Sequence record: PP236086.1
Length of the DNA stretch: 64,000 nucleotides
Source of the DNA: Enterobacter phage ZX14
Reading direction: 5' to 3' (one strand)
Positions 1 to 64,000 of this stretch are shown here, piece after piece. The notes below the pieces were generated by a model. It did no database searches, was not told the DNA's origin, and was given only the letters and a program-made list of their open reading frames with translations. Made by a program: the position numbers and the translations under genes. The number at the start of each line of letters is the position of its first letter. Within the stretch, counting starts at the first letter, position 1.

Positions 1-320
1 CGACCCTGAGTAATAGAGATGAACTTAGAGTTTGCGTTCCAGATGAAAGAAGGTTCTGGCGCTTTAGAAATAGGAGCGATAGTAATATTCACATCACCTG
101 TGATTTGAATTGAACCATCACTTTTAGCAATGAAACGACCACGAGAATCGCGAGCAGGGCCTTTAGAAGCAGGAGCACCTTTAGCGGCTTTAATTACACG
201 ATAAATGGTATCGCGAGACACGCCATAATCATCAGCCAATTCTTGCTGAGTTTTCAGTTTAGCTTTATAAGTTTGAACAATAGACAGCTTTTGATTTGCA
301 TTTAAACATTTAACAGTCAT
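1..320 (-). CDS. rIIB: rIIB-like membrane-associated protein, N-terminal part (gene continues beyond window start)
   Basis: The ATG at 320 on the minus strand is preceded by an AAAGAGAAA RBS. The translation MTVKCLNANQKLSIVQTYKAKLKTQQELADDYGVSRDTIYRV...IWNANSKFISIT matches conserved blocks of the T4 RIIB N-terminus. It lies directly downstream of rIIA, as in T4. Confidence 0.55.
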   Translation of the reverse strand, partial: MTVKCLNANQKLSIVQTYKAKLKTQQELADDYGVSRDTIYRVIKAAKGAPASKGPARDSRGRFIAKSDGSIQITGDVNITIAPISKAPEPSFIWNANSKFISITQG

Positions 321-346
321 TTACAGTTTCTCTTTTTAAAGGGCGA

Positions 347-2530
347 TTACTCACCCATGATTTTTACAATTTCAGCTACAGCATTGCCTTCCATATTATA
401 TCGATTACGCATATATTCGGAGACAACGATATTTTCGCCTTCAAACTTTTTGATACGGTCAGCAGCACGTTTGTCGGCATATTCATTTAACTTACGTACG
501 ATATGCAACCCATTATAAACTTGGTCTTTATGGAGTGGATTCGTGTAAGCAATAATGTTTACTGGGTTCAACCAAGACCTTAATGCAAACAGATTTTTAG
601 CTTCTTTAGAAGTTTTACCAGATTCAGTGAGATACTTCATCAAGAAACTGAGTTCAGGATATTTCTCAATATGTCTGGTGTAATTATAAGCTCGTCCACT
701 TGTAGCAGTATAGTAGTCATAATCAACTTCATCAACCAGCTCTACAAATTTATCACTGATTGCAATCAGCATATCTTGACATTGGTCTAACTTAATAATT
801 TTCTTCTGGAGCTGTGGGCGAACAATATGGAACTCTGTGATACCTAATACATCTGCGCACTGGCAAATACCACCAAAGTTGTTCCATACACCATACTCAG
901 GTTCCATTGATACATAGTTATGGCCATTCTTAAACACTACCCAACCTTCGATATCTTCGGCATCAGCAGCATTGTAGAACAATTCTTCTTCAGCCCATGA
1001 ACCTTCTTTAGTTTTGTACCAACGAACTGCACTTGGTGCTTTTGGCTTAGGCTGATATTCACGCTGAACAACCACTACGTAATCTTCTACAGCAGCAAAG
1101 AATTCAGACGTGTATTTGATAGTTACTGGGTCTTCACCCATTTGAATCAATACGTCAGGTAGAGTGTTCATTTCCAGTTCTGATTCCGGATTCACAAACA
1201 GAATTTCTTCACCACCGTCCGGCAGCCATGGATTCTCTTCAAGAATTTTCTTGGCCTTTTCATCTTTAGACCAACGAATTGCAGCCAGAGCACGAACTGC
1301 AGGCAAACGTTGTTTCTTGCAGTCATCAATGATAATAGTCAAAGATTTACGTTGGGTGCCAAACATATAATTAACACCAATACCACCTCGACCGCCATTA
1401 GACTTCAGACGTTTCATTTTAGGGTCCGAACATACTTCATATACAACACCTGCATCAATGAAACGACTCTTAACATCATACTTAGCATAAAGCTGATTAT
1501 ACGTTCTGCCATTACAAAGTTTCTGATGGGTGTTTTGAAGCATACGGTTTGCATTATAGCCTAGACCACCTACTTCACGAATAACCTTACGTTCGTGGGT
1601 ACTTTCACGCCATTCTTTCAGGTCTTCTTCCATCACGCGTTTATCAAGATTAATAACACGAGATTTGATGTTTGCGATAGTCTGTTCATCAAGTGACAGT
1701 TCTTCACGTGACGCTGCGATATCCAGTTCGCCTAATGGGAACTTAATGAATACGACATCATTACGAGCGCCAACCCAAGTTTCACCAAGACCAGGAACAT
1801 CATTCAATGGATAAACTATAGAACCGTATACAGCAAATAGACCAGAACGTTCTTCATAAGTATAGTCGGTGTCTGGAATTGCATAGTACTCGTCGAATTC
1901 TGGGAAGAAACGTGGCTCAAGTTTAGAACCAACCAGATTTACTTTTGATTCGCCAAATGGGCGAACAACATATTTGATTTCATCTTTCCAACGCTGGATA
2001 TCTGCCGTTTTAACCGGGACCGTAATTTCCAGACCAGTTTTGTCATCTTCTTTCATATCTTCTTCGAACAGAAGACGAATAACAGGTTCGCCATTATCAA
2101 GCATTGCCGTGTAGCCGTACACTTTACCTTCATGATAAGAAACAACGGTAAACGTATCTGTGTAGCTAAATGGAGATTTAGAACCAAGGCCTAATGCACC
2201 GATGAAGTCATTAGAGTTGTTCTTAGTTGATGCAAAGTAAGTCGTGTACAGGTTTTCCAGACCATCTTTAGACAGACCTGGACCGAAGTCACGAATAATG
2301 AAACGTGGGTCCATCTGACCCGGTACGTTAATCTGGAATGCACCTTCAAAGCCATTCAACTTATGGGCGTCAAGACAGTTACATGCCAGCTCGCGAACGA
2401 TTGCACGAATCTTGTTTTTGTAAAGACCAGAAGAAAGGATTTTAAATGCCTTTGCACTTGTGGTGATTTTAAACTTGGTGTTTGCACCCTTACTGCCTAA
2501 TACTACTTCATCATCGCCTTGGATAATCAT
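347..2530 (-). CDS. rIIA: rIIA protein (GHKL-type ATPase domain at N-terminus)
   Basis: 727 aa (T4 RIIA is 725 aa). It has an N-terminal Bergerat-fold motif RELACNCLDAH. It is the first gene of the rIIA-60-39 block, as in T4. Confidence 0.8.
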   Translation of the reverse strand: MIIQGDDEVVLGSKGANTKFKITTSAKAFKILSSGLYKNKIRAIVRELACNCLDAHKLNGFEGAFQINVPGQMDPRFIIRDFGPGLSKDGLENLYTTYFASTKNNSNDFIGALGLGSKSPFSYTDTFTVVSYHEGKVYGYTAMLDNGEPVIRLLFEEDMKEDDKTGLEITVPVKTADIQRWKDEIKYVVRPFGESKVNLVGSKLEPRFFPEFDEYYAIPDTDYTYEERSGLFAVYGSIVYPLNDVPGLGETWVGARNDVVFIKFPLGELDIAASREELSLDEQTIANIKSRVINLDKRVMEEDLKEWRESTHERKVIREVGGLGYNANRMLQNTHQKLCNGRTYNQLYAKYDVKSRFIDAGVVYEVCSDPKMKRLKSNGGRGGIGVNYMFGTQRKSLTIIIDDCKKQRLPAVRALAAIRWSKDEKAKKILEENPWLPDGGEEILFVNPESELEMNTLPDVLIQMGEDPVTIKYTSEFFAAVEDYVVVVQREYQPKPKAPSAVRWYKTKEGSWAEEELFYNAADAEDIEGWVVFKNGHNYVSMEPEYGVWNNFGGICQCADVLGITEFHIVRPQLQKKIIKLDQCQDMLIAISDKFVELVDEVDYDYYTATSGRAYNYTRHIEKYPELSFLMKYLTESGKTSKEAKNLFALRSWLNPVNIIAYTNPLHKDQVYNGLHIVRKLNEYADKRAADRIKKFEGENIVVSEYMRNRYNMEGNAVAEIVKIMGE

Positions 2531-2542
2531 ATTAATTTAGTC

Positions 2543-2842
2543 TCATTCACAATGTTTTTTGATAAGTTCTGCTACTTGAAGAAGTTCATCTTTAGTAGCG
2601 GTGTTTTTAAGTATTTTATTACGAATTTCTTTGAAGCATAACTTAAACTCAATGGCCAAGTCGATATCAAAGAAACGTTCTAGAATTCTATATTCACGGA
2701 AAACAGCGTCATCAAATAATTCCAGATTGACATTATAACTTCGCATTTGGTAATACCTCATGTTGCTTATACTCAAGAGTAGAACCAATTTCACGAAGTA
2801 TCTTACGCATGTTACCCATGGAAGCTTTGTGAGTTTGGTCAT
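2543..2842 (-). CDS. hypothetical small protein (rIIA.1 position); probable start at internal Met near 2746
   Basis: ORF in the minus-strand operon. Its long form overlaps the upstream ORF in another frame, so an internal start (MRSYNVNL) is more likely. No motif recognised. Confidence 0.3.
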   Translation of the reverse strand: MTKLTKLPWVTCVRYFVKLVLLLSISNMRYYQMRSYNVNLELFDDAVFREYRILERFFDIDLAIEFKLCFKEIRNKILKNTATKDELLQVAELIKKHCE

Positions 2843-3050
2843 GATAAATCAAGTTCAGAACGCTCTCCTGTTGTTCAGGAGTGAGCGCCTGGTTGTTTTT
2901 AATTTGAACGGCAATAGATTTAACAGCCTGAGCATACGCGCGCTTCCTGTCGGCGTCGTGCGTGCTATTCTTGGCCTTACGTATTCCAGCCTCCATCACT
3001 ACCAAAGCAAGGTTATCTAAATTAACCATGCTATTGTCAGACATAACCAT
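2733..3050 (-). CDS. hypothetical protein, 105 aa
   Basis: ORF with T4-like codon usage between rIIA and the topoisomerase gene. No motif recognised. Confidence 0.4.
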   Translation of the reverse strand: MVMSDNSMVNLDNLALVVMEAGIRKAKNSTHDADRKRAYAQAVKSIAVQIKNNQALTPEQQESVLNLIYHDQTHKASMGNMRKILREIGSTLEYKQHEVLPNAKL

Positions 3051-3107
3051 AAACCGTTCCTATACAAAAATGGGATGTAGCTATTACACCACATCCCTTA
3101 GAAAGCA

Positions 3108-3284
3108 TTAATGGCTTAATGGACCCCATCCGCCTTCAATTTTATAAGCTTGCCCACGAACTTTAGTTAATGAACCATCCGGGTTTTCTACTGAAATAGT
3201 AACATATTGAGCAAAGAGAGGTTTCTCTTCAGCCCAAAGATAACCAAATTCACCAGTAGCTAAAGTAATCCAATATTGTTTCAT
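3108..3284 (-). CDS. hypothetical protein, 58 aa (not in supplied ORF track)
   Basis: ATG at 3284 with an AAGGAG RBS. Upstream there is a T4 late-promoter-like TATAAATA (rc of 3311-3318) and a hairpin tacgagg..cctcgta at 3298-3319. Translation MKQYWITLATGEFGYLWAEEKPLFAQYVTISVENPDGSLTKVRGQAYKIEGGWGPLSH. Confidence 0.3.
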   Translation of the reverse strand: MKQYWITLATGEFGYLWAEEKPLFAQYVTISVENPDGSLTKVRGQAYKIEGGWGPLSH

Positions 3285-3336
3285 ATGAGCTCCTTATTAC
3301 GAGGCAAAAATACCTCGTATTATTTATAACAGAACT

Positions 3337-5178
3337 TTAACTCATCCAAACTTTACGTGGAGCCGGGTCTTTACCTAACAACATCTCGAATTGTTCTTTC
3401 CAATCATCCGGAAGTTGAACAACATCATACTTAGGATTCATAATCATCTGCTTATATTCAGATTTCTGAAGTGAACCAAGTCCTTTGATGTATCGAATAG
3501 AATGTTTAGGTAATTTGTCTTTAGCCGCTTCATATTCAGGTAGATCATAGAACCATTTTTGTTCTTTACCAATCTGAGCAATGATAACAGGAGTTTTAAC
3601 AAATCGTACTCGACCTTCTTTATAAAGCTGTGGCCATTGGGTAAAGAATGCAAGCAGTGATGGATAAATTGAACCGGTTCCATCGACATCAGCATCAGTC
3701 ATGATAGCAATATTGCGATAACCCATCGAGCTGATATCTTCATCACCAATCGTCAGACCTGTGATAGCACAGATATCAAAAGCTTCTTTGTTCTTCATGA
3801 TATCAACACCAGACATACCCCATGTGTTCATGAACTTACCACGTAATGGATAACCACCATGCAGTTCACGGTCACGGACTTCAATCAGATAGCCAATTGC
3901 TGAATCGCCTTCCGTCAAGAACAATGTTGTGTCAGCATCTTTACCATAAAGGTTTGCTTTAATATGCTTTTGAACTTTTGCTTTAGCAGCTTTCTTATTG
4001 GCTTTAGTTTCAGCAGCCTTTTCGGCGGCTAATTTACGAGCCAATGCAGCTTCAACGATAGGCATAATAAGGCCTTCGTCTTTCAAAATAGCATTAGCAA
4101 TTTTCTTAGCATCAATTTGAATATGAGCACGAATTTCACCGAACGGCGAAGTCAGACGTTCTTTAGTCTGAGAATCGAAACGCATGTTGCTCATATCACG
4201 AATGAACATCAGCATCGTCATACATTCTTTAACACGTGCTTTACTTACTTCGATGCCTTTATATTTCTTCTTAATACCTGGCAGAAGATGTTCACAGATA
4301 TCATCGAAAACACATTCAACATGATGACCGCCGTTTTTAGTATGAATGTTGTTCACATAAGTCAGATGACGGAAACCATCAGGGCTAGTAGCAAAAGACA
4401 TCGATACTTTATCTGTCTCTTGAATTACAACATTTTCACCAAACTGTTTAGCAAACTTCTTAAAGTTGCCATCTACTTTCTTACCACAGAAGGTGAATTG
4501 AATATCAGGGAAAACTACTGCCAGAGTTTGAAGGCGGTCTAAAGTAATATCACGGTAAACTTCACTGAAGCCGTTTGTTTCAAAATGGCTGAAATCTGGA
4601 ATGAAAGAAACAATTGTACCAGTCTTAGCTTTAACAAATTCTTTCTTAGAAGCCGGAACAATATCCCAACTTTTATTTTCCATACCATTAGAGCAACGTA
4701 CTACAATCTCATTCTTACCATCACAGGTGGCGCCTGCGAACGTTACTGAGAAGATATTAGTTAAACTACTGCCAACACCGTTCATGCCACCTGTCTTACG
4801 TTCAGCGTCATCGCCAAAGTTACCGCCAGCTTTTGGAATAGTCCATGCTGCTACAGGACCTGGAAGTTCAGCACCGGTTTGGTCGACAACCATCGCTTGA
4901 GGAATGCCACGCCCGTTGTCTTCGACGATAACTTTATTGCCTTTAAAATCTACATCTATTTTGTTTGCAAATTTAAAATTGGTACGAATGGCTTCATCGA
5001 CAGAGTTATCAATAATTTCATCAATTAGTTTTACCAACCCTGGGACATAAGTTACTGATTGGAATTTACCAAATAGAAAACGCTCGTGCGCTTCATTTGC
5101 ACTAGAGCCGATGTACATCCCACTACGCTTTTTAATATGTTCAACGTCAGACAATACTTTAATTTCGTTCTTAATCAT
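3337..5178 (-). CDS. 39: DNA topoisomerase II large subunit, GyrB-like (gp39 fused with gp60 region)
   Basis: 613 aa. It has a GHKL ATPase N-domain (EIIDNSVDEA, DNGRGIP) and a TOPRIM region (LFLTEGDSA, IMTDADVDG). Its length fits the fused 39+60 seen in T2/T6/RB69-type phages rather than the split T4 39 (516 aa) plus 60 (160 aa). Confidence 0.9.
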   Translation of the reverse strand: MIKNEIKVLSDVEHIKKRSGMYIGSSANEAHERFLFGKFQSVTYVPGLVKLIDEIIDNSVDEAIRTNFKFANKIDVDFKGNKVIVEDNGRGIPQAMVVDQTGAELPGPVAAWTIPKAGGNFGDDAERKTGGMNGVGSSLTNIFSVTFAGATCDGKNEIVVRCSNGMENKSWDIVPASKKEFVKAKTGTIVSFIPDFSHFETNGFSEVYRDITLDRLQTLAVVFPDIQFTFCGKKVDGNFKKFAKQFGENVVIQETDKVSMSFATSPDGFRHLTYVNNIHTKNGGHHVECVFDDICEHLLPGIKKKYKGIEVSKARVKECMTMLMFIRDMSNMRFDSQTKERLTSPFGEIRAHIQIDAKKIANAILKDEGLIMPIVEAALARKLAAEKAAETKANKKAAKAKVQKHIKANLYGKDADTTLFLTEGDSAIGYLIEVRDRELHGGYPLRGKFMNTWGMSGVDIMKNKEAFDICAITGLTIGDEDISSMGYRNIAIMTDADVDGTGSIYPSLLAFFTQWPQLYKEGRVRFVKTPVIIAQIGKEQKWFYDLPEYEAAKDKLPKHSIRYIKGLGSLQKSEYKQMIMNPKYDVVQLPDDWKEQFEMLLGKDPAPRKVWMS

Positions 5179-5238
5179 TTCATTTCCTCATGTAGTAGGA
5201 GAATAATATCCCATCTCATTAAAAGCAGAAAAGGAGCA

Positions 5239-5460
5239 CTAGGCTCCCTTACATTTTTTGCATCGTGAATCATGCCATTGTGCAGCAGACATCCCAGAAG
5301 CTAGATAAGCACGGAATTCTTTCTTCGCTTCACGTTTTTGCTTATCTGTCATTGGAACCGGTCGATAATACGAAGATGCTTTACCACTTACTTTCATAGT
5401 GAAAATAAATGCTGCACTTCCGTTATATGGATGTTTACCATATGATTCATCAATTTTCAT
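5239..5460 (-). CDS. hypothetical protein, 73 aa
   Basis: ORF downstream of gene 39. The C-terminus contains CKKCKG. No confident family. Confidence 0.4.
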   Translation of the reverse strand: MKIDESYGKHPYNGSAAFIFTMKVSGKASSYYRPVPMTDKQKREAKKEFRAYLASGMSAAQWHDSRCKKCKGA

Positions 5461-5723
5461 TATTCGAACCTGATAGTAGAGTTCTTAAAGAACATACCAG
5501 AGCAAACAGCACCTTTAACAGGAATGCCTGTAGGGCCTTTAGCTGTGAAACCTGTAGAGAAAGTATCTTTATCAGAACAACTCAACCAAGCGTAGCCGGT
5601 AAACTGAATTTCAGTAAAGCCATTTGCTTTGAGAATTCGTTCGGCCCCAACTTCGTCAGTGCATCCTGTCAGAATACCGATAGACAGAACAGCAGCAATC
5701 AAACCCATTACAAATACTTTCAT
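5460..5723 (-). CDS. putative lipoprotein, 87 aa
   Basis: Hydrophobic N-terminus with a lipobox (LTGC). Confidence 0.5.
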   Translation of the reverse strand: MKVFVMGLIAAVLSIGILTGCTDEVGAERILKANGFTEIQFTGYAWLSCSDKDTFSTGFTAKGPTGIPVKGAVCSGMFFKNSTIRFE

Positions 5724-5814
5724 TTTTTAGTTACCTTAATAATTTTACCGCTGTGTAGTTTAATAACCCGGCTTTCGCCGGATTTCATAAAACGAATACG
5801 TGGACGGGTACCCA

Positions 5815-5991
5815 TTAGTAATCACCACTTTTGAGACCATCATAATGAACCGCAGGAGCAGAAACGATACGCTTCATTTGCCCTTCACAATTCAAGAACT
5901 TACATTCGTGTGGATTGTCGCGCTCAGAAATCTTAACATTCTTTTCTGATTTTTCACCACATGCTTCACATTGATAATCATACAGAGGCAT
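5815..5991 (-). CDS. FmdB-family zinc-ribbon protein, 58 aa (not in ORF track)
   Basis: MPLYDYQCEACGEK....HECKFLNCEG: a CxxC...CxxC zinc ribbon with the characteristic MP(I/L)Y(D/E)Y.C..CG start. RBS upstream. Confidence 0.4.
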   Translation of the reverse strand: MPLYDYQCEACGEKSEKNVKISERDNPHECKFLNCEGQMKRIVSAPAVHYDGLKSGDY

Positions 5992-6385
5992 CTTTTAGTC
6001 CTTGTAACATAATAATTGCAGCGTGAACTTCTTCCATTGTAGTAATGGTCAGACGAATTTCAGGAATCTTATGGATTCTGTTAAATTGTTCTAAGTCGCT
6101 CGTATCGCTTGAAGTATTACCGTATTCTCTAAGGAAAGCGGCTTCACCTTTAGTAAGGTGGCATGAATGATCAGCACCATATTTGTGGGCAATTTCTGCC
6201 GCGGTGAATGTGTTACCAGACATATCTTCAAAATACGCATATATGCCTTCGCTTGGGCTCAGTTTAGGTTTAAACGGGCCAATGTCATCAAAAATTTTAA
6301 TTAAATTTTTATTGGCTGCACACTGAATCATGAATCCTTCACGGTCGCCGATAACATAGAATTTATTAGGGTCTAAAGTTGTCAT
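5978..6385 (-). CDS. hypothetical protein, 135 aa
   Basis: ORF in the 39-dexA intergenic accessory block. No motif recognised. Confidence 0.5.
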   Translation of the reverse strand: MTTLDPNKFYVIGDREGFMIQCAANKNLIKIFDDIGPFKPKLSPSEGIYAYFEDMSGNTFTAAEIAHKYGADHSCHLTKGEAAFLREYGNTSSDTSDLEQFNRIHKIPEIRLTITTMEEVHAAIIMLQGLKDASV

Positions 6386-7182
6386 TTGAACACCATATTA
6401 GTTAACATTTCGATAGCTTTAAGACGAGATACTTCATCTTCAACTACAAAGCGAATTTTACCTTTGACTTCAACCTTTGACTGGATTTCGCAGACAGTTT
6501 CTTCAGACTCATCTACTACACCATAGTCCTGCTCAGGCTGTTCAATTTCCCCACATAACTTAAACCGCTCACTACGTTTAGGTAATTCATCTGTAATATT
6601 ATTACCACGAATAAAACCTGAAATGATAGGACGTTTCCATTCTTCAAAATGGATAATTTCGTCTTCAGTCAAAGTGAAATTCAGGTAGCAGAATTTAGCG
6701 CGATCAGCAGGGTCAACATATTTCAAACGCGTTGTTTTAACATCATAACTTGACCCTAAACAGACGCTTTCAACGATAAATGGGTTATAGCCGATTTCGC
6801 GTAAGAAATTCATATTGATAGAAGAACTTCTTTTCAATTCTAAAGCATCTTTTAGTTGATAAGCGGCATTAACACACCAGACCTTGTCAAAAGCAACTTT
6901 AAAATAAGTACCCTCATTAACCGCATCTAAATGCAAAAAATCTGTTTCACCTGCGTGGTTAACTACTCTCTGAGCGTTACCATAATCGTCTACTTCAATA
7001 ACTTTAAAAGGATGAGTTCCTACAAAGTTAGCGAACACACGATTATCAGTACAGCGCTGCATGAATAAAGCACGGTCGTGTGTGCTTTTAAAATTATAGT
7101 AATAGCCTTCAGTGAACTTATGCATTGTAAACTTCCTTCCAGTAATGAGCTCCATCTTCGGTGATTTCTTGGAATACACCAT
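6382..7182 (-). CDS. hypothetical protein, up to 266 aa (start possibly MELITGRK or MHKFTEGY)
   Basis: Long ORF whose stop overlaps the next start. No motif recognised. Confidence 0.5.
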   Translation of the reverse strand: MVYSKKSPKMELITGRKFTMHKFTEGYYYNFKSTHDRALFMQRCTDNRVFANFVGTHPFKVIEVDDYGNAQRVVNHAGETDFLHLDAVNEGTYFKVAFDKVWCVNAAYQLKDALELKRSSSINMNFLREIGYNPFIVESVCLGSSYDVKTTRLKYVDPADRAKFCYLNFTLTEDEIIHFEEWKRPIISGFIRGNNITDELPKRSERFKLCGEIEQPEQDYGVVDESEETVCEIQSKVEVKGKIRFVVEDEVSRLKAIEMLTNMVFK

Positions 7183-7339
7183 ACAGAGGAATTTTTGATT
7201 CTACAGTTTCATATACATAGAAAACCGTAGTATGACTTAAATGGTCATTCCAGCTTTTTTCAACAACGACCAAGTCATTAGCATAACGAACATCGTCAAA
7301 CTGACCGCCGGTGATGTTTAAAGTAGTTTTAGCTTTCAT
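7118..7339 (-). CDS. hypothetical protein, 74 aa
   Basis: ATG at 7339 with a GAGGAAAAC RBS, immediately downstream of the PeSL-type early promoter at 7355-7401. Confidence 0.4.
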   Translation of the reverse strand: MKAKTTLNITGGQFDDVRYANDLVVVEKSWNDHLSHTTVFYVYETVESKIPLYGVFQEITEDGAHYWKEVYNA

Positions 7340-7354
7340 TTTGTTTTCCTCTCG

Positions 7355-7401
7355 TTTGTTGGTGTAGGAACATAGTATCATGAACCTACACCGTTGTAAA
7401 C
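7355..7401 (-). promoter_or_regulatory. early promoter embedded in inverted repeat (PeSL-like)
   Basis: On the minus strand, GTTTAC (rc of 7396-7401) is followed by a 17-nt spacer and a TAnnAT -10 box. The IR ggtgtagg (7361-7368) / cctacacc (7385-7392) flanks the -10. Confidence 0.55.
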
Positions 7402-7413
7402 ACTTATTTTCGA

Positions 7414-7863
7414 TTAACGAACTTTCAGAATTCCAGCTACGCAGCTACGTGGCACGACAGTGAAATCACCTGCATGAACAACGTTAAGCAGTTCTACGCC
7501 GTCTTCAATCCACTGGTCAGAAACCCAGCCACAAGTACGGGAGCGGAATGGAGTTTCAAAACAAACTGCTTTAGTAAGCAGATCGGTTGGGTCTTTGATA
7601 ATCAGTGGCTTAATCTGAGTCAGATACATATGAGCCACATCTTCATCGACAACATAACCACCTATTTTAGACGGATATTTGCTTGTAGGGGCATCAGAGC
7701 CAATGACTTCAGTCACGTGTTCAGGTTTAACATAACCGACAACGCCAAAGTCTGTACGAACTTTATAACCATCACGAGTAGAAGTACCGACTACAGTACC
7801 GGTTTCGCCAGCAATTTTAGAGCCAGACAGGAAAGATACGTATACACGAGAACCAATTTTCAT
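7414..7863 (-). CDS. hypothetical protein, 149 aa
   Basis: ORF with no recognised motif. Confidence 0.5.
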   Translation of the reverse strand: MKIGSRVYVSFLSGSKIAGETGTVVGTSTRDGYKVRTDFGVVGYVKPEHVTEVIGSDAPTSKYPSKIGGYVVDEDVAHMYLTQIKPLIIKDPTDLLTKAVCFETPFRSRTCGWVSDQWIEDGVELLNVVHAGDFTVVPRSCVAGILKVR

Positions 7864-7872
7864 AATAACACC

Positions 7873-8433
7873 TTAAAATAAAATAAAATCAACTTGAACA
7901 GCATCAGCACGTTTGAACATAACCTGGCTGTCACCGAGTAGAACACTATTATCATCCACTTCGTATATAGCAAGATAGTAACCTTTATTACGAAGTGAAT
8001 CAAAATCACAATCATCAAACCACTTGTAGAAATGGCCTTCAGTTTCGAAACCAAAGTAATACTCTTTGTGCCATCTCTTAGGCAGCTCAAATTGGTCCTC
8101 TACATTATAACGACTTACCGCAGAGGCCATCAGCTTTTTATCAGCACCCGGAGGTGGGCGATTGAAAGCACCTTTAGAATTAACGATGTGTCTGAAATTA
8201 CCTTCTTCGATACCGTGTTTGTCCATCCAAAGAATCGTATCTTCAGAATTGTCAGCGCCTGCCCAACCATATGGTGAACGAGGTTCTTTGTTCCATGATG
8301 GTTTATGTTCAAACTGACCTTGGACCGTAGTCCAACCGCCAGATGGGCAACGTTCAAATTTGAGTTGACGAATATCTTCACGACGAGTACAGAATTTTCT
8401 TTCAACACGATAGATAAGCATGATGACCTCCAT
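7873..8433 (-). CDS. hypothetical protein, 186 aa (182 aa if started at second ATG 8421)
   Basis: Leader ATGGAGGTCATCATGCT. The GGAGG within the first codons acts as the SD for the second ATG. It is preceded by a PeSL-like promoter. Confidence 0.5.
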   Translation of the reverse strand: MEVIMLIYRVERKFCTRREDIRQLKFERCPSGGWTTVQGQFEHKPSWNKEPRSPYGWAGADNSEDTILWMDKHGIEEGNFRHIVNSKGAFNRPPPGADKKLMASAVSRYNVEDQFELPKRWHKEYYFGFETEGHFYKWFDDCDFDSLRNKGYYLAIYEVDDNSVLLGDSQVMFKRADAVQVDFILF

Positions 8434-8477
8434 TAGTAAGTGAGGTCATCATATCATGCTCTAAAGTGGTTGTAAAC
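8421..8477 (-). promoter_or_regulatory. early promoter plus SD-sequestering hairpin (PeSL-like)
   Basis: GTTTAC (rc of 8472-8477). The perfect IR tgatgacctc (8421-8430) / gaggtcatca (8442-8451) includes the GGAGG RBS and the start codon. Confidence 0.5.
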
Positions 8478-9163
8478 TACCCACGTGAAACAGGCAGAGA
8501 ACGCGGGTCGACATTATCACCTTCAGGACATTCGTCAAGACCCATGGCATATCGCTGAGCAAACTTAAGCATCAGAATATCTTTAGCACAGTCATGAACT
8601 GAGTCGTGTGCCACAAAGCCATCTAGTGTGCCTTGAACCATTGGAGTAGTCGAAAGACCACGAACCATAGCGTATGCTTCAATTGCAGTTCGGATATCAC
8701 GCTGGTTCCAGAACTTCACAGGTTCTTGGTGGAACGTATCAATATCTTCTTCAGCAACACCATCAACACGATAAAGGTCACGAATCAAGTCAACCAGAAT
8801 TGGGAAGTCGAATGACATACCACGACACCAGGCCTGGGATTTCCATGCGTCAACATCGTTTTCACGACAATAATCCAGGAACTGCTTAATGCCTTCAAGA
8901 GTTGTCACATCATCTTCAGTAGGAGCCAAGTTAGCACGAGCTTCTGCAGATTGTTCTTTCCACCATTTTACAGTGCTCTTACCGAAAAGACGTTGGCCTT
9001 TCTGTTCGGCCAGTTTAAATTTGATACGTTTACCACGATTTACTAAAGTGTCAAAACTTTCTACTTTAGAAGGGTCTGGGTCAAAAGCAATAACAGCCAA
9101 GTCAATGACTGCTGCTTTGCTTACGTTACCAAACGTTTCAAAGTCAATAATTATATCTTTCAT
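8477..9163 (-). CDS. dexA: exonuclease A (DEDDh 3'-5' exonuclease)
   Basis: 228 aa (T4 DexA is 227 aa). MKDIIIDFETFGN...AAVIDLAVIAFDP (Exo I motif), HDSVHDCAKD (Exo III). Synteny with dda. Confidence 0.85.
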   Translation of the reverse strand: MKDIIIDFETFGNVSKAAVIDLAVIAFDPDPSKVESFDTLVNRGKRIKFKLAEQKGQRLFGKSTVKWWKEQSAEARANLAPTEDDVTTLEGIKQFLDYCRENDVDAWKSQAWCRGMSFDFPILVDLIRDLYRVDGVAEEDIDTFHQEPVKFWNQRDIRTAIEAYAMVRGLSTTPMVQGTLDGFVAHDSVHDCAKDILMLKFAQRYAMGLDECPEGDNVDPRSLPVSRG

Positions 9164-9402
9164 AGTTTACCTTCTTGAGCCAGCACTACTAATCGCTCTA
9201 CTAGTTGTGTTGGCAGAATAATATCAGGCTCACAGCCTAAAGCATTTGCTAATTCAAGACCGTTATCGCAAATTCGCATTGCATCATAAAGAGCATCTAA
9301 TTCACACAAGGAATAACGACCCGGGCTAATTTTGTTTTTACGAGACATTTCTCGCTGAGCGGCAATAATTTTGTTTGCTGTATATTCATTAATTCGTAAC
9401 AT
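9160..9402 (-). CDS. hypothetical protein, 80 aa
   Basis: Small ORF between dda and dexA. Confidence 0.4.
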   Translation of the reverse strand: MLRINEYTANKIIAAQREMSRKNKISPGRYSLCELDALYDAMRICDNGLELANALGCEPDIILPTQLVERLVVLAQEGKL

Positions 9403-9410
9403 TCTAACCT

Positions 9411-10745
9411 CTAAACATAATAAGCATCATGACGAGCTCGTGTGAGCCCTACGTAAGCCAGCTGTTTAGCAAGATTTGCTTCAGCCATGTGAATACAAGG
9501 AGTATAGATGAAGCTGTTGTTCACACTGATACCCTGGCTTTTATGTATTGTACTCACAGGAAGTGCACGCACTTTAAGGAACGTACGTTTAATTTTCCAG
9601 AAGTCGTCCCAAGGTGGGCGCTTACCGGCTGCTTTCATTTCACGGTATGTCGTAGCTACTTTAGCCAAGAACATATCCATTTTTTGGTATTGGTCTAACG
9701 GAAGAACTTTAATCACTTCAATTTTGTATTCTTCGTCTGGGTCGATTGTCTCGACTTCAAGTGCCCAATAGTTAATATGTTGTTTGGTTGAAACATTACG
9801 AGCAATCAAAGGCATGCTTGTTAGCATTGCATCTTTAATACGAACCATTTCACCGTTGTTGAAAACAATTTCACTGAACTTTTTACCATCGAACTCGAGC
9901 TCTTTAATAAATGGCTCTTGCATAACGATAACTTCATTGTTGATGAATGGAGTTTCAGTTTCATACAGCTTACGACGAATAATATTGTTCAGCTTTTCGA
10001 CTGACTTATTCGTGAATGCCAACATACGAGTTTCGAACAGGTCTTCTGGTGATTTCACAACTTCAAAGTACTGCATCATGAAATCTTTCAGAGCTGTGTT
10101 ACTTGCAAACTCATGAACCCCGTGTCCATCGATAGTATGATGCCGCAACCAACCACCAGTACGGATTTCAGTAGCAACATCGATGATAGGAGCATTAGAA
10201 CGCATTACCTGAGTCAGATGAACCTGCTTAAAGCTTGGATGTGTGAAGAACGGAGAAATCTGAGGAGTCCCATCACTTCCAGGTTCTACAGGCTGAAGCT
10301 GTTCGCGGTCACCAATTCCGATTAATACACACCAAGGCGGAATAGAATTCAGAATGATTTTGAAAATCTTGGCGTCTAACATTGACGCTTCATCACAGAC
10401 TAATACGTTACATTTAGACATATCAGGCATTTCGCGTTGTTCAAACACGTCTTGGTCTTCGTATGTCATAGGGTTAATTTTTAAGACGCGGTGAATGGTA
10501 TTTGCTTCCATACCAGACATCTTGGCTAATACTTTTTTAGCCTGATGAGTCGGCGCCGCTAGAACAACTCCTAACACACCATTACGTATGATATGTTGAA
10601 TGATGAACTTAGTTAGGGTAGTTTTACCCGTGCCGGCAGGGCCGTTTAAGGTCAGTCGTTCGCCATTTCGACGTTGAATTGCCGCAGTGATAGTATCAAA
10701 AGCTTCACGTTGCCCCTGGTTCAAATCTTCAAACTTAATACTCAT
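9411..10745 (-). CDS. dda: Dda DNA helicase (SF1B)
   Basis: 444 aa (T4 Dda is 439 aa). Walker A LNGPAGTGKTT, Walker B VLVCDEASM, and SF1B motifs toward the C-terminus. Confidence 0.9.
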   Translation of the reverse strand: MSIKFEDLNQGQREAFDTITAAIQRRNGERLTLNGPAGTGKTTLTKFIIQHIIRNGVLGVVLAAPTHQAKKVLAKMSGMEANTIHRVLKINPMTYEDQDVFEQREMPDMSKCNVLVCDEASMLDAKIFKIILNSIPPWCVLIGIGDREQLQPVEPGSDGTPQISPFFTHPSFKQVHLTQVMRSNAPIIDVATEIRTGGWLRHHTIDGHGVHEFASNTALKDFMMQYFEVVKSPEDLFETRMLAFTNKSVEKLNNIIRRKLYETETPFINNEVIVMQEPFIKELEFDGKKFSEIVFNNGEMVRIKDAMLTSMPLIARNVSTKQHINYWALEVETIDPDEEYKIEVIKVLPLDQYQKMDMFLAKVATTYREMKAAGKRPPWDDFWKIKRTFLKVRALPVSTIHKSQGISVNNSFIYTPCIHMAEANLAKQLAYVGLTRARHDAYYV

Positions 10746-11056
10746 ACCAACTTAACCTTTTTAATAAACAGGGTGTTGAACACTTGGGCTTTAAATTTAA
10801 ACTCTTCATTAGACAAGAGCCTGCCTGGGAAATTCATTTCTTTTTTCCAGAACCAAAAGCCGGTCACAACTTTTACAGGTTTAGGGTTCAATTCACTTTT
10901 AAGAGTTTCATGTTCATCGTCAAACCATTTTTGTGCAATTTCCTTATAAGGAGTAATTACAACCAACTCTTGGCTGGAATAACGATGGAACAAAGGCAAC
11001 TCAAAGCCGTCTTTATCTTTGTAATATAAAGCATATCCATAATACATTTTATTCAC
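10742..11056 (-). CDS. hypothetical protein, 104 aa (dda.1 position)
   Basis: ORF overlapping the dda start by 4 nt. Confidence 0.45.
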   Translation of the reverse strand: MNKMYYGYALYYKDKDGFELPLFHRYSSQELVVITPYKEIAQKWFDDEHETLKSELNPKPVKVVTGFWFWKKEMNFPGRLLSNEEFKFKAQVFNTLFIKKVKLV

Positions 11057-11765
11057 CTTTTTGAATCATTGGAAGGCCACGCTTTAAACGAACGTAGTTG
11101 TGAGCGTTCATGTATTCAAAACGAAGCAAAGCTGTAGCTATAATACCATAGGCCTGGGCAGCATTTTTAGCTGTTTTAACTTTTGCCTTAGGGTCTTCTT
11201 TAGCCTTGTTCATTTCTTTTTCGAATAATACAAGAAGACGAGCAGCTTCTTCAGTTCCTGAAGCGATACGTTTCTTGAGAGTTTCAATTCGAACCATTGT
11301 GGCTTCGTCAATGACACTAGCAGCTTCAAGGTTTTTGAGGGATTCTTTACGTCCTTCAACGTTCTTCAGAACACGAAGACGAATAAAATTAAGCTCTCTT
11401 GCTTTTTTAGGAACCTTAAACGCTTCAGGCCGGTCAAGATTTTTTAATCGAGCATCAGCTATGCCAGAGGCATCCATGAGCTGCTTTAAAGACAGGTCTC
11501 CGCGCCATAAGTTGTATTTCAATTTAACTGGAACCACATTACCTTTAACATAGCCCTTATCGTTATCCCAACGCTCAAGAGTAAGTTTATCATCGCCACC
11601 ACCGAACTTTTCGCCTGAATAAGCACAATGAGTTTGAAGAAGGATATTCTCCATATATGCTCGGTCAAGGTTAAAGTCCTTACCACGAGAGCGAGCAGAT
11701 TCACGAGTGTGAGACAGGCGACGTTTAGCTTTTTTCTGGAATGGTGTTAATGGTTCTGTAGTCAT
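11049..11765 (-). CDS. srd: Srd-like protein (putative anti-sigma factor homolog), 238 aa
   Basis: Same position (after dda.1) and a similar size to T4 Srd. Lys-rich helical C-terminus. No catalytic motif. The assignment rests on synteny only. Confidence 0.45.
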   Translation of the reverse strand: MTTEPLTPFQKKAKRRLSHTRESARSRGKDFNLDRAYMENILLQTHCAYSGEKFGGGDDKLTLERWDNDKGYVKGNVVPVKLKYNLWRGDLSLKQLMDASGIADARLKNLDRPEAFKVPKKARELNFIRLRVLKNVEGRKESLKNLEAASVIDEATMVRIETLKKRIASGTEEAARLLVLFEKEMNKAKEDPKAKVKTAKNAAQAYGIIATALLRFEYMNAHNYVRLKRGLPMIQKGE

Positions 11766-11774
11766 TTTGTTTCT

Positions 11775-11822
11775 CCATGTTGGTGTAGAAGCATACTAAC
11801 AAGTTCCTACACCGTTGTAAAC
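11775..11822 (-). promoter_or_regulatory. early promoter embedded in inverted repeat (PeSL-like)
   Basis: GTTTAC (rc of 11817-11822). IR ggtgtag (11783-11789) / ctacacc (11807-11813) around the -10. Confidence 0.55.
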
Positions 11823-11867
11823 ACTTTCTTGCTTTTTATTTTCGTAGTGTATAATGGTTCTGAGGTT

Positions 11868-12497
11868 CTACCATTCAATCAGTTCCAGGTCGATGATAGT
11901 ATAAACGGTTTCAACACCATAATCTTTCACTGCTTGACTGCTACAAATACGGTACGTTGCTTCCGAAGGAAGCATAAACTCACACTCACCTTGAACCATA
12001 TCTAACTTATCTTCACGTTGTTCTTTTGCTTCCATCTGACCCATGAATTCTTCATCGGGAGCCGCCAACAAAATCTGAATCATTTCTTCTTGATAATTGA
12101 AAGCATATGGGCAGTTTTTAATACGGAAAACAATTTGAGAATTATAGTGCCACTTTGAAGCAAATTGTTTAGCTGTGCTGAAGTCGGAACTAAAGCTTGT
12201 TACACGATTCAGTGTGAATGTTTCACCTTCAGCCAAGTCATAAATTTTGTTTGCTTCAAGCAATGAAATCCCACGGAATAATGGAGGAACCGTAGATGTC
12301 AGATGCTTACGTACAATAGGATTCAATAGTTCATGAATGTAGTCAGTATTCTTATCGTTCATGCACAGCCACAGAATACTTTGCTCCTGATCAGTGAACT
12401 TTTCGTCTACACGTTGTTGAATGTAAAGACGTTCTTTTTCTTCTTCATCTAAAACTAGTTGTTTGATCGTAGAAACTTGAAGCATGATGACCTCCAT
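11868..12497 (-). CDS. mod: ADP-ribosyltransferase, ModA/ModB family
   Basis: 200-209 aa. It has an R-S-E type ART triad: PLFRGIS (Arg), VTSFSSD (STS) and QGECEF (Q/E-x-E). It occupies the T4 modA/modB position after srd. Only a single copy is present here. Confidence 0.6.
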   Translation of the reverse strand: MEVIMLQVSTIKQLVLDEEEKERLYIQQRVDEKFTDQEQSILWLCMNDKNTDYIHELLNPIVRKHLTSTVPPLFRGISLLEANKIYDLAEGETFTLNRVTSFSSDFSTAKQFASKWHYNSQIVFRIKNCPYAFNYQEEMIQILLAAPDEEFMGQMEAKEQREDKLDMVQGECEFMLPSEATYRICSSQAVKDYGVETVYTIIDLELIEW

Positions 12498-12541
12498 TGT
12501 AAGTGAAGATCATCATAACATGAGAGGAAGGGCTTGTAAAC
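12481..12541 (-). promoter_or_regulatory. early promoter plus leader hairpin, near-identical cassette to 8421-8477
   Basis: GTTTAC (rc of 12536-12541). IR atgatgacc/gatcatcat around the same ATGGAGGTCATCATGCT leader. Confidence 0.45.
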
Positions 12542-12786
12542 TACCTAAATATGCCCATTGGGATACCGAAGACTGCTATGTCTGCAGCCTGGCCTAGAGG
12601 AGATTGCGAGTGTCTGTAAGAGCTTTTGAAGGATTCAGGCTTTTTAACCTTTTCTTCAATCACTTCGGTTTTTGCTTTAGATTTAGCTTCAATTCGCTTT
12701 TGTTCGGCAAGTCTTTTCCTATCTACATCTAATGTAGAGGTAGGTATGTTTGTTAACCAATTCATCATTTCACCCAAGGTGCCCAC
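12541..12786 (-). CDS. hypothetical protein, 81 aa
   Basis: Small ORF with a Lys/Glu-rich middle. Confidence 0.3.
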   Translation of the reverse strand: MGTLGEMMNWLTNIPTSTLDVDRKRLAEQKRIEAKSKAKTEVIEEKVKKPESFKSSYRHSQSPLGQAADIAVFGIPMGIFR

Positions 12787-12977
12787 GGTGGTGGGTCATC
12801 ATAATAAGACGCAAGGTCTTGCAGGACGGCGAGAGGGACACTGATACCATGTTTCTGAATAATTATATCAAGTTCATCAACAAGTTCTTCACGCGCTGTC
12901 CTAGGCGCTTCAGGCTTCAAGGATGATTCTGTGTCCGGTATAACCAGCATATCAAACAAATCCATTACATCCACCAT
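12765..12977 (-). CDS. hypothetical acidic protein, 70 aa
   Basis: Small ORF. Confidence 0.3.
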   Translation of the reverse strand: MVDVMDLFDMLVIPDTESSLKPEAPRTAREELVDELDIIIQKHGISVPLAVLQDLASYYDDPPPWAPWVK

Positions 12978-13477
12978 TCACGAATGAGAGGTTTATAAGT
13001 GCTATATGGCTGCCCAGCTTCAATAGTCTTACGCATATTTTCTGATGGCTTCCAATTGACATAAGCTAATGAAGATTCATTCCACAACTTATATCGGAAA
13101 TATGATATGTCATCTAAACATTGGACATAAAACTTTTGTCTTTCTGCCTTTTCTTCGGAATCGTAACTAAACCAACCTTTAGCATCACTAGGACTGATAT
13201 ACCCATCTTTTGTTAAAGACCTTATAATACCCCATGGACATCCTTCAGGCAAAGAGCCTGTCCAATTGTGAGCTAACTCAACCATGATATCTTCTGGTAA
13301 AGGAATGCTTTTAAAACTAGCAACTAAGTCTTCAATCCTATCGTTGTAACGACCTGCGCCTTCAATAAAAGCAATTTCATTTACAATAATGTCTGATACC
13401 CATTCATTGCCACGTTCGTCAGGCTTTTTAAGCTTACGAGTAATGCGTGTTGCATAATTATGAACCACTGCTGTCAT
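12965..13477 (-). CDS. hypothetical protein, 170 aa
   Basis: ORF with no recognised motif. Confidence 0.45.
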   Translation of the reverse strand: MTAVVHNYATRITRKLKKPDERGNEWVSDIIVNEIAFIEGAGRYNDRIEDLVASFKSIPLPEDIMVELAHNWTGSLPEGCPWGIIRSLTKDGYISPSDAKGWFSYDSEEKAERQKFYVQCLDDISYFRYKLWNESSLAYVNWKPSENMRKTIEAGQPYSTYKPLIREWWM

Positions 13478-13497
13478 AATATTTTCCTCAATTTAAA

Positions 13498-13911
13498 TTA
13501 ATCGCAAGAACCACTACTAGAACCAGAGTCACATGACGAATAGCCTGGGTCATATCCACCTGTAGATGGTGTATAACTAGGCGTAGAATGCACTATTGCC
13601 GCAGGAGCAATCATGCTCATATGGGTGTTATCTGTATAGCTTCGGTCATAATGGGTTGCAGTTGGAGCCGTTCCAGTACGATTCGGGTTTTGATTACGGG
13701 CTTTGCTTAAAGAAGATACGCGTTTAAGTTCTTCTGCTTTTAATACTTTAGCACCAGGACTAGGGTTTGCTTTAGGGAAAGGGTCGCCTCGTCTGACGAC
13801 TTCTTCAATCATTCCATCACCCATATAGATGTATTCCTTTTCTTCTTTAATAGGAACCATTTGCTCTTGTGGTTGAGCTGGAGAAAACAGGTTTTTGATA
13901 AATTTAATCAT
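13498..13911 (-). CDS. hypothetical protein, 137 aa, low-complexity Ser/Gly/Cys-rich C-terminus
   Basis: The ORF ends with ...GYDPGYSSCDSGSSSGSCD. Confidence 0.4.
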   Translation of the reverse strand: MIKFIKNLFSPAQPQEQMVPIKEEKEYIYMGDGMIEEVVRRGDPFPKANPSPGAKVLKAEELKRVSSLSKARNQNPNRTGTAPTATHYDRSYTDNTHMSMIAPAAIVHSTPSYTPSTGGYDPGYSSCDSGSSSGSCD

Positions 13912-14144
13912 ATCGTTATATTCTCGAATTTAATTTGAACATCATTATTAGACGAAGCATTATAGTCCCAAAAACGAACTTCGAGTGATGCTTCAAGACT
14001 TGTACCAACTTCACGGTAACCATGAACAATCACATCAATATAGTATTCCGAGTCAAAGTGATACTTATCAAGATAATACTTTGCTATAAGATAGCTAATC
14101 CCACCACAATCACCTACTGGCTTACGCCATGCTGTTGATTTCAT
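13908..14144 (-). CDS. hypothetical protein, 78 aa
   Basis: Small ORF, translationally coupled (ATGA) to neighbours. Confidence 0.35.
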   Translation of the reverse strand: MKSTAWRKPVGDCGGISYLIAKYYLDKYHFDSEYYIDVIVHGYREVGTSLEASLEVRFWDYNASSNNDVQIKFENITI

Positions 14145-14341
14145 GATTTAATCCTAAAAAGATCATCAGCTAATGCTTTAGCAGTTTGGAAATCTATTTC
14201 ATTCTGCTTTTCTTTAGCTAAGTTCAGTAAATGGTCTTCGGTTTGTTCATTGAAGTCATTCATAGCTTTCCAGAACTCGTCTGGTTGTGAAAGCCAATTT
14301 TTAATCCAAGGTAAAGGGTTCAGTTTCATATTTTTCCTCAC
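14141..14341 (-). CDS. hypothetical protein, 66 aa
   Basis: Small ORF. Confidence 0.35.
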   Translation of the reverse strand: MRKNMKLNPLPWIKNWLSQPDEFWKAMNDFNEQTEDHLLNLAKEKQNEIDFQTAKALADDLFRIKS

Positions 14342-14378
14342 TTAGTAGATGATTCATTCTACCACCTGGTTTAAAAGC

Positions 14379-14406
14379 AAAAAAAAAAGGACTCCCGAAG
14401 GAGTCC
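14379..14406 (-). terminator. intrinsic terminator (UUCG-tetraloop hairpin + U10)
   Basis: ggactcccgaaggagtcc (14389-14406) is followed on the minus strand by a run of 10 T (14379-14388), directly after the stop of the 504-aa gene. Confidence 0.7.
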
Positions 14407-14411
14407 TATAA

Positions 14412-15926
14412 TTAGACAATTGTATCTTTTAAGAAGGATGCAAACAGAGAACCACGACGAGCATAACCAGCATCGTTAGGATGCACAAGGTCATGCGAAG
14501 TGTATTCTTCAGCATTTTCTTTAGTAATCCAGCCTTGGACGTCAACAAACTTCAGTGAATGTTTTTCAGCCTGTTCCATTACAGCCGTACGAATCTTATT
14601 AATTGCTTCTGTTTCACCTTGCGGCGTAGCAGGACCAATTAAAATGACCGGGACTGTAGGGAAATTGGTTTTAACAATTTCAAGAGCAGCGTCCATATTA
14701 GTCTTAAGTTCTTCTACTCTACCTGCTACAGAATCATTATAGCCTAAGCTAAAGATAATATAATCAGGAACTCTAGACAATGTCAGCAATTTATTGGTAA
14801 CACGAGTTGCTGGGACCCTTTCACCGGTAGAGGTCCAGCCAGAACCACCAATACCATCTGCTAATCCGTCTACGCCTAAATGGTCACACATAATACGGAA
14901 ATCGTTAAAGCTTGGCTGAGTTGCTTCGGTACCGAAGGTATATGAATCACCCATCTGCCATACGAATTTACGAGTACGTGGAGGCTTGGACAACGTATCA
15001 GAAGATGAACCTAAGTTCAAGCCGCCGAATGCACTGTTAACGCCTGCTAATGAATATGAGCGTGATTTACGTTCACCGCCCCAATCAACTAAATAGACAA
15101 ATGAAGAACCAGATGAATCAGTAGTTATGCTCTGTGTACCGACTCTTAACCCATCAACATAAAGCTCACAAATAGTATTAAGACCTGCTAATTTAATTTC
15201 AAATTTAGGAGAGTCAGTAACCCAGTTAGCTCTAAATTGTGTGCCATTTCCGATACCATTCCCACGATAACCAGAAGTAGAATCTTTTACATCAGAACCC
15301 CAATAATCGAAAGCAGTATCAGTACGTTCTTTAGAAACACCTGCATACATAGATGTTGCGTTAGTACCACGATAAGTAAGGTTGAATGTTGCACCTGTCC
15401 CTGTCGTTATATTAGCACCATTGTTTCCATTACCCGCTTCAGTAGCACAAGGGTTCGTAGGAGGAGTTGTGTATACACCACCTTGACGGACAGAAGCGGT
15501 TGTTATAGCACCTTCAGCACCTACTGCAGTAACACGAATTAATGTTGGCGCTGATTTAACTCCACCAGAAACATGAATAATATCACCAAACTTATAACCT
15601 GTACCACCATCAACAATTACTGCCGTATCTAAAGCACCACTACCTTTATAAAGATTCGTTGCAGGAGCAGGAGAAATAGGAGCAAATGGAGGGATAATTT
15701 CAGGAAGTTCTGGGATAATTGGTGGTATTACTTCGCCAAACATTACTTCGATATTATATTTTTGCCATTCTACATCCTGTCCTTTTTCAAAGACTGTAGA
15801 ATATAGTGGTTCTTCACTTAAAGAAAGGTTATAAAAAGAGCCTGCTATTTTATGAGCATTTGAATACACCGTAAAATAAACTGATACTTCTATACCCGAT
15901 CTTAACTTCAAATTTATATATTTCAT
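14412..15926 (-). CDS. Soc-domain fusion protein with C-terminal SGNH/GDSL hydrolase (putative capsid-displayed esterase)
   Basis: Residues ~1-66 align with the adjacent Soc (YINLKL / YVNIKTF; GIEVSVYFTVYSNAHKIAGSFYNLSLSEEPLYSTVFE vs GVEVSVAFKVYSDAHRIAGAHYQIFPSEEPAYADVVE). A Pro-rich linker follows, then a G/T/N-rich domain. The SGNH blocks are GDSY (FVWQMGDSYTFG), GYND (FSLGYNDSV) and DLVHP (SHDLVHPNDAGY). The gene has its own promoter and terminator. Confidence 0.7.
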   Translation of the reverse strand: MKYINLKLRSGIEVSVYFTVYSNAHKIAGSFYNLSLSEEPLYSTVFEKGQDVEWQKYNIEVMFGEVIPPIIPELPEIIPPFAPISPAPATNLYKGSGALDTAVIVDGGTGYKFGDIIHVSGGVKSAPTLIRVTAVGAEGAITTASVRQGGVYTTPPTNPCATEAGNGNNGANITTGTGATFNLTYRGTNATSMYAGVSKERTDTAFDYWGSDVKDSTSGYRGNGIGNGTQFRANWVTDSPKFEIKLAGLNTICELYVDGLRVGTQSITTDSSGSSFVYLVDWGGERKSRSYSLAGVNSAFGGLNLGSSSDTLSKPPRTRKFVWQMGDSYTFGTEATQPSFNDFRIMCDHLGVDGLADGIGGSGWTSTGERVPATRVTNKLLTLSRVPDYIIFSLGYNDSVAGRVEELKTNMDAALEIVKTNFPTVPVILIGPATPQGETEAINKIRTAVMEQAEKHSLKFVDVQGWITKENAEEYTSHDLVHPNDAGYARRGSLFASFLKDTIV

Positions 15927-15975
15927 ATTGGTTCCCTTTGTTTACAAGTTATATTTATTTAATGCTGTGTGTAAA

Positions 15976-16001
15976 CAAAAAAAGGACTCCCGAAGGAGTC
16001 C
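15976..16001 (-). terminator. intrinsic terminator, identical hairpin to 14389-14406
   Basis: ggactcccgaaggagtcc (15984-16001) plus a T-run on the minus strand (15976-15983), after the soc stop. It is followed by GTTTAC..TATAAC early-promoter-like sequence driving the Soc-fusion gene. Confidence 0.65.
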
Positions 16002-16006
16002 TTTAA

Positions 16007-16255
16007 TCAACCAGCAGGTTCTTCAGGTTCAGCTGGAACACCGACAAACATCGCGGCATTCTTGGTAGCCCAATCTTCTGCAGTTTCAACTACATCTGCA
16101 TAAGCAGGTTCTTCAGACGGGAAAATCTGATAATGTGCACCAGCAATACGGTGTGCATCAGAATATACTTTAAAAGCAACAGAAACTTCTACACCTTTTA
16201 CTTCACCAGATGGCAGAGTATGATCGAAAGTTTTGATATTTACATAACCGCCCAT
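16007..16255 (-). CDS. soc: small outer capsid protein Soc
   Basis: 82 aa. MGGYVNIKTF...VAFKVYSDAHRIAGAHYQIFPSEEPAY closely matches T4 Soc. It lies adjacent to gene 56, as in T4. Confidence 0.85.
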   Translation of the reverse strand: MGGYVNIKTFDHTLPSGEVKGVEVSVAFKVYSDAHRIAGAHYQIFPSEEPAYADVVETAEDWATKNAAMFVGVPAEPEEPAG

Positions 16256-16302
16256 AATGGACTCCTTTTAGTTGGATTGATTACAGGCGTATTTATTACC
16301 GA

Positions 16303-16830
16303 TTAATAACCACGGTCTTGACGAGCAAAGTTTTCTGCGTTCTTCAGATGGTAAAGCTTGTAGATTTCTTCTGCGTCCATACCAAGAGCCATGAACTTAT
16401 TCAAGAAGAAATGAAGCTGATCAATGAGTTCGAATTTAATTTCAAGCTGGTCTTCAGGAGACAGGTCTTTAATCTTTTTAGCCTGCATTTCAACATGCCG
16501 TGCTTTCCATGGTTTCCAGACAGCAGACGCTTCTTTTTCACCATTGCTCATGCCACCGAGTGCAGTGTACAGTTCACGGGTTTCATCAGCAAGATAATCA
16601 TCTTGTGCACGCAGCCAAGCCAGAACTTCACCTGCGGTTTCCAGCGAATCTGGATGGCGATTGCTTTCTGGTTTGTCTTTAGCCAGACGAACCTGCAGAG
16701 ATTTCTGCATATCAAGCATTGCCTGCAGTGGGTCTTCATTGCCACGCAACATACCGTAATATCGTCCAGTCGCCTGGTCTAAAGCCGCTTTATCTTTTAC
16801 CAGTTGAGAACATTCGTTAAAGTGTGCCAT
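16303..16830 (-). CDS. 56: dCTP pyrophosphatase gp56 (MazG-like)
   Basis: MAHFNECSQL...LQAMLDMQKSL...EKEASAVWKPWKARH...LYHLKNAENFARQDRGY matches T4 gp56. The ATG at 16830 has an AGGAA RBS. The track ORF starts at an upstream TTG. Confidence 0.9.
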   Translation of the reverse strand: MAHFNECSQLVKDKAALDQATGRYYGMLRGNEDPLQAMLDMQKSLQVRLAKDKPESNRHPDSLETAGEVLAWLRAQDDYLADETRELYTALGGMSNGEKEASAVWKPWKARHVEMQAKKIKDLSPEDQLEIKFELIDQLHFFLNKFMALGMDAEEIYKLYHLKNAENFARQDRGY

Positions 16831-16875
16831 TTTATTTCCTTTCAATTCAAGTAGAGATTAATTATAACATTATGT

Positions 16876-17160
16876 TTATTCAGCAACTAAGCCTAAAAGA
16901 ACAGATGCATTACGGAAATGTTCTATCTTTTCATATTTTGCCCAGACAGCATCTTTATCTTCGACAAAGTCGAAATCTGTTTTAACGCGAAGATTCAAAA
17001 GGCAACCCATGATATCGTTCAGCTCATCTGTCAGACGCTGGCGATTTGTTTTACCTTCGTATTCGGAATCTAATCCGAACTGCATAATCTTAGAACACAA
17101 CATTGCAACTTCGTTGCATTCTTCGCCTAGTTTTAAAAAAGCGTGTTGTTCTTGGTTCAT
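16876..17160 (-). CDS. hypothetical protein, 94 aa, all-alpha MazG-like NTP-pyrophosphohydrolase signature (EECNEV...DELNDIMGCL)
   Basis: EE..E and DE..D helical motifs reminiscent of the MazG/HisE fold. Weak. Confidence 0.35.
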   Translation of the reverse strand: MNQEQHAFLKLGEECNEVAMLCSKIMQFGLDSEYEGKTNRQRLTDELNDIMGCLLNLRVKTDFDFVEDKDAVWAKYEKIEHFRNASVLLGLVAE

Positions 17161-17183
17161 TATTTAACCTTAATTTAACTTTT

Positions 17184-17191
17184 ATAAATAT
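17184..17191 (+). promoter_or_regulatory. T4-type late promoter TATAAATA on plus strand
   Basis: Exact TATAAATA (gp55-dependent late promoter consensus), 4-16 nt upstream of the GGAGG RBS and the ATG codons of the plus-strand ORF. Confidence 0.4.
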
Positions 17192-17194
17192 TGA

Positions 17195-17416
17195 ATGGAG
17201 GTGGTTATGGGGACGATATTTTATCAAATCTCGAAACTTGGTAATAAAGAACGTAAAGCAATGATAGGCTTTTTGGCTTTCGATGTAATCGTCTGGAATT
17301 TTCTTATAGTTCCAGTCGCAGCAACTCAAGGGGTATTACTCCCTCAAGTTACATTAGAGCACATTATGTCTATTATTAGTGCATTCGGTGGTTTAGCTTC
17401 TAGCGTACCGACTTAA
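17195..17416 (+). CDS. small membrane protein, 69-73 aa, plus strand (late-promoter driven)
   Basis: ATGGAGGTGGTTATGGGG leader (the second ATG is at 17207). The product is hydrophobic (LAFDVIVWNFLIVPVAATQGVLL, IISAFGGLASS). It is the only convincing plus-strand gene in the window. Confidence 0.35.
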   Translation: MEVVMGTIFYQISKLGNKERKAMIGFLAFDVIVWNFLIVPVAATQGVLLPQVTLEHIMSIISAFGGLASSVPT

Positions 17417-18421
17417 TCTCATTTTAGCCATTAACCCCTGTTCGGTGTTCTTGTTCATGTAGTCAAGAATTTGTTCAGGGGTTGCTCCATCATCTTTAAT
17501 CATATCATTTATATCCTTCGAAGGCCATGGAGCCTTGTCCCAGAATAAAATCCTTTCACCTGCATTGACAAGTTTAGTCATACGTTTAATGGTATCAGGC
17601 TTTCGGGCTTCGTTATCCATCACCCAAACACGAGTCTCTTTAAATGGAACTATATTTAAGTCCATAGAGCCGCCTGTTATCGCGATAGAATTAGGTATGA
17701 ATAAACTATCAATAGGCCCTTCCATCACCCAGACACGTTTACGTTCATCAACTGTGTCGAGTCCATAGATTTTTGTTGCATCGTCGTGTGCTTTGATTGT
17801 GATGTATTTCTGTGGAGCATCTTTGCGTAGAGCTCGTCCTTGGAATGATTCGATGTCTTTGTTGCTGTTGAAGATAGGTATAACCAACCGCGGTTCATTC
17901 GTTTCATTACTGTACGTCCCAGGTTTCACAGAGTTAACAAGAGCAGGCCACTGCATAGTAAACCATAACCGATGCCATTGGTTCTCAGGAATGAACCTGG
18001 AACGAACATATTTGATTATAGGATGGTCTGGTTGTAATTTGTCAAGACGAGTACAATACTCTAATTTTTCGATAACAGGCATTTTTGCTTTAAATTTATC
18101 CGAAACTTCAACTTCTTTTCTTTCCGGCTTAGCAAAAGTCCTTTCTTTCCTTATCTCAAGAATGTATTCTCGATAAAGGTCCTCTTCAAATTCTTTCAAG
18201 TACTTACTCAACCATGCATCATATTCACAGTTAAAGCAATGAACACGTATTCCTGAATCTTTAGTAGGATAAGCCCAGAAACGAGCTTTATGCATGTCTT
18301 TTTGGGAGTCACCACAAACCTTACAACGACAGTTTAATTTGAAGTCGCTCCCGGTTACTTGTCTGAATTTAGGCTGATGAGATAAAGCCCTTAATGCAAA
18401 TTCACGGTCTACAAAACTCAT
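17393..18421 (-). CDS. 61: DNA primase gp61
   Basis: 342 aa (T4 gp61 is 342 aa). N-terminal zinc ribbon CRCKVCGDS...CFNCEYD and a TOPRIM core (VMEGPIDSLF, DNE). Confidence 0.9.
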   Translation of the reverse strand: MSFVDREFALRALSHQPKFRQVTGSDFKLNCRCKVCGDSQKDMHKARFWAYPTKDSGIRVHCFNCEYDAWLSKYLKEFEEDLYREYILEIRKERTFAKPERKEVEVSDKFKAKMPVIEKLEYCTRLDKLQPDHPIIKYVRSRFIPENQWHRLWFTMQWPALVNSVKPGTYSNETNEPRLVIPIFNSNKDIESFQGRALRKDAPQKYITIKAHDDATKIYGLDTVDERKRVWVMEGPIDSLFIPNSIAITGGSMDLNIVPFKETRVWVMDNEARKPDTIKRMTKLVNAGERILFWDKAPWPSKDINDMIKDDGATPEQILDYMNKNTEQGLMAKMRLSRYARS

Positions 18422-18466
18422 AATGGTCCTTAAACTAAAAAGGCTCTCGATATGAGAGCCATTATA

Positions 18467-18631
18467 TTATACTTCTTCGGACTTCTTAGATTTTTGCTTC
18501 TTAGCAGGGATTTGTTCGGGGCCTTTATTAACTACAGCGCCTGAAGTGGTTCCCGAGGCAATATTCTGAGGATTACCACCAGCATCACCTGCGACCATTT
18601 CTTCTTTTAAAAATTCTTCGTATGTTTTCAT
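18467..18631 (-). CDS. small protein, 54 aa, with capsid-targeting-sequence-like N-terminus MKTYEEFLKEE (not in ORF track)
   Basis: ATG at 18631 with a GGAGAG RBS. It is followed by the terminator hairpin ggctctc..gagagcc (18442-18460) plus a T-run. The N-terminus resembles the T4 internal-protein CTS MKTYQEFIAE. Confidence 0.3.
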   Translation of the reverse strand: MKTYEEFLKEEMVAGDAGGNPQNIASGTTSGAVVNKGPEQIPAKKQKSKKSEEV

Positions 18632-18674
18632 TTGCTCTCCTTAGAGCTATTTAACTAGTAAAAATATGTTTGCA

Positions 18675-18965
18675 TTACAAACCTATTAAATCACAATGGA
18701 TTCTTTCTAAAGAATCTTCAAATGCTTTACGATAAATTTCACGTAAAACAGCCATCCGGAAATACTTCTTCAACTTACGCATTTGGCGCTTAGTTGGTTT
18801 GGTCACGAACTCAAAGAATTCAACATGACCAAATGGAAGAGTGTTATCTCCAGCTTGGTCAATGATAACTTCCCAAGTTGCATATTCATCATAAGACTTC
18901 ATACGAAGCCCATTTGATAATACCACTGGAGCATAAAACATATGAATTTTCATCGGTTCATCCAC
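18675..18965 (-). CDS. hypothetical protein, 96 aa
   Basis: ORF in the 61-41 interval. Confidence 0.4.
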   Translation of the reverse strand: MDEPMKIHMFYAPVVLSNGLRMKSYDEYATWEVIIDQAGDNTLPFGHVEFFEFVTKPTKRQMRKLKKYFRMAVLREIYRKAFEDSLERIHCDLIGL

Positions 18966-19297
18966 GCATCAAAAATAGGGTCACCTGAGGACTTTTTAAA
19001 AGGCTTAATATCTTTGTAGGTCCAGCCTGCAGCAACAACTGTAGAATTTGCTTCAATATCAAACATTATGTCTTCGTCAATACCAGAATCATAAGCAGCA
19101 CTAATAGCGAAGTTCTTTAACGATCTATCCGTTAACTCAAAATTTTCGCACTCAACTAATCTAGGGTTTTCATGAGTCATCTTATGGGTCACTATACCTT
19201 GGTATGTTACCACTAGGGTACCAATCCAGATACCGTCGGCATCCCAAACCATCAGATGACGATTATCAGCATTATACTTTGATTTAAACATATACAT
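18950..19297 (-). CDS. hypothetical protein, 115 aa
   Basis: ORF in the 61-41 interval. Confidence 0.45.
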   Translation of the reverse strand: MYMFKSKYNADNRHLMVWDADGIWIGTLVVTYQGIVTHKMTHENPRLVECENFELTDRSLKNFAISAAYDSGIDEDIMFDIEANSTVVAAGWTYKDIKPFKKSSGDPIFDAWMNR

Positions 19298-19650
19298 TAT
19301 TCAGGGTCCACGAATTCTACAGCTTGTTGAGGGGTTTTGCCTTCACAGACAACCATTTGAATTGCAACTAAAGTATCTTTGAAGCTATAATCTTCGAAGG
19401 TCATTGCACGGTTTTTGTCAATATGAGGCACGATTGTTTCGACTGCAAAGGCTCTTACTTCAGGCTCATCGGCTTCTGCAGTAAAGATGCACTCAGGAGA
19501 ATTGTAACCAGTTTCCATCGTATCTGCTTTCGACGTTGATGGTATCAACTGGTCCATATAAGCCATAGCTTCGGCTTTTGTATCAGCCATCGCAGGTTGC
19601 ATCCCACACGCACTTAAAGCAAATACTAAAGCCAGGGTTAACCGTTTCAT
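19297..19650 (-). CDS. sp: spackle-like periplasmic protein (superinfection exclusion / gp5 lysozyme inhibitor)
   Basis: The signal peptide and mature N-terminus FALSACGMQPAMAD match T4 Sp FALASCAAQPAMAG. It sits between 61 and 41, as in T4. Confidence 0.6.
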   Translation of the reverse strand: MKRLTLALVFALSACGMQPAMADTKAEAMAYMDQLIPSTSKADTMETGYNSPECIFTAEADEPEVRAFAVETIVPHIDKNRAMTFEDYSFKDTLVAIQMVVCEGKTPQQAVEFVDPE

Positions 19651-19790
19651 TCTTCTTCTCCAAAGTCATAGTGGTTTTCGTAAAAACAATCTTGACAATA
19701 ATCACCGTCATCACCAAAACAAGTTTCATTTCGATGAACTTCATTTTCTGGTATCTTAACACCACAATCATCACATGTAAACTGTCTCAT
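19647..19790 (-). CDS. Cys-rich micro-protein, 47 aa (not in ORF track)
   Basis: MRQFTCDDCGVKIP...CFGDDGDYCQDCF: a two-CxxC zinc ribbon. ATGA overlap with the sp start. Confidence 0.3.
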   Translation of the reverse strand: MRQFTCDDCGVKIPENEVHRNETCFGDDGDYCQDCFYENHYDFGEEE

Positions 19791-19924
19791 TCTTCTCCTA
19801 AATATTCGTCATATTCTTCTTGTTCAAGTTCACATTCCATACAGATTGCGGTATTCGTATAGTCAAAAACCGCTAATTTTTCGTTTACAAGGTGTCCACA
19901 GATAGAGCATTTAACTTCTTCCAT
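19787..19924 (-). CDS. Cys-rich micro-protein, 45 aa (not in ORF track)
   Basis: MEEVKCSICGHLV...AICMECELE: CxxC...CxxC. ATGA overlap with the downstream micro-ORF. Confidence 0.3.
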   Translation of the reverse strand: MEEVKCSICGHLVNEKLAVFDYTNTAICMECELEQEEYDEYLGEE

Positions 19925-20227
19925 TTAGATTTCCTCGCAGAAGGCCCATTCGGCATGATAAACCGTAGCGCCTTTAGTGTCACTTAAGCAAACCACATCT
20001 ACCGGAGAAACTACACGATAGACAACTGGTTCTCCTCCGTATGAACGTGCAGCACGTCCAGCATAAATCTTTGCTAGTCCGATATCTTCGGTGAAGAATA
20101 CACGGTCTAAATTTTTCTTACGTCCTACTTCAGAAATTACTCCAGTATCGACAGGTGGACAAAGCATGTTTTTGATGTTTGCGTTAGTTGTCGAGCCATG
20201 ATAGTAAGTTTTCATTTTGTTCTCCAT
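19925..20227 (-). CDS. hypothetical protein, 100 aa
   Basis: ORF after the PeSL-like promoter at 20221-20270. Confidence 0.45.
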   Translation of the reverse strand: MENKMKTYYHGSTTNANIKNMLCPPVDTGVISEVGRKKNLDRVFFTEDIGLAKIYAGRAARSYGGEPVVYRVVSPVDVVCLSDTKGATVYHAEWAFCEEI

Positions 20228-20270
20228 GTTGGTACAAGACTATAATATCACGCCCTAAGGAGATGTAAAC
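20221..20270 (-). promoter_or_regulatory. early promoter (GTTTAC-17-TATTAT)
   Basis: rc of 20221-20270 gives GTTTACATCTCCTTAGGGCGTGATATTATAG. It has only a short IR (tctcc/ggaga). Confidence 0.5.
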
Positions 20271-20277
20271 CCCTAAA

Positions 20278-20293
20278 GGAGGCCGAAGCCTCC
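20278..20293 (-). terminator. UUCG-tetraloop hairpin after gene 41
   Basis: ggaggccgaagcctcc immediately downstream of the gp41 stop. The T-run is weak. Confidence 0.4.
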
Positions 20294-20295
20294 TC

Positions 20296-21738
20296 TTAGA
20301 ATTTTAACTGACCTGCAAGTTCATCAAGGTCACTTCGATTGACACGAGCCTGTCTGTTCGCTTCAGCCTGACGATTCATCTCGCCTGTGGCTTCACGTAC
20401 AGTAGAGATAGGTCCTTTAGGTCCACCTTCATCTTCTACTTCGACCCAACGTTGGTTGCCTTTCTTAACGCCAATCTTGAACTTATTATAGTAGTTCTTG
20501 TCACCATAACGTGACTTCAACTGTTTAATCATTTGAAGACCCATCTGTGCAAATTCTTCGGTCTCAACAATACCAAGCATGAAGTCTGCTGTATGTGCGA
20601 TACCAAATGATTCTGCGATGTCAGCCATATCGATTTCAGCTGAAACGTTAGCACCACGAGTTGTCTGTGCTGCAGTCCACATGACGATTTTCTTTTCTAC
20701 CGCCAGACCACGAAGTTCTTCAGCTACCATCTTAATCAAACCATAGCTGTTTTCAGAGAACACTTTAACGCGGCTTGAAGCACAAATAGCCAAGTAGTCA
20801 ACAATCACTACATCAGGAACAAAGCCTTGCTTAAGCTTATATTCGTTCAACAGTGCACGGAACGTATCAGCATTAGCACCACCAGTAGGATATTGCTTAA
20901 CTTTAAGCTTACCTAAAGTTTTATTCTGACGCCATTTATCCATCTTAGCTTTATATTCAGGCCAAGATACATGCCCTTCATCAAGGTCATCAAGTGTAAC
21001 ATCCAGAAGGTTGGCATCAATACGCTTGGCGCATACTTCTTCTGCCATCTCCATGGAGATATAAAGGACGTTTAGACCAGACTGAAGATAATCAGCAGCT
21101 AATGAACAAAGTCCAAGAGACTTACCTACGTTCGTCCCTGCCAACAGAATATTCAATGTACCGAACTCAACACCACCTTTAGTGATTTTGTTGAAAATAT
21201 TCAGACGGAATGGAACCTTATTTGCTTTATTCATGTATGTCTGGAAACGGGCTTCGCTATCTTCCATCCAGTCATGACCAAGCTGTGAGTCGAAACAAAT
21301 AGACAGTGCATCGCGCATTATATCTGGGATTGCACCAATACCTGGCAACTTACGGTTCTGTTCATGCGGTGGTAGGTCTGCATTAGTCTGGATTTCGATA
21401 ATCTTAGACGTCGCATTATACATTGCCGCTTTCTGAACATACTTTTCAGTTTCAGCTACTAACCAATCAAAATCTTCAGGACCTGCATTTAAATCAGAAA
21501 GAAGAGCTTTAGTTTCTTTATATTCGATTTCACCGATACTAGCATTGCTTAATGCAATATCTAATGCATTTTTAGAAGGAACTGAATTATATTCGTTTAC
21601 ATGAGCCTTTAACAATTTGAATAGGGTCTTTGCAGGACCCTGGTCAAAATAATCAGCATTCATATAAGGCCAGACACGGACAAAATAGTCCTTATTGCCT
21701 AGCAACTGTGCTAAAATTGTTTCTACCACTTCCACCAC
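20296..21738 (-). CDS. 41: replicative DNA helicase gp41 (DnaB-like)
   Basis: 480 aa (T4 gp41 is 475 aa). Walker A GTNVGKS and a RecA-like core. Synteny 61-41-40-uvsX. Confidence 0.9.
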   Translation of the reverse strand: MVEVVETILAQLLGNKDYFVRVWPYMNADYFDQGPAKTLFKLLKAHVNEYNSVPSKNALDIALSNASIGEIEYKETKALLSDLNAGPEDFDWLVAETEKYVQKAAMYNATSKIIEIQTNADLPPHEQNRKLPGIGAIPDIMRDALSICFDSQLGHDWMEDSEARFQTYMNKANKVPFRLNIFNKITKGGVEFGTLNILLAGTNVGKSLGLCSLAADYLQSGLNVLYISMEMAEEVCAKRIDANLLDVTLDDLDEGHVSWPEYKAKMDKWRQNKTLGKLKVKQYPTGGANADTFRALLNEYKLKQGFVPDVVIVDYLAICASSRVKVFSENSYGLIKMVAEELRGLAVEKKIVMWTAAQTTRGANVSAEIDMADIAESFGIAHTADFMLGIVETEEFAQMGLQMIKQLKSRYGDKNYYNKFKIGVKKGNQRWVEVEDEGGPKGPISTVREATGEMNRQAEANRQARVNRSDLDELAGQLKF

Positions 21739-22064
21739 CTTTTCTTCATATTAATTTCTTTAAGAGCTTCGTTAATTTGCATTGTAACACATTTTTCAAC
21801 ATGCTCTGCTAATTCGCCTTTACGCTCTTCGGAAGGAGTACCAAAATCTACGGTCACTTGACCTTTTGGAGAAATATCAATCTTTGTAACATAAACCATA
21901 TGGCTACTACCATCTGGGAGTGTTAACAAAATCTCCTGCATAACAGAACCCATGCTCTGTTTAATAATGTCTAAAGACTTCTCGTAATACTGAGGACCAC
22001 TAGGGCCCTCTTCGGTGTCTTTGACAAAGTTGTCCAGGTCGGACAGGTCTAAGTCATTACTCAT
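21723..22064 (-). CDS. 40: gp40-like head vertex assembly chaperone (by position), ~114 aa
   Basis: It lies between uvsX and 41 as in T4. Probable start MSNDLDLSDL. There is no strong motif, so the call rests on synteny and size. Confidence 0.45.
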   Translation of the reverse strand: MSNDLDLSDLDNFVKDTEEGPSGPQYYEKSLDIIKQSMGSVMQEILLTLPDGSSHMVYVTKIDISPKGQVTVDFGTPSEERKGELAEHVEKCVTMQINEALKEINMKKRWWKW

Positions 22065-23232
22065 TATCTTCTTCCATTTCGTCAAGAGCATTCTCAACAT
22101 CGGCTGCGGATGGTTTACCTTTCTTACCTAAGTCAGGAATTTTACTTGTCGCTTTAGCATTTAACAGGTCAGCAACAGCGTCATCAACTTCTTTAATAGA
22201 AGAGATTGCACCAAGTTTGTATTTGGTTTCGATTGCATCACGGAACGGTTTATGCTTAAACAGAGGACCCCAGAATTCAACATCATCTGTAGCCTTAGCA
22301 CGCCATGATTTTTCTTCCTGAACCATTTCACCGGTTTCTTCATCAAGGAATGAACGAGCATACCAGCCAGCTTTTGGTTTAACAACGAAACCGAGGTCTG
22401 TAGCTAGTTCAAGCAGACCACTGAATGGGTCAATACCACCTTTAAAGTTCACCGTAATCGGGAACGTGGATTTTTCTTGAACAGTACGAGACTTTTCAGC
22501 TTTCAGAGTGAAGTCATAACCAGTGAGTTCAGTGCCATCTTTAATCTGGCGTTTAGAGATATAGAATACCGTTGACGCAGAATAAAGAATACCAGTACCG
22601 CCACCCATGATTTCTTTAGGGTACATACCACCGATTTCCATTGCCGTATGGTTAATCGCTACGCACGGAATATCTTTAATAGTTAGATATGGCGTTACGA
22701 TACGGAACAGAGATTTCAGTGACTTAGCACGGGACATATCACCAACTTCTTTTTCGTCCAGAGCATCTTGTGTTTCTTTCTTAGATGCAGTGTTACCGAT
22801 GGAGTCGATGAAGATAATAACCTTTTCACCACGCTGGATTTCTTCCAGTTGGTTGGTCATATCAATTTTCAGCTTCTCTACTGACTGGATTGGCGTATGA
22901 ACCACTCGTTCCAGGTCTACACCCATTGAACGGAAGTAAGATTCGGAAGCACCAAATTCAGAGTCATAGAACAGACAAATTGCATCTGGATATTTCTTCA
23001 TATATGCGGCGACCATTGTCAAACCAAACAGAGTTTTAAAGTGTTTAGATGGCGCAGCGAAAATAGTCAGACCAGATTGTAAGCCAGTATTCAGACCACC
23101 ACCTAACGCAATGTTTAACATTGGGATACGAGTAGGGACTTCGTCACGACCGTTAAACAGTTTAGACTTAGTCAGATCAGCAGTCAGTTTAGTAGTAGAA
23201 GCTTTAATCAGGCGAGATTTTAAATCGGACAT
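22057..23232 (-). CDS. uvsX: UvsX recombinase (RecA-like)
   Basis: 391 aa (T4 UvsX is 391 aa). Walker A-like TIFAAPSKHFKT and the RecA fold. Confidence 0.9.
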   Translation of the reverse strand: MSDLKSRLIKASTTKLTADLTKSKLFNGRDEVPTRIPMLNIALGGGLNTGLQSGLTIFAAPSKHFKTLFGLTMVAAYMKKYPDAICLFYDSEFGASESYFRSMGVDLERVVHTPIQSVEKLKIDMTNQLEEIQRGEKVIIFIDSIGNTASKKETQDALDEKEVGDMSRAKSLKSLFRIVTPYLTIKDIPCVAINHTAMEIGGMYPKEIMGGGTGILYSASTVFYISKRQIKDGTELTGYDFTLKAEKSRTVQEKSTFPITVNFKGGIDPFSGLLELATDLGFVVKPKAGWYARSFLDEETGEMVQEEKSWRAKATDDVEFWGPLFKHKPFRDAIETKYKLGAISSIKEVDDAVADLLNAKATSKIPDLGKKGKPSAADVENALDEMEEDNE

Positions 23233-23414
23233 TATATTTTTCCATTGGTCACCATTATATTTTTCTCACAGTTAGATTAGAAGGTAATTATATCACTTTG
23301 GGTTTACAGCACGTTCTACACACGCCTTAGCCCATTTTTTATTATTTTGACGCTCAAAAAACAATAAAACAAATAGACCGCCTAGGCTAAGAAGACCTAG
23401 GCTAATAATAAAGA

Positions 23415-23966
23415 TTAACGGGCCCATTTGATAATCATCGTAATCAAAGCATTACGCTCGTTTGCATTAAAACTTTTAATCTTGTTGTTGCCGTAATGGT
23501 TCAGCAATTGATAGATATGAACATCATTTGTATCTGCAAACTCTTCGAACAATGAGATGACCTTATTGAAACCTTCTGCAGACAAAGAAATCAAGTCATC
23601 TTCAAAGTCTTCGGTCATTTCATTACGAGTCAGAATGATTGGCAGAACACTATTATGTGTACAAAGACGATGGAAGTCTTCTTCATACATATTAAGAACA
23701 GACTCTTTCTCTCGTCGAATCATGCCATAAACCCAGTTTGAAATATAACCACGGTCTAACAGATAAATCTTAGATGGGTCTAAGTATTTCAACATTGTTT
23801 CGAAACAAGCCACTTCATTTCGTGACTTGATATCGAACCGTCCTTCAGAAGTACGTTTTGGGAATTCAATCTTTACATAACGGTCAGAGATTTCACAGAT
23901 ATCGCGAATAAGAGATGTTTTACCTGCGTTATCTGCACCATCAACTAAAATAATTTTGGTTTTCAT
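23415..23966 (-). CDS. P-loop kinase, thymidylate/dNMP-kinase-like, 183 aa
   Basis: Walker A ILVDGADNAGKTS. LDRGYISNWVYG resembles the TMK DRY/lid region. It occupies the slot where T4 has beta-glucosyltransferase. Confidence 0.55.
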   Translation of the reverse strand: MKTKIILVDGADNAGKTSLIRDICEISDRYVKIEFPKRTSEGRFDIKSRNEVACFETMLKYLDPSKIYLLDRGYISNWVYGMIRREKESVLNMYEEDFHRLCTHNSVLPIILTRNEMTEDFEDDLISLSAEGFNKVISLFEEFADTNDVHIYQLLNHYGNNKIKSFNANERNALITMIIKWAR

Positions 23967-24862
23967 TCGTTAATTACCACGTCACTGTACATAGGAATAT
24001 TATACGGCGAAGAAATGAAAGCGCCAAAATAAATGAATTCTGCTAAACCAGGATGGAATACCTTTTCAGGGTTCTCGAAATACTGGATATGTGGTCTGCC
24101 TTTCAGTACTTGATAATATTCTGCTTTGGTCAGTTTAGTCAAACGAATCACAGCTTCTTCTGGATAATGACTACGGTCGAAACTATCATTAGGGTCTGTG
24201 ATATAAACCGGTTGCTGAGTTTGAATTGCACATTCAACCACTTGGTTGAAACGATAACATGGGTCACTGATACGGAATGGATGGAAGATACCATTCACAT
24301 GTACCGCTTCAAGACCCGCAGCGTAGCGCTCGATTACGCTAGGACGCACGACCTTTTGGTCTACAATAATCTTATAGTCATCAGCCCCGTGTTTAACCAG
24401 GACGTCCTTCTGACACTGATTCAATACTGTCGTATACTTACTACGATTTACTGATGCAACATCTTCTTCAATGAATTGGTCGATATAGAAAAGAGGCTTT
24501 TCTGGATTCATTGTGATGTTAAAGTTGAACCATACCGGATGACGACCCTTATAACCTGTGATATCTGTTACCAATCCAACAACATCATAATATTCTACTA
24601 ATGAGTCAACGACCCATTGGTTTTCTTCCCAGAAATGTTTACGAGTTTCGAAAGCATTTTCTTTATACCACAGAGGGATAAATTCGAACTCAGGGAACAA
24701 TTCACGAAGTTCATCTGCATCAGAAGCATTTTTAGGAATAGCGATAATATCGCCAGCACGAGCACGGTTCAAATGAAGCTGAAGATTGCCGTCCTTCAGA
24801 ACGGCATATTCACCAGTTTCATGAGACCGCATACTATAAATTGGTACGCGGAGATGAGGCAT
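23963..24862 (-). CDS. hypothetical protein, 299 aa (candidate hmC-modifying transferase by position)
   Basis: No recognisable motif. It lies immediately downstream of gp42, in place of T4 beta-gt, within the sugar-nucleotide gene cluster. Confidence 0.35.
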   Translation of the reverse strand: MPHLRVPIYSMRSHETGEYAVLKDGNLQLHLNRARAGDIIAIPKNASDADELRELFPEFEFIPLWYKENAFETRKHFWEENQWVVDSLVEYYDVVGLVTDITGYKGRHPVWFNFNITMNPEKPLFYIDQFIEEDVASVNRSKYTTVLNQCQKDVLVKHGADDYKIIVDQKVVRPSVIERYAAGLEAVHVNGIFHPFRISDPCYRFNQVVECAIQTQQPVYITDPNDSFDRSHYPEEAVIRLTKLTKAEYYQVLKGRPHIQYFENPEKVFHPGLAEFIYFGAFISSPYNIPMYSDVVINE

Positions 24863-25551
24863 TAGATAAAACCTTTCACATAATCAAAGTCACGCTCAAA
24901 TACATGAGCACTCACCATGGTGTGGGTATAATCACCCAGTTCAACACCACATTCTTTTGCAATGAATTCCATCAGTTTGCCTTGCAGATAGAAATCCAGC
25001 TGCATTACAATAGCACAGTTTTGTGACCGCATATGACAGTGAGTGTAAAGCTTACCTTCACGGATATAATACGTTACCGAGTCTGTACAAGGGTATTCAA
25101 GGGACTCGTCGCTATCTAAGAGCGCTTGGTCTTGTTCTTGGAGAATCTGGAACACAACACGTCTCGAGTTAGGCTTCTCTTTAAGCTCTTTAAGTAAGGC
25201 TGGGAGTTGGGCCACAATTCGAGGTCCATAGAAAGTGTTGAAGTTTGCAGGCAATACGTCACTTTTCGGCTTAGCAATGAACTTAGCAACATTTGGATAT
25301 TCCTTAAATGCTTCTTCTGCATCTGTACCGCCTGAAATCATGAACTGCCAGAATGCTTCAGCATATTCATAACTAATACGGTTGATACGTTCGTCTTTGA
25401 ATTTATAAGTGGATGGGTCTAATACACGAAGGGTCATTGAACCAATTTCATTACAACGGCCAATACGAGATTCAATTTCAAAATCAGGCAATTCAAGAAT
25501 CTTTTCGTTAGCCTGTTTAAATGCACTTTCAAAAGTAGAGCAAACAATCAT
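24862..25551 (-). CDS. 42: dCMP hydroxymethylase gp42 (thymidylate-synthase fold)
   Basis: The active-site region YPCTDSVTYYIREGKLYTHCHMRSQN aligns with T4 gp42 FMCTNTVQYLIRDKKINAVVNMRSND. 229 aa. Confidence 0.8.
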   Translation of the reverse strand: MIVCSTFESAFKQANEKILELPDFEIESRIGRCNEIGSMTLRVLDPSTYKFKDERINRISYEYAEAFWQFMISGGTDAEEAFKEYPNVAKFIAKPKSDVLPANFNTFYGPRIVAQLPALLKELKEKPNSRRVVFQILQEQDQALLDSDESLEYPCTDSVTYYIREGKLYTHCHMRSQNCAIVMQLDFYLQGKLMEFIAKECGVELGDYTHTMVSAHVFERDFDYVKGFI

Positions 25552-25553
25552 TT

Positions 25554-25937
25554 TTATACCTCTGGAATATATGGTTCGGCTTTATGCAACAAATTGTTTT
25601 GCATAAGCATTTTAAATGTTGCAGGTGACATTGCCTTATCATCAATAATCCAATCATATCTTGGTTTATGAGTCAGCAATTCATGGTACTTCAGTCCAAT
25701 CTTTTCCAGATTCTTAAGAAGTGGAGGTAATATTTCCGAAGCGATTCGGTCTGGTCCAACACTCTCCATACCACGTGCAGTATACAGGACAATTGTATTA
25801 CCTTCGTCATACAGCTTATTAATCATGGACACCATTTCGGTGTCCGGTACGAAGTTTTCGTAATCACGGCCATTATCCCAGACCGTGATAGTATTATCAA
25901 TATCAAAACATAAACGCATTATCGAATTCGTTCCCAT
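25554..25937 (-). CDS. HAD-superfamily phosphatase, 127 aa
   Basis: Motif I FDIDNTIT (DxDxT). A short HAD core like the GmhB/KdsC sugar-phosphate phosphatases. Confidence 0.6.
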   Translation of the reverse strand: MGTNSIMRLCFDIDNTITVWDNGRDYENFVPDTEMVSMINKLYDEGNTIVLYTARGMESVGPDRIASEILPPLLKNLEKIGLKYHELLTHKPRYDWIIDDKAMSPATFKMLMQNNLLHKAEPYIPEV

Positions 25938-27607
25938 TGATGAGTGATATCGCCACCGATTGGTTTGTAGACTGCACCGGTTTCTTTATCGATGAGTTCC
26001 CACTTATCACTGTTCTTTGTGATAAGAGTTGCCGTAATAGCTTCTGGCAGGTCTTTAGCGACTGTACCGTCTTTCAACATACGGCCCATTTTACGTAATT
26101 GTTTAGTCAGCAGATACATGCCGTAGTAATAGGCTGAAACCGCTTTCAATGGGTTGTTCTTGAAATAACCACCGAGAGCAATCCAGATAATCGCTACAGC
26201 CAGATGGTGATGTTCGTTGAACGTGTCCATCTTTTCATATTTGTAGATTAATGGCTCGATATTAATATAAGCCTTTTCGCCTTCAATATTCAAACCACCC
26301 CATAAGGCATCTGCGTTAAATTCATCATACCCACTTACAGCATATAATACTTTTGCTTCATCATACAAGCGTGGACCATAAATCTTCGTGTTACCAAAAT
26401 AGCCGCGAGGGTCAATAAATTTAATATCGCCATCGATAAACGTAATCATCGTATTACTGAAGTTAGGGTCGCCATGAATAACATGATAACGTTTAGAATA
26501 TTGATAACGAACAAGATGGTTCAATGCCTGTTTCAACATTGGCACTAAACGACCGATTTTAATACCATTCACATGAGTAATCTTACCAAATGAATCAATC
26601 ACTGGCTGAATACTTGCACAACGGTCGATAACTTTATCATGGAATTCTTTCTTGAAATCGGCTTCTATTTCTTTACGGTCGACACTCTTACTCATTGCAT
26701 CTTCAAAACGAAGAGCATCAAGAATTTTATCAATCATACTGATACGAGCATTTGATTTCAATGTTTTGATATGCTCAAACATAGGCAGACCATGAATTCG
26801 TTCCATTTCAAATTCACCTGCTTCTTTATTGTAGTTAACGATTTGAGGAATCGAATTCGAATGAACAGAATAATACCATTTGACTTCATCTTCTTGAAGA
26901 GAACGGCCTTGTTCTGTTACTGCAATTTTAGTTACAGTATCTTCGTTTATTTCCACTGAATTAAAACTACGATTCAGTTCACGGTCTGCATGTGCATTAG
27001 CCAGTTTAGGCTTATCGCCTAAATCGATTAAATTCAGCAGTTCGGATTGACGCATTGATTCGCCATAAACGAAATCAACAAAGTCACGCCCTTCACAATG
27101 GTCATTGATTTCTTCTTTGGTTATGCCCATGAAGAATTCCCAGTCTTTAAACTGGTAAATGCCTACTACATTACCACCTGTTGCACCGACGTTACGAAGT
27201 GAATAACCGTCGAAATTATAACGGCATTCATCGCCCTTCGTATAAATGGCGTTCTCACCCCAAGACCATGAACCAAAGTCTGGGATAATGTCACACCAGT
27301 TCACGACGACATTATGACCATCCAGAATAGGATGTAATAATGCCAATGCATAAGCAGAACCATAAGATTCATCTACAGTCTGAACATTAATTTTCAGACC
27401 TTCTTGTTCTGCATAAGCTTCGACCATGCCCTGGAATTTAGAATGCACGACAACAATAACTTCATCTGCACCCAAATCAGTATAAATGGTCGCTAAGTTT
27501 TTGAGAATGGTGTCTTGTTTATAGTTCACAAGCACTTTAGGGATATGATGAGTGATTGGATATAAACGAGTAGCCAATCCAGCTCCGAGAATAACAGCCT
27601 TTTTCAT
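25919..27607 (-). CDS. bifunctional sugar-1-phosphate nucleotidyltransferase / APH-fold sugar kinase, 562 aa
   Basis: The N-terminus MKKAVILGAGLATRLYP is the G-x-G-T-R-L signature of NDP-sugar pyrophosphorylases. The C-terminal half has the kinase motifs HGDPNFSNTMI and DIKFIDPRG (Brenner HGD..N and DxD). The start was moved to 27607 (RBS GAGG) to avoid overlap with the upstream gene. Confidence 0.65.
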   Translation of the reverse strand: MKKAVILGAGLATRLYPITHHIPKVLVNYKQDTILKNLATIYTDLGADEVIVVVHSKFQGMVEAYAEQEGLKINVQTVDESYGSAYALALLHPILDGHNVVVNWCDIIPDFGSWSWGENAIYTKGDECRYNFDGYSLRNVGATGGNVVGIYQFKDWEFFMGITKEEINDHCEGRDFVDFVYGESMRQSELLNLIDLGDKPKLANAHADRELNRSFNSVEINEDTVTKIAVTEQGRSLQEDEVKWYYSVHSNSIPQIVNYNKEAGEFEMERIHGLPMFEHIKTLKSNARISMIDKILDALRFEDAMSKSVDRKEIEADFKKEFHDKVIDRCASIQPVIDSFGKITHVNGIKIGRLVPMLKQALNHLVRYQYSKRYHVIHGDPNFSNTMITFIDGDIKFIDPRGYFGNTKIYGPRLYDEAKVLYAVSGYDEFNADALWGGLNIEGEKAYINIEPLIYKYEKMDTFNEHHHLAVAIIWIALGGYFKNNPLKAVSAYYYGMYLLTKQLRKMGRMLKDGTVAKDLPEAITATLITKNSDKWELIDKETGAVYKPIGGDITHQWERIR

Positions 27608-27648
27608 TTTGTGTTCCTCATTAAATGGTACATCCATTGTACCATAAT

Positions 27649-27792
27649 TTAATTGAAGCAATTGTATTTGGCCTGGAGCCAGAGCATACACCAACCTATG
27701 ACTAATGTAGGAATCATTAGAGGTACAGTGATAGACCAATAAATTGTTAGTCCGAAGAAGGCTAACAGAAGGAATCCGGCTAAGTATTTCAT
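27649..27792 (-). CDS. hydrophobic micro-protein, 47 aa (not in ORF track)
   Basis: MKYLAGFLLLAFFGLTIYWSITVPLMIPTLVIGWCMLWLQAKYNCFN. Its ATG overlaps the SIS gene stop (ATGA). Confidence 0.3.
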   Translation of the reverse strand: MKYLAGFLLLAFFGLTIYWSITVPLMIPTLVIGWCMLWLQAKYNCFN

Positions 27793-28427
27793 TTCTCACC
27801 ACGGAGCTGAGCACCAAGTGCACCACCAGGGTGGAAGCGCAGGAAGTCGTCAGGAGTAAAACGACGTGCGGCTGAAAGGTTAATTGCAAAGGTATCAATT
27901 AGAGCCAAGAGCAGCGTCGTAGACATTGTAGGCGCTAATTTGTTGTCATCAATCTCAATAGCTCGACCAGTACAGAAATTGTAGTCGAACATCTTTAAGA
28001 TATCATCAGGTAGACTTGGATTACAATGAAGAAGAATCTGATTCACACCAGGACGAATACCACGCAGATGATTAACAACGCCTAACATTTCTTCAGTCTT
28101 ACCTGAACGAGAGATATGGACCAGCACATCATTAGGACCAATGAAACCAGCATCACCGTGTGAATAATGGCCTGTATTCAAATACATACTTGGAATACCA
28201 AGCGAGGCCATTGTTTCTGAAGCCTTAGTGGCGATGTTAGCGTTTTTACCTACACCAGTAATAATTACACGACCTTCATAATCGGACAAACCAGGGACGC
28301 CTAGGACTGCCAGGATTTCAAGATAATTTCTATAATCTTTCTCAACTATAGATGTCAGTATATCAAGAGCTTGTGATTGAAGTTCTAATGCATTTTTAGC
28401 TCGGTCAATTGGATTGATGTGGTTCAT
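27789..28427 (-). CDS. SIS-domain sugar-phosphate isomerase (arabinose-5-phosphate isomerase / GmhA-like), 212 aa
   Basis: SIS motifs ITGVGKNANIATKASETMASLG and HISRSGKTEE. It has only the SIS domain, with no CBS pair. Confidence 0.7.
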   Translation of the reverse strand: MNHINPIDRAKNALELQSQALDILTSIVEKDYRNYLEILAVLGVPGLSDYEGRVIITGVGKNANIATKASETMASLGIPSMYLNTGHYSHGDAGFIGPNDVLVHISRSGKTEEMLGVVNHLRGIRPGVNQILLHCNPSLPDDILKMFDYNFCTGRAIEIDDNKLAPTMSTTLLLALIDTFAINLSAARRFTPDDFLRFHPGGALGAQLRGEK

Positions 28428-28953
28428 TACGTTTTACCCTATTACATTCATTTTCAGTTTTAAGAGCTTTGGCCTGAAGCTTTGTGTAGCTCTTTTTCCA
28501 AAGGTCAAAAGCTGTACTGTATTCATAAGATTTACGATAATCGCTTCGTGATGGGCGTTTATCAATAAGTTTATTATATTCTTCTTTGAACGTATCATTG
28601 ACAAAACGCTCACAGTATTCTGCAATACGAGTGTTACGGTCAATTTCATGGTTCTTGGCTACAGCACGAAGATAATCTTCACGTGGTTGTGCGTTACGAC
28701 GTTCTTCATCAAGCTTGGCTGCTAATTCAGCTTGAGCAGCACAGTTCTTACCACATTGATTTGGAGCTCTGGTATACGTAATGCCTGTACCGTTACGCCA
28801 TTGGACTTCACCTGTACGTGCGTCAACTTCAGCCTGGGTCCTAATCTTTCCTACTTCAGACGCATTGTAGATAGGCCCTTGAGGCATCTGACAACCGGCC
28901 AGAAGAGTAGCAGCTGCTATTAAAGCAATTTTAAATTTCATTTTAATCCTCAA
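28405..28953 (-). CDS. putative lipoprotein, 182 aa
   Basis: Signal peptide with a lipobox LLAGC. Charged, coiled-coil-rich mature part. It lies between gene 43 and the 42 region, where T4 carries imm. Confidence 0.5.
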   Translation of the reverse strand: MRIKMKFKIALIAAATLLAGCQMPQGPIYNASEVGKIRTQAEVDARTGEVQWRNGTGITYTRAPNQCGKNCAAQAELAAKLDEERRNAQPREDYLRAVAKNHEIDRNTRIAEYCERFVNDTFKEEYNKLIDKRPSRSDYRKSYEYSTAFDLWKKSYTKLQAKALKTENECNRVKRNEPHQSN

Positions 28954-28996
28954 AAAGTGTTAGGCCATTTTATCACAGCCTAACACATTTGTAAAC

Positions 28997-31702
28997 TTAG
29001 AAATCGAACATATCGAACAGACTTGCTTTCTTTTCATAGTCAATTTTAGCTGCATCGGTGAAAGCAGTTAAAGGTTTGACGAATGTTTTCTGGAACAACG
29101 TGTTGTAGTCCATCCAAGCCAGAACTTGGTCACGAATCTGAATTGGTAGTTCAATTCCTGAAGGCCATGCAATAGACGTTTCACCAAATGGGTTACCTTC
29201 ACGAAGTGGAAGAGTATAAACCTTTTCACCATCTACAATTTGTGGAACGGTGAGGTCGCCTTTGGTTGCTCGCATATAAGCTAGAACACCTTTGATATGG
29301 CCAGGGCATTTATAACCTGGGAAACCATTATCATTATACTTCTGAATGTTGTTCGCTGAAGATACACCTGCGATGCTGATATAATTCAGTTCATTGAATT
29401 CTTTGTTGAACTCTTTGAAATATTCTTGCAGACTTCCTTCACCTTCTTGAAGCATACGACGAATACATTCTTTTAGTGCTTTCTGAACAGCTTTTGGAGT
29501 ACTTGATTTCTGAGTTTCAAGTCCCATGATTTTCAGTTTTGGTTCAACGAAACGAGTACCTTCCATGTCCCATACGTTCAGGGCATATCGTTTCTTGCCG
29601 GTCCAGAAACCACCAATACCATCAGAACCAAGTGGTGGTCCTGCGATAGCTTCTCGGTCCATGAACATCAAATGTTCTCTGTTGTTCATGTATTCACACA
29701 TTTCACGGAAGCCAGCATCAATAGCAGGTTCCATACGTTCACGTGCGAACTTATCTAAGAAGTCTACATAATGGTTCGTGTCGCGGAATTTTTCCATTCC
29801 TACTTTCTCAAGGATTTTATCAGCCTTCACATAAATGGAGTCAGTATCACCATAAAGTACGAATGCTTCATTTTCTGTACCAAGAGTTTTGTTCAGATAT
29901 TCATTAACCTTACGTTCAATCCACTGCAATGCCATCTGACCAAAGGTTGTGATAGCCGTAGCATTTCGAAGGTCGTAATAACGGAACCATACGTTACCAA
30001 GTGCACCATAAAGTGAGTTGATAAGCAACTTACGGTTAATCTGAGCAGTGTTACCTGCAACTTCACAACGTTCTGCTTTGAACAACATTGATTCTAATGC
30101 TTTCTGACTTAATTCGTGAAGTTTAGATTTAACTTCATCATTGAAGTCGAAACGGTAATCAACTTCAAATTCAGGCTTATCACCTTTAGTCGTTTTCTTA
30201 GCTTCTTTAATAAGTTCTTGGTTACGCTGAGCAGCCAGCATATAACCTTTATGCTCTTTACGCTGTTTAAAGACCTTAGTGATTTCAACCGGAACTACGC
30301 CTTGGAAGCTCTTATCGTACATCATACCATTTGGAGAACATGAATACACATCAGATGGGCGTGGAGCTGTACCAGCGATATATTCAGCCAATGGATGTAC
30401 TTTGAACTGACCAACTAATGTTTCTGGGCTGATATTAACTTGACGAATGATACTTGGGTACAGAGATGTCAAGTCAAAGCTCATTACATATTTGTAGGCA
30501 TTCGGAATCGGTTCTTTAACAAATGCACCAGGATAAGGCAGAACTGGGTGTGACTGCATTTGTGGAATAACTTTCTTCTGGTCTTTAAGTGAGTTAAAGA
30601 TGATTGCGTCCCATGTTTTGATAGGACTAAACACAGATTGAATCTGCATCTTCGCATAATAACCCATTGACAAGCTCAGGTTAATGAACTGTCGTTTCAT
30701 ATCAATTTGAATAACACGATAAACGTCGATAATGTTATAACTGATATAACGTTGGTGGTTAGTTTCACGCAACTTAGAAATAGGACCATCATATGGCAGT
30801 TTACCGACCTTCAATTCAAATTCAGAGACATAGTCTAAAGAATAAGATGGCTGGTTGGTGAAACTAAATTTCTTGTACAGGTCAATATAATCCAGCATAC
30901 TGATACCGTACAGTTGGATAATCTGACGGGCGCCACCATACATACTTTCAACTTCTTTAATACGAACACGACGGTGAGGAGACAGACGTTTAGCGGTCTT
31001 TTCACTGAAGATATTCTTCAAACGGTTATACACGTACGGCACGTCAAATGCCTCAACGTTCCAACCTGTTAAAACAACAGGAGTTTTCTGTTCCCAAAGG
31101 TTCAGATATTCCAGAAGAAGTTCTTTTTCATCATCGAATGGCATATAGACAATTTTATCTGCGATTTCTTCAGGCAGAGCATCACCACCTTCTTCTTCAA
31201 GTTTGCGAGCCAGTTTCAATGACCATTCTTTGACATTACCATATGGACCACCTAAAAGGTCAAACACATAGAACTTATCATCGATAGAATCATAATGGGT
31301 AATCGCATCGATTGGATGCTTAGCTTCAGCCGGTTCAGGGAACCCGTCAGGAGATGTTACCTCGATGTCAAAGTTTGCTACACGAATTTTAGTCTGGTCG
31401 TAATGGATTTCACCACGATAAGTGTCGCTGATATAAGCCAACTTATAATCGTCCATGCCTAGTGCTTCAAGACCCATGTCGTCCATACGACGCATCCAAT
31501 CTTTAGCATCACGCATGCCTGGGAAAGTTTTCTTGACACAATATTTGCCATAGATATCTTTATATTCTGTAGGCTCATTAGAGTGCATGAACATACATGG
31601 AGCATAAGTTACTTCACGAACTTGTTCGCGACCATTACTATCGATATAACGTTCGAAGATACTGTCACCGAATTGTTCGACTGTCAAATAAAATTCTTGC
31701 AT
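28997..31702 (-). CDS. 43: DNA polymerase gp43 (family B)
   Basis: 901 aa. Exo I FDIEV, pol motifs DxxSLYPS (SFDLTSLYPSII), KILINSLYG and YGDTDS. It is closely similar to RB69/T4 gp43 over its full length. Confidence 0.95.
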   Translation of the reverse strand: MQEFYLTVEQFGDSIFERYIDSNGREQVREVTYAPCMFMHSNEPTEYKDIYGKYCVKKTFPGMRDAKDWMRRMDDMGLEALGMDDYKLAYISDTYRGEIHYDQTKIRVANFDIEVTSPDGFPEPAEAKHPIDAITHYDSIDDKFYVFDLLGGPYGNVKEWSLKLARKLEEEGGDALPEEIADKIVYMPFDDEKELLLEYLNLWEQKTPVVLTGWNVEAFDVPYVYNRLKNIFSEKTAKRLSPHRRVRIKEVESMYGGARQIIQLYGISMLDYIDLYKKFSFTNQPSYSLDYVSEFELKVGKLPYDGPISKLRETNHQRYISYNIIDVYRVIQIDMKRQFINLSLSMGYYAKMQIQSVFSPIKTWDAIIFNSLKDQKKVIPQMQSHPVLPYPGAFVKEPIPNAYKYVMSFDLTSLYPSIIRQVNISPETLVGQFKVHPLAEYIAGTAPRPSDVYSCSPNGMMYDKSFQGVVPVEITKVFKQRKEHKGYMLAAQRNQELIKEAKKTTKGDKPEFEVDYRFDFNDEVKSKLHELSQKALESMLFKAERCEVAGNTAQINRKLLINSLYGALGNVWFRYYDLRNATAITTFGQMALQWIERKVNEYLNKTLGTENEAFVLYGDTDSIYVKADKILEKVGMEKFRDTNHYVDFLDKFARERMEPAIDAGFREMCEYMNNREHLMFMDREAIAGPPLGSDGIGGFWTGKKRYALNVWDMEGTRFVEPKLKIMGLETQKSSTPKAVQKALKECIRRMLQEGEGSLQEYFKEFNKEFNELNYISIAGVSSANNIQKYNDNGFPGYKCPGHIKGVLAYMRATKGDLTVPQIVDGEKVYTLPLREGNPFGETSIAWPSGIELPIQIRDQVLAWMDYNTLFQKTFVKPLTAFTDAAKIDYEKKASLFDMFDF

Positions 31703-31767
31703 TGTTTTTCCTTTTGGTTTATAGTCCGAGTGATTGGACTGTTGGTACTGCCATTATACTCCGAAAA

Positions 31768-31783
31768 GGAGCCCGTAGGCTCC
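31768..31783 (-). terminator. hairpin + T-run between small ORF and gene 43
   Basis: ggagcccgtaggctcc followed on the minus strand by TTTTCGG. Confidence 0.4.
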
Positions 31784-31788
31784 TATTG

Positions 31789-31953
31789 CTATACTACGAC
31801 AACTTCATTAGTGATTTTGTTTCCACGTTTAACAAAAACTGTTATAGCTGTGCCTTCTTTAACACCTTCAAATACCGCTTGTTGAATTTGGTATGTGATT
31901 TGCTCATCGGGTGTAAGGTCGAACAATGTTTTACCTTTTGGAACTTCAATCAT
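31789..31953 (-). CDS. hypothetical protein, 54 aa (not in ORF track)
   Basis: MIEVPKGKTLFDLTPDEQITYQIQQAVFEGVKEGTAITVFVKRGNKITNEVVVV. Its ATG is 2 nt after the regA stop. Confidence 0.3.
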   Translation of the reverse strand: MIEVPKGKTLFDLTPDEQITYQIQQAVFEGVKEGTAITVFVKRGNKITNEVVVV

Positions 31954-31954
31954 A

Positions 31955-32323
31955 TTAGTTACCTATTGTGTATTTTGATTTCAGTGTCCATTCATGTTTT
32001 TGTTTGAAAGAAATGACACGGAAGTTATTTGTCAGTTCTTTCATGAATGAACGTTGGCCTTGAGCAATTTCAATCAGACCCCAATCTTCAAGCAGCCATG
32101 TAATAGAGTCACGACGAGTTTCATCTTCTTCAGTGAATTCAACTTGTCGACCATCCATCTTTAACATTTCTTTAAAATGAACAATGTAATATTTTTCTTG
32201 TTTATGAAGAATATGACAACTCTGATAAAGAACTTTATCTTTATTGTTCGCAATACCCATACGAGTCAGAGTTTCTTTGACCTTCAAGAAGTCTTCTGGA
32301 TTTTTCAGTTTAATTTCAATCAT
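31955..32323 (-). CDS. regA: translational repressor RegA
   Basis: 122 aa, nearly identical in blocks to T4 RegA (MIEI.LK.PEDFLKVKETLTRMGIANNKDKVLYQSCHIL...FRVISFKQKHEW). Confidence 0.9.
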   Translation of the reverse strand: MIEIKLKNPEDFLKVKETLTRMGIANNKDKVLYQSCHILHKQEKYYIVHFKEMLKMDGRQVEFTEEDETRRDSITWLLEDWGLIEIAQGQRSFMKELTNNFRVISFKQKHEWTLKSKYTIGN

Positions 32324-32324
32324 G

Positions 32325-32897
32325 TTACCATTCCAATGCTTTCTTTTTCAAATCTTTTTGTTCTTTAACATTCTTGGTCACATCTTTTAAGAATTCGTCT
32401 GTGACAAGCCCTTTCATCTTCTTCAACATTGCAGGAAGATGTCCTTTAGCTTTATATGTAGTGAGATACATACGAGCATCGTCATTGTTGATATTGTGAT
32501 ACTTCATAAGAAGTTTAAGTAAGAATACTTCATTCACTTCATCATCGTGGGCCTTAGCCCACTTACCAAATCTTTTACCTTTAGGAACAGAATGAAGCAA
32601 ATAGTTAAAATGACTTTGGTCATCAAGTTTCAAACAGTTAGCCATTGCTGCCTGCATAATACAATCAACATGCTGACTTAAACTATTATTCACCCAGAAC
32701 TGATTATAGTTCTCAGAGGCGTTCAGGTTACGTTGTTTCTTACCGAATGTGATATCGTTCATGATAGCGAACAATTCATTCTCAGCTTTCTCTTTGAATG
32801 AATCAGCTAGCTCACGAATCTTATCTTCGTCACGAGACTTCCAAGCAATCTCGTGTTCGTTCAGTTCAACATCATCATCAAAAAGACTTACAGCCAT
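32325..32897 (-). CDS. 62: clamp loader small subunit gp62
   Basis: 190 aa (T4 gp62 is 187 aa). Synteny regA-62-44-45. Confidence 0.8.
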   Translation of the reverse strand: MAVSLFDDDVELNEHEIAWKSRDEDKIRELADSFKEKAENELFAIMNDITFGKKQRNLNASENYNQFWVNNSLSQHVDCIMQAAMANCLKLDDQSHFNYLLHSVPKGKRFGKWAKAHDDEVNEVFLLKLLMKYHNINNDDARMYLTTYKAKGHLPAMLKKMKGLVTDEFLKDVTKNVKEQKDLKKKALEW

Positions 32898-33871
32898 TGG
32901 AGCTCCAGAGCAAGTTGGATGAACAAATAGGTCATGTGAATTTCAGGGTTAGCAGCGATACCATGATACTGATTATTTTCACCGACAATTTCATACATTC
33001 TAACAATGCTTGGTCCAGGCAATTTAGTATAAACGTCATTTGCCAGAGCTTGTACAAAGTTTGCATAATCGTTTACGTGTCGTGGAGCTAATGAACGAAG
33101 AGTTTTAAAGTCTTTAGCTTTCAATGCATCAACAACATCATCAATAGGAGTACGAGTATTCATCACAATGCTCAGAATACCTGCATCAATCTTACCTGAC
33201 TGACTATATTGGTCGAGAAGATTAACAACCTTGCGGAAGTCTGGGAAGTTGTGCTTAACCAGGGCACCAATGACCTTAAGGTCTTCAACTTCAACTTCTT
33301 CGTTTTTACAGATTTCAACAGAACGACGAATCATTTCTTTCATCATCGAATTCTGGTCTGCAGGAGTTGCTTCACCAAACGTAATAACACGACAACGCGA
33401 TTGCAGTGGAGTAATGATGCCGTCAATGCTATTAGCTGTAATAACTACTGAACAGTTAGAAGAATATGCATCAATAAATGAACGCATATAACGCTGGGAT
33501 TCTGCTACACCTTGTGAATCATATTCGTCAATAACAATTACTTTACGTCGACCTTCAATTGATTTAGAAGATGCAAAACGAGTCAGTTCATTACGGACAA
33601 AATCAATACGGCAGTCAGAACCTTTAACAAAGAACATTTCTGAATTCGTATCATTACATAATGCACGTGCAACAGTTGTTTTACCTGTACCAGGACTTGC
33701 TGAAACTAAAATAAGGTTCGGTACAAGCCCTTTAGCCACGATACCTTCAAAGATTTTCTTATCTTCAGCAGGAAGAATACATTCAGAAATAGTTCCTGGA
33801 CGATACTTCAATTCCCACATGAATTCTTTATTGTTTACTGTCAACATATCATTTTCCTCAGTTAGTTTCAC
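32888..33871 (-). CDS. 44: clamp loader large subunit gp44 (AAA+)
   Basis: 327 aa. Walker A SASPGTGKTT, Walker B VIVIDEYD, SRC-like motif. Confidence 0.85.
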   Translation of the reverse strand: MKLTEENDMLTVNNKEFMWELKYRPGTISECILPAEDKKIFEGIVAKGLVPNLILVSASPGTGKTTVARALCNDTNSEMFFVKGSDCRIDFVRNELTRFASSKSIEGRRKVIVIDEYDSQGVAESQRYMRSFIDAYSSNCSVVITANSIDGIITPLQSRCRVITFGEATPADQNSMMKEMIRRSVEICKNEEVEVEDLKVIGALVKHNFPDFRKVVNLLDQYSQSGKIDAGILSIVMNTRTPIDDVVDALKAKDFKTLRSLAPRHVNDYANFVQALANDVYTKLPGPSIVRMYEIVGENNQYHGIAANPEIHMTYLFIQLALELQWL

Positions 33872-33883
33872 TTAATACTCCAA

Positions 33884-33899
33884 GGAGACCGAAGTCTCC
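33884..33899 (-). other. UUCG-tetraloop hairpin between genes 45 and 44
   Basis: ggagaccgaagtctcc in the 35-nt 45-44 intergenic region. It is a likely RNA processing or stability element rather than a full terminator. Confidence 0.35.
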
Positions 33900-33905
33900 T
33901 TTATT

Positions 33906-34592
33906 TTAAAACGAATGGCTAGAGCCTTCTTCCATTGCAATAACATAGGAAGCTTGTGAACCTTCAAACTTAGCAGCGAACTTTTTATCAGCAGCCCACA
34001 GATGGACACGATAATCAGCAGGAATCATTTTCAGGTTCGTTTTGTTAATGATGAATTTAAAATCAGGACCATCATGGTCGCCAACAACCAGAGAGTACAG
34101 TTGGCGGTTCAGGTCTTTGTCTTCAAGTTGGTTATGTCCATCAATAACGATTTTACCATCTTTAGCACGAATAACCAGTGTATCAATTTTCAGACCGTTC
34201 GAAGCACGCAGCAACTGTTGCAGGTCTTCGCCTTTAAGATCGAAAATAACCTTAGCCACTGGGAAAGGAATTTTCTTGGCTGGGAATACAATAGTGCTTG
34301 GGTCGGCCACTGGCCAGAAGATTGTAGAACGTTGGTCACGAATAACCAGATTAGTTTCATCTTCACTTACAGAAACTTCAGCAGAATCAGAAACCAGGCC
34401 AAGAATAGACAGGAACCCGTTCAGGTCATAGATTGCTGCTTCGAAATCAATTTCATCATTGATTTCTGCTTCACCATAACTTGCGCCTGATACAGAACGA
34501 GTCAGAATTGTATTACCTGGACGGAGCATGATACCAGAGTAAATGGAAGAGAAGTTTTTCAGTACGGAGATAGTATCTTTAGAGAATTTCAT
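33906..34592 (-). CDS. 45: sliding clamp gp45
   Basis: 228 aa (T4 gp45 is 228 aa). Synteny. Confidence 0.85.
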   Translation of the reverse strand: MKFSKDTISVLKNFSSIYSGIMLRPGNTILTRSVSGASYGEAEINDEIDFEAAIYDLNGFLSILGLVSDSAEVSVSEDETNLVIRDQRSTIFWPVADPSTIVFPAKKIPFPVAKVIFDLKGEDLQQLLRASNGLKIDTLVIRAKDGKIVIDGHNQLEDKDLNRQLYSLVVGDHDGPDFKFIINKTNLKMIPADYRVHLWAADKKFAAKFEGSQASYVIAMEEGSSHSF

Positions 34593-34620
34593 TTAATTAC
34601 CTTTTATTCAAGTCAGTTAA

Positions 34621-35052
34621 TTATACAACAGCTTCGATTACAGCCATTTGTTTCTTAATTGCAGCTGGCAGAGATTCGATGAATTCTGGAATACTCGCAG
34701 CAATAATTTCAGCAGCCTGAATAAGTTGTTCATCTGCATCAACACAATATTCATCTTCAAGACGATCAGCGCCAACAGAATCCATTACGAACTTAGCACC
34801 AGCAGCTACACTGTCGGCAATATGCTTACGCATGATTTCGAGCCATTTGTCATTTACTTCATCATCAATAGCTTCATAAAGCATGAATTTAGTTTCTTGT
34901 GGCAGTGATTGCAGTCGAGTAGCAGAATCAGCATCACAATGCAGAACCCATGCACGACGAATTTTGTTTTGGTTGTTAGGGTTAGAATCGGTACGGACGT
35001 TTTTAGGTTGGATATCACGAGCGGTAATGCCGATTGCAGAAGCGTATGTCAT
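34621..35052 (-). CDS. rpbA: RpbA-like RNA polymerase binding protein (by position), 143 aa
   Basis: It lies immediately after gene 45, where T4 has rpbA. Acidic helical protein. Synteny only. Confidence 0.4.
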   Translation of the reverse strand: MTYASAIGITARDIQPKNVRTDSNPNNQNKIRRAWVLHCDADSATRLQSLPQETKFMLYEAIDDEVNDKWLEIMRKHIADSVAAGAKFVMDSVGADRLEDEYCVDADEQLIQAAEIIAASIPEFIESLPAAIKKQMAVIEAVV

Positions 35053-35151
35053 ATTATTTCTCTCTAATCAAGTTATTCATTTAACGTGGTAATTTTAACA
35101 TAAGTAATTGAAAGCATTCGGATTAAGCTATTCAATTACTTATTCACTTAC

Positions 35152-35346
35152 TTATTCAAAATACTCATAGACGAACCATGATGTATTTCTTCCAGACATT
35201 ATCTTATCACACTCGTCAAGAAAAGCATCTCTCAACATTTTTTCAGTAACAAGATGATAAGTCTCGTTGATATTGTTTACTAACACATATCGTTTTAAAT
35301 CAGGGGCGGCCAGCAAGTGCTGGCCTGTTGTAAATTCAATTGCCAT
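35152..35346 (-). CDS. hypothetical protein, 64 aa
   Basis: Small ORF between rpbA and 46. Confidence 0.35.
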   Translation of the reverse strand: MAIEFTTGQHLLAAPDLKRYVLVNNINETYHLVTEKMLRDAFLDECDKIMSGRNTSWFVYEYFE

Positions 35347-37028
35347 TATTCCATCACCGTGAAACGACCTACTTTCTTCATTTGAAGATGTTGGCCATAT
35401 GCCTGTGGGTCATGGTCTCTGTGACTGATAATGAAAATGTTCGTATCTTTAAGACTATTAAGAATCATACCAATAGTTTTAACACCGTCGGTATCAGTAG
35501 CCGAATCGAATACCTCATCAAGAATCAACGTGGATATATTAACACCACTTACCTGAGAAGCAATATCACGCCATGTAAACAACAGAGCGATATCGATACG
35601 AGCCTTTTCACCTTGGCTAAAGCTGAAATAGCTAAAGTCTTCACGACCACGAGATTTAATCGTTTCGTTAAATTCTTCATCTAAAGTGAATACATAATCG
35701 GCTTCCATGATTTTCAAGTAGTGGTTAATCTTCTTGTTAAACATTGGAATGTACTTCTTAATGATTGCACCTTTGATGCCAGAATCTTTCAACATCTCTG
35801 TCAAAATACCACGATGGTATTTTTCCATTACGAGCGTTGTTTTTTCTTTAACTAATTTATCAAGTTCTACTTGAAGCTTAGCAATCTCATCAGCATGGCT
35901 AATGAATTCTGCAGCAGCCTGGTCAATAAGAACTTTAACTTTCTTGGCCTTTTCTACAGCAGTGATTGCAGTAGATTTATGAGCCTGAATTTGGTTCTTG
36001 ATTTCACGAGCTTTACCTTGTTGAGCATGAACTTCATCTTGAATCAATTTCAGCTCACGATATTGTTCGTTTATTTTATCTAAAGATTTTTGAAGCTCAA
36101 AGTTTTTGTCTTTAATTTTAGTCAAGACATTACCATGTTCTTCAAGCCCCTGCATACATGTAGGACAATGCCCACCTGTCTCATAAAGCTTAACGACTTT
36201 ATCAAATGTCGCAATTTGATTCTTGATACTGAATCCTTCATTGCTCAGGTCACTCAGGCGAGCGCTAGGGTCATCATCGATGATAACGGCAAGTAAATCA
36301 TCAGTTAACTTTTCGATGTTCGCCTTGGCCGCCCTGGCTTCGCTTACTAAGTCATCGTACATTGTCTGCAGACGAGCAGCATTCTCACCAGATAATTTCT
36401 TCTGACGTTCTTCGTTGTCATTATAGATTTTAATCTGTTGAGTGATACCATCTTGCTTAACATCAATAACTTGGATTTGGCTATTAGTTTCACGAATCAA
36501 AGATTTGTTCAACTTATCCATTTCGGCCAGAATACTTACTTCGAGCAGATCCTCGACAAGTTTTCTTCGAGCGGGAGTTGACAATCCCATGAAAGGAGTA
36601 TATCCAGCCGTTCCGAGTACGACAACCTGTTTGAAGCTTGAATAAGACATTCCAATGAGCTGCTCAAACTGTTCTTGAAAGTCTTTGGCGGAGGCAGATT
36701 CGTCGAGAGGTTTACCGTTAACACTGATTTCGAAGACATTTGGTTTTTGTCCACGTTTGATGTAATATTCTTTTCCATCAAATTCCATCCAGAGTTCGAC
36801 CAAAAGGTCTTTCTTGTTAGAACTGTTTACGAGCTGGCCTTTCTTGACATCACGGAATGGTTTACCGAATAAAGCAAATGTAATTGCTTCAAGGAATGTT
36901 GACTTACCTGCGCCATTCTTACCAGTTACAAGAGTCTTTTGGACCTTATCAAGTTCAATAGTGATGGGCGCTGCGCCCACCGACATAATATTTTTATAGA
37001 TGACTTTCTTTAGCTTAAACGTTTTCAT
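35346..37028 (-). CDS. 46: recombination nuclease subunit gp46 (SbcC/Rad50-like ATPase)
   Basis: 560 aa (T4 gp46 is 560 aa). Walker A TGKNGAGKST, a long coiled coil, a CPTC zinc hook, and the signature/Walker B at the C-terminus (LILDEVFD). Confidence 0.85.
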   Translation of the reverse strand: MKTFKLKKVIYKNIMSVGAAPITIELDKVQKTLVTGKNGAGKSTFLEAITFALFGKPFRDVKKGQLVNSSNKKDLLVELWMEFDGKEYYIKRGQKPNVFEISVNGKPLDESASAKDFQEQFEQLIGMSYSSFKQVVVLGTAGYTPFMGLSTPARRKLVEDLLEVSILAEMDKLNKSLIRETNSQIQVIDVKQDGITQQIKIYNDNEERQKKLSGENAARLQTMYDDLVSEARAAKANIEKLTDDLLAVIIDDDPSARLSDLSNEGFSIKNQIATFDKVVKLYETGGHCPTCMQGLEEHGNVLTKIKDKNFELQKSLDKINEQYRELKLIQDEVHAQQGKAREIKNQIQAHKSTAITAVEKAKKVKVLIDQAAAEFISHADEIAKLQVELDKLVKEKTTLVMEKYHRGILTEMLKDSGIKGAIIKKYIPMFNKKINHYLKIMEADYVFTLDEEFNETIKSRGREDFSYFSFSQGEKARIDIALLFTWRDIASQVSGVNISTLILDEVFDSATDTDGVKTIGMILNSLKDTNIFIISHRDHDPQAYGQHLQMKKVGRFTVME

Positions 37029-37249
37029 GTATTGTTCCTTCGAATCTCTTGTTCAGCATATTCTAGCATTTCTTCGGAAGAATCAAATACACCGTCGAGT
37101 TCCATAGCCCATGAAACACCTTCAGAATATTCGGAGGTAACGTACATAGTTCCTGTATACCAAGAACCATCTACGTCCCATTCAATGTTACCAAACCAGC
37201 CATCACCAATATGGAAATCATGTTTATACATTTTCACTATACCATTCAT
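37025..37249 (-). CDS. hypothetical protein, 74 aa
   Basis: Small ORF between 47 and 46. Confidence 0.35.
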   Translation of the reverse strand: MNGIVKMYKHDFHIGDGWFGNIEWDVDGSWYTGTMYVTSEYSEGVSWAMELDGVFDSSEEMLEYAEQEIRRNNT

Positions 37250-37481
37250 CCTTAATAAGAGTTTCGGCTAATTCTAATACGTAAGTAGGAGTATCATCCG
37301 GATATGCATTAAAACTAAACTCTACACCCATATCTGTAGTAACATGATAACCTTCGGCATTTAAATCATCATCGAATTTAGCACTGATATTATATTTGAT
37401 GTAAAAAGTACAGTCAAGATGTTCCACATAACAGACATGCTCTTCATGCATATAAGAGCCCATGAATACATCATATTTCAT
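37224..37481 (-). CDS. hypothetical protein, 85 aa
   Basis: Small ORF between 47 and 46. Confidence 0.35.
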   Translation of the reverse strand: MKYDVFMGSYMHEEHVCYVEHLDCTFYIKYNISAKFDDDLNAEGYHVTTDMGVEFSFNAYPDDTPTYVLELAETLIKDEWYSENV

Positions 37482-38497
37482 TTACTCACCTCAATATAAA
37501 GTTGTTTAGCTAATGACTTCAATGATTTACGGTCTTCATCAGAATGACCATCCGGAAGAGCGTCAATATAGTCTTCCATCAAATCAAGCAATGACTTGAT
37601 GTCGACTTCTTCATCACTATCATTATCTACACTGTCATCAACCTTCGAAACAATCCTAAGTGAATGAACTACTTTTTCGAGTTCACTTTCAAACTTAGGT
37701 AGTCCTTTATCAACTTGCTCAACAATGACACGAACTGCCAGATTTTTAAATTCGTCGTAATTGATTGTTTCGTTGGGATAACTAATCTTACGGTGCCATG
37801 TTGTAGAATTTGGGACGAAGTCAAACGTCGCTTTTTGAGTGTCCTGAACCCAGAATCCTCGAGGATCGTTTTCGTCGCCTGCTGTAAGCGTCCATGGTGT
37901 GCCGATGTATTTGACATTAGCTGCGCTAGAGATTGTGTGGAAATGGCCTGACCACACTTGTTTGTATTTTTTGAGGAAGTCTGGTTCGAGCCCATGAGAT
38001 TTCATTCCTTTATAGAAATAGAAGCCGTTAAGTTCCCAATGCCCAATACAATATTCAGCAGAACTTGTTTTGATATGTTCCATGATTTCAGTTGTGTTTT
38101 CGTCACACATCCATGGAATCAAATCAATCAACGTACCATCGAAATCCATTGAAACAGGTTTTTCGATAACGGTTACGTTCGAATATTTTCCAAGAACTTC
38201 TTGAGCCGCGTTAGGAGTCAATGTGTTCTTGTAGTGCATGTCGTGGTTACCAACAATGGTAATCAGATGAATACCTGCTTCAGCCAGCTCTTCAATAATC
38301 TGACGAGCGAATTCCATACACTTGTGTGTAATCGCTTTACGTACGTCGAAGATATCACCGTACTGAATAATAGTTTTGATATTGTGCTTTTTGGCATAAG
38401 CAATATGTTCACGAATACCCTTTAATTGAATTTCTTGAACCCAAGGGTCATCTGCTTTTACACCTAAGTGCCAATCACCGGAATGGATAATTTTCAT
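37478..38497 (-). CDS. 47: recombination nuclease subunit gp47 (SbcD/Mre11-like phosphoesterase)
   Basis: 339 aa (T4 gp47 is 339 aa). Calcineurin-like motifs IHSGDWHLG, GDIFD, GNHD. Confidence 0.85.
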   Translation of the reverse strand: MKIIHSGDWHLGVKADDPWVQEIQLKGIREHIAYAKKHNIKTIIQYGDIFDVRKAITHKCMEFARQIIEELAEAGIHLITIVGNHDMHYKNTLTPNAAQEVLGKYSNVTVIEKPVSMDFDGTLIDLIPWMCDENTTEIMEHIKTSSAEYCIGHWELNGFYFYKGMKSHGLEPDFLKKYKQVWSGHFHTISSAANVKYIGTPWTLTAGDENDPRGFWVQDTQKATFDFVPNSTTWHRKISYPNETINYDEFKNLAVRVIVEQVDKGLPKFESELEKVVHSLRIVSKVDDSVDNDSDEEVDIKSLLDLMEDYIDALPDGHSDEDRKSLKSLAKQLYIEVSK

Positions 38498-38538
38498 TTG
38501 TTCACCTCTGTAGTCATTATATCTCCCGATTTGATAGC

Positions 38539-38556
38539 AAAAAAGGGCCGAAGCCC
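38539..38556 (-). terminator. intrinsic terminator (gggccgaagccc + U-run) followed by TATAAT promoter for gene 47
   Basis: Hairpin 38545-38556 with an A6 run on plus (T-run on the minus transcript). GATATAATG -10 lies just downstream on the minus strand. Confidence 0.55.
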
Positions 38557-38740
38557 TTTAAATTTTCTTGTATGTGATTGTGCCTTCGGCTTTAGCTTTT
38601 TCTAACGATTCTTTAAATCGTCTCATTGCTTCAACCTTACCGGCACGAACCTTTTCGTAATCAGGTTTAGATGAGTTCTGTACTGATGAAGACATCTACA
38701 TCCTCTGCATTAACAAAGAATTCCGAGCAATCAGGTTCTC

Positions 38741-38986
38741 TTACCATTGATACCACCTTTTAACCATTATTGTATCTACCCAAACAACTTCTTTAGGATT
38801 AGCCTTAATAGCTGGGCCTGTGTCGCCCAGGACACGATAGTGGGTTTCGGATAACTTAACAGCCATAACACCATCAGCTACAGACAAAGTGAACCCTGCG
38901 TTAACCTTGAGACGCTTAAACGGTTTTTGTACCAGCATTGATAATATTCCAGATTTGTTGACGAGTAGTTTCCCACATCGTGGCAA
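38741..38986 (-). CDS. hypothetical protein, 81 aa
   Basis: Small ORF in the 55-47 interval, where T4 carries alpha-glucosyltransferase. Confidence 0.35.
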   Translation of the reverse strand: MPRCGKLLVNKSGILSMLVQKPFKRLKVNAGFTLSVADGVMAVKLSETHYRVLGDTGPAIKANPKEVVWVDTIMVKRWYQW

Positions 38987-39230
38987 TCATGTCGTCGGTG
39001 TAAGGTTGACGATAGATTTTACGCAACTTTTTAATTGCATATTCATACGCCGGATAATTATTTTCTAATACAGCACCTTGAGCGTGCAGGTTCAAACGTT
39101 GGATTTCACGTTTGTTCTTTTTAAGAATTGCATCCGCCTGAGCTGTAGCTTCTTTAGCATTTGCTTCTTCTAGACGCTTCTGGGCTTCTTCAATTTGTTC
39201 ATCAGTCAATTGAGATAGGCTGTCAATCAT
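38916..39230 (-). CDS. hypothetical protein, 104 aa
   Basis: Small ORF. Confidence 0.4.
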   Translation of the reverse strand: MIDSLSQLTDEQIEEAQKRLEEANAKEATAQADAILKKNKREIQRLNLHAQGAVLENNYPAYEYAIKKLRKIYRQPYTDDMIATMWETTRQQIWNIINAGTKTV

Positions 39231-39232
39231 TG

Positions 39233-39484
39233 TTATTCCTTAGGAGTCAATTCAATATCGAGATAGAACAAATCATCAATTAAATGATAAGAATATTCTA
39301 CCTCATTTTCTTCACTGGTCAATTCAACGCGACCAGGATTTAATGGGTCAATTGAAATCGGTAAATTTTCAACGTCTCGTAAATACATCTTAAGCAAATA
39401 CGGTAATGCTGACACATCGTCACCGATTTCATCTAGAAACCCAGTGAGGTTAATTTGAAGCCTCATATAAAAAATCCAATTCAC
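39233..39484 (-). CDS. hypothetical protein, 83 aa
   Basis: Small ORF. Confidence 0.4.
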
Positions 39485-40025
39485 CTTCTTTAGGTTCGTC
39501 GCTCTTATCAGACCCTGGCGTCTTAATTAAAGAAGTTTCATACTGCGTCATTTTATCGTAGATATCTTGAATGAATGTTTCATCTGCCATGCCTACGATA
39601 TCATCGTCACCTGCGTCATAGACGTTGTGGACGAAGTAGCTGTATTTCTTTGCCATTTCTTTACGTTCTTTTTTGATACGCTGAACGAAGGCATTAAAAC
39701 AAGCCATTGTGATATACGCATGTGGGTTATCATATTTCGTTTCATCGAAGTTATGGAGACCTTTAATCGCCGCTTCGATGCCATCTGCTATCATTTCTTC
39801 TTTCCAGGATTGGGTATATCCTGAGAAGTTGAAGCGTTTTGACAGACCTTGTGCAATGAGCATAATTGCCAAACCAATAACATCATTCTGGCGAACGATT
39901 TTGTTCGGGTCTTTATTAGCTCGGAGCTTTTCTTTCCATTCGGAAATAGCTTTTAAAAGCTCCTTATTATTTACATAATTGTTTTTGGTCAGACGTGGTT
40001 GTTCCATATAAGCCTCTTTACTCAA
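39450..40025 (-). CDS. 55: late-transcription sigma factor gp55
   Basis: 191 aa (T4 gp55 is 185 aa). A conserved sigma region-2-like block. It lies upstream of gene 47, as in T4. Confidence 0.85.
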
Positions 40026-40072
40026 TTCATAGGTCCATTATATCATAGGTTGAGGGACCTGAATTTAAAGCA

Positions 40073-40345
40073 TCAAAAGGCGTTAGGACATGTCTCGTTC
40101 CAATGCTGTCGAACAATACCAGCAAAACGGTTAAATTCAATCGGATTCAACATAGGACGGTTATTAACCTTTGTTGCATGATGAATAGCACCTAAAAACA
40201 TCGACTGGTTAATAACCAAGTCGCGAAGATGGCTTTCAAAAAGTTCACCAGCAGAGTCATCAATATAATGAATAGTATTATCTTTGCTTAGGATAAGCAT
40301 ACCATCTAAAGTAAGAAAACGATAAGGTATTTTAAGATTAATCAT
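40073..40345 (-). CDS. hypothetical protein, 90 aa
   Basis: 55.x-type small ORF. Confidence 0.35.
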   Translation of the reverse strand: MINLKIPYRFLTLDGMLILSKDNTIHYIDDSAGELFESHLRDLVINQSMFLGAIHHATKVNNRPMLNPIEFNRFAGIVRQHWNETCPNAF

Positions 40346-40611
40346 GGCAATTTCCTCAGAATCTGGTACATCTCAAACAGTCGTTCAGCAATAGATAAGA
40401 AATACTTATGTTGAATAGGGTCCATGCCGATATCAGCTAGATAAGCATTCAACTCACGATTCAGACGCTCATAATGGCTATGGTTCAGTTCAGAGATATG
40501 GAACTGATAACTATCATCGCATTCTTCAAACGGGATAAAATAAACTCCCATATGGCTATCAACGACCCATTGGCTGGTACCAACGTCAAGTGTTAAACGG
40601 TTATAAGCCAT
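40342..40611 (-). CDS. hypothetical protein, 89 aa
   Basis: Small ORF. Confidence 0.35.
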   Translation of the reverse strand: MAYNRLTLDVGTSQWVVDSHMGVYFIPFEECDDSYQFHISELNHSHYERLNRELNAYLADIGMDPIQHKYFLSIAERLFEMYQILRKLP

Positions 40612-40829
40612 TACATTACTTCCTTAGCATAATCGACAGCCTGGAACACCGTAGGGAATTCGTCACGATATTCATAATGGTTTTCTTTAGTTTCATAAAG
40701 GAACCAACGTCCGAAGTCTTCTTCGATAATAAAGTTATCACCTTCGACCGTAGTTTGCCCTTCATCATTTTTAACCAGATATCCTAAGAGACGAAGATTA
40801 GCGATATCATCAGGAGTTAATTCAGTCAT
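40611..40829 (-). CDS. hypothetical protein, 72 aa
   Basis: Small ORF. Confidence 0.35.
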   Translation of the reverse strand: MTELTPDDIANLRLLGYLVKNDEGQTTVEGDNFIIEEDFGRWFLYETKENHYEYRDEFPTVFQAVDYAKEVM

Positions 40830-41082
40830 TCAAATATTCCTTAAACTCTTCTAAATTCATAGCTTCATTCCACGCCAAAACAAGAGTTGCTTCAATGAAG
40901 AGTGAAGGCCTTTTAGTGCTAACCGGGTATATTCTACACTCACGTTTAGAGGCATTCAATAATCTGTAGCCGTTAACAATAGCTTCATACTTTGTAAATC
41001 TGGCGCTAGCTTTACGTAATTTAGGACCATCTTTATAAATGAGATAAACGCCTACATCTTCAGGAAGCTTATTCATAATCAA
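40822..41082 (-). CDS. hypothetical protein, 86 aa
   Basis: Small ORF. Confidence 0.35.
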   Translation of the reverse strand: MIMNKLPEDVGVYLIYKDGPKLRKASARFTKYEAIVNGYRLLNASKRECRIYPVSTKRPSLFIEATLVLAWNEAMNLEEFKEYLND

Positions 41083-41356
41083 AATATTCCTGTAGTTCTG
41101 AAACGGTTAAGCTTTCCATCCACATTTCGCCAATAGATGGTTCAAGCCAACCATATTTTTGTTCGGTGCCACCCATAGGGCGCGGGTAAATACGAAGGTT
41201 ATGAAGCTTACCTTCTACAAATAACTGGTTAAGTTCAATAGGGCCGATATAACCATGGACCTTTGAAACTTTAGAGTGCCAGAAATTAATCTTTTCTACT
41301 TTAAGTACTACGAATCTAGTACCGACCGGACATCCGGCTAAATTTAAGGCTGTCAT
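41069..41356 (-). CDS. hypothetical protein, 95 aa
   Basis: Small ORF. Confidence 0.35.
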   Translation of the reverse strand: MTALNLAGCPVGTRFVVLKVEKINFWHSKVSKVHGYIGPIELNQLFVEGKLHNLRIYPRPMGGTEQKYGWLEPSIGEMWMESLTVSELQEYFDYE

Positions 41357-41733
41357 TAGCTTGCTTCCTTAACAATTTTGAGGTCACGGAAGCCTTTCTT
41401 ACGCTGAGACTTCATACGCTTTATAGTCTTTTCAGAAATCTTGCCTGCATCAGGGTTATAAGTGCCTACACCGAAAGCAGGGGTGCTGAATTCAGACAGA
41501 ATATAAGCTACAACCAGTTCACGAATACGTGCCTTACCGATCTTCTGGTCGTTTTCTTTCATGGTACCGTGCAGATCATTTTCCCACTGATCGAGGATTT
41601 CAGGCGTAACGTATCCACCAGATTTCATGATGCTAACAACTTTGTCATAAGCGAAAGAGTTCAGAACGTTTTTGATAGCTTGAGACATAGCAAATTCCTC
41701 AGTAGTTAATATTTTGTTATCCAAGGAGGACAT
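41356..41733 (-). CDS. hypothetical protein, 125 aa
   Basis: ORF after the promoter at 41721-41761. Confidence 0.4.
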   Translation of the reverse strand: MSSLDNKILTTEEFAMSQAIKNVLNSFAYDKVVSIMKSGGYVTPEILDQWENDLHGTMKENDQKIGKARIRELVVAYILSEFSTPAFGVGTYNPDAGKISEKTIKRMKSQRKKGFRDLKIVKEAS

Positions 41734-41761
41734 TATACCCTGTCCTCATGGGTTTGTAAAT
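41721..41761 (-). promoter_or_regulatory. early promoter with IR centred on -10 (TATAAT in loop)
   Basis: IR gaggaca/tgtcctc (41727-41748) encloses GGTATAAT on the minus strand. -35 ATTTAC. Confidence 0.4.
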
Positions 41762-42060
41762 TATGAGATTCGCATTGCATCACGAATCAGATTAATAACC
41801 ATATCGGCTATATAGAAATCGATTTTAATACCGATATCGCTAAAGCGTTTACGAATGTCCATACGATCTGTAATAGACTCATTGCGTCGAATCAATGACA
41901 CACGAGGACCGTTAGCAAACTCTGCCACATAACTTGTTTCGGTTTCATCAACAGGCCATAATGTAATGAAAACAACTTGCTTTTCATTGTAAATGAAGCG
42001 AAGAATTGTTTTAGCATTTTTCAATTCTAATTTTGGTGTAGTACTGTCGAGTCTCATCAA
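41761..42060 (-). CDS. hypothetical protein, 99 aa
   Basis: Small ORF. Confidence 0.35.
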   Translation of the reverse strand: MMRLDSTTPKLELKNAKTILRFIYNEKQVVFITLWPVDETETSYVAEFANGPRVSLIRRNESITDRMDIRKRFSDIGIKIDFYIADMVINLIRDAMRIS

Positions 42061-42317
42061 TTCAGCTCCAGTAAAATAGCACGAACGACTTGTTCAACTT
42101 CAGCGTTTAATGTATCTGAAGCTAAAGCAAAAATGCAGTTAGCAATACGCTGTGGGTTCAGTTTGGCTTGTTCTACGTAACATTCGGTGCGGCAGCTTAG
42201 TGCACGGAAGATAATTTCTTTGTTACCAATTTCAACAACAAGATTGTAATGACCGTGACGGTTTGCTACACGGAATTCCATACGGACTGATTTAGTTTTA
42301 GAAGTAAGAGTAGCCAT
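42057..42317 (-). CDS. hypothetical protein, 87 aa
   Basis: ATG at 42317 just downstream of the PeSL-like promoter at 42325-42376. Confidence 0.4.
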   Translation of the reverse strand: MATLTSKTKSVRMEFRVANRHGHYNLVVEIGNKEIIFRALSCRTECYVEQAKLNPQRIANCIFALASDTLNAEVEQVVRAILLELN

Positions 42318-42324
42318 TTTGTAT

Positions 42325-42376
42325 CTCCATTTGTTGGTGTAGGAACATACTAACACGAACAAATGGAGTTGTAAAC
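42325..42376 (-). promoter_or_regulatory. early promoter embedded in inverted repeat (PeSL-like)
   Basis: GTTTAC (rc of 42371-42376). IR ccatttgtt (42327-42335) / aacaaatgg (42358-42366). Confidence 0.55.
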
Positions 42377-42378
42377 AC

Positions 42379-42783
42379 CTAATCTTCTATGATGTCAGGG
42401 TCAAAGCCCTTTTCGAGGAGGAGTTGTTTGAAGAAACGGATATTGTGAACGAGTTTATCGTCTACAAATATCACAGGATAGCGTATATTGAGAGTAGGGA
42501 ACCCTGCACGCTTAGCTAATGAAACTATAAGAGGTCTGTCGTAAGTGAACCCTACGCCATTCTCTGATGGCGAGAGCACATCATAAAACGAAAATGGAAG
42601 ACCTAAGCCTTCCAAAATCTTACGAACATGAATACAACCAGGACAACGACTTACTGTCTCTGGAATTCCGTAGACCTCAATCTTTAGTGATTGGTTTTCC
42701 ACGTGTAATACCACCTTCATATGACCAGCTATGAATATCCATATATTCACCTTCAGCATTTTCTTTCCAGAGACTAATTTCAA
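42379..42783 (-). CDS. nrdH: NrdH-like glutaredoxin (likely start MKVVLHV near 42720)
   Basis: CPGC redox motif in a ~110-aa glutaredoxin-fold protein, at the T4 nrdH position upstream of gene 49. Confidence 0.55.
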   Translation of the reverse strand: MKLVSGKKMLKVNIWIFIAGHMKVVLHVENQSLKIEVYGIPETVSRCPGCIHVRKILEGLGLPFSFYDVLSPSENGVGFTYDRPLIVSLAKRAGFPTLNIRYPVIFVDDKLVHNIRFFKQLLLEKGFDPDIIED

Positions 42784-42985
42784 TCAAGAAACCAGTATCA
42801 GCAAATTGGAAATAAACTGAAGGTAGAACACCATGAAGCTCTTGAAGAACATGAATAGATTTCAAATCTTCTTCAGCCCCAACGAAGAAATCTGGGTTCA
42901 GTGTACAACCACCAAACTGGTAGCCGTCACCAAGATCGTCCCACTCTTTCCAATCGATTACTACAAATTCTTCAAAACGTTTCAT
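42677..42985 (-). CDS. hypothetical protein, 102 aa
   Basis: ORF whose 3' end overlaps the nrdH 5' region in another frame. Confidence 0.4.
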   Translation of the reverse strand: MKRFEEFVVIDWKEWDDLGDGYQFGGCTLNPDFFVGAEEDLKSIHVLQELHGVLPSVYFQFADTGFLIEISLWKENAEGEYMDIHSWSYEGGITRGKPITKD

Positions 42986-43197
42986 TTGTCAGCCTTTTTC
43001 ATGGCTTCTGCTTTAGCTTCAACCTTAGCGATAGCTTTATCGATAGAAGCTTTGAAGTCAAATTTTTCGCCATCGATTTTAGGGTCAATATAATGAATCA
43101 GTGCGGCAACAATAACAACAGGAATCATAGCAACCATTGCGTATGCCATCAGAATAACAAACAGAATTACAACCAGATATTTACGGAACTGAGTCAT
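42982..43197 (-). CDS. small membrane protein, 71 aa
   Basis: Single TM helix (LVVILFVILMAYAMVAMIPVVIVAALI). Confidence 0.4.
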   Translation of the reverse strand: MTQFRKYLVVILFVILMAYAMVAMIPVVIVAALIHYIDPKIDGEKFDFKASIDKAIAKVEAKAEAMKKADK

Positions 43198-43312
43198 TAG
43201 CCCACCATTTTAGTTAGAGAATCAATAAGAAGCATTGTGTGTAATGCAGGGAATTCTTCACCCATTTTCATAATGAGTTCATACGCATCACAGAGTTGAG
43301 TATTAAGCCAAT

Positions 43313-43786
43313 TCATTTTAACGATTTCCTCAGTTGTTTTTTGAACGAAGCGACCATCTTAGTTTTTGTATCGCTTTCGATATAAGTAAAACCATGTTGT
43401 TTGAACATAGCTATCATATCATCTTTATTACCACGAGCAAATTCTTTTGCTTTATCGGTAACAAAATTAGGATGAATATTGTTTTCGCTATAATCAGTTT
43501 TCAGATAGACGAGCAAATTCTCAAGCCATTCGAGGTAGTCGACATTTTGACCTTTAAGACCAGAGCGGTTGAACTTATGCTTCATTTGTCCTTCTGCAGC
43601 GTTACACAAATTACATAGCAACCCACGAACCTTACCAGCTTTTGGTCCGTTTAGGTCGTGGTCGTGGTCAAGATGATTAGCTTGAACATCAGAGTCTAAA
43701 TCTCTCTTACAGATTAAACACTTGCCATGTTGTGCATCATAAAATTTTTGTTTTTGTTCTTTGTATAGTTTTCCAGTCAAAAGCAT
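43313..43786 (-). CDS. 49: recombination endonuclease VII gp49
   Basis: 157 aa, near-identical to T4 EndoVII (MLLTGKLYKE.KQKFYDAQ.GKCLIC.R.L..DVQANHLDHDH.LNGPKAGKVRGLLCNLCNAAEG). Confidence 0.9.
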   Translation of the reverse strand: MLLTGKLYKEQKQKFYDAQHGKCLICKRDLDSDVQANHLDHDHDLNGPKAGKVRGLLCNLCNAAEGQMKHKFNRSGLKGQNVDYLEWLENLLVYLKTDYSENNIHPNFVTDKAKEFARGNKDDMIAMFKQHGFTYIESDTKTKMVASFKKQLRKSLK

Positions 43787-43821
43787 AAGTTCACCCCATA
43801 AGTAGATGAACTTATTTATGC

Positions 43822-44268
43822 TTAGAAAGCCCTGTCAGAAAACTCAAGTTGTTTTTCAAGCTGCTGGATATAATCGGCTGCGGCCTGCATAAGATTGGCT
43901 TCATAACCGTTTACACGGGATTTAGCTTCTTCAAGGCGTACAGTAATTTCCATACCATCGAATTGATTCATAGGAGCTTCTGGGAAAAAGTCAGAAGCAA
44001 GCTCTTCAATTTCTTTCAACTGGTCCATTGTATCTTCACAATAGAAACACCAGAACCAAGAATCACGCCCGTTCACATGAAGATAAGGACCATTCTTGAT
44101 TTTGACTGAAGTAATACCGTCTTCATAGTCACGGTCACGTTCAGCAACAGTAACAACCTTGAACACAACACCTTTCTTCAGTTCCGGAAATTGCATCTGC
44201 AGTTCTTCATCATCAGAAATGATTTCAAAAACTTTATTCACAAGGTTCATAACCAAACTCCATATCAA
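43822..44268 (-). CDS. hypothetical protein, 148 aa (T4 pin position)
   Basis: It lies immediately after gene 49, where T4 encodes Pin. No motif. Confidence 0.35.
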   Translation of the reverse strand: MIWSLVMNLVNKVFEIISDDEELQMQFPELKKGVVFKVVTVAERDRDYEDGITSVKIKNGPYLHVNGRDSWFWCFYCEDTMDQLKEIEELASDFFPEAPMNQFDGMEITVRLEEAKSRVNGYEANLMQAAADYIQQLEKQLEFSDRAF

Positions 44269-44434
44269 TTAACTCATTTAAGGAAGGTTCATCATAACAC
44301 TCTTCCTTCTCTGTGTAAACAGGTTCTTCAGGCTCGACGGTTTCCCATCGAGCTGCATACCATGGCTTACTGGTCACGCCAATAGCTTGAGACTTCGAAA
44401 TCGGGAGCATCATCATATTCCCAGAACCATTCAC
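44234..44434 (-). CDS. hypothetical protein, 66 aa
   Basis: Small ORF. Confidence 0.3.
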   Translation of the reverse strand: MNGSGNMMMLPISKSQAIGVTSKPWYAARWETVEPEEPVYTEKEECYDEPSLNELIDMEFGYEPCE

Positions 44435-44684
44435 CTACCGGGATATAATCGGTTTGTCCTGTTTCTTTATTCTGGACCGGCTCATAGTCGGTATTTTCGA
44501 GACCAACGAACTGCCATTGGACTTCATAGGCTACACCACCGATGACAACAGTGTTCTCACCCCAAGCATTCTCTACGGCCCATTCGATGCCTTCAGACTT
44601 CGCAAGTGCAACCATATATTCATACAGTTTCCACTCGAGGTCATCTTGAACGCCATCACCCAAATTAATAATTTGACCTTTCAT
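44367..44684 (-). CDS. hypothetical protein, 105 aa
   Basis: Small ORF. Confidence 0.35.
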   Translation of the reverse strand: MKGQIINLGDGVQDDLEWKLYEYMVALAKSEGIEWAVENAWGENTVVIGGVAYEVQWQFVGLENTDYEPVQNKETGQTDYIPVGEWFWEYDDAPDFEVSSYWRDQ

Positions 44685-44837
44685 TTTTCAGTTGTTCCAA
44701 TTCTAGTAGATTAAACCACTCAGAGAAAACATCATGTTCCTGTTCTCTGAGTTCCCAGAACATCTTCTCAATTTTCTTTAGACGTTCTAGCTCTTCTATT
44801 GGGATTTGAGTCCATCCCCAAGGAGACGAATGAAGGC

Positions 44838-45107
44838 TCATTTCAGTTGTCCTGCTACAGCACGGAAATCATCGAAACCACCAAGATGGTTATCATTCCA
44901 GAAAATCTGAGGCATGGTGATACCTACCTTACTTTCACGACCAAGACGTTTCAGAAGGTCGGCGATAACAGCGTCATCGAATACTTCTTTCTGAGGCATC
45001 ACATTAACAAACTCAAATGGAATACCTTTCATCGTCGCCAGGCGTTTAGCATTATCACAATACTGGCATTTATGGATTGTGCTGTCGTAGCCAAAAATCG
45101 TTAACAT
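44838..45107 (-). CDS. nrdC: thioredoxin/glutaredoxin NrdC
   Basis: 89 aa. YGYDSTIHKCQYCDNAKRL...GGFDDF matches T4 NrdC (YGYDSNIHKCVYCDNAKRL). Confidence 0.8.
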   Translation of the reverse strand: MLTIFGYDSTIHKCQYCDNAKRLATMKGIPFEFVNVMPQKEVFDDAVIADLLKRLGRESKVGITMPQIFWNDNHLGGFDDFRAVAGQLK

Positions 45108-45384
45108 CTTCGTCTATTTCCTTAAAAATTTGTTCGAGTACATCATTAAAATCAGGATGCGTATGGAGTGGATGACTCCAATTGGAATAACCTTGAACGC
45201 CAAGACGTTTACGTGCTTCGTGGTAAATCGCATTAGAGGCAAAGTTCTTGGCTTTTGTCATAGCTGATTTTATCACAGAATCACTTGGAGCAGAATTATT
45301 CTCTTTGTGATACATCATGAATAAACGCAGAGCACAACGCTCTGCTTCTTCCATATATTCTTTACGTTGTTTAGCCAATTTCAA
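45070..45384 (-). CDS. hypothetical protein, 104 aa
   Basis: nrdC.x-type ORF. Confidence 0.35.
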   Translation of the reverse strand: MKLAKQRKEYMEEAERCALRLFMMYHKENNSAPSDSVIKSAMTKAKNFASNAIYHEARKRLGVQGYSNWSHPLHTHPDFNDVLEQIFKEIDEDVNDFWLRQHNP

Positions 45385-45715
45385 TCACCTTTTTATATGC
45401 TTCATGACCAGCAATAGCAATACGTTCAGACATCGGCAGTGATGTCTCTGGTTGCTGGGCTAACTGAGTTGCTGCATTGATTTTAAACATGATAATATCA
45501 AAATCTGTTGCAGCATGAATAGAACGATGAACGTGGTCCATATTCAAGGCTTCGCCTTTTTCTTCAGCGTATTGGAGACAAATTTTAGCCGTAACACCAC
45601 GAAGTTCTTTAAACAGAGCTTTCATTTCAGGGGTATTAGAAATTTTTTCTTTATTGTCAAATGGATTCATTTTATACCCCAGGGAAAATGGTTTTAACAC
45701 GTTCAGCAATGGCAC
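45371..45715 (-). CDS. hypothetical protein, 114 aa
   Basis: nrdC.x-type ORF. Confidence 0.35.
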   Translation of the reverse strand: MPLLNVLKPFSLGYKMNPFDNKEKISNTPEMKALFKELRGVTAKICLQYAEEKGEALNMDHVHRSIHAATDFDIIMFKINAATQLAQQPETSLPMSERIAIAGHEAYKKVIEIG

Positions 45716-46172
45716 GGTCTAGAACTTCAGTGAACTTCTTGTTCAGACGATCAACAATAAGTTGTTCCATACGGGCTTCAGACATATTCAGAGCATTTTC
45801 AATACGTCCTTCAAGGTCTTTAATAGCCTTTTCAACCTGGTCGCTTACTGCACCCATCACTTGAGAATAGGCAACACGATTTGCTTCTTCTTTCATGACA
45901 CGTTCTAATTCAAAAGTACCTTCAACTTTATTCCAGCCTTTAGAGACAAAGAACTTATTCATCTGTTCTTTAACCATAGGAGTTACGTCCGGCAGGCGGG
46001 CGCCTACGAGGCTAATTTCTTTCTGGATAGTTTCTTGTACTTTGTTCTTACTATTCTTCAGGACAAGTTCTTGCACAACGTTATTGATGACAGATTGCTG
46101 CAGTTCAACACGTGACTCTTCATCACTAAACAGTTTCAGTACAGCATTTGTATCAAGTTTCAAACTAATCAT
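45672..46172 (-). CDS. hypothetical coiled-coil protein, 166 aa
   Basis: ORF with heptad-rich sequence. Confidence 0.4.
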   Translation of the reverse strand: MISLKLDTNAVLKLFSDEESRVELQQSVINNVVQELVLKNSKNKVQETIQKEISLVGARLPDVTPMVKEQMNKFFVSKGWNKVEGTFELERVMKEEANRVAYSQVMGAVSDQVEKAIKDLEGRIENALNMSEARMEQLIVDRLNKKFTEVLDRAIAERVKTIFPGV

Positions 46173-46337
46173 TACGAGGCTCCTTAGGAGTAATCACAAG
46201 TGTTTTATCGCCAATAGCATTAATTACATCGGAGATAATATTATTAGGCATTGGTTGGACTTCGCAAATGCTTTTAGCAAATGCCTCAATATCTAAAGCC
46301 GTTCGAGCTTTTACTTCTTTTAATTTTTCCAAATCAA

Positions 46338-46646
46338 TCATTTTGCCTTTCTCTCAAATCGATGTTTACATGAACGGCATTTATATGCTAGAGTTGGGGT
46401 ACACCAACTCACCAATTGAACCTGTACTGTACCACATTTTTCACATACTGGCATATCTTTTGCTGCGGCTTCACGCCGATCTGCCATTTCTAGAACACGA
46501 GCCCATTGAACTGCTTTATGTACTTCGCCGATAGCGTCTTCATCGGTGATAACAAGTTCTTCTAATGAAGGACCTTTTTCAAGGTCCACTTCAGTCCAGC
46601 CTTCAGGTAAGGATAAATCTAAATCTTCGGCTAATTGGTTTTTCAT
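46338..46646 (-). CDS. hypothetical protein with C-terminal zinc ribbon, 102 aa
   Basis: CEKCG...CRSCKH. Confidence 0.4.
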   Translation of the reverse strand: MKNQLAEDLDLSLPEGWTEVDLEKGPSLEELVITDEDAIGEVHKAVQWARVLEMADRREAAAKDMPVCEKCGTVQVQLVSWCTPTLAYKCRSCKHRFERKAK

Positions 46647-47659
46647 TTACGCAATTCCTGCATTGCATGAAGTAGTTTAGCACGTTGTACACGAATCTTA
46701 TCTGCTTTACCAGTGAGCTCATCAATCTGACGGTCGTAATCGTCTACAATCAGAGTCATTTCATTCACAGACTTTTCCATTTCTTTATAGAAATGTTCTT
46801 CGACTGGGACCGATTCAGGCTTGTAGATTTTAAGGAAATTCGCTTTAGAAGTATCTACAGACAGTTCGCCTTTAATAACTTCTTTTGGCTCATCAAAATC
46901 AGGAGCTTTAACTTGCGGTGCACGAACAGTTATTGCGAATACAACTGTCGAGCCTAAACGTCGGAACGTATAATGGAACAATTCCGGGTTAGTCGCATTC
47001 ATAAAAGCACGAAGTTGTGCAAACGTCTTTTCTTCAGGGGCATGATTGACAATTGTGACAGTGAATTTATTATCACAGCCCGAGATCATTTTAGCATCAA
47101 GATAAGGCAGTGGTTCGCGGCCGGTTTTAAATTCGAGCTCTCGACTACTTCCTACACACAAGCGAGAACCGAGAGCCAGAATCATACGCCAGTTGTAGTT
47201 AAACTCTGAACAGAAGCTTTGAGTATAAGCTTTCATTGTCGGAGAACACGCCGAAGTGAAATGACCACGAGCGTTCTTACGAGTGAACTTCATACCTTCT
47301 TTACGCTCGCCAAACTGAGAGATACGTTTCAGTGCTCGTTCGACAGCAAAATATTTACTATCACGGAGAGCTTTATAGAAGTCGTATACGCACAGATAAT
47401 TAAATGTTGGCGACAGAGGAGGTAGACGATTCATGATTTCTTGAATACCAATATGTTTAATCGCATTGATATCAAGAGACAGCGCCATCTGACGAATAAA
47501 AGGTCCAATATCATCAGGATGGTTCTTTATCACAGTAGATGAATCGGTGAAATCATTTTTATAATGATTGGACGGATGACGGAAATGGTTTGCCGCTACA
47601 CGGCACGCTTCGCGTACTACAATTCTGTTATTCATTTTCAATTCTTTTGCTACTGACAT
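46643..47659 (-). CDS. hypothetical protein, 338 aa
   Basis: Large ORF with a coiled-coil C-terminus. No motif. Confidence 0.45.
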   Translation of the reverse strand: MSVAKELKMNNRIVVREACRVAANHFRHPSNHYKNDFTDSSTVIKNHPDDIGPFIRQMALSLDINAIKHIGIQEIMNRLPPLSPTFNYLCVYDFYKALRDSKYFAVERALKRISQFGERKEGMKFTRKNARGHFTSACSPTMKAYTQSFCSEFNYNWRMILALGSRLCVGSSRELEFKTGREPLPYLDAKMISGCDNKFTVTIVNHAPEEKTFAQLRAFMNATNPELFHYTFRRLGSTVVFAITVRAPQVKAPDFDEPKEVIKGELSVDTSKANFLKIYKPESVPVEEHFYKEMEKSVNEMTLIVDDYDRQIDELTGKADKIRVQRAKLLHAMQELRK

Positions 47660-47747
47660 AATATTTTCCTCTATCTTTCTTGGCTGATAAATAATCCCGT
47701 TTTGAAAGGACCATGATTCATTATACCATAGCCCTTTCTAAAGCGTT

Positions 47748-47957
47748 TTAGTCGAAAATCATTTCACAAATCCAAACGAATGGGCTGATCAATACTTTAA
47801 GGATATAAAATACCCAGAACACAGGCCACATCACAACGACCATTGCTGCGGTGTTTCCATCAAAGTCATCTAAGAACCAATCCCCAACCCAGCGGAAATA
47901 AAAGGCTGATGCAAAGCCTACAATAATGTAAGCTACTGCGAATAAAATAACTTCCAT
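47748..47957 (-). CDS. small membrane protein, 69 aa
   Basis: Two predicted TM helices. Confidence 0.35.
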   Translation of the reverse strand: MEVILFAVAYIIVGFASAFYFRWVGDWFLDDFDGNTAAMVVVMWPVFWVFYILKVLISPFVWICEMIFD

Positions 47958-48379
47958 TAGGGCCTCGAATCAATAATTCGTAATTGAGCTTGTTTGTAGG
48001 TATAAATTGCTTCTTTAAGCTGCGAGTTGCTCACTTTAAGATTAGTGTTATACCATTTATTCAGGTCTTGATGCTTTTTGTAAACTTCTTGAAGCTTATT
48101 ATTGGCTTCAATTAAAGCATCTTGGAGTTTTGCGAACTGAGCTTCCATGACTTCGCGTTTAACGCTTCCATCATAGTTCAGAGCACAAAGAACATTAGTA
48201 TGGCGCCAGAGCTCTCTGAGTTCGCCTAGAACGTTTTTATCTTTACCCCAATTAAACTTATACAGTTCTTCACAAACGGCTTCAGCCTGCTTCTCAGCTT
48301 TACCTTTAGCCATCCCAGCATAGATGTGAGCAGGTGGATAAAGGGCCGTGTTATCGACCCAGTTTGAAAGAATAAACAT
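47957..48379 (-). CDS. hypothetical protein, 140 aa
   Basis: ORF. Confidence 0.4.
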   Translation of the reverse strand: MFILSNWVDNTALYPPAHIYAGMAKGKAEKQAEAVCEELYKFNWGKDKNVLGELRELWRHTNVLCALNYDGSVKREVMEAQFAKLQDALIEANNKLQEVYKKHQDLNKWYNTNLKVSNSQLKEAIYTYKQAQLRIIDSRP

Positions 48380-49149
48380 TAAATCACCACTGATGAAGGA
48401 CGTTTAAAGAAAGAATGAGTAATGTCATTCACTGCTTGCGTAAACGTAGCTTTAAATTCAATATCACCACGGTAGTCATTTGGTACACATTTAGGAAGTG
48501 AACCATAAACCGTAGCACCATTTTCTAGTCGAACAGTCATCTTAGCGACCGGGCCATAAATATCCATCCACTCTTTGACTGAAACAACCTTACCTTTTAC
48601 TGTCTGTTTGCCCACAGGAGCTTCGCCTTTGGACTTATTCAGCTCAGCATAATAATTACTATACCAAGCTTCAGAATACGCCTGAATCGCTTCCAGGATG
48701 GTTTTATGTGCACGTACTTTACACATACCAGCCTTATGACCGCCTTCCAAATCCCATACTTTGTACGGAGTCTGGATTTCTACTTTATCTAAAGCTTTGA
48801 TTTCTTTGTACATGTCATAAGTCAAACGCAGTTTCCACCAACCGTGGTCACCGGTATACTCAGGTTTGTCAAAGTTATCAAGCTCGGTGACATATGGAAG
48901 GTAACTACCAGCGTGATACGCTTCCACTTCACCTAATTCATTTTCCCACAAGTAACCATCAAATGGTGCATGTGGACGGTCATCAACACCCCAGGTAGGA
49001 GCTACGACTTTATCGAATGATTCACGTCCGTAGAGGGACTTGCTCCAACCTGAGTTCAACTCCTCGGCGCGTTTTTCAACTTTCGCTCGGTGCTCACGGT
49101 GGGCTTTACGATTTTCTTCAAAAAGGTCATTGATGATTTTAGTTAACAT
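48379..49149 (-). CDS. hypothetical protein, 256 aa
   Basis: ORF after the PeSL-like promoter at 49160-49206. Confidence 0.45.
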   Translation of the reverse strand: MLTKIINDLFEENRKAHREHRAKVEKRAEELNSGWSKSLYGRESFDKVVAPTWGVDDRPHAPFDGYLWENELGEVEAYHAGSYLPYVTELDNFDKPEYTGDHGWWKLRLTYDMYKEIKALDKVEIQTPYKVWDLEGGHKAGMCKVRAHKTILEAIQAYSEAWYSNYYAELNKSKGEAPVGKQTVKGKVVSVKEWMDIYGPVAKMTVRLENGATVYGSLPKCVPNDYRGDIEFKATFTQAVNDITHSFFKRPSSVVI

Positions 49150-49159
49150 TTTATATCTC

Positions 49160-49206
49160 CATGTTGGTGTAGGAACATACTAACACGCTCCTACACCGTT
49201 GTAAAC
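49160..49206 (-). promoter_or_regulatory. early promoter embedded in inverted repeat (PeSL-like)
   Basis: GTTTAC (rc of 49201-49206). Perfect IR ggtgtagga (49166-49174) / tcctacacc (49189-49197) around the TAGTAT -10. Confidence 0.6.
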
Positions 49207-49394
49207 TACTTCTTATAAATGACGTAGATTACCCATACCGGCCAGAAGAAAATGATAAAAAGATTCTTCGGGAGCCGTTTCATTGCTGTTTTGCCTTTAA
49301 CATATCCTGACGACATTGCAGCTATCAGTAGGCCAGAAATTAACCAAGTCATAGGAGCAACAACAAAAGCCAAAGCCATTGCTAGAGGAGTCAT
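49206..49394 (-). CDS. small membrane protein, 62 aa
   Basis: Two TM helices. Confidence 0.35.
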   Translation of the reverse strand: MTPLAMALAFVVAPMTWLISGLLIAAMSSGYVKGKTAMKRLPKNLFIIFFWPVWVIYVIYKK

Positions 49395-49566
49395 TAGTCT
49401 TCCTTATTCACACAATAGAAAATCCATACAGGCCACGCCAAGATGCAACACAAGGTCTTGAACATGTTGCTTCTGCGAAGCTTAATGCCTGTGATAGAGA
49501 TGCACCCGGCACCAACAGCAAACCATGATACAACACCAATGATGTTGGCCAAAAGTACAGGTTCCA

Positions 49567-49905
49567 TCAGTAATAGGTCCTTTCATCATATTCACCACCG
49601 AACCAAGCACTCACAGGCGCTTTAGGTTGAGTAGCTTTTTTGTAATCGAGATGAGCCAGGTTTTTAGCAATCTGGTAACCACGAGTTGCATTAATCTGCT
49701 CACGGTCCATAGTAACCAAGGACTTCGTTTTCGCAATCAGCGTCACACGTCTACGTAAGTGAGGCAGCGTAATAGGATACATTCGCATCTGATGGAAAGC
49801 TACGTTCATGAACTGGATATGCTTAGCTACGGCACGTTCCATAGCTTTCTTGAAGTCTTGAGAGGCGTTAAACAGCGCCCATTCTAAACGATTAATCGGA
49901 GTCAT
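49567..49905 (-). CDS. hypothetical protein, 112 aa
   Basis: ORF. Confidence 0.4.
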   Translation of the reverse strand: MTPINRLEWALFNASQDFKKAMERAVAKHIQFMNVAFHQMRMYPITLPHLRRRVTLIAKTKSLVTMDREQINATRGYQIAKNLAHLDYKKATQPKAPVSAWFGGEYDERTYY

Positions 49906-50097
49906 TTAATCACCCATTAAGTCATTAATGTCAGAACGATAGATGTTTGCTTCAGCAACTTCTTCGCCATCAAGAGAGGCTTTAATAGAAAGCGTACCAA
50001 ACAAATCATCATAGTTAACACTCAGCTCGAGTTCTTCACGAATAACACGTTTCACTTCAAGCCGAATCATTTCTTTAATTTGTTCTGAAGTTATCAT
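49906..50097 (-). CDS. hypothetical protein, 63 aa
   Basis: Small ORF. Confidence 0.3.
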   Translation of the reverse strand: MITSEQIKEMIRLEVKRVIREELELSVNYDDLFGTLSIKASLDGEEVAEANIYRSDINDLMGD

Positions 50098-50597
50098 TGG
50101 TCTTCACCATTGTAGATTTCTTCTTCAGTATAGACCTTATGTTTACGTTCCATTACATAGCAGTATGGGTCGTCGATATCCATACGCTGCCAGAAGCAAC
50201 CAAGTTGGATATTTTTAGGGTTATTAGTATGGCTGCCGGTACAACGTCCGCGGTCACGACGAGAGTAACGATGAACACCGTTTTCATCCATAATGGTTTC
50301 ATAACCGGTGCGAGTTCTACTAACACCTTCAAGGTCTTTGAACTTGACCATCTTGACGTTATCGCCACTTAAGGTTTCATAAGTCCAACCTTCTTCAAAG
50401 TACTTTGCTTGACCGCCGTTGACCATAACGATGATATCTTCGATATTTTCCGCCGGATAAGCAATACCAACATTAACACCATGCTGATAAACTGCCTGGA
50501 ATTCGTTTTCGGCTGAAATAGTAGCTTTACGGAATTTACCATCCCAAACACCATCAACAAAACGTTTGAATTTGATTTCATAAGTCCAGAGTTTCAT
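50094..50597 (-). CDS. hypothetical protein, 167 aa
   Basis: ORF. Confidence 0.45.
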   Translation of the reverse strand: MKLWTYEIKFKRFVDGVWDGKFRKATISAENEFQAVYQHGVNVGIAYPAENIEDIIVMVNGGQAKYFEEGWTYETLSGDNVKMVKFKDLEGVSRTRTGYETIMDENGVHRYSRRDRGRCTGSHTNNPKNIQLGCFWQRMDIDDPYCYVMERKHKVYTEEEIYNGEDQ

Positions 50598-50809
50598 TAT
50601 GCCACCTGCAGTTTAGAGTTGATTTTAGAACCGATGAATAGCGCACCAGCAATAGCTACTCCACATACAAGACCACCAACAAACAGGTCTGTAATAGCTT
50701 GTTGCTTGTCAAGAACCCAGGTCATTTTAGCAATCATTTCATGACGAAGAGCCAGTTCAGAATTACCGATCAGTGCATAGAACAGTGAAGCAATATAGTT
50801 AGTGAACAT
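50597..50809 (-). CDS. small membrane protein, 70 aa
   Basis: TM helix. Confidence 0.35.
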   Translation of the reverse strand: MFTNYIASLFYALIGNSELALRHEMIAKMTWVLDKQQAITDLFVGGLVCGVAIAGALFIGSKINSKLQVA

Positions 50810-50989
50810 TTTATTTTCCTCAAATCAGATGAACAGTATTATCACGTTTGTAGATGTCAATAAGCATTTGGCTAGGTTCTTCATAAGTGAAGTGGTTATA
50901 TGCTTTGACCGCCGTTACAGCAACTAATGCCATTACTACAACTTTCATAGTTTCAGAGAATACTGCTTTTAAAAATTTCATTTCGTTCT

Positions 50990-51035
50990 CCATGTTGGTA
51001 GGAAGACTATACCATGTCCTCCTACCATTGTAAAC
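50990..51035 (-). promoter_or_regulatory. early promoter embedded in inverted repeat (PeSL-like)
   Basis: GTTTAC (rc of 51030-51035). IR ggtaggaag / cctcctacc around the -10. Confidence 0.5.
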
Positions 51036-51037
51036 AC

Positions 51038-52018
51038 TTACTTCAGAAGAGTAACTTCAGCAATCTCTTCCCAACCATTTGGGTCGGTGGCGACGAAGTC
51101 AGCCAGATAAAGCGCTGTACGTAAGGATACGTTACGGAGCTTAGTTACATTAGCCTTCATCCAGTTGAGCGCCATGGACGTCTGAGCGTCGCTTAAACCA
51201 CGTTTCTGCATCATGTTGGTGTTCAGAATTACATCTTCAACACGAACCATGATTTCTTCGTTTGAGTGAACACCCAGGTCCAGATAAACTGAACGTGATA
51301 CAAGAGCATGAAGATGTGGAGCAAGTTTAGAACCACGTTCTAATTCTTTATCGATATCAACGTTAGTGATGAACACGATAGTGCCTTCGAACTCGAATTC
51401 TTTATCGATGTTTTTGTCATCGAGATAAGCAGAAGCAGTGCTCCAGCAAACTTTACGAGTTTCACCTGTATCAAGTGCTGCTTTCAGGAGGTTAAGCATA
51501 TCCATATCAGAGAATACGTCAACATCATCAATAAGCAGAACGCTATTTGCATCACGGTTGTTCCAAAGTTGCTCATAAAGACCGATACCAGAGATTTTAC
51601 CGTTGATGCTTTTATAAACAATTTCACCATATTCATGAGCAGTTTTCAGAGCTTTATCCAGGCTATAAGTCTTACCAATACCTGCAGCACCAGAGATGAT
51701 TAATGAACGAATGTTGCCAGTGATAATGCCTTTGGTCATCATGTTCATTACTGTAAAGCGTTTGTTGATACGCTGTTTCATTTCCTCAACTGACTCAACA
51801 GTAGCCAGTGGAGAAACCTCCATACCTTCCATTTCGATGTCGGATTTGAACACCCATACACCACGTTCTTTACCATCAACTTGGATGAAGACTTTACCAT
51901 CGCCAAGATGTGCTTCATGAGCAGGTACTGCATCTGGGAACCAAGTCTTGGTAGCAACAAACTTACCAGAGATATCGTTACCGCGGAAAGTACCTTTGTT
52001 GATTTGAACGTTGAACAT
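51038..52018 (-). CDS. AAA+ ATPase, 326 aa (T4 nrdC.10-like position)
   Basis: Walker A ISGAAGIGKTY and Walker B VLLIDDVD with an N-terminal ~100-aa extra domain. Confidence 0.55.
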   Translation of the reverse strand: MFNVQINKGTFRGNDISGKFVATKTWFPDAVPAHEAHLGDGKVFIQVDGKERGVWVFKSDIEMEGMEVSPLATVESVEEMKQRINKRFTVMNMMTKGIITGNIRSLIISGAAGIGKTYSLDKALKTAHEYGEIVYKSINGKISGIGLYEQLWNNRDANSVLLIDDVDVFSDMDMLNLLKAALDTGETRKVCWSTASAYLDDKNIDKEFEFEGTIVFITNVDIDKELERGSKLAPHLHALVSRSVYLDLGVHSNEEIMVRVEDVILNTNMMQKRGLSDAQTSMALNWMKANVTKLRNVSLRTALYLADFVATDPNGWEEIAEVTLLK

Positions 52019-52039
52019 TTTATTACTCCGTGAATTTCA

Positions 52040-52128
52040 GTATTTGTTTCGATGCAGCTATAATAACATGTTCGCTGTAGATGTAAACACTTTTGTGAAA
52101 AAGATGCCCGAAAGGGCCCGAAGGCCCT
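52040..52128 (-). promoter_or_regulatory. terminator-promoter module (UUCG hairpin + GTTTAC-17-TATTATAG)
   Basis: Hairpin gggcccgaaggccc (52113-52128) with an alternative gcccgaaagggc, followed on the minus strand by a T-run, then GTTTAC (rc of 52084-52089) and a -10. Confidence 0.5.
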
Positions 52129-52132
52129 TAAC

Positions 52133-52384
52133 TTATTGTTTATTAATCTGATTTTCTGCAAATCGTTTTGGGAATTTAACAAGCCATGCTGTAGCAGACC
52201 ACAATCCACCAACACAGAATGCAGGCAACCAAAGAACAAACCAGAACCACCAATCAGCCGCTGAATGGATATGTTCATTTTTAATGAAGGCCTTGGTAAT
52301 CAAGAACCCGATAGTGAAATACACTGCTATAATAAAGATAGGCATAATCCACCATAATTGTGCTAATAGTAAAGACGTAACCAT
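52133..52384 (-). CDS. small membrane protein, 83 aa
   Basis: Two or three TM helices. Confidence 0.4.
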   Translation of the reverse strand: MVTSLLLAQLWWIMPIFIIAVYFTIGFLITKAFIKNEHIHSAADWWFWFVLWLPAFCVGGLWSATAWLVKFPKRFAENQINKQ

Positions 52385-52387
52385 TTA

Positions 52388-53398
52388 TCACCTGTAATAA
52401 GAATTGTGGTTTGCAAGATAAACCTCTTCAAGGAATTTGTTCCAGAAGCTCATGTCAACTTCTTTACGCATACCATTCTTTTCTGCATTCACTGCCAGAA
52501 ATTCGACATGGTCAACGGTATCTTCCAGAAGTTCTTGGACATACTTGAACTTGAACATACCAGCTTTAATCATTCGAATCGTTTCAGCTTCACGCAGTGG
52601 GAATACCAAATCACCTGTTTGATAAATTTCACGTAACTGAATACCAGCGCGATAAGCATGACTCAGAGCTTTCCAGTCAACGCCTTCATTAGCTTCTGCC
52701 TTACGAGCACGTTCGCCATATTCTGCTTCAAGCTTAGTCAAACTGTACTTGATTTCAGCGATAGTGATTGTGTCTTGGAATTTACGTCCCAGCACGTTAT
52801 AGAAGTTCTGCTTGCCCATCTTAGAATCAACGAATTCAGTCCAGAACAAGAACTCGCTTGTCGGCAGAAGATGGGCAATTTCGCCAAGCTTCCAACGTTG
52901 GTTATGAGCCTTATCTTTAGGACGATCTTCATACTTCCATTCAGGATAATCGTTCAGAATATTCAGAATGATTTTCAGATCAGCCAGACGAGAACCCTTG
53001 ACACCATATTTCGCTGCTTGCTTACGGACATAACCCAGATAAGATTTCATATCTGTGGTATAGAAGCGTTCACGGTTATCTTGGATAAACTTCCAGACAT
53101 CCGGTAGGTCGGATTTAACAATCAGATTAGCAGGAGTATGAAGCATATCAAGAGCAACAGTTTCTCCTGACTGAGCGAGTTCCAACCAATATTTGAGAGA
53201 ATAGAGTTCATGATCAACATCCTCATGGCCATTCTTAGAGGCAGTATTATTGGTGTTCATATTAGTATGATTCATTGCACGACCCATAAGAATATCTTTA
53301 GGGTGTGGAACGAAGATTTCTTTGAAATCTGTGTCACTTTCAGGCGTTGACGTGCCATATAAATGGCTACCGAAGTAGCCTTTCATAATTGTCTTCAT
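52388..53398 (-). CDS. Pol-beta superfamily nucleotidyltransferase, 336 aa (T4 nrdC.11-like position)
   Basis: N-terminal minimal NTase signature YFGSHLYGTSTPESDTDF (GS-x9-DxD), followed by an alpha-helical C-terminal domain. Confidence 0.55.
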   Translation of the reverse strand: MKTIMKGYFGSHLYGTSTPESDTDFKEIFVPHPKDILMGRAMNHTNMNTNNTASKNGHEDVDHELYSLKYWLELAQSGETVALDMLHTPANLIVKSDLPDVWKFIQDNRERFYTTDMKSYLGYVRKQAAKYGVKGSRLADLKIILNILNDYPEWKYEDRPKDKAHNQRWKLGEIAHLLPTSEFLFWTEFVDSKMGKQNFYNVLGRKFQDTITIAEIKYSLTKLEAEYGERARKAEANEGVDWKALSHAYRAGIQLREIYQTGDLVFPLREAETIRMIKAGMFKFKYVQELLEDTVDHVEFLAVNAEKNGMRKEVDMSFWNKFLEEVYLANHNSYYR

Positions 53399-53928
53399 CG
53401 TGTAGGATTACCCCATTCAAATCCAGAGAATGCATCGATAAGAGATTTATCGTTCAGGTTAACCATTACGGCTTTACCATGGTCACTTTCAAGGAACATA
53501 TTACCACCATCTTTAGTGATAGCAAGAACTTTAAACAAATGACCTGCTTTACCAAATATATCGCCAACTACGACCGGGACCATAACTTTAGATTTTTCAC
53601 TGTGATAATGAGTAATCTTATCACCGGCGAAAGAAACTTGTTCTTGAACGCCTTGAGACATCACAGTAACTTTACTTACTTTATAAGCTCTGATTGAACC
53701 TTTAGCATACTCAACCAGCTCAATCAGAGTACGGTTTGAATATACCTTCAACAGCAGCCTGGTATCACGACCACCATCAATAAAGATCGTTGCTGCACCC
53801 TGGAATTCAGAGATAAAGTCAACAATACCATCAATACGTTGACCGTTATCCAGATGGATTTCTAAAGAACGGCCTGTTTCCAGGCATTTCTGGCGACGTC
53901 CTTCAACAACACTCTGTTTAACGAACAT
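53395..53928 (-). CDS. hypothetical protein, 177 aa
   Basis: ORF. Confidence 0.4.
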   Translation of the reverse strand: MFVKQSVVEGRRQKCLETGRSLEIHLDNGQRIDGIVDFISEFQGAATIFIDGGRDTRLLLKVYSNRTLIELVEYAKGSIRAYKVSKVTVMSQGVQEQVSFAGDKITHYHSEKSKVMVPVVVGDIFGKAGHLFKVLAITKDGGNMFLESDHGKAVMVNLNDKSLIDAFSGFEWGNPTR

Positions 53929-53931
53929 GGC

Positions 53932-54423
53932 TTATTCCTTATCTTCTGGTTTGGTGAAGTTCAGAGTAGGGCAGAATTTATCATGCTTGGCTTTAACGAA
54001 AGCGAATACAATATTAGGCTGTTTTGGCTCAATGCCTTGTTCTTTCAGGCGTTCACGTTCTAATTCTTTGTCATACTTACGGTCTTCCCGCCAGTCTTGG
54101 ACACGTTGATACGCCCATACACCGCCAAATACAATAGCACAAGCACCGCCAAGAATAACAGCCAACATAACAATAGAAGCAAAGAAGCTTGCCACATAAG
54201 CCCAGATACCTGCAATACCTAATCCAATCATAGGGTCAACAAGCATATTAGAAAGCATCAATGTCAGACCTGTACCAATGGCACTCAGGAACAGAATACG
54301 GTAGATTACCCCACGGACATAAGGACAAAGAGAACGCGGAACACCTTTAGAAGTAGTGAAGGTATTAGAAACAAGTTTGTAGTGCCAAGAATTAGTATTG
54401 ATATTCATTATATTTCCTTTCAA
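53932..54423 (-). CDS. membrane protein, 163 aa
   Basis: Three predicted TM helices and a charged C-terminus. Confidence 0.45.
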   Translation of the reverse strand: MKGNIMNINTNSWHYKLVSNTFTTSKGVPRSLCPYVRGVIYRILFLSAIGTGLTLMLSNMLVDPMIGLGIAGIWAYVASFFASIVMLAVILGGACAIVFGGVWAYQRVQDWREDRKYDKELERERLKEQGIEPKQPNIVFAFVKAKHDKFCPTLNFTKPEDKE

Positions 54424-54430
54424 ATTAAGA

Positions 54431-54637
54431 TTAGAGAATTGGTGTAATTTGTACTAAGTAATCACGCAGAGCAATAATATCACTTTTGTATAAAGCAATA
54501 ACATCACGACCTTGTGTAATTGTCATTACGGTGTTTTCACAAATAGAACGAGCTTTGATTTCAATATCATCGTCGCCATCTTCATTATGGATAGTAGCAC
54601 CGAAGCCACGCCCTTCGTAATTCAGTCCAATTTTCAT
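54431..54637 (-). CDS. hypothetical protein, 68 aa
   Basis: Small ORF. Confidence 0.3.
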   Translation of the reverse strand: MKIGLNYEGRGFGATIHNEDGDDDIEIKARSICENTVMTITQGRDVIALYKSDIIALRDYLVQITPIL

Positions 54638-54912
54638 TTCAATTTACCTTTAGCTTTTGCATCATGGATTGCAGCAAGAATACCTGCATAGTTCTCTTGG
54701 TCACTTTTACGTACGATAGTCATACTATAAGGCATGCTATCACTATCTTTAATAAAACGTTCCAACTGACAAGTCAGAAGAATTTCAGGGTGGAACAGAG
54801 TATACATCAGATTGCCTGTAGCGCCACGGTATTGGCAAATTTCTACTGACTTGCCACCTTCCCACTGATTAGTTAGGACTAAATCGCCTACTTCAAGCTT
54901 TGGAAAACCCAT
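54634..54912 (-). CDS. hypothetical protein, 92 aa
   Basis: ORF after the promoter at 54925-54971. Confidence 0.4.
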   Translation of the reverse strand: MGFPKLEVGDLVLTNQWEGGKSVEICQYRGATGNLMYTLFHPEILLTCQLERFIKDSDSMPYSMTIVRKSDQENYAGILAAIHDAKAKGKLK

Positions 54913-54924
54913 TTCAATTTCCTC

Positions 54925-54971
54925 ATGTTGTCTGTAGGAGTATCATAACACGTCCTACAGACGTTGTAAAC
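54925..54971 (-). promoter_or_regulatory. early promoter embedded in inverted repeat (PeSL-like)
   Basis: GTTTAC (rc of 54966-54971). Perfect 10-bp IR gtctgtagga / tcctacagac. Confidence 0.55.
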
Positions 54972-54973
54972 AC

Positions 54974-55183
54974 TTAGCGGTTGTGCTTTAAAATCGAGTA
55001 CAAATTTTCGACCTGTGACGCATCTAGAACAATGCGATCGGGTCCTTGAGAAATAAGAATTGCCCCGGGCATAGATTTAAATGATTCAACAGTAGCATCC
55101 ATTGCTTTAGAAGCTTTAGGGTCTTCACGTATTAGATCAATTACACCATCGTCGGAACTACCAATTGGATCGTACAAACTCAT
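54974..55183 (-). CDS. hypothetical protein, 69 aa
   Basis: Small ORF. Confidence 0.3.
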   Translation of the reverse strand: MSLYDPIGSSDDGVIDLIREDPKASKAMDATVESFKSMPGAILISQGPDRIVLDASQVENLYSILKHNR

Positions 55184-55437
55184 CGCATGCTCCTATGCCA
55201 ACAATTACGTGGCTCACGTTTAAAAATGCTATCATTCATAGTTTGACATTTGATGCAATACATACATCCTTTTACTGCCAGACGACGAGCTTCAGGAATT
55301 TCCTCATCACACTCGTAACAGAACTCTAATGACTCACGATGATCATTAATCTGACTTCTTGCATGAACTACTGCAGCCTGTACGACCGCAGCAATTTCAT
55401 CTTGTTCAGCACCATCTTTAGCAAATCCGACGGCCAT
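55180..55437 (-). CDS. TraR/DksA-family C4 zinc-finger protein, 85 aa
   Basis: CYECDEEIPEARRLAVKGCMYCIKCQ matches the TraR/DksA C-terminal Cx2C-x17-Cx2C zinc finger. Confidence 0.55.
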   Translation of the reverse strand: MAVGFAKDGAEQDEIAAVVQAAVVHARSQINDHRESLEFCYECDEEIPEARRLAVKGCMYCIKCQTMNDSIFKREPRNCWHRSMR

Positions 55438-55670
55438 CAGAGCTCCGGGAAACTGTTCAAAAGATGTTTAAAGCGACGAAGTTCTTCAAGTTTCATTTCG
55501 CCGCCACCGAAAGAAGACATACCACTGAACTTAAAGGAAGCACCGATAGCACGTCCATTAAAAATGTCCATGGTAATTAAGGTATTGTCATGACCATTGT
55601 TGTACTCGATAGAACGAGTTACGCCGATATGCCCACCACCATGATTTACAATACGTTCAATAATTTCCAT
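55437..55670 (-). CDS. hypothetical protein, 77 aa
   Basis: Small Gly-rich ORF. Confidence 0.35.
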   Translation of the reverse strand: MEIIERIVNHGGGHIGVTRSIEYNNGHDNTLITMDIFNGRAIGASFKFSGMSSFGGGEMKLEELRRFKHLLNSFPEL

Positions 55671-55689
55671 CAGAACTTCTCCAGTTCGT

Positions 55690-55769
55690 TAGTGTAAGAA
55701 CATCTTAACATGTTCGAAAGAGTTTGTAAACACCTTCTTTAAATACCCGAAAGGGACCCGAAGGTCCCT
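55690..55769 (-). promoter_or_regulatory. terminator-promoter module, near-duplicate of 52040-52128
   Basis: Hairpin agggacccgaaggtccct (55752-55769) plus GTTTAC (rc of 55726-55731) with IR gaacat/atgttc over the -10. Confidence 0.45.
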
Positions 55770-56152
55770 TATTTCAATGAAAGCAAATACTTGGTTTGGT
55801 AGCAAACTCCGACTATATCGTCAAGAACACTATGAAGTGCTCTAGGAGTTTTATCGTAAATAGGCTCTGCGCATTTAATCATTTCGTCCATGAACTTAAT
55901 AGTATCTTTAGGCATTTGTGATGCACTCGGTAAAGAAGCAACATATGGTTTACCGGAGAAGCCTAAATATTGTTCACTGAATTTATCGATTAGGGGTTGT
56001 ATTTCAGCATAATAGAAATCGTAAGCTTTATGCCTGGCATAACTATCTGTTTCGAGATGTGCCGATTTAACATAAGCAGTAGAAGCCAATAACCAACCTA
56101 TGAATTGGTCTACCTCAGTTCCTTTTCCTTTTACGAAATCATTGAATTTCAT
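55769..56152 (-). CDS. hypothetical protein, 127 aa
   Basis: ORF. Confidence 0.4.
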   Translation of the reverse strand: MKFNDFVKGKGTEVDQFIGWLLASTAYVKSAHLETDSYARHKAYDFYYAEIQPLIDKFSEQYLGFSGKPYVASLPSASQMPKDTIKFMDEMIKCAEPIYDKTPRALHSVLDDIVGVCYQTKYLLSLK

Positions 56153-56441
56153 TGTCTAGTTTAACCTTATGCGTATATGCATACGCTTTTGCTGCAGAGC
56201 GTCCGTCGATTTCGCAAACTCCTGATAAACAAACTTCATTATTAGCTTTCCATCGGGAATTAACAAAGCTCAAGAATTTATTAGATTCTTTTACACTGGG
56301 TTCCTTAAATTGCTTATAGACACTTAAAGCTCCCTCGACGAATTTTGTATATTCGGCTTCATTTGATGCTGCAGAAGCGACTGGGGCCATAAAGACCCCG
56401 ATTAGTGTGAGTGGAAAACAAATCTTTTTAAGGTGGTCCAT
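56139..56441 (-). CDS. rI: RI antiholin (lysis inhibition)
   Basis: 100 aa with an N-terminal signal-anchor. CLSGVCEIDGRSAAKAYAYTHKVKL parallels T4 RI CSSDFECIERGAEMAQSYARIMNIKL. Upstream of tk, as in T4. Confidence 0.6.
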   Translation of the reverse strand: MDHLKKICFPLTLIGVFMAPVASAASNEAEYTKFVEGALSVYKQFKEPSVKESNKFLSFVNSRWKANNEVCLSGVCEIDGRSAAKAYAYTHKVKLDNEIQ

Positions 56442-56451
56442 AAGTGGACTC

Positions 56452-56670
56452 CTATCGATTTAAAATATTTTTCTTTGCTGTCAGAACAGCCTTAACTTGT
56501 TTGAGGTATTTTTCCAGTAAACGTTGGTGAGTATAATCAGCTTTGAACCCGTTTTCTTTGAAATCTTGTTTAGAGGCCCCAATCATAGTACCTAGTTCAC
56601 GACGGATTTCATCTAAAGATTCAATAGACAGATTACGTAATTGCTTTTCAGACAAATACTGCATATACAC
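56452..56670 (-). CDS. hypothetical protein, 72 aa
   Basis: Small ORF. Confidence 0.3.
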   Translation of the reverse strand: MYMQYLSEKQLRNLSIESLDEIRRELGTMIGASKQDFKENGFKADYTHQRLLEKYLKQVKAVLTAKKNILNR

Positions 56671-56726
56671 CTCTTTAGTTAGTTATATGTATTTATTAAA
56701 GTACAACATGTACCCTAAATTTTACT

Positions 56727-57095
56727 TTAGTCCCACAACATCAGGCAAAGACCTTTCTCGTATTTGCGAGCAGCCTTTTCGTCCCAGTTGTAATCAGTAT
56801 CGCTTCTCAGCGAGTGTTTGATTTCCATCTTGTGAAACACACGAGGAATTGGTGATGCATATTTACGCCAGCGAAGAGTTTTCCAGAACGAGTCACGATG
56901 ACGCTCAGCCATCAGTTTAGACAAGCGTTTTGGCTCTTCCATGTTTTCAGCAATATCGCGTTCGATATAAGCTTCGTTACGCGCTTTATTATCGCTTTGG
57001 TGTTTCTTTACATAAGCAAATGGATTGTTCTTTTGAGCGTGCCATTTAGCTGAAGTGGTTACGTGCCAACCCGCACGACGGATAGTTCTTGACAT
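56727..57095 (-). CDS. hypothetical basic protein, 122 aa
   Basis: ORF between tk and rI. Confidence 0.4.
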   Translation of the reverse strand: MSRTIRRAGWHVTTSAKWHAQKNNPFAYVKKHQSDNKARNEAYIERDIAENMEEPKRLSKLMAERHRDSFWKTLRWRKYASPIPRVFHKMEIKHSLRSDTDYNWDEKAARKYEKGLCLMLWD

Positions 57096-57283
57096 AATTA
57101 CCTCGAATAGTAGTTAAACTGCATATTCGATAGTAAAAACCAGATTTAAAGAATTTCATCCTAAAGTCACCTTACATTTGCATTTTGGACATTCGGCTTC
57201 TTTAACACGAAGCCGTTTAGTTTTGGTCTTTGGTGCAGTGTCATGATCGTAAACATGAAGACACCGATAACAAATTACTTGTT

Positions 57284-57862
57284 TCATACACCCACCAGTT
57301 CACACCAATGTTTTCTACACAGTGAGATATAACGGTCCTCACCACCCAATTCAACCTGAGCACCTTCAGTTACAGCAGAACCATCTTCTCTGACTCGTGC
57401 TACCATTGTAGCTTTACGTCCACAATGGCATACACCTTTGAGTTCGACTAATTTATCGGCTGCTGCAAGTAATGCTTTAGAACCTTCAAATAACTCACCA
57501 CGGAAATCAGTACGAAGCCCATAACACATTACAGGACAATTATACAAATCTACGATTTTGCATAACTGGAAAACCTGTTCAGATTCAAGGAACTGTGCTT
57601 CATCGACCATTACACAATGAATGTCACGTTGGACATGAGCCCATTTAAAGAACTCAAGCAAATCCATACCCGGGGTAATAATATTTGCTTCTTGTTTAAG
57701 GCCAATACGAGATACAATTTCAGTAGATGAATCTCTTGAATCAATCGAAGGTTTCATCACTAAAGTACCCATACCGCGTTCTTTATAGTTATTAGCATGT
57801 GAAAGCAAAGCCAGTGATTTACCGGCATTCATACTTGCATAATGAAAATAAAGTTGAGCCAT
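57284..57862 (-). CDS. tk: thymidine kinase
   Basis: 192 aa. P-loop AMNAGKS, VDEAQF, and the zinc ribbon CHCGRKA...CRKHW. Closely similar to T4 Tk. Confidence 0.9.
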   Translation of the reverse strand: MAQLYFHYASMNAGKSLALLSHANNYKERGMGTLVMKPSIDSRDSSTEIVSRIGLKQEANIITPGMDLLEFFKWAHVQRDIHCVMVDEAQFLESEQVFQLCKIVDLYNCPVMCYGLRTDFRGELFEGSKALLAAADKLVELKGVCHCGRKATMVARVREDGSAVTEGAQVELGGEDRYISLCRKHWCELVGV

Positions 57863-57871
57863 TATAAATCC

Positions 57872-58057
57872 TTAAGCCATAATGCTTTCTAAATATTGTT
57901 CAAGTTGTTCACGAAGATTATCGACTTCTTGTTCATCTTCTTCTTTACTTGAACGAGATGCAGACCAATTGGATTCAGACCATGTTGCTGCGGCCTGAGC
58001 AATACGCATCTCATCGGCTAACCAGAAAATGTGTTCTTTCTGTTCTTTAGTAATCAT
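57872..58057 (-). CDS. hypothetical protein, 61 aa
   Basis: Small ORF. Confidence 0.3.
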   Translation of the reverse strand: MITKEQKEHIFWLADEMRIAQAAATWSESNWSASRSSKEEDEQEVDNLREQLEQYLESIMA

Positions 58058-58232
58058 ATTCTATACCATCCATAGCAAGAATGTGTTTACGTTGCTTTTC
58101 AAGAGCAGCTTCAGCTTCTTCAAAAAGTTTCTGAGGGCCTTCTAAGCGTTGGTACATTACTTCTTGAGCTAAGTTAATAAGCTTATCAATTTGCTCTACA
58201 ATATAGCACTGTTCTTCATCAGATATGGTCAT
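58047..58232 (-). CDS. hypothetical protein, 61 aa
   Basis: Small ORF. Confidence 0.3.
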   Translation of the reverse strand: MTISDEEQCYIVEQIDKLINLAQEVMYQRLEGPQKLFEEAEAALEKQRKHILAMDGIEYDY

Positions 58233-58438
58233 TTTGGTTCTCCTGGTTCTACCCAGTCTGGAGTGAATTGGAAGAATCCTTCACCGCCATGATTCTTACA
58301 AGTTTTATTAGAACAATATAACCACCAGTCCCACATTTTGTATGGTAGTGTATTCATCAACTCGTCATTGCACAATGAGAACACAATTGGCCATTTACAA
58401 TCCTTACAACGAGATTTTTCTTTAATATGTGTCTGCAT
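58229..58438 (-). CDS. Cys-rich small protein, 69 aa
   Basis: CKDCKW...CSNKTCKNHG putative zinc-binding. Confidence 0.35.
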   Translation of the reverse strand: MQTHIKEKSRCKDCKWPIVFSLCNDELMNTLPYKMWDWWLYCSNKTCKNHGGEGFFQFTPDWVEPGEPK

Positions 58439-58908
58439 CAGTTACCGTCCCAATCTACAATAATGATATTCAGATTAGGAGTGAACATATCGATTAAGAC
58501 CGATACCTTTTCCCAATCACCACCGGCTATACCACAACCAATACGTGGCATATAAACTAATGGAGGAACAATTTTATTAGAACCCCATTCATTTAATTCT
58601 ATCATACAGTTTACTAAAGCACCATAATCAAGATTTGGACCCGGCTCGTATTGTGTATAAAGGTTAAAGCAATATACTTCGTTATCACCTGGCCCATGAA
58701 TCTTAGTTGCCTTAGTATAAGTACCAAGCTTATAAGAGTCGCCAAGCAAAGTATCTGCTTTGTCGATGGCCAGAATAGGAGGATAATATTTTGCTAGTTG
58801 CCCTGCTACTCCAGCACCCATAGAATGGAAACAGTTACAGCCATGAGCAACGTTATGCCCAGACTTGAACAATTCCACGATATTACCGGTGATGTATTTG
58901 GTAATCAT
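58438..58908 (-). CDS. macrodomain protein (TARG1/OARD1/DarG-like ADP-ribose hydrolase family), 156 aa
   Basis: ITGNIVELFKSGHNVAHGCNCFHSMGAGVAGQLAKYYP matches the OARD1-type macro signature (I.Y..GDLF......LAHCIS.D...GAGIA) and has a Gly-rich phosphate-binding loop (IGCGIAGGDW). Confidence 0.6.
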   Translation of the reverse strand: MITKYITGNIVELFKSGHNVAHGCNCFHSMGAGVAGQLAKYYPPILAIDKADTLLGDSYKLGTYTKATKIHGPGDNEVYCFNLYTQYEPGPNLDYGALVNCMIELNEWGSNKIVPPLVYMPRIGCGIAGGDWEKVSVLIDMFTPNLNIIIVDWDGN

Positions 58909-59273
58909 TTAGCGTTTAAACCTCTGTTATAAGCGTCGACTAATCGGTCGACCATAGACGTACACACGTCTTTAAATTGTGCATCGGATGGAATGCATTC
59001 TGTAGTCATTAATCGGTTTTCATATCTTTCAGACAAAGATTTCTCTCTGTATCGAGAACGGGCATCCATTTGCCCGTCTTTATATGAGCTCATAACCTGA
59101 TTACTGAATTCTAAAATACAATCCACATTTGATGGAGAACAATAATCTTTAGCTGTACGCTTTGCATAGTCCAATATATCTGTCATATTGGATTTAGTTA
59201 TTTCAATTTCAGAATTTGCTGATACTCCCACACTTAGTGTTAAACATACTGCCAAAGCTATTTGTTTTAACAT
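58905..59273 (-). CDS. secreted hypothetical protein, 122 aa
   Basis: N-terminal signal peptide (LAVCLTLSVGVSANS). Several Cys. Confidence 0.4.
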   Translation of the reverse strand: MLKQIALAVCLTLSVGVSANSEIEITKSNMTDILDYAKRTAKDYCSPSNVDCILEFSNQVMSSYKDGQMDARSRYREKSLSERYENRLMTTECIPSDAQFKDVCTSMVDRLVDAYNRGLNAK

Positions 59274-59825
59274 TTAATCCACCGTTTGATGTAGCATCCT
59301 TTTGGATTTAAGGTAATTTGCCTTAGCAAGAACCTGCGATGCATACTTATTCCCAGCTTTTACATTATTGCCTGCATTGTAAGAAGCAATGGCTTTCCTC
59401 ATATCACCATTATGCCGTTCTAGCCAATAAGATAATTCAATATAAGCCCAGGACGCACTATTTTTGCGATCCTTAACCATTTTGATTATCTCTTTATCTG
59501 ACATCTTCCAACCCACCTGCGCCATCCTATTACGTAGAGTAGGCAAGTAATTTTGGAACATGCCGTAAGCATGATGCTTATGCTTTTCTTCACCTGTATT
59601 TAAGCCTGCAGAACTTTCCTGCCAAGCCAAACCAGCCATTATGTAACCTAAACCGTTATTATCATAACGCTTCGATGGTTCTTTGAACTTACCCGACTTT
59701 TGGAACTGTTCACCGAACGCGTAAGCGTACTGCAAATTGTCAAGTTGTTCATTACTGAAAGTAGGCTCTACGCTATGGGCAGACATACTAACTGTCAATA
59801 GTAAAGTTGCTAATACTTTTTTCAT
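59274..59825 (-). CDS. secreted lytic-transglycosylase-like (SLT domain) protein, 183 aa
   Basis: Signal peptide. GLAWQESS (catalytic Glu-Ser context), YGMFQ, and ASYNAGNNVKAG (SLT AYNxG motif). Confidence 0.5.
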   Translation of the reverse strand: MKKVLATLLLTVSMSAHSVEPTFSNEQLDNLQYAYAFGEQFQKSGKFKEPSKRYDNNGLGYIMAGLAWQESSAGLNTGEEKHKHHAYGMFQNYLPTLRNRMAQVGWKMSDKEIIKMVKDRKNSASWAYIELSYWLERHNGDMRKAIASYNAGNNVKAGNKYASQVLAKANYLKSKRMLHQTVD

Positions 59826-59835
59826 GAATTCTCTC

Positions 59836-60294
59836 TTAGATTAAATCAATAACTTTTGTGCTAGTTTTTCCTTCAAGACGACGATTGTTGATGAAAGCCA
59901 TACGACAGCACAGAGATGGCATTTTGCCTGGCTGAGGACGGTCTACGGTCATACCTAACCACAGATTGCGGTCAGTGATTTCAAGACGAAGAGGGCGATA
60001 ATTGATACCAGGTTCTTTGTCTTCTTCAACATCAGGTAATGCCGGCATGTTAAGAAATTCTACAACTTCTTTAACATGATTATGAAGACGTTTGAATAGT
60101 GCAAAGACGTACTGCTCGTCAATTTCACGTTGAATAGCACGGTCCAAGAGGTGAGGGCTGTACTTAACGAAGAAGCGTTTTACGCCGGCTTCAGTACAGG
60201 ACGAGGCAATAGATTTGTTGATTTCGGCGAACTCAGTTTCGAAGATACGACGAAGTTTGTTGCGGCGAATGTAAACGCTTGAATCAATAGACAT
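59836..60294 (-). CDS. regB: RegB endoribonuclease
   Basis: 152 aa. VYIRRNKLRR.FE.EF..IN..I......AGV..F..KYS.HLLDRAIQREIDE.YVF matches T4 RegB. Confidence 0.85.
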   Translation of the reverse strand: MSIDSSVYIRRNKLRRIFETEFAEINKSIASSCTEAGVKRFFVKYSPHLLDRAIQREIDEQYVFALFKRLHNHVKEVVEFLNMPALPDVEEDKEPGINYRPLRLEITDRNLWLGMTVDRPQPGKMPSLCCRMAFINNRRLEGKTSTKVIDLI

Positions 60295-60297
60295 TTT

Positions 60298-60351
60298 GAT
60301 CTCCTTTTAGTGTGTAAGATGATAATAACACAACTAAAAGGAGATGTAAAC
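60298..60351 (-). promoter_or_regulatory. early promoter embedded in 11-bp perfect inverted repeat (PeSL-like)
   Basis: GTTTAC (rc of 60346-60351). IR ctccttttagt (60301-60311) / actaaaaggag (60333-60343). Drives regB. Confidence 0.55.
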
Positions 60352-60354
60352 TGC

Positions 60355-60564
60355 TTACTCTTGGAATGGAGTGAGCTTACCTGCGATTGAACAAATTTCA
60401 ACCAATGCAGGATAGAACTCTTTGACTTGTTCTAAACGTTGCTGAGCGTAAGCCATTTGACCTTCTTCGATACACGCTTCTTGGTCTTTCAGCAGATACT
60501 GATGATATGCTGTACAAGCATCTGAAATGGCGCTCTGGAAATCACGTAAACTTTCAATTTGCAT
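60355..60564 (-). CDS. hypothetical protein, 69 aa
   Basis: Small ORF. Confidence 0.3.
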   Translation of the reverse strand: MQIESLRDFQSAISDACTAYHQYLLKDQEACIEEGQMAYAQQRLEQVKEFYPALVEICSIAGKLTPFQE

Positions 60565-60827
60565 TAGTATTTCTCTTCAGGTCGGAAAACGGCGCGGCAT
60601 GCCCACATACTTGCTTCTTTAAGACGTTCTTTAGCAATATTCAATTGAGCTGCAGCAATAAGATCTTCATTGATTTGTCCATGGGTCTGGTCAACTTTAG
60701 TTGCAAGTGCTTCATCAAGCAAGGCATCGAGAATTAACCCAAGACGGACTTCGGCGTCTTTGATAGCGTTTACTTTACCGATTTTGTCTTCAGTATGTGG
60801 CTTATAGCCTTTGATATCTTCAATCAT
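60564..60827 (-). CDS. hypothetical protein, 87 aa
   Basis: Small ORF. Confidence 0.35.
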   Translation of the reverse strand: MIEDIKGYKPHTEDKIGKVNAIKDAEVRLGLILDALLDEALATKVDQTHGQINEDLIAAAQLNIAKERLKEASMWACRAVFRPEEKY

Positions 60828-61132
60828 GATTCAGCCTTTTTCAAATTAAAGGTTTGTCCGGTATTAGGAACCAAGAGCTGCATGGCTGAAAGCTGTTCAC
60901 CGTCAAAAACTTCTTTATCGGTTTCTTTGTCGTATTCGACTAGCTCAATAGGCTCATTAATTCCATAGCCACGAGTACCAATGTAAGTATTTACATCATC
61001 ATATTTGCATTCTTTGGCATTCCACCCAGAATCTGCCCAGGCTTCCATAAAGCCTTGTTCGCCACTATTGCTGAACCATGAACAAAATTCTTCAATAGCC
61101 TTTTTAGAGCCCTTGATTATAACTTGCGCCAT
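60824..61132 (-). CDS. hypothetical protein, 102 aa
   Basis: ORF. Confidence 0.4.
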   Translation of the reverse strand: MAQVIIKGSKKAIEEFCSWFSNSGEQGFMEAWADSGWNAKECKYDDVNTYIGTRGYGINEPIELVEYDKETDKEVFDGEQLSAMQLLVPNTGQTFNLKKAES

Positions 61133-61373
61133 TATAGCCGCCTTCTTTTACATAACGAACAGAGATGTCTAATTTGATTGGGTCCTTGAATACAGGAACA
61201 GCACGAATCAATTTACGGTCATAACAAATTAGACTGCGAGATACCAGGCCATAAAGCGGCCCAGCAACAAAAATAATTGGAATATCTGGTTTTGAATTCA
61301 GTTCTTCAAGAGTTGCTTCGGTTTCAATAACAGATTTCTTGAAAGGACCGTCCATAAACATATAACGCATCAT
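61104..61373 (-). CDS. hypothetical protein, 89 aa
   Basis: ORF. Confidence 0.4.
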   Translation of the reverse strand: MMRYMFMDGPFKKSVIETEATLEELNSKPDIPIIFVAGPLYGLVSRSLICYDRKLIRAVPVFKDPIKLDISVRYVKEGGYNGASYNQGL

Positions 61374-61897
61374 TGTATTCCTATCACAAAGAAAAGAGGC
61401 AGAGGTTTATTACCCTGACACATATAACGATTTACTAAATCTTGATATGCATTGTAGAACTTAGACATATCAGGAACTTTCATCGGCTCATCAATTATAA
61501 TCAAAAGGCGTGTAATTGATAATCCACGATATTTAGTAAAACCATCGTCAGACAAGAAACTTCGGATTGTATCACCAATAACAAAACCTTTATGGTCTCT
61601 ATCGATACAATGATTTGAATTGCACTTACGCTTGATTAAATCAACAAGTTCTCTGCTTTGAGATGAATTTGTACTTAATACAATTACATCATTACCGGCG
61701 TCACGCCATCGAGAAGCAAAATCGGCAGCTGCCGTTGATTTGCCTGTTTGACGACCGCCGTCAATACGAAGAGTTCCGAACTCTTGCATTTTGCCGACTG
61801 GGTCAACATAGTCCCAATCAGGACTATCTAAACGTTCTAATGCACGGTCTGTGAAAGCGTACATCATGGTTAGATAAACGGGTGTTAAATGTTTCAT
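61370..61897 (-). CDS. P-loop NTPase, ~176 aa (start MKHLTPVYL at 61897)
   Basis: Walker A IDGGRQTGKST and Walker B-like LLIIIDEP. The track's longer N-terminal extension is probably untranslated. Confidence 0.5.
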   Translation of the reverse strand: MKHLTPVYLTMMYAFTDRALERLDSPDWDYVDPVGKMQEFGTLRIDGGRQTGKSTAAADFASRWRDAGNDVIVLSTNSSQSRELVDLIKRKCNSNHCIDRDHKGFVIGDTIRSFLSDDGFTKYRGLSITRLLIIIDEPMKVPDMSKFYNAYQDLVNRYMCQGNKPLPLFFVIGIQ

Positions 61898-62068
61898 TTT
61901 ATTTCTCGGATTAGTGGGGCCATTCCTTGGCACATAATTCATCCGTGTTACACTATGTAAACCCCTTACCGCACTTGGGCTCGACCTTATTACAGGTAGG
62001 AAAAGGCCCATCACTCAGAGGACACGATGTTCATGAGGAGAGGGTGTGTCTGCCTTTATTAGGAAGGC

Positions 62069-62635
62069 TTAACGCGCCTTATTTGCTACTGCAAATGCGT
62101 ATTCTACGTTAGGGTCTTTGAACACACCTTTAGTAGTGTCCATATCAACCTTAAATCCACCGCGAGCCATTACACCACTGAATTCTTTACGGAAGTCGAA
62201 AGTGTCAAGACCAGCCCATTGGGATTTATGTTTAGCAAATTCCTGTCCAGCAAAGTTTGCTGCTTTAGCCAGTTTATTATCAATGACCCACTTGCCATTT
62301 TTAGGAACAAATGCAGGCCCTTTCTGTTTGGAGAAAAGCTTCAGATGTTCGCGACGGAGAGCCGTATCTGCTTTAACGAATGCTGGGTCTAGGTTACCAG
62401 CGACGATATCTTCGATGTCATTGAACTTAAGACCATCAACAGTGATATTCAAGTCATTACGCCAGCGAAGTCCTTCCCAAGCAAAAGCTTTGAAGTCTGA
62501 ACCTTTAGTAGCCAGATAACGTTCAATAGGAGCGGTTTTGGAATCGAAGCCATTTCCACCATAAGTCCATTCATCTTTATTGATGCCTTTAACACCAATA
62601 GTAGCTTCAGCAATAAACTCTTGATAAGTTTTCAT
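62069..62635 (-). CDS. internal (injected) protein with capsid targeting sequence, IPIII-like, 188 aa
   Basis: The N-terminus MKTYQEFIAEA is identical to the T4 IP/Alt capsid-targeting signal cleaved by the gp21 prohead protease. The size is similar to T4 IPIII. The body is not similar to T4. Confidence 0.6.
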   Translation of the reverse strand: MKTYQEFIAEATIGVKGINKDEWTYGGNGFDSKTAPIERYLATKGSDFKAFAWEGLRWRNDLNITVDGLKFNDIEDIVAGNLDPAFVKADTALRREHLKLFSKQKGPAFVPKNGKWVIDNKLAKAANFAGQEFAKHKSQWAGLDTFDFRKEFSGVMARGGFKVDMDTTKGVFKDPNVEYAFAVANKAR

Positions 62636-62643
62636 TTCAATCC

Positions 62644-62937
62644 TTATGCAAACGGGTCGTGAAGCTTATTACCAACTTTACGGAAGACTTTAGCAGCAAA
62701 TTTGTTGGTTGGGTTATCAACCATAATTTTACGCATTTGGCTTGTAGCTGCAGTACGAGCGGCTTTATAACCAGCGATATTATCTTTGATGGTTACACGT
62801 TTGCCACCAGGGCCGTCAACAGTTACTTTATAGACGCCTTCATCTTCACCTGGTTTGATTTCTTCAATCCAGATATAGCCACCCTGGACACGTTGAGCCT
62901 GGGCTGTTTCAGTGAGAAACTCTTGATAAGTTTTCAT
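62644..62937 (-). CDS. internal (injected) protein with capsid targeting sequence, 97 aa
   Basis: N-terminus MKTYQEFLTETA (CTS). Basic small protein. Confidence 0.55.
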   Translation of the reverse strand: MKTYQEFLTETAQAQRVQGGYIWIEEIKPGEDEGVYKVTVDGPGGKRVTIKDNIAGYKAARTAATSQMRKIMVDNPTNKFAAKVFRKVGNKLHDPFA

Positions 62938-62954
62938 TTTTAATCCTTAATTTA

Positions 62955-63371
62955 TTAGTTGTAGATAGCCTTACCATAATGTTTATACCACTGAGGCCTT
63001 TGAGCAATTTTTTCATCCAGACGCGCTTGAGAAATTTTAAGAGCGTCTGGAGTTGGAACATAATCATTGCGGAATTCGACCGGAATGTCGCTAATATCCT
63101 GAACAGTAATGTCCTGGATTTTAAAACCACGTTTTAAGCATTCCGCGATTAAGTCGATTTGACGTTTACGCAAGAACTCGAGCTTGTCATAAAAGAATGT
63201 TACATGACCTGTACCTAAAATGAAAACTGAAGAGATTTTAAAATCCTTGAGCTTTTTACCATTTTGAACGTGCTTACGAACAGCACCGAATACACGAGGT
63301 AATTCACGGTACTCTGCCATCAGGTGTTGGTCAGCCAGTTCAGATACTAAAGTTAAGTTAATGCGTGTCAT
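62955..63371 (-). CDS. denV: endonuclease V (pyrimidine-dimer DNA glycosylase)
   Basis: 138 aa, ~80 percent identical to T4 EndoV ([35 protein letters not shown]...). Confidence 0.95.
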
Positions 63372-63378
63372 TTTTAAT

Positions 63379-63432
63379 CTCCGTTTGTTTGGTATGAGAG
63401 TATCATAACACGGCCAAACGGAGTTGTAAACT
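63379..63432 (-). promoter_or_regulatory. early promoter embedded in inverted repeat (PeSL-like), drives denV
   Basis: GTTTAC (rc of 63427-63432). IR ctccgtttg (63379-63387) / caaacggag (63415-63423). Confidence 0.55.
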
Positions 63433-63739
63433 ACTTCTTAGAATAATCTGCCATTAGTGCAGCAATATCACTAAGTTTTTTACCAAACAGATATTCGACT
63501 TCATTACCTTTCTTATCTACGATCTGCCATTGGCCTGAACCTTTGTTGCCAAAGGTATAATCACCAACTTTATAAGAGAAGCCACCTACTTTTTTAATAG
63601 GAGTAAAAGTGAAACCACCTTTCTTAGCCAAGAATTCCATCCGACGCAGATCGTCAGCATCTTCATTCAAAGCCTGTTCAGCAATAAATTCATTATAGGT
63701 TTTCATATGCTTTCCAAGTACCAGTTTTAAAAGTTGCAA
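63431..63739 (-). CDS. internal (injected) protein with capsid targeting sequence, 102 aa (possible start at MKTY)
   Basis: Contains [12 protein letters not shown] (CTS) 11 residues after the first Met. The true start is likely the MKTY Met. Confidence 0.5.
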
Positions 63740-64000
63740 TCACGCGTTTAGCACGATTAGGGGTTTGAGATTTGTACCAGCGAGAATCAGCTAACTCGAT
63801 TGCGGCTTTGTCCCACTGTTTCGCTTTTAACAGACGCATACCTTTAGGGAAACCTGCTGTACCGGCAACACCCATCTGGAACACCATGTTAATTAATGCA
63901 CAGCGACGAACTTCATCTAGCACATCGTAAACAGGTTTTAGAGTAGCATTAGCCAAGATACCTTTACGAGCTTTTTCTACAGAAGAATTGAAAAGATTTT
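63693..64000 (-). CDS. e: lysozyme e (endolysin), C-terminal part; gene continues beyond window end
   Basis: [23 protein letters not shown]...[28 protein letters not shown] matches the T4 lysozyme C-terminal domain. The reading frame is open to position 64000. Confidence 0.85.

Follow-up and report, generated by a model that had tools for sequence, protein, structure and literature searches.

Introduction

Arbiol et al. (2010, PMC2839356) define PeSLs, the closest described counterparts of the elements reported here, as an early promoter of the sigma70 type with a stem-loop, placed after an upstream stop codon and before an SD and ATG. The stem-loop is most commonly found in the interval from the -35 to the -10 or overlapping the -10, and one studied experimentally showed terminator-like activity, not translational control (PMC2839356). 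The PeSL papers mapped crossovers to the region from the -10 to the ATG. T4 gene e and I-TevI have a promoter inside an inhibitory hairpin, so that the shorter transcripts are translated (PMC3014915).

Here we analysed a stretch of 64,000 nucleotides from Enterobacter phage ZX14 (PP236086.1), referred to below as the window. The window is that of a Kanagawavirus-like T4-type phage, and the element is of a known kind, as the phage carries about 16 copies of the already described early-promoter cassette (PeSL). We consider it reasonably probable that these are PeSL cassettes with an RNA-level hairpin which, in the cassettes that we call class B and class C, would gate the SD or AUG in read-through RNA, a mechanism that we infer.

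Results and discussion

A first-pass annotation had described PeSL-like early promoter cassettes in the window, and their layout does fit the published definition (an early promoter with a stem-loop over its -10, followed by SD and ATG). A motif search identified 15 exact matches to GTTTAC-N16-18-TANNAT, all 15 on the minus (gene) strand, against an expectation of 0.59 and a maximum of 4 in dinucleotide shuffles. A position-weight scan of the window revealed no additional strong sites beyond the motif matches and showed that the extended -10 (TGn) is conserved in the cassette promoters. The features described in the annotation are present at all 14 of the sites it listed, and three sites absent from its list were added (28967-28996, 44291-44320 and 19753-19782). 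The GTTTAC/TAnnAT architecture holds; the 17-nt spacer does so only if the -35 is read as TTTACA, the distance from GTTTAC being 18 nt. From its 5′ side a cassette comprises the upstream ORF stop codon, GTTTAC(A), a spacer of 17 nt, TGn-TAnnAT and, behind a short leader, GGAG and ATG. Leaders contain GGAG followed by an A-rich stretch, and the transcription start site (TSS) of each cassette was inferred by placing it 7 nt after the -10. All cassettes and promoters described below are on the minus strand.

Of the 73 distinct promoters collected from the window and its relatives, 54 have 8 or more Watson-Crick pairs in a stem around the -10. When the spacer and downstream region were shuffled separately, a mean of 5.8 and a maximum of 12 of the 73 promoters had such stems, and the complementarity is therefore far above chance. 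Eleven window cassettes have folding energies of -12.5 to -21.8 kcal/mol (z-scores -2.3 to -6.6), and for 10 of them none of 200 shuffles folds as well. A 7-11 bp inverted repeat had been claimed around the -10, but at 52040-52128, 55690-55769 and 20221-20270 it is absent or only 5-6 bp.

Two arrangements can be distinguished. In class A the 3′ arm lies at the inferred transcription start, ending 5 nt before GGAG, and the SD is left open; the recurrent arm pair is GGTGTAGG/CCTACACC. In class B/C, comprising denV, regB, the modB-like and motB.2-like genes and one ORFan (n=5), the 3′ arm is the SD itself, with or without the AUG. The predicted probability that the SD is unpaired in class B/C is 0.00-0.04 in read-through RNA versus 0.18-0.82 in own-promoter transcripts, and for class A in read-through RNA it is 0.58-0.83.

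At least 8 different arm sequences exist in the window, with arms of 7-14 bp and loops of 4-27 nt. Arm sequence varies between sites and between phages whilst complementarity is kept, with compensatory changes between orthologous cassettes, and this excludes a single operator sequence. Taking one representative per orthologue group, in-stem G·U pairs outnumber A·C mismatches by 13 to 4 (p=0.049) and folding of the sense strand is favoured over that of the antisense by 2.1 kcal/mol (p=0.0006). This strand asymmetry rests mainly on class A, because class B/C stems contain equally few G·U and A·C (3:3 and 4:2) and show no significant difference between sense and antisense folds.

In 10 of the 16 cassettes the upstream ORF ends 0-3 nt short of the -35, with no terminator; therefore, read-through RNA carries both arms. 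A strict scan of the gene strand, which overlooks the hairpins with a short T-run that lie upstream of 52088, 55731 and 20270, returned only about 7 intrinsic-terminator-like sites. Moreover, delayed-early RNA arises as an extension of early transcripts (PMC2988021). Most likely, the inverted repeat is an RNA hairpin formed only when transcription from the upstream gene continues across the cassette. The 5′ arm lies upstream of the promoter's own inferred start, within the spacer or the -10, so that a cassette-initiated transcript would lack it; a read-through transcript of the upstream gene would carry both arms and fold into a hairpin of about -12 to -22 kcal/mol. Such folding would close the ribosome-binding site of class B/C genes in read-through RNA and probably mask their GGAG from RegB. 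With this site shut, class B/C genes would be translated only off their own early-promoter transcripts, and synthesis would be limited to the immediate-early period. The class A hairpin would represent promoter-derived RNA folded onto itself with the SD open. Tentatively, it is probably an attenuator, a 3′-end protector or an insulator, or it may reflect mere inheritance of one repeated cassette.

The original PeSL proposal was that the stem-loops are terminators or attenuators acting against RNA polymerase arriving from upstream, thereby curbing the build-up of read-through over tandem early units, and a PeSL stem-loop of RB49/phi1 placed before lacZ cut expression about as much as rrnB T1 (PMC2839356). 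The ZX14 hairpins are stable, and one of them would suit such a role: in the class A cassette at 28939..28996, GTGTTAGGCTGT and ATGGCCTAACAC pair around the -10 over 12 bp with two G·U, and the hairpin (28957-28986) is followed by TTTTT. Its promoter (28967-28996) comes directly after the stop codon of DNA polymerase (gene 43), and the unit is a terminator-like hairpin and promoter combined. However, a T-run follows only 1 of about 16 hairpins, the others being succeeded by AACATGGAG or A-rich leaders, and the published role fits ZX14 poorly because most of its stems lack a T-run. Termination also leaves unexplained why the 3′ arm of class B/C is always the SD or AUG and why covarying extensions occur in dozens of phages. 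Moreover, upstream of three cassettes there is a separate GC hairpin of canonical form with a T-run, and these cassettes are precisely the ones with weak or no promoter-spanning stems. We regard termination as an unlikely main function.

The gating that we favour is predicted at the individual class B/C cassettes. That of denV (class B, 63369..63431) has its -35 at 63426-63431, its -10 at 63402-63407, an inferred TSS at about 63395 and its ATG at 63369-63371. The 5′ arm CTCCGTTTG (63415-63423) pairs with CAAACGGAG (63379-63387), which includes the SD; the unpaired probability of the SD is 0.61 in the own-promoter transcript versus 0.00 in read-through RNA (dG -17.7 kcal/mol, z -4.7). For regB (class B, 60292..60351, ATG 60292-60294) the corresponding values are 0.82 and 0.00 (dG -20.3 kcal/mol, z -6.6), the 5′ arm ATCTCCTTTTAGT (60333-60345) lying directly 3′ of the -35 and the 3′ arm ACTAAAAGGAGAT (60299-60311) having the SD within it. 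The third class B cassette (42315..42376), upstream of the 86-aa ORF it drives, pairs CTCCATTTGTT (42358-42368) with AACAAATGGAG (42325-42335), again with the SD within, and its loop still contains the class A 3′ arm CCTACACC. In class C the 3′ arm extends over both SD and AUG. At the modB-like ADP-ribosylase gene (12483..12541) the 5′ arm TATGATGATCTTCA (12504-12517) consists of the -10 and a further 8 nt and the 3′ arm is TGGAGGTCATCATG (12483-12496), with SD unpaired probabilities of 0.18 in the own transcript versus 0.00 in read-through RNA; IME523 has the compensatory pair ATGATGGCC/GGCCATCAT in this cassette, and T4 modB has ATGATAGCTTC/GGAGGCTATCAT. The motB.2 homologue (8419..8477), downstream of dexA, pairs TATGATGACCTC (8442-8453) with GAGGTCATCATG (8419-8430), giving 0.37 versus 0.04.

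The same hairpin design is found in T4 at regB, denV, modB and motB.2, and at regB and denV SD pairing is seen across dozens of T4-like phages, including T4, with 18 (regB) and 19 (denV) distinct covarying 5′ arms. In T4-like contigs of about 165-178 kb, the denV duplex that the pre-start segment forms with the translation initiation region has an energy of about -8 to -19 kcal/mol, compared with about -6 kcal/mol for shuffled duplexes, and is significant at p<=0.01 in 16 of 31 leaders; this pairing is absent in jumbo phages. For regB, the design is kept across 31 distinct leaders, of which 20 of 31 reach p<=0.01 and 25 of 31 reach p<=0.05. Cognate arms pair more strongly than non-cognate arms at both loci (regB, -13.6 versus -8.9 kcal/mol; denV, -14.5 versus -8.1 kcal/mol). 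A cruder test, in which SD bases pairing with any base before the start were counted, gave only 23/29 against 15.8 expected.

Alternatively, the hairpins might be RNA processing or stability elements without a primary effect on translation, which in class B/C would mask GGAG from RegB in read-through RNA and in class A, lying 5-6 nt upstream of the RegB cut, would shield the upstream cistron from 3′ exonucleases. The phage encodes RegB, the leaders contain GGAG followed by an A-rich stretch, with 5 nt between the class A 3′ arm and GGAG, and RegB is known to cut the GGAG of early SDs and to be easily inhibited by secondary structure (PMC3014915). From sequence alone this cannot be separated from translational gating. 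The class C arms also cover the AUG, although masking from RegB would not require it. We consider processing without gating to be quite improbable.

Class A hairpins are found at a range of small ORFs and known genes. The cassette driving a 92-aa ORF (54910..54971) has an open SD and pairs GTCTGTAGGA (54953-54962) with TCCTACAGAC (54930-54939), which spans the inferred TSS at about 54935; among its orthologues, U-A is replaced by U·G and A-U by G·U. Upstream of a 53-aa ORFan (50979..51035), TGGTAGGAGGAC (51016-51027) and GTCTTCCTACCA (50996-51007) form 12 bp with one G·U, and relatives carry the compensatory change GGTAGG/CCTACC to GATAGG/CCTATC. The cassette of a 256-aa ORF (49147..49206) forms 14 bp with three G·U between GGTGTAGGAGCGTG (49184-49197) and TATGTTCCTACACC (49166-49179), the core of the -10 being the loop (dG -21.8 kcal/mol, z -5.9), and this cassette (68 nt) is found at 315 places in 63 phage records. 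At srd (11763..11822), GGTGTAGGA (11805-11813) pairs with TTCTACACC (11782-11790) with one G·U, and a class A hairpin was not found at the srd promoters of T4-type phages compared with it. At cef (7337..7401), downstream of motB, GGTGTAGG (7385-7392) pairs with CCTACACC (7361-7368).

The remaining promoters have weaker repeats. The pin (Lon inhibitor) promoter (44248..44320), whose motif at 44291-44320 is inside the upstream ORF, has a weak 7-bp repeat (AAGGAAG/CTTCCTT), and T4 keeps the promoter, not the stem. An ATTTAC-type promoter (41686..41761) has a 7-bp repeat (GAGGACA/TGTCCTC) around TATAAT, and the motif match at 19753..19782, inside an ORF and without a repeat, is a doubtful promoter. 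GC-rich UUCG-loop hairpins with a T-run are found upstream of the promoters at 52040-52128, 55690-55769 and 20221-20270. The first of these (52016..52128; -35 and -10 at 52083-52088 and 52060-52065), driving a 326-aa ORF, has a GGGCC-UUCG-GGCCC hairpin and no significant inverted repeat at the promoter. The second (55668..55769; 55726-55731 and 55702-55707), driving a 77-aa ORF, has its hairpin at about 55735-55769 and a repeat of its own of only 6 bp (GAACAT/ATGTTC). The third (20213..20270) has only a 5-bp anti-SD/SD match, TCTCC/GGAGA, to which TCCTC/GAGGA corresponds at the same place in PEi20. A separate upstream hairpin with T-run thus coincides exactly with a weak or absent promoter-spanning stem.

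Of 31 block junctions relative to IME523 and Kosakonia phage 305, 4 lie within leaders of cassettes, where about 0.5 are expected. The leader junctions relative to Kosakonia phage 305 are at 55676-55681 (leader of the 77-aa ORF promoter) and 54910-54924 (class A cassette), and those relative to IME523 at 50982-50994 (53-aa ORFan cassette) and 42318-42330 (86-aa ORF cassette). These indel junctions agree with the PeSL shuffling model, which the first-pass annotation had invoked. Because the units of about 60 bp are repeated, the cassettes also serve as homology patches at which, as the relatives compared show, small ORFs come and go.

The clustering of junctions in cassettes could also be taken to mean that the palindrome acts on DNA, as a site-specific recombinase target, an operator for a dimeric early regulator or a cruciform, as had been suggested in the annotation. 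One arm does lie upstream of the inferred start site, and the PeSL authors speculated on a DNA-binding protein at GGGG..CCCC stems (PMC2839356). However, the junctions sit in the leader, downstream of the 3′ arm and before the ATG, which is what simple homologous recombination between repeats would give. Long loops disfavour cruciform extrusion. Since arm sequences, arm lengths (7-14 bp) and loops (4-27 nt) vary, there is no common half-site or spacing, with at least 8 arm sequences in the window and about 18 each in the regB and denV leaders. Moreover, the sense strand tolerates G·U more than A·C, both arms are present in read-through RNA, and in five cassettes the 3′ arm coincides with the SD or AUG. 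A DNA-level role is therefore highly improbable, and we retain the RNA hairpin.

Comparison with known systems

The composite layout seen here is that of the PeSLs of RB49/phi1 (PMC2839356) and of T4/PST and KVP40/nt-1 (Comeau et al. 2014, PMC4122927). PeSLs and ZX14 cassettes alike occur in many copies per genome among small ORFs, and indels or replacements relative to close relatives start inside the cassette. They differ in the stem, GGGG..CCCC in PeSLs but the recurrent GGTGTAGG/CCTACACC plus gene-specific anti-SD arms in ZX14, and in the -35, which is TTGACA in PeSLs and the T4-type GTTTAC in ZX14. Pairing with the SD or AUG is not discussed in the PeSL papers, and 'translat' and 'ribosome' are absent from the 2010 text (PMC2839356).

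Among T4 early promoters (consensus GTTTAC..TGnTAnnAT), the same hairpins are found at regB, denV, modB, motB.2 and ipIII. We know of no function assigned to the stem-loops upstream of T4 ipIII, ipII, denV and orf61.9, which Valerie et al. (1986, Nucleic Acids Res 14:8637) reportedly noted in a sequence paper; Repoila et al. 1994 are likewise said to have noted stem-loops for the T4 IP loci.

Class B/C most resembles T4 gene e (lysozyme), I-TevI, soc and 49, where the SD and/or AUG is paired in upstream-derived transcripts (Uzan and Miller 2010, PMC3014915). In both, the promoter lies within or after the 5′ arm, giving an own transcript that lacks the arm and is translatable, and the structure is kept among relatives whilst the sequence varies. 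In the T4 genes, however, the internal promoter is late (TATAAATA) and translation is delayed until late, whereas in ZX14 it is an early sigma70-type promoter and would confine translation to the earliest transcripts.

Genomic context and promoter motif

The window matches Enterobacter phage vB_EhoM-IME523 (IME523; Straboviridae, Tevenvirinae, Kanagawavirus) at 93% identity over an 8-kb stretch, and hundreds of T4-like phages give weaker matches. All of its genes lie on the minus strand, and their order, from rIIA through topoisomerase, dda, srd, gp41, gp43, gp55 and regB to denV, is that of T4. The first-pass annotation had described a family of early promoters embedded in inverted repeats, which it likened to promoter-early stem-loops (PeSLs), and the sequence described is present at every site listed there. 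A motif search bears out the family, as GTTTAC-N16-18-TANNAT has 15 exact matches in the window, all on the minus (gene) strand, against 0.59 expected by chance (maximum 4 in dinucleotide shuffles). A weight-matrix scan of the window showed a conserved TGn extended -10 and added no further sites. Three sites had been left out of that list, each named, as are all cassettes here, by the window coordinate at the 5′ edge of its minus-strand -35: 28996 (after gene 43), 44320 (the pin promoter) and 19782, which is doubtful as a promoter.

There are ~16 copies of the cassette in 64 kb, and a 68-nt cassette recurs at 315 places across 63 phage records. In 10/16 cassettes the stop codon of the upstream ORF lies no more than 3 nt from the -35, often overlapping the G of GTTTAC, whilst GGAG or GAGG and an ATG are located 25-41 nt past the -10. 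Judged by sequence, the cassettes appear to be intergenic, sigma70-type early promoters with a spacer of ~17 nt, with a stop codon at the 5′ edge and a Shine-Dalgarno (SD) sequence and start codon at the 3′ edge, as in PeSLs. Going by the annotation of relatives, the 8477 cassette follows dexA and drives a motB.2-like gene, and the 7401 cassette follows motB and drives cef.

The ORF upstream of pin, a gene for a Lon protease inhibitor, contains the pin promoter within its coding sequence (44248-44320), a position conserved between this phage and T4 (NC_000866, ~47382-47452). In relatives, the ORF behind the ATTTAC promoter (41686-41761) is annotated as starting at an ATG that overlaps the -10; an in-frame ATG with an SD is found 45 nt further downstream (41686-41688) and gives a product of 110 aa. 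Possibly the start is misannotated; alternatively, the gene may yield two isoforms according to where its transcript begins.

Inverted repeats at the promoters

Promoters from the window, IME523, Kosakonia phage 305, Edwardsiella phage PEi20 and seven IMG/VR loci were pooled, giving 73 distinct sequences. Stems of at least 8 Watson-Crick pairs were found in 54/73, compared to a mean of 5.8 (maximum 12) in controls with the spacer and the region downstream shuffled separately. Moreover, RNA folding of eleven window cassettes gave -12.5 to -21.8 kcal/mol, with z-scores of -2.3 to -6.6. The inverted repeats are thus not a product of chance, and a stable stem-loop accompanies most of the promoters, as in the PeSL definition (PMC2839356), where it commonly lies between the -35 and -10 or overlaps the -10. 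Three sites (52088, 55731 and 20270) have a separate GC-rich UUCG hairpin and T-run upstream of the promoter; the stem around their own -10 is absent or just 5-6 bp.

The 5′ arm is always in the spacer or -10, which would place it upstream of the start site in every cassette if transcription is assumed to begin 7 nt past the -10. We sorted the cassettes by the position of the 3′ arm. In class A (7401, 11822, 49206, 51035, 54971, 28996 and 41761) the 3′ arm is at the inferred start site and frequently reads CCTACACC, with a common leader, AACATGGAG, behind it. Searching IMG/VR with the exact class A pattern returned only 5 loci, too few for covariation. Class B comprises 63431 (denV), 60351 (regB), 42376 and, weakly, 20270; here an anti-SD 5′ arm (CTCC...) begins directly after the -35, and the 3′ arm contains GGAG. 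In class C (12541, modB-like; 8477, motB.2-like) the -10 itself serves as the 5′ arm (TATGATGA...), and the 3′ arm spans both SD and AUG. The cassette at 42325-42376 looks chimeric, combining a class B anti-SD 5′ arm with the class A 3′ arm CCTACACC, which remains in the loop without a partner. At the corresponding site IME523 has a different 5′ half, which pairs across the -35 (AAAGGGTGT..ACACCCTTT).

The palindrome as a probable RNA structure

The first-pass annotation took the palindrome to be a DNA-level feature because one arm precedes the start site. This overlooks RNA begun at promoters further upstream. Most upstream ORFs end within 3 nt of the -35, a strict scan of the gene strand picked up no more than about seven sites resembling terminators, and in T4 the established source of delayed-early RNA is early transcripts that extend into the genes downstream (PMC2988021); it follows that such read-through RNA should carry both arms. 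A transcript begun at the cassette's own promoter (own-start transcript) would lack the 5′ arm, given the start site assumed here.

Several observations point to pairing in RNA. The sequence of the arms changes from site to site with complementarity kept, and compensatory changes are seen between orthologues of 51035 (GGTAGG/CCTACC to GATAGG/CCTATC) and of 12541 (ATGATGACC/GGTCATCAT to ATGATGGCC/GGCCATCAT). Taking one representative per orthologue group, stems contained 13 G·U versus 4 A·C (p=0.049), and the sense-strand fold was 2.1 kcal/mol more stable than the antisense (p=0.0006). All 73 sequences gave 32 G·U and 8 A·C, counts that are not independent as orthologues have pairs in common; shuffles of this set gave 1733 G·U and 2010 A·C. 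Totals from gapless substitution counts in the orthologue groups were set aside, being confounded by loop indels and non-orthologous cassettes.

It had also been suggested that the palindrome is an operator for a dimeric regulator, which would call for a common half-site and fixed spacing. Arm sequences differ between sites, arm length ranges over 7-14 bp and loop length over 4-27 nt, ruling out a single operator. A DNA-level reading of the cassettes is therefore not supported. No Rfam family matched anywhere in the window at the gathering threshold.

Accessibility of the ribosome-binding site

In class B and C own-start transcripts the SD has a predicted unpaired probability of 0.18-0.82, falling to 0.00-0.04 in read-through RNA (63431, 60351, 42376, 12541 and 8477). 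The class A SD is open in read-through RNA (0.58-0.83), and more so than with the upstream part shuffled. Together these accessibilities indicate that the promoter-derived RNA is always folded away, either onto the 5′ end of the leader, leaving the SD open, or onto the site itself, closing it. A simple count of SD bases paired to any pre-start base did not discriminate between real and shuffled sequences (23/29 observed, 15.8 expected), because any C/U-rich segment will pair with GGAG.

The most likely mechanism, to judge from structure, covariation and precedent, is a hairpin specific to read-through RNA, which in classes B and C would gate translation. Translational coupling was considered as a way past the hairpin. 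The 5′ arm begins 7-9 nt past the upstream stop codon, so we infer that a terminating ribosome would open the outer few pairs at most, and coupling was rejected. Besides this predicted gating, the class B and C hairpins are likely to have a second effect, masking from RegB, since GGAG in early SDs is the target of this nuclease and RNA structure inhibits the cleavage (PMC3014915).

Conservation across T4-like phages

The class B/C design is also found in T4, at regB (TTTTCCTCTTGACTG / CAGTTAAGAGGAGAA), denV (TCTCCTGTAG / CTACAGGAGA), modB (ATGATAGCTTC / GGAGGCTATCAT) and motB.2, and class A-type stems occur at T4 ipIII and in the region upstream of dmd. Alignment of 21 regB leaders (MAFFT and RNAalifold) yielded no consensus structure, the arms being out of register, and pairing at regB and denV was judged instead by alignment-free tests. 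For denV we collected 36 distinct upstream regions from IMG/VR, 31 of which have a recognisable promoter. On T4-like contigs of ~165-178 kb, the duplex between pre-start segment and translation initiation region reached ~-8 to -19 kcal/mol, compared to ~-6 kcal/mol in shuffles, and p<=0.01 was obtained for 16/31 denV leaders. This pairing is absent from denV in the jumbo phages of the IMG/VR set. Amongst regB leaders, p<=0.01 was obtained for 20/31 and p<=0.05 for 25/31. Moreover, cognate arms pair more stably than arms taken from divergent lineages, both for regB (-13.6 vs -8.9 kcal/mol; 18 distinct 5′ arms) and for denV (-14.5 vs -8.1 kcal/mol; 19 distinct 5′ arms). The regB and denV stems are nearly perfect, with G·U and A·C too rare to reveal strand bias.

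T4-type phages do not have the class A hairpin of srd, and the idea of class A as a gene-specific conserved structure was dropped. Class A has the look of a repeated cassette specific to a lineage, and class B/C looks old and gene-specific.

Three jumbo phage contigs from IMG/VR (L041, L042 and L049; 345-378 kb) have, about 60 nt upstream of denV, a TTGAC -35 within a GGGG..CCCC hairpin, followed by TTTTT and TATAAT. There is no anti-SD pairing in these leaders, which resemble the RB49-type PeSL in having the terminator interleaved with the promoter.

Gene gain and loss at cassettes

Collinear comparison of the window with IME523 and Kosakonia phage 305 identified 31 block junctions. Four of these (42318-42330, 50982-50994, 54910-54924 and 55676-55681) fall inside cassette leaders, where about 0.5 is expected by chance, and beside each the relative has one or two additional small ORFs. 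The cassettes are thus repeated, and close relatives differ at them by small ORFs inserted, deleted or replaced, in line with the first-pass view that they shuffle accessory genes. Published PeSL crossovers likewise map between the -10 and ATG (PMC2839356). Most junctions lie outside cassettes, one of them between two copies of the same terminator.

Kosakonia phage 305 lacks a segment of ~1.5 kb (14412-15978) homologous to the IME523 'virion structural protein, Lipase_GDSL_2'. The borders of this segment (14387-14408 and 15980-16005, minus strand) have an identical terminator hairpin, AGGACTCCTTCGGGAGTCCT, and T-run, which suggests gain or loss via recombination between repeated terminators. 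Kosakonia phage 305 (NC_070776) also has homing-endonuclease ORFs at 17083-17733 and 25565-26224, both missing from the window; their sites correspond to window junctions 16843/16876 and 24862/24869, near the gene 56 homologue and thymidylate synthase.

Implications

If the SD does close specifically in read-through RNA, this explains how tightly packed early genes escape expression from every upstream promoter, and would also account for the restriction of nucleases and ADP-ribosyltransferases to the earliest minutes after infection. A wider reading is possible, though we would lean slightly against it: across the T4 subfamily, T4 included, the early promoters of regB, denV, modB, motB.2 and some ORFans would encode an anti-SD or anti-AUG arm in their spacer or -10, such that read-through RNA is silent and RegB-shielded there and translation is limited to immediate-early RNA begun at the gene's own promoter. 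If true, this would amount to the gene e/I-TevI late switch mirrored in the early phase, a design so far undescribed, and to a general rule for insulating tandem early units from one another. For the annotation and engineering of therapeutic T4-like phages, gene insertion or deletion at a cassette alters both transcription and translation of the next gene.

Comparison with known systems

PeSL cassettes are already known in T4-type phages and this phage contributes a new set; the PeSL label of the first-pass annotation holds at the level of the sequence definition. What is added is the mechanism. The published role of the stem-loop, as a terminator and possible recombination target, leaves the data unexplained, because in dozens of phages the ribosome-binding site of regB and denV forms the 3′ arm, and the arms covary. 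At modB and motB.2 the same holds for the 3′ arm in the few phages examined, including T4. Amongst promoter-spanning hairpins in the window, an intrinsic (Rho-independent) terminator, that is a GC-rich hairpin with a U-run, is absent except at 28957-28986, the only one followed by a T-run. Here (28939-28996) the DNA polymerase stop codon abuts the -35, and TTTTT comes directly behind a hairpin of 12 bp that encloses the -10; this is the only cassette in the window where a predicted terminator and promoter clearly coincide, and by sequence the published terminator/attenuator function fits 28996 only. The PeSL paper never mentions translation (PMC2839356), and our literature search returned no account of early-promoter anti-SD hairpins, an absence that is not proof of novelty.

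A closer parallel is offered by T4 genes e, I-TevI, soc and 49, where a promoter within an inhibitory hairpin yields a short, translatable transcript (PMC3014915). As in the e/I-TevI switch, SD and/or AUG are predicted to be paired in upstream-initiated RNA at five cassettes, and the structure is conserved with covariation in the regB and denV leaders. Unlike that switch, class A cassettes have an SD predicted to stay open in read-through RNA. Moreover, the promoters of that switch are T4 late promoters (TATAAATA), whereas those here are of the early, sigma70 type; class B/C would therefore work like the e/I-TevI family without being a member of it.

Follow-up and report, generated by a model that had tools for sequence, protein, structure and literature searches.

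The locus downstream of soc in Enterobacter phage ZX14 raises the question of whether a T4-like phage carries an enzyme on its own head. Soc and Hoc underlie nanoparticle display on T4; in nature Soc is regarded as a stabilising clamp and Hoc as an Ig-fibre. Beside soc in the window, the 64,000-nt stretch of ZX14 DNA (PP236086.1) analysed here, a gene encodes a 504-aa protein that a first-pass annotation described as a Soc paralogue fused to an SGNH/GDSL esterase, set in its own promoter-terminator cassette and likely displayed on the capsid. The gene, its anchor and its cargo are considered in turn below.

The fusion gene and its cassette

The complete fusion gene lies at 14412-15926 as an intact ORF with an ATG start and a stop codon at 14412-14414; the minus strand carries this ORF and every other element of the locus, namely soc, the terminators and the promoter motifs. 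The encoded protein is ~54 kDa, of which 46 kDa is cargo, and the order of its parts is as first described: a Soc domain, a Pro linker, beta domain(s) and an SGNH esterase. A search of relatives for the same fusion found full-length copies in GenBank for IME523, Q7622, CIP9 and Entb_45 (97.6-99.6% aa identity), and the ORF is unbroken in all seven near-identical database records from these four phages, which argues against a frameshifted pseudogene. The labels given to it in these close relatives vary between lipase, hoc and virion structural protein; literature searches found no discussion of the Soc-fusion gene. An orthologue in L009 is 85% identical and keeps the soc-then-fusion synteny. 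The gene is located in the soc/56/61 region, outside the tail genes, and its Shine-Dalgarno sequence, GGGA, appears weaker than the AAGGAG of soc.

The cassette spans 14383-16007 by blastn against Kosakonia phage 305, and its ends are a duplicated segment of ~30 nt (15978-16007 and 14383-14412) made up of the last stop-codon base and a terminator. Within these ends the 18-nt ggactcccgaaggagtcc occurs twice, at 14389-14406 and 15984-16001; the identical UUCG terminators said to bracket the gene are thereby confirmed, and a terminator scan scores both as intrinsic terminators, the upstream one (15981-16004) ending soc and the downstream one (14388-14407) ending the fusion gene. The flanks of the downstream copy (ttata...gcttt) equal those of the single soc terminator in PEi20 and phage 305. 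In Kosakonia phage 305, soc is followed by a single terminator and then directly by the downstream gene, and both flanks of the window align to this phage at 93-96% nt identity, overlapping by 30 nt on that single terminator; this empty site confirms the suspicion that the cassette is an inserted module. Its GC content (0.34-0.44, against 0.34-0.46 in the flanks) gives no compositional sign of recent import.

The gene had also been credited with its own GTTTAC..TATAAC promoter, and a sigma-70-type GTTTAC-N17-TATAAC can indeed be read at 15948-15976 (-35 at 15971-15976; -10 at 15948-15953); a generic sigma-70 scan does not list it, and the sites from that scan are no more numerous than in shuffled sequence. 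Overlapping this site, 25 nt upstream of the ATG, is a late-promoter-like AATAAATA at 15952-15959. The resident soc has a matching AATAAATA at 16290-16297, in exactly the position of the canonical TATAAATA before soc of PEi20, and among Hoc-type genes AATAAATA is found upstream of CC31p007 and CATAAATA upstream of the PEi20 Hoc-esterase. The motif WATAAATA occurs five times in the 64 kb against 11.4 expected, and each of the four minus-strand copies precedes an ORF start by 19-36 nt. On these motif positions the fusion gene is probably transcribed from the late-type AATAAATA that it has in common with soc, instead of or in addition to the promoter first proposed for it; the sigma-70-type site may possibly serve as an additional promoter.

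A putative Soc-type anchor and its exchange for others

The Soc-like capsid-anchor domain comprises aa 1-65 (15732-15926) and was assigned through BLASTP, Pfam, an AF2 model and Foldseek. Homology to the neighbouring Soc, claimed from the outset, is borne out: fusion residues 3-75 are 40% identical to it (pairwise BLASTP E 2e-14), residues 10-58 match Pfam Soc PF16855 above its cutoff (39.0 bits vs 27, E 1.2e-9), the protein matches phrog_1715 (3e-15), and a Soc-profile search through 1.84e9 proteins recovered the 85%-identical cluster representative P0002 (E 7.6e-14). The neighbour itself (16007-16255; Pfam Soc 1.5e-19, phrog_1715) is a canonical Soc of 82 aa and 9 kDa, and is predicted to compete with the fusion for the same capsid sites. 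Modelled on an alignment made up of Soc proteins, the domain reached a pLDDT of 82.5, and Foldseek placed the model with probability 1.00 on 5vf3_O (T4 Soc, TM 0.75), 9mkb and 3ig9 (RB69 Soc), all at TM 0.75-0.76, with no significant match beyond Soc structures; the predicted fold of the N-terminus is that of Soc. All 11 residues that are invariant in a 25-sequence Soc alignment are retained. Between the domain and its L009 orthologue dN is 0.095 with synonymous sites saturated, and the comparison indicates strong purifying selection.

The domain is not, however, simply the paralogue of its neighbour. The 78-aa Soc encoded by Pseudomonas phage PspYZU05 is closer to it (54% identity) than the resident Soc is (40%), and is also its best viral structural match (rmsd 0.9 A); both lack the same ~10 residues at the tip of the N-terminal beta-hairpin, among them an F and an H that are near-invariant in canonical Socs. 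An origin by recent tandem duplication of soc is rejected, given the 40% aa identity, upstream regions that are unrelated except for the late motif, and this closer relative. PspYZU05 Soc differs from the fusion in being stand-alone, without an enzyme and the sole Soc of its genome; T4 and RB69 Soc (PF16855; PDB 3IG9, 5VF3) share the fold and family-invariant residues of the fusion's Soc domain, whereas the ZX14 protein is a natural fusion with a shortened hairpin and a separate canonical soc gene alongside. Because its nearest Soc is that of a Pseudomonas phage and not the resident one, the domain is not guaranteed to fit the phage's own gp23. Members of the Soc family are typically stand-alone proteins of ~70-90 aa; at 504 aa the fusion is six times as long as any other Soc homologue found, the true homologues otherwise measuring 47-98 aa. 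The sole other long match to the Soc profile, P0168 (884 aa, E 1.2e-4, five stretches), was rejected as a spurious match to a repeat-rich bacterial surface protein.

The cargo recurs on other anchors. It is ~51% (50-52%) identical over ~410 aa in Hoc-anchored proteins of CC31 (CC31p007), PG7 (511 aa) and PEi20 ('hoc'), and the N-termini of CC31p007 and PEi20 'hoc' align at 43% identity with T4 Hoc 294-360, the region of the capsid-binding domain with its ESRNG motif (PMC10385173). Among 83 cargo homologues the anchor is Soc in two clusters and the Hoc binding domain in six, the rest having tail-fibre-type N-termini (PF08400 and Mtd_N among them) or short ones; in a Salmonella lambdoid prophage the homologue lies between gpJ and the side tail fibre. 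Homologues with different anchors have the cargo joined at the same Pro-rich point. No tail-fibre or baseplate attachment domain is found in the fusion, whose N-terminus is Soc. The Hoc capsid-binding domain matches only P0003-P0008 by BLASTP and not the Soc-fusion clusters P0001 and P0002, and Q7622 encodes a separate canonical Hoc of 487 aa, so the 'hoc' label on the CIP9 orthologue is a misannotation. In one and the same genus the cargo is Hoc-anchored at the gene 39 locus in PEi20, Soc-anchored at the soc locus in Q7622 and the window, and missing from phage 305; Hoc-anchored cargo is known in Karamvirus and other Kanagawavirus phages. The cargo is a mobile module, usually tail-fibre-anchored, that T4-like phages have grafted on both dispensable decoration anchors, on Hoc in Karamvirus and PEi20 and on Soc in ZX14.

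The Hoc-anchored GDSL-lipases of CC31, PG7 and PEi20 resemble the fusion in having the same beta, jelly-roll and SGNH cargo behind a Pro-rich linker and an N-terminal T4-type decoration domain, with an xATAAATA motif upstream and membership of the same phage subfamily. They differ in the anchor, Hoc being monomeric with a single site on each hexamer (155 on a T4 head) whereas Soc is trimer-forming with 870 inter-capsomer sites. They differ also in gene position: their genes lie between 39 and 39.1, that of the fusion downstream of soc. No characterised Soc-enzyme fusion was known to the first-pass annotation, and no other true Soc fusion was found in the Soc-profile search of 1.84 billion representative proteins or in BFVD; the novelty is narrowed, however, by the earlier deposition of the gene for IME523, Q7622, CIP9 and Entb_45 and by a precedent for decoration-enzyme fusion in the Hoc-lipase of phage PG7, the architecture of which is described in a single sentence (PMC10385173).

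That sister proteins have Hoc or tail-fibre anchors joined at precisely this junction makes sense only where the N-terminus serves to anchor the protein to the virion, and it argues against the view that the protein is a soluble, non-virion esterase, freed at lysis or acting in infection, with the Soc-like domain as a remnant or a folding or oligomerisation tag. That view is favoured by the shortened hairpin without its near-invariant Soc residues, by literature searches that gave no proteomic sign of virion incorporation, and by the sigma-70-type site, which could drive early, non-structural expression; it is opposed by the purifying selection on a Soc domain that has kept all family-invariant residues, by the late-type promoter motif in common with soc, and by the ORF list, in which the gene has neither a signal peptide nor a lysis-cassette context. 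On balance it is considered unlikely.

The predicted cargo enzyme

The Pro-rich linker VIPPIIPELPEIIPPFAPISPAP (aa 66-88; 15663-15731), of low pLDDT, forms the junction between anchor and cargo, and its start coincides with the position of the Pro/Glu C-terminal tail of the resident Soc. The conserved cargo begins with a small, all-beta domain (aa 89-185; 15372-15662; AF2 pLDDT >90; phrog_32129) that weakly resembles domain I of the T4 tail-sheath protein gp18 (E 1.7e-4), followed by a jelly-roll beta-sandwich (aa 186-315; 14982-15371) that resembles the CE2 N-terminal domain by Foldseek. The Pfam family CE2_N (PF17996) gives no match in the window protein and a weak one in the CC31 orthologue (13.8 bits vs a cutoff of 27.9). 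The SGNH/GDSL hydrolase domain (aa 316-504; 14415-14981) is assigned by Pfam (Lipase_GDSL_2, 4.7e-17; PF13472, 63.5 bits vs a cutoff of 32.9), by fold matches and by invariant catalytic residues; NCBIfam yields no more than a sub-threshold GDSL match.

The GDSY, GYND and DLVHP blocks from which a complete hydrolase had been deduced are all present, at 326-329, 395-398 and 479-483, together with GGSGW at 360-364. They supply the conserved SGNH blocks I (GDS), II (G, at G363), III (GxND) and V (DxxH, at D479 and H482). The catalytic codons are those of Ser328 (14943-14945), Asn397 (14736-14738), Asp479 (14490-14492) and His482 (14481-14483). Conservation of the catalytic Ser (GDSY) and His (DLVHP) extends to the whole set of homologues, in which G326, D327, S328, G363, N397, D479 and H482 are invariant (83/83). 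Within the protein, conservation is highest in the SGNH domain, with 99.5% aa identity and a dN/dS of 0.02 vs L009.

A single alignment of the fusion, cargo homologues and stand-alone Socs smeared the short Socs over the whole length and was dropped, and the Soc domain and the full-length protein were modelled separately. Because the full-length model was made without a combined alignment, residues 1-71 are mostly below pLDDT 50 and the model is silent on domain orientation; the cargo exceeds pLDDT 90 and is predicted to contain a three-layer alpha/beta/alpha SGNH fold. Foldseek matched this part of the model to many SGNH structures (TesA, for example, at TMt 0.7-0.76), in keeping with the proposed SGNH esterase, and no close sequence relative of the cargo with a solved structure was found. 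Over both jelly-roll and SGNH domains the matches are the CE2 esterases 2wao, 2wab, 2waa, 4xvh and Est2A (346-360 columns, TMt 0.60-0.69) and SsfX3. The cargo resembles CE2 esterases (CtCE2, CjCE2, Est2A) and SsfX3 in its two-domain jelly-roll and SGNH architecture (TMt 0.6-0.7 over ~350 columns); it differs in having only 11-18% sequence identity to the CE2 structures, in falling below the Pfam CE2_N threshold, in keeping the triad Asp (D479), and in its extra N-terminal domains and virion anchor. The cargo is predicted to be a carbohydrate O-acetyl-esterase, in which the Ser-Asp-His triad and the oxyanion residues are complete. Two points count against the esterase reading: the best structural match, SsfX3, is an acyltransferase and not a hydrolase, and some CE2 active sites double as non-catalytic binding sites, as the title of the Foldseek match PDB 2w9x indicates.

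The second of these points also lends itself to a capsid-displayed, glycan-binding adhesin that would hold virions on acetylated polysaccharide or mucus, as proposed for the Hoc Ig domains, and in which catalysis would play a minor part or none, since CE2 members bind carbohydrate non-catalytically in the active-site cleft and Hoc has been proposed as an adhesin or environment sensor (PMC10385173). Such a role is improbable: the triad Ser, Asp and His and the oxyanion Gly and Asn are invariant in homologues from very different phages, and this invariance, along with the conservation of the SGNH domain, is a pattern that fits maintained catalysis.

Predicted display on the phage head

From the observed architecture, folds, residue conservation, cassette insertion and anchor swapping, the fusion is read as a virion-surface enzyme in which a Soc capsid anchor and a ~23-residue Pro spacer carry a CE2-like/SGNH esterase cargo on the head, at a probability of roughly 0.55. 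The enzyme is probably displayed there, and strong comparative support for capsid display comes from the same cargo on the Hoc capsid-binding domain. To our knowledge, Soc binding outside the inter-capsomer sites of gp23 is without precedent. Attachment of the domain elsewhere (near vertices, neck or tail), or only to the capsids of co-infecting or ancestral phages, is very improbable, and fold and invariant residues are those of canonical Soc, even though the domain is nearer to Pseudomonas phage Soc than to the resident one, has a shorter hairpin, and Soc occupancy varies with local capsid curvature (PMC9958956).

Under the preferred reading of display on the head, the gene would be transcribed late along with soc from its own AATAAATA late-type promoter, and after head expansion the Soc domain would bind gp23 at inter-capsomer sites for which the 82-aa resident Soc also competes. 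Soc carries two gp23-binding sites, and engineered T4 display constructs, which like the fusion have the cargo on the Soc C-terminus, assemble on T4 heads with an occupancy that drops above ~30 kDa (PMC3012670). The result would be a mosaic head in which some Soc positions bear an esterase a few nanometres above the shell. Counterpoints to display are the 46-kDa cargo, which exceeds the ~30-kDa limit for full Soc-site occupancy, the competition with a well-expressed resident Soc, the seemingly weaker Shine-Dalgarno sequence of the fusion gene, and the loss from the Soc domain of ~10 hairpin residues, the near-invariant F and H among them. For neither the Soc-fusion nor the Hoc-anchored protein did literature searches return virion proteomics, cryo-EM or enzymology.

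The displayed enzyme may strip O-acetyl groups off polysaccharides of the host surface or matrix, for example O-antigen, capsule/EPS or enterobacterial common antigen. By modifying or destroying receptors in this way it would help virions to cross, or detach from, acetylated glycan layers. Mucin glycans, named in the first-pass annotation, would be a further hypothetical target, with a BAM-type role. The tail-fibre and tailspike SGNH deacetylases of phages and prophages, with cargo 35-50% identical, follow the same logic of an N-terminal virion anchor; these are present in few copies at the tail, the site of receptor engagement, whereas the fusion would decorate the head, where its copies might number tens to hundreds. 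The haemagglutinin-esterases of influenza C, toro- and coronaviruses are virion-surface O-acetyl-esterases of SGNH fold and receptor-destroying function. They offer a functional analogy, with no detectable homology past the superfamily fold, and are envelope glycoproteins rather than capsid decoration. A broader and more tentative proposal is that Soc and Hoc sites serve interchangeably as sockets in which a mobile enzyme module is displayed, and that a divergent Soc paralogue together with ordinary Soc would yield a mosaic cage bearing tens to hundreds of active O-acetyl-esterases, receptor-destroying or matrix-remodelling in the manner of haemagglutinin-esterases.

For the annotation of these phages, the inconsistent labels of the fusion gene (lipase, hoc, virion structural protein) are corrected. 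A natural control with an empty site exists in Kosakonia phage 305, and a natural anchor swap in PEi20 and CC31. The locus also raises the questions of what purpose head enzymes serve, how two Soc paralogues share 870 sites, and how deacetylation of Enterobacter surface glycans relates to host range or biofilm penetration, which bears on phage therapy against the E. cloacae complex. If the reading is true, the fusion would be the first enzymatically active decoration of a Soc site and would give T4 Soc display a precedent in nature; taken with its sister Hoc-enzyme and its tail-fibre relatives, it would show that phages themselves mount catalytic payloads on decoration sites, using these as modular sockets.

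Architecture, predicted fold, and origin of the Soc domain

The fusion gene encodes a 504 aa protein from an ATG start on the minus strand (14412-15926), and its first 75 residues share 40% identity (E 2e-14) with the adjacent 82 aa resident Soc (16007-16255, minus strand). Pfam places Soc PF16855 at residues 10-58 (39 bits, cutoff 27), in agreement with the Soc-like N-terminus proposed by the first-pass annotation, and Lipase_GDSL_2 at residues 325-490 (63.5 bits, cutoff 32.9); in PHROGs, residues 11-61 fall in the Soc phrog and residues 69-503 are covered by phrog_9703, 'head decoration'. The proposed SGNH hydrolase is complete, with the blocks GDSY (residues 326-329), GGSGW (360-364), GYND (395-398), and DLVHP (479-483); G326, D327, S328, G363, N397, D479, and H482, which include the Ser of GDSY and the His of DLVHP, are all invariant in an alignment of 83 homologs.

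AlphaFold2 modeling of residues 1-68 without templates gives a confident model (pLDDT 82.5), which is biased towards the Soc fold by its Soc alignment input; in the PDB it significantly matches T4 Soc in the capsid (5vf3_O, TM 0.75), T4 Soc 9mkb, RB69 Soc 3ig9, and nothing else, and in BFVD three stand-alone Socs only, the best being that of Pseudomonas phage PspYZU05 (rmsd 0.9 Å). Built from an 83-sequence alignment, the full-length model (pLDDT 85 overall, >90 for residues 80-504) is uninformative on relative domain arrangement across the linker; it features a disordered Pro-rich linker (residues 66-88), a small β domain (89-185), a jelly-roll (186-315), and an α/β/α SGNH domain (316-504), and the two models together reproduce the domain order previously proposed. 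Foldseek matches the fusion to two-domain CE2 carbohydrate esterases (2wab, 2wao, 2waa, 4xvh, and Est2A) and to SsfX3 in alignments of ~350 columns (TMt 0.6-0.7). The small β domain (15372-15662) also resembles domain I of the T4 tail sheath gp18 in sequence, weakly but in more than one comparison: a PDB profile match to 3foa (E 1.7e-4), and Gp18_dom_I assigned by Pfam to the CC31 and PEi20 orthologs of the cargo, the part of the fusion that follows the linker.

The Soc domain had been considered a paralog of the neighboring soc; homology to that gene holds, however a recent copy of it is ruled out as the source by a missing hairpin tip and a closer match elsewhere. The domain is without ~10 residues at the N-terminal hairpin tip, among them the F and H that are near-invariant in canonical Socs, and retains 11 of the 11 invariant positions in a 25-sequence Soc alignment; the sole Soc of PspYZU05 has an equally short hairpin and is 54% identical to it. 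Among stand-alone Socs, the 97 aa P0084 (from a 173,535 bp contig) is otherwise identical to the window's Soc and carries an internal 15-residue tandem duplication, with SDAHRIAGAHYQIFP present twice; the repeat is either a product of misassembly or an insertion that arose naturally and that Soc tolerates. Two soc genes are present in some T4-like phages, for example Shigella phage SP18 (GQ981382, database match H142), whose record has one gene annotated 'socb' and two Soc-like places; there are thus already stand-alone Soc paralogs that share a capsid, and such genes could be starting material for fusions.

Cassette insertion, mosaic history, and expression signals

Two identical 18-nt hairpins bracket the gene as previously described, and each is scored as a minus-strand intrinsic terminator (16004-15981 and 14407-14388). 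Kosakonia phage 305, of the same genus and with flanks 93-96% identical to those of the window, has the order soc, one terminator, downstream gene; the alignments of the two window flanks to it share 30 nt at its single terminator, so the cassette (promoter, ORF, and terminator) is an insertion, as had been suggested. It is bounded by a duplicated stop-plus-terminator segment of ~30 nt (15978-16007 and 14383-14412), of which the downstream copy has the ancestral flanks, as in PEi20 and phage 305. GC content is equal in the cassette and in the sequence on either side of it. Just upstream of soc, phage 305 has a homing endonuclease gene between two NTP-pyrophosphohydrolase genes (2706-3356 of its extracted region) that is absent from the window; the soc neighborhood is an insertion hotspot.

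Enterobacter phages vB_EclM_Q7622 (Straboviridae, Tevenvirinae, Kanagawavirus mime), vB_EhoM-IME523, vB_EclM_CIP9, and Entb_45 match the region at 91-94% DNA identity, and their fusion orthologs are 97.6-99.6% identical, full length, and unbroken. The fusion also occurs in a more divergent metagenomic phage (loci L009/L010), with soc-then-fusion synteny kept and an 85% identical protein, P0002. Against L009, Nei-Gojobori estimates give a dN of 0.095 with saturated synonymous sites for the Soc domain, which indicates purifying selection on the anchor, and a dN/dS of 0.11-0.20 for the linker and β domains. The SGNH domain (14415-14981; L009 gene 6001-7509) has 99.5% aa identity and a dS of only ~0.2, and outside it dS ranges from about 1 to saturation; mosaic recombination between lineages therefore seems to have exchanged the 3' third recently.

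The promoter GTTTAC-N17-TATAAC assigned to the fusion is present upstream on the minus strand, but a generic sigma-70 scan does not report it; the late-type motif AATAAATA (15952-15959, minus strand) overlaps it. WATAAATA is depleted in the 64-kb window, a mostly early region (5 observed, 11.4 expected), and each of the four copies on the minus strand precedes an ORF start by 19-36 nt. The copy upstream of soc occupies the exact position of the canonical T4 late promoter TATAAATA in PEi20 soc, and Hoc-anchored orthologs have AATAAATA (CC31) and CATAAATA (PEi20) at the same distance upstream; from this placement, late co-expression of the fusion with soc is considered more likely. Further copies lie at 3321-3328 (minus), 36 nt upstream of a 58 aa ORF starting MKQYWITL, at 56690-56697 (minus), 19 nt upstream of a 72 aa ORF (56452-56670), and at 17183-17190 (plus); the two small ORFs may be unrecognized late genes.

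Distribution and annotation of the Soc form

Searching 1.84 billion representative proteins with a Soc profile (hmmsearch) produced 20 matches, the true ones being of 47-86 aa except P0002, which represents the Soc-cargo fusion in that search; P0168 (884 aa) was rejected as a spurious repeat protein. A word-indexed search of 5.8 billion clusters returned proteins of 54-98 aa only, and IMG/VR holds the Soc-cargo junction at three loci, one presumably CIP9 itself. Within the libraries searched, this is the sole natural Soc fusion, restricted to one small lineage.

Annotated orthologs in the four relatives place the fusion sequence already in public databases, under labels that disagree ('lipase', 'virion structural protein', 'hoc: head outer capsid protein', 'GDSL-type esterase/lipase'). 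The 'hoc' label, carried by the CIP9 ortholog (MN882610 / NC_048849) without a Hoc capsid-binding domain, is an annotation error spread through the family; Q7622 has a separate canonical Hoc of 487 aa at its inh/24 locus. The gene is discussed nowhere in searchable papers that mention these four phages, and a literature search found no experimental report of incorporation or activity for the Soc-anchored or Hoc-anchored version.

Proposed capsid display and the same cargo on other anchors

In published display work, T4 heads take up C-terminal Soc fusions; above about 30 kDa full occupancy of the 870 Soc sites is lost, and 90-kDa cargos reached about 300 copies (PMC3012670). The 46-kDa cargo would compete with resident Soc for capsid sites, and the ribosome-binding site of the fusion looks weaker than that of resident soc; decoration of the head is thus predicted to be sub-stoichiometric and mosaic. 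From the CE2-like architecture and the invariant triad, the putative activity is removal of acetyl groups from a carbohydrate. Candidate substrates are O-acetylated O-antigen, capsule or colanic acid, and enterobacterial common antigen. In Q7622, the 1563-bp major head gene is closely followed on its downstream side by two adjacent 1281-bp genes (21458-22738 and 22740-24020 of its extracted region; record 111457-114019), and each of the three is labeled 'major head protein'; the pair may represent a tandemly duplicated gp24-type vertex protein, which would affect the places available to Soc-type binding since Soc is not known to bind gp23-gp24 interfaces.

Residues ~90-504 are 50-56% identical to 504-511 aa proteins of Karamvirus (CC31, PG7, and many Enterobacter/Klebsiella phages), of Cronobacter and Erwinia phages, and of Kanagawavirus PEi20/PEi26. 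The CC31/PEi20 protein shares the cargo and Pro-rich junction with the fusion but differs in locus, between genes 39 and 39.1 (where Q7622 has no gene), and in anchor; over residues 9-74 it is 43% identical to T4 Hoc 294-360, the stretch that forms the capsid-binding domain of Hoc and contains the conserved ESRNG motif (PMC10385173). Among the 83 cargo homologs, the Soc domain is found in 2 clusters and the Hoc binding domain in 6; the remainder have other N-termini, including the prophage tail-fiber domain PF08400, Mtd_N, a 90 aa N-terminus in P0039 (Erwinia phage vB_EamM_RisingSun) and related proteins, and ~50 aa peptides in enterobacterial prophages. The homolog of a Salmonella lambdoid element is flanked by gpJ and the side tail fiber. 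All versions share one junction, a Pro-rich point directly before the conserved L-x-K-G-x-G start of the β domain.

A single sentence in the literature describes the 511-residue PG7 protein as having an N-terminal capsid-binding domain and a C-terminal GDSL lipase (PMC10385173); among natural fusions of a decoration protein to an enzyme, the Hoc form is the only one previously noted. The first-pass annotation is confirmed in the sequence features it reported and largely supported in its architecture and evolutionary logic, with corrections to the origin of the Soc domain, the promoter, and the precedent; its functional interpretation is hypothetical. Anchor swapping, as indirect evidence, is the strongest support for capsid display. 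In the simplest reading of these sequences, the N-terminus would be a virion-attachment adaptor and the cargo a mobile surface-glycan esterase, which both dispensable capsid-decoration sites of T4-like phages would have received.

Follow-up and report, generated by a model that had tools for sequence, protein, structure and literature searches.

Background

The T4 glucosyl-hydroxymethylcytosine system (gp42, alpha-gt and beta-gt) occupies the same genomic slot as the phage arabinosylation cluster, and the two share a common strategy, in which an enzyme of the thymidylate synthase family produces a C5-oxygenated dCMP and a UDP-sugar then provides the glycosyl group for the base. T4 draws on host UDP-glucose, so that no sugar pathway is needed, and its hydroxymethylation uses folate.

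The gene set for UDP-arabinose synthesis and DNA arabinosylation has already been described and is explained in papers published from 2018 to 2026. It is found in RB69 and HY126 (gp45 to gp55 in RB69), and the cluster of Acinetobacter phage DLP3 is of the same arabinosyl-5-hydroxycytosine kind. The original report on RB69 assigned arabinosyl-hmC (PMC6024577); this assignment has since been corrected as erroneous (PMC13326640; PMC13390438). In fact, RB69 gp48 makes 5hodC, as determined by 18O2 labelling and LC-MS, and the D169N substitution is diagnostic of 5hodCMP synthases, having been validated on nine further enzymes (PMC13326640). As to the sugar, HY126 AfhE, AfhF and API take ribulose-5-phosphate to UDP-arabinofuranose (He et al. 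2026, as cited in PMC13326640), and in the account given there the kinase acts first, AfhE converting Ara5P to Ara-1,5-P2, after which the phosphatase AfhF acts on the 1,5-bisphosphate. UDP-Araf is the donor for phage DNA transferases in vitro (PMC13326640), and a glycosyltransferase fold is reported for RB69 gp46:47 (PMC13326640, Table 1). No single transferase showed activity on 5hoC DNA in vitro (PMC13326640), so that the first arabinose may be added at the nucleotide or at the DNA stage. Thanatos, with one ara-GT, is described as mono-arabinosylated, and Kanagawavirus is among the genera listed with a conserved cluster (PMC13326640).

The ADP- and GDP-heptose pathways (GmhA, HldE or HddA/HddC, GmhB) follow the same chemical logic as the phage sugar branch. 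They employ a SIS isomerase, an anomeric kinase that acts on an already phosphorylated sugar, a HAD phosphatase for the distal phosphate and a nucleotidyltransferase; in HldE the kinase and the transferase are fused in one polypeptide. The AmgK-MurU and LicA-LicC pairs also combine an APH-fold kinase with a small nucleotidyltransferase.

Gene content and organization of the cluster

The window, a 64-kb stretch of the genome of Enterobacter phage ZX14 (PP236086.1), carries the arabinosylation gene set as a minus-strand block at 23415-28427, which is very probably the Kanagawavirus version of the phage arabinosyl-5-hydroxycytosine DNA hypermodification cluster. All functions in the window are assigned by homology and fold, and the biochemistry belongs to the HY126, RB69 and DLP3 proteins. 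The features discussed are as follows.

16303..16845, minus strand: gp56-like dCTPase/NTP pyrophosphohydrolase, outside the cluster (PHROG 173, E=1.6e-39)
23415..23966, minus strand: P-loop thymidylate-kinase-like nucleotide kinase, 183 aa, RB69 gp45 homologue
23963..24862, minus strand: putative base-proximal DNA arabinosyltransferase, 299 aa, RB69 gp46:47 homologue
24862..25551, minus strand: predicted 5-hydroxy-dCMP synthase of the thymidylate synthase superfamily, 229 aa (RB69 gp48 identity, active-site residues)
25554..25937, minus strand: AfhF-type small HAD phosphatase, 127 aa or 121 aa (DxDxT motif, HY126 homology)
25919..27607, minus strand: bifunctional AfhE-type enzyme, 562 aa (70.8% full-length identity to the HY126 protein)
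27008-27607, minus strand: its N-terminal domain (about residues 1-200), predicted arabinose-1-P uridylyltransferase (Pfam, model, Foldseek)
25922-26995, minus strand: its C-terminal domain (residues 205-562), predicted APH-fold arabinose-5-P 1-kinase (model, Foldseek, motifs)
27649..27792, minus strand: predicted membrane micro-ORF, 47 aa (PHROG 3610, E=5e-26)
27789..28427, minus strand: SIS-only D-arabinose-5-phosphate isomerase without CBS domains, 212 aa, RB69 gp55 homologue

A preliminary description had placed a module of four ORFs (SIS, 47-aa, fusion and HAD) at 25554-28427. All four are present there on the minus strand, and its proposal of a three-enzyme route that builds an NDP-pentose de novo out of a host sugar phosphate and feeds the glycosylation of a modified phage cytosine is upheld; the genes that it named do belong to the cluster, but the module reaches further, adding the transferase and the P-loop kinase at 23415-24862. 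Its comparison with RB69 was the right one. Seven genes, with 62.6-81.6% identity to their Mosigvirus orthologues, keep the same order and the same position between uvsX and gp43, and the nucleotide kinase, transferase 1, 5hodCMP synthase, HAD phosphatase, nucleotidyltransferase-kinase fusion, 47-aa ORF and SIS isomerase of RB69/HY126 are matched gene for gene. RB69 gp49 and gp50 (the U32-family gene and an adjoining small ORF) are absent from the window, where the gap between hydroxylase and phosphatase genes is 2 bp. An extra gene with respect to RB69/HY126, encoding a lipoprotein of 178/182 aa (28405-28953) that did not figure in the preliminary description, lies between the isomerase and polymerase genes.

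By sequence the phage belongs to the genus Kanagawavirus, the window being 95% identical to Kosakonia phage 305 of that genus. Over the whole block, nucleotide identity is 92-95% to phage 305 and to Enterobacter phages Q7622 and IME523. The block matches Q7622 and IME523 as one collinear piece, and the gene content of Q7622 is identical to that of the window, lipoprotein gene included; in phage 305 a homing-endonuclease insertion separates the transferase gene from the hydroxylase gene. In Enterobacter phage CIP9 (88% nucleotide identity), the hydroxylase and phosphatase genes are separated by a U32 gene and one of 79 aa that resembles chorismate mutase. On a wider scale, the sugar genes co-occur with hydroxylase and transferase genes in over 250 phage genomes drawn from many genera.

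The 47-aa micro-ORF is 62-64% identical to its RB69, HY126 and LC53 homologues and overlaps the isomerase gene by ATGA, the two being translationally coupled. A counterpart of 52% identity, left unannotated, lies in the 42-imm intergenic region of T4, and because of this presence in T4 the micro-ORF is probably a conserved gene of the T-even backbone and not part of the sugar pathway, with which it had been grouped; it is not specific to arabinosylating phages. Nor does T4 have only imm between gp43 and gp42, as had been stated, since imm, imm.1 and this unannotated homologue are all found there.

The sugar-nucleotide enzymes

The isomerase, the HAD phosphatase and the fusion are 62-71% identical to the HY126/RB69 proteins (API, AfhF and AfhE, respectively), and the family calls first made for them hold. 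The SIS protein (69.6% identical to HY126 API) is matched by Pfam SIS (E=1e-7), PHROG 5670 'arabinose 5-phosphate isomerase' (E=1.8e-105) and NCBIfam KpsF/GutQ (E=1.6e-32), the KpsF/GutQ, KdsD and GutQ profiles being matched in their SIS part only, and in the PDB by 3etn (E=1.3e-23) as well as 5uqi and 2xhz. It is predicted to turn ribulose-5-P into arabinose-5-P. The HAD protein, 62.6% identical to its HY126 counterpart, has the DxDxT motif and matches NCBIfam TIGR01689, a capsule-biosynthesis phosphatase (E=1.5e-10), and the PDB entries 9iqw (E=4.6e-49), which is identical to the HY126 protein, and 1xpj (E=5.6e-9); it would strip the 5-phosphate from arabinose-1,5-bisphosphate. Its start is ambiguous: ATG 25937 gives 127 aa, and ATG 25919, which is used in the annotation of Kosakonia phage 305, gives 121 aa and a TAATG overlap with the upstream stop.

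The 562-aa fusion belongs to PHROG 4098 (E=2.6e-276). Pfam NTP_transferase matches its first 110 or so residues (E=8.5e-10), and the AF2 model of the N-terminal domain (pLDDT 93) has as best Foldseek matches MurU, RmlA and GDP-mannose pyrophosphorylases (E about 1e-9), with residues G10, R14, P23 and K24 invariant in the homologue alignment. The C-terminal half has no sequence match in Pfam, NCBIfam or PDB; its model (pLDDT 93) resembles APH(2''), choline/ethanolamine kinases, 5-methylthioribose kinase and N-acetylhexosamine 1-kinase (E down to 1e-6). Two of these, MTR kinase (2olc) and NahK (4ocv), are sugar kinases acting at the anomeric carbon. Across 45 homologues, the residues of the kinase signature (K227, E241, H378-G-D380-x4-N385 and D399) vary little or not at all, and Pfam APH (PF01636) is found in several distant homologues.

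On the model of HY126, the SIS isomerase would convert host ribulose-5-P to D-arabinose-5-P, the APH-fold domain of the fusion would phosphorylate C1 to give arabinofuranose-1,5-bisphosphate, the small HAD phosphatase would take off the 5-phosphate, and the N-terminal nucleotidyltransferase domain would join arabinofuranose-1-P and UTP into UDP-arabinofuranose. The preliminary description had the phosphatase act before the anomeric kinase, which is an older proposal, the HY126 biochemistry in the account of PMC13326640 placing the kinase first; the view that the enzymology is essentially uncharacterised is likewise out of date, given the work on HY126 AfhE and AfhF reported there.

The same enzyme logic could in principle serve another pentose or carrier, giving UDP-xylose, a deoxypentose or a sugar on CDP or GDP. 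Sequence matches of the N-terminal domain are scattered over cytidylyl-, guanylyl-, thymidylyl- and uridylyltransferases, so that nucleotide specificity is not readable from them, and the study of Shewanella phage Thanatos found UDP-xylose pyrophosphorylase activity in a neighbouring protein, referring to the sugar as a (deoxy)pentose. However, the isomerase, at 70% identity to the HY126/RB69 enzyme, lies within the KpsF/GutQ family of arabinose-5-P isomerases, the fusion is 71% identical to an enzyme reported, in the account of PMC13326640, to form UDP-arabinose, and Thanatos itself is treated as mono-arabinosylated in that paper; we thus regard a different sugar or carrier as highly improbable and retain UDP-arabinofuranose as the predicted product.

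Two comparisons help to place this branch. Although the HddC and HAD-IIIA models match weakly in the NCBIfam search of the cluster proteins, an ADP-heptose pathway of the HldE type is ruled out: the kinase has an APH/choline-kinase fold where heptose pathways use a ribokinase or GHMP fold, the transferase has a MurU/RmlA fold, and the likeness is one of pathway logic only. Moreover, the phage fusion has the order transferase then kinase, takes a pentose and delivers its product to DNA, whereas the heptose pathways supply LPS. Structurally, the N-terminal domain comes closest to MurU (4y7u) and LicC (1jyk), and the C-terminal one to APH(2''), choline kinase LicA (4r7b) and NahK; unlike the phage fusion, AmgK-MurU and LicA-LicC are separate proteins, have no isomerase or phosphatase step and use other substrates.

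The predicted modified base

The gene beside the phosphatase had been called a dCMP hydroxymethylase. Identity of its 229-aa product to RB69 gp48 is 81.6%, against only 24.5% (over 151 residues) to T4 gp42; in the PDB it matches the HY126 crystal structures 9iqc/9iqu/9ir2 (E=2e-128), T4 gp42 structures not being among the best 60 matches. In an alignment with E. coli ThyA, T4 gp42, RB69 gp48 and the HY126 enzyme, it shows the catalytic Cys155, LEYPC (L143E), RSQN (D169N) and QLD (N177D), whereas T4 gp42 retains Asp at ThyA position 169. Judged by these residues and its homology, the neighbour is a flavin/O2-dependent 5-hydroxy-dCMP synthase and not a hydroxymethylase; the base is accordingly predicted to be 5-hydroxycytosine that bears arabinose in ether linkage, and not the arabinosyl-hmC of the preliminary description.

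A T4-type hydroxymethylase supplying arabinosyl-hmC DNA, with a sugar branch running from isomerase to phosphatase (through free arabinose), anomeric kinase and nucleotidyltransferase, is in our estimation a shade less probable again than another pentose. It has behind it the first RB69 report, the GenBank name 'deoxycytidylate 5-hydroxymethyltransferase' of the Kosakonia phage 305 homologue and the phosphatase-first order that persists among the putative functions of PMC13326640 Table 1. Against it stand D169N, the 82% identity to an enzyme for which 5hodC formation was established, the distance from T4 gp42, the correction of the RB69 assignment and, in the account of PMC13326640, the Ara5P kinase activity of HY126 AfhE and the action of AfhF on the 1,5-bisphosphate.

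The absence of alpha- and beta-glucosyltransferase genes, already noted, is borne out: tblastn of T4 alpha-gt and beta-gt against the 64-kb window gave nothing better than E=0.19, and both syntenic slots are otherwise occupied or empty. A T4-type glucosyl-hydroxymethylcytosine system was thus rejected on the Asn at 169, the low identity to gp42 and the lack of both glucosyltransferases in the window.

For arabinosyl-5-hydroxycytosine, the base branch would begin with C5 hydroxylation of dCMP by the thymidylate synthase homologue with flavin and O2; the resulting nucleotide would be taken to the triphosphate by kinases and built into DNA by the polymerase. The 183-aa kinase is 72.4% identical to its HY126 homologue and falls in PHROG 761 'thymidylate kinase' (E=4.7e-42), and its gene overlaps the stop of the transferase gene. 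By analogy with T4/RB69 biology (PMC13326640, Table 1), the gp56-like dCTPase would act upstream of the hydroxylase, in dCMP supply and dCTP exclusion.

Transferases and predicted extent of arabinosylation

The 299-aa transferase would form an ether bond between arabinose and the 5-hydroxyl group. It is 68.6% identical to its HY126 homologue, which has the same position beside the hydroxylase, and is assigned to PHROG 3891 (E=2.9e-151); homologues occur in 367 phage records, and the nearest relatives each have a single copy.

That the sugar-nucleotide genes serve a target other than DNA (host LPS, capsule, Kdo or an auxiliary metabolic function) and lie beside modification genes by chance is the least probable reading of all, since the database names (KpsF/GutQ, KdsD, TIGR01689 'capsule biosynthesis phosphatase', 'phosphoheptose isomerase') and the lipoprotein gene and membrane micro-ORF in the same block are outweighed by tight packing and translational coupling with the hydroxylase and transferase genes, by the co-occurrence in more than 250 phage genomes, by the use of UDP-Araf by phage DNA transferases in vitro (PMC13326640) and by the presence of the micro-ORF in T4, which has no such pathway.

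With DNA arabinosylation as the preferred function, the number of sugars per base can be considered. The di-/tri-arabinosylating subtype (RB69, HY126, DLP3) has transferases of the RB69 gp3 / DLP3 gp76-77 family, and none was found in the 64-kb window: tblastn with RB69 gp3, the second arabinosyltransferase, gave nothing better than E=0.2, and the rIIA-gp39 gap, the syntenic gp3 site, has no ORF of at least 140 aa. This search covers the visible 64 kb of a genome of about 174 kb, and an unrelated second transferase may lie elsewhere. A gp3 homologue is also lacking from every Kosakonia, Enterobacter, Klebsiella and Edwardsiella phage record. Neither a U32 homologue nor the chorismate-mutase/U32 pair, which is kept in the congener CIP9 and in Serratia phage LC53, is present in the window. 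Because only the base-proximal transferase is found, without a gp3-type second transferase or the chorismate-mutase/U32 pair, mainly mono-arabinosylated 5-hydroxycytosine is predicted in virion DNA.

Implications

Arabinosylated 5-hydroxycytosine shields phage DNA from restriction enzymes, glycosylases and CRISPR-Cas, and at the same time exposes the phage to type IV systems such as BrxU. Spotting the cluster therefore forecasts the fate of a phage against host defences and the behaviour of its DNA in sequencing and cloning. Three annotations can be amended: 'dCMP hydroxymethylase / thymidylate synthase' to cytosine hydroxylase, 'phosphoheptose isomerase' to phosphatase, and the 'hypothetical protein' beside the hydroxylase to putative DNA arabinosyltransferase.

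We also raise, tentatively and as a rather unlikely reading, that the window and phages 305, Q7622 and IME523 represent a natural minimal arabinosylation system, with one transferase, only the O2-dependent flavin hydroxylase and the chorismate-mutase/U32 pair lost. A naturally reduced lineage could reveal the contributions of the U32 gene and of the second transferase. If the pair, in the manner of the U32 proteins TrhP and UbiU/UbiV, hydroxylated cytosine at C5 with prephenate and without O2, phages without U32 would make mono-arabinosyl-5hoC only and would be unable to modify their DNA under anoxia, whereas their U32-carrying relatives would be able to do so.

Organization of the cluster and its closest relatives

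The window comes from a T4-like (Straboviridae) genome, and its minus-strand block at 23415-28427 is the gene-for-gene orthologue, in the same order, of the interval between uvsX and gene 43 in the Mosigvirus phages RB69 and HY126.

Genes of the block and its neighbours (coordinates, strand, product, amino-acid identity to the HY126 protein unless stated otherwise)
22057-23232, minus, uvsX
23293-23427, minus, 44-aa ORF between the P-loop kinase gene and uvsX
23415-23966, minus, 183-aa P-loop kinase, 72.4%
23963-24862, minus, 299-aa protein, putative base-proximal DNA arabinosyltransferase, 68.6%
24862-25551, minus, thymidylate-synthase homologue (the hydroxylase), 81.6% to both RB69 gp48 and HY126
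25554-25937, minus, small HAD protein, 62.6%
25919-27607, minus, 562-aa fusion protein, 70.8%
27649-27792, minus, 47-aa membrane ORF, 61.7%
27789-28427, minus, SIS isomerase, 69.6%
28405-28953, minus, lipoprotein gene
28997-31702, minus, gp43 DNA polymerase

The genes are tightly packed: the isomerase stop and the start of the 47-aa ORF overlap as ATGA, the fusion stop overlaps the in-frame ATG of the HAD gene as TAATG, 2 bp separate the HAD stop from the start of the thymidylate-synthase homologue, and the other genes of the block abut or overlap. Scans of the block for promoters and terminators gave little excess over shuffled expectation (25 versus 18.4, and 7 versus 3.9). Over positions 23400-28960 the nucleotide identity is 95.3% to Kosakonia phage 305, 94.0% to Enterobacter phage Q7622 and 92.2% to Enterobacter phage IME523, all three of the genus Kanagawavirus. 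DNA-level matches to part of the block are present in 261 phage records, 14 of which cover at least 80% of it.

Published work already covers this type of system: its chemistry, its enzymes and how widely it occurs in Straboviridae. Arabinose on RB69 DNA was described by Thomas et al. 2018 (PMC6024577), where ORF055c and ORF53_52c were already proposed as UDP-arabinose genes, and Kanagawaviruses are named among the genera with a conserved cluster by Lee et al. 2026 (PMC13326640). For the results of He et al. 2026 and of Mahler et al. 2025, the accounts in PMC13326640, PMC13390438 and PMC13216743 are used. The preliminary description, which reasoned well from raw sequence, therefore concerns a real finding whose explanation is in the literature; what it can still contribute is a correction of annotation and the reduced gene set of the window. 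Database names across the homologues of the cluster are misleading: public records call those of the HAD phosphatase "phosphoheptose isomerase" or "capsule biosynthesis protein", those of the hydroxylase "thymidylate synthase" or "deoxycytidylate 5-hydroxymethyltransferase", those of the transferase "putative RNA polymerase binding protein" or "hypothetical", and those of the fusion "GlmU" or "mannose-1-phosphate guanyltransferase".

The hydroxylase and the predicted base

The thymidylate-synthase homologue had been read as a dCMP hydroxymethylase, an assignment that is not sustained: its identity to T4 gp42 is 24.5% over 151 residues, it carries Asn at ThyA position 169, and T4 gp42 structures were not found among its best 60 PDB matches. 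The top PDB matches are crystal structures of the HY126 enzyme (9iqc/9iqu/9ir2, E=2e-128), and the alignment with E. coli ThyA places the catalytic Cys, Glu at 143, Asn at 169 and Asp at 177. The D169N change is the diagnostic signature of synthases of 5-hydroxy-dCMP (5hodCMP), validated on nine further enzymes by Lee et al. 2026 (PMC13326640). According to the same work, the thymidylate-synthase homologue makes 5-hydroxy-dCMP with oxygen taken from O2 and with a bound flavin, and the DNA of RB69 and of Acinetobacter phage DLP3 contains, by LC-MS and NMR, 5-hydroxycytosine that bears one to three arabinoses, with an ether bond joining the sugar directly to C5. Because the neighbour of the sugar genes is of the 5hodCMP-synthase type and not a hydroxymethylase, the base predicted here is 5-hydroxycytosine and not the hydroxymethylcytosine of the earlier arabinosyl-hmC proposal; the arabinosyl-hmC assignment in RB69 is itself now regarded as an error (PMC13326640, PMC13390438).

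Enzymes of the predicted sugar branch

Profile, PDB and structure-model matches bear out, protein by protein, all the domains that had been recognized from the sequence alone. The isomerase matches Pfam SIS, the KpsF/GutQ, KdsD and GutQ models and the single-domain arabinose-5-P isomerase structures 3etn, 5uqi and 2xhz; with 212 aa it aligns to the KpsF profile over the SIS part alone, so the CBS pair of KdsD is missing. The HAD protein has a DxDxT motif and matches the TIGR01689 capsule-biosynthesis phosphatase model and the structures 9iqw and 1xpj, of which 9iqw, the crystal structure of the HY126 phosphatase, is the top PDB match (E=4.6e-49).

The N-terminus of the fusion matches NTP_transferase and many models of sugar-1-P nucleotidyltransferases. 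For the C-terminal half no match was found with Pfam, NCBIfam, phmmer against PDB or a 3-sequence profile against PDB. A set of 116 homologues was collected and alignments were built, and structures were predicted for the whole protein and for residues 205-562, both with a mean pLDDT of 93. With the full-length model, Foldseek retrieved MurU, RmlA and GDP-mannose pyrophosphorylases, and only the N-terminal domain is represented among the matches listed. The kinase fold of the C-terminal half was revealed solely by structure prediction from a 53-sequence alignment followed by Foldseek, which returned aminoglycoside 2''-phosphotransferases, choline/ethanolamine kinases, 5-methylthioribose kinase and N-acetylhexosamine 1-kinase. 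The last two enzymes act on sugars, which they phosphorylate at the anomeric carbon. Across 45 homologues the kinase signature (K227, E241, HGD380xxxxN385, D399) shows no or almost no variation.

As far as the work of He et al. 2026 on HY126 is relayed in PMC13326640, AfhE, the counterpart of the fusion, is an arabinose-5-P kinase and UDP-arabinose pyrophosphorylase, and AfhF, the counterpart of the HAD protein, dephosphorylates arabinofuranose-1,5-bisphosphate in a Mg-dependent manner. The order reported there, kinase before phosphatase, reverses the one first suggested, and with Lee et al. 2026 and this relayed work the enzymology can no longer be called uncharacterised. The ADP-heptose pathway follows the same logic, with a SIS isomerase, a kinase acting on an already phosphorylated sugar, a HAD phosphatase and a nucleotidyltransferase, but its kinase and transferase folds are unlike those of the fusion.

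Transferases and the expected level of arabinosylation

No homologue of the T4 alpha- or beta-glucosyltransferase was found within the 64-kb window, in agreement with the preliminary description, and the gp47-gp55 slot, the site of alpha-gt in T4, holds no ORF of at least 140 aa in the window. Homologues of the 299-aa transferase, itself related to RB69 gp46:47, occur in 367 phage records, and the gene is single-copy in the nearest relatives. A homologue of RB69 gp3, the proposed second arabinosyltransferase, was not found in the window or in any record of Kosakonia, Enterobacter, Klebsiella or Edwardsiella phages. The gap between rIIA and gp39, where RB69 has gp3, is about 800 bp in the window (2530-3337) and has no ORF of at least 140 aa; this short gap is consistent with a single-transferase system. 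The transferases of DLP3 use UDP-arabinofuranose as donor in vitro (PMC13326640), and the same paper treats Shewanella phage Thanatos, which has a single transferase of this kind, as mono-arabinosylated. Given the absent gp3 homologue, the single-copy transferase of the nearest relatives and the Thanatos precedent, mono-arabinosyl-5-hydroxycytosine is predicted for this phage, with moderate confidence because no more than 64 kb of the genome are visible.

Small and accessory genes

The 47-aa ORF is kept in RB69, HY126, LC53 and phage 305, and lacks annotation in the latter and in the T4 RefSeq record. Its T4 counterpart, 52% identical, lies in the 42-imm intergenic region (NC_000866, about 26230-26367; 6231-6368, minus, in the T4 segment L002), and the ORF has no similarity to T4 Imm. 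To our knowledge T4 has no arabinose pathway; the existence of this counterpart thus led us to reject the ORF as a pathway component and makes it a backbone gene that gives no evidence for a membrane step. The ORF seems to encode a small membrane protein conserved among T-even phages. A perfect 8-bp hairpin, ATGGTACA-ATGGA-TGTACCAT, was observed at 27625-27645, in the 41-nt spacer from the stop of this ORF to the Shine-Dalgarno (GAGGA) of the fusion gene, and could affect translation or RNA processing.

The lipoprotein gene, with the lipobox LLAGC and a likely start ATG at 28941, is placed between the genes for the isomerase and the DNA polymerase and shares 23 nt with the start of the isomerase gene. 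It matches PHROG 1754, for which no function is named, and is absent from RB69 and HY126; LC53 has in the same slot a signal-peptide protein 25% identical, and T4 has at this position the superinfection-immunity genes imm and imm.1. The hydrophobic 44-aa ORF, which overlaps the P-loop kinase stop just upstream of uvsX, bears the label "hypothetical" in Kosakonia phage 305, and PHROG gives no match for it. Elsewhere in the window, a 504-aa ORF (14412-15926, minus) matches PHROG 9703 "head decoration" (E=7e-168), and its N-terminus a "virion structural protein" family. In this region T4 has small genes, soc among them, and an ORF of this size is unusual for the slot.

The slot between hydroxylase and phosphatase

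In the window this slot (25551-25554) is empty, with chorismate-mutase-like and U32 genes both cleanly absent, as it is in phage 305, Q7622 and IME523; tblastn found no U32 gene in the window. RB69 and HY126 have a U32-family gene there (slot at 6257-7662 of the RB69 segment L003; Pfam Peptidase_U32, E=7e-11 for the RB69 protein), and a chorismate-mutase-like gene followed by a U32 gene is found in Serratia phage LC53 (2806-4316 of its segment L006) and in a member of the window's own genus, Enterobacter phage CIP9 (2458-3860 of its segment L008). Of RB69 gp49 and the 79-aa protein of CIP9, only the latter resembles the chorismate-mutase domain of LC53; gp49, considered as a chorismate mutase, has no similarity to that domain and no Pfam hit. 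A kinship between U32 proteins and the hydroxylase was also discarded: the similarity of the RB69 and HY126 proteins to the hydroxylase region of the window (22.8-23.5% identity at about 30 bits, with E between 0.007 and 4e-4 against a very small database) was put down to chance.

Chorismate mutase yields prephenate. TrhP, which forms ho5U in tRNA (PMC6599085), and UbiU/UbiV (PMC10990095) are U32-family hydroxylases that are independent of O2 and take their oxygen from prephenate. By analogy, the chorismate-mutase/U32 pair beside an O2-dependent hydroxylase may be an anaerobic back-up route to 5-hydroxycytosine. If this is true, DNA modification in the lineage of the window would depend on oxygen.
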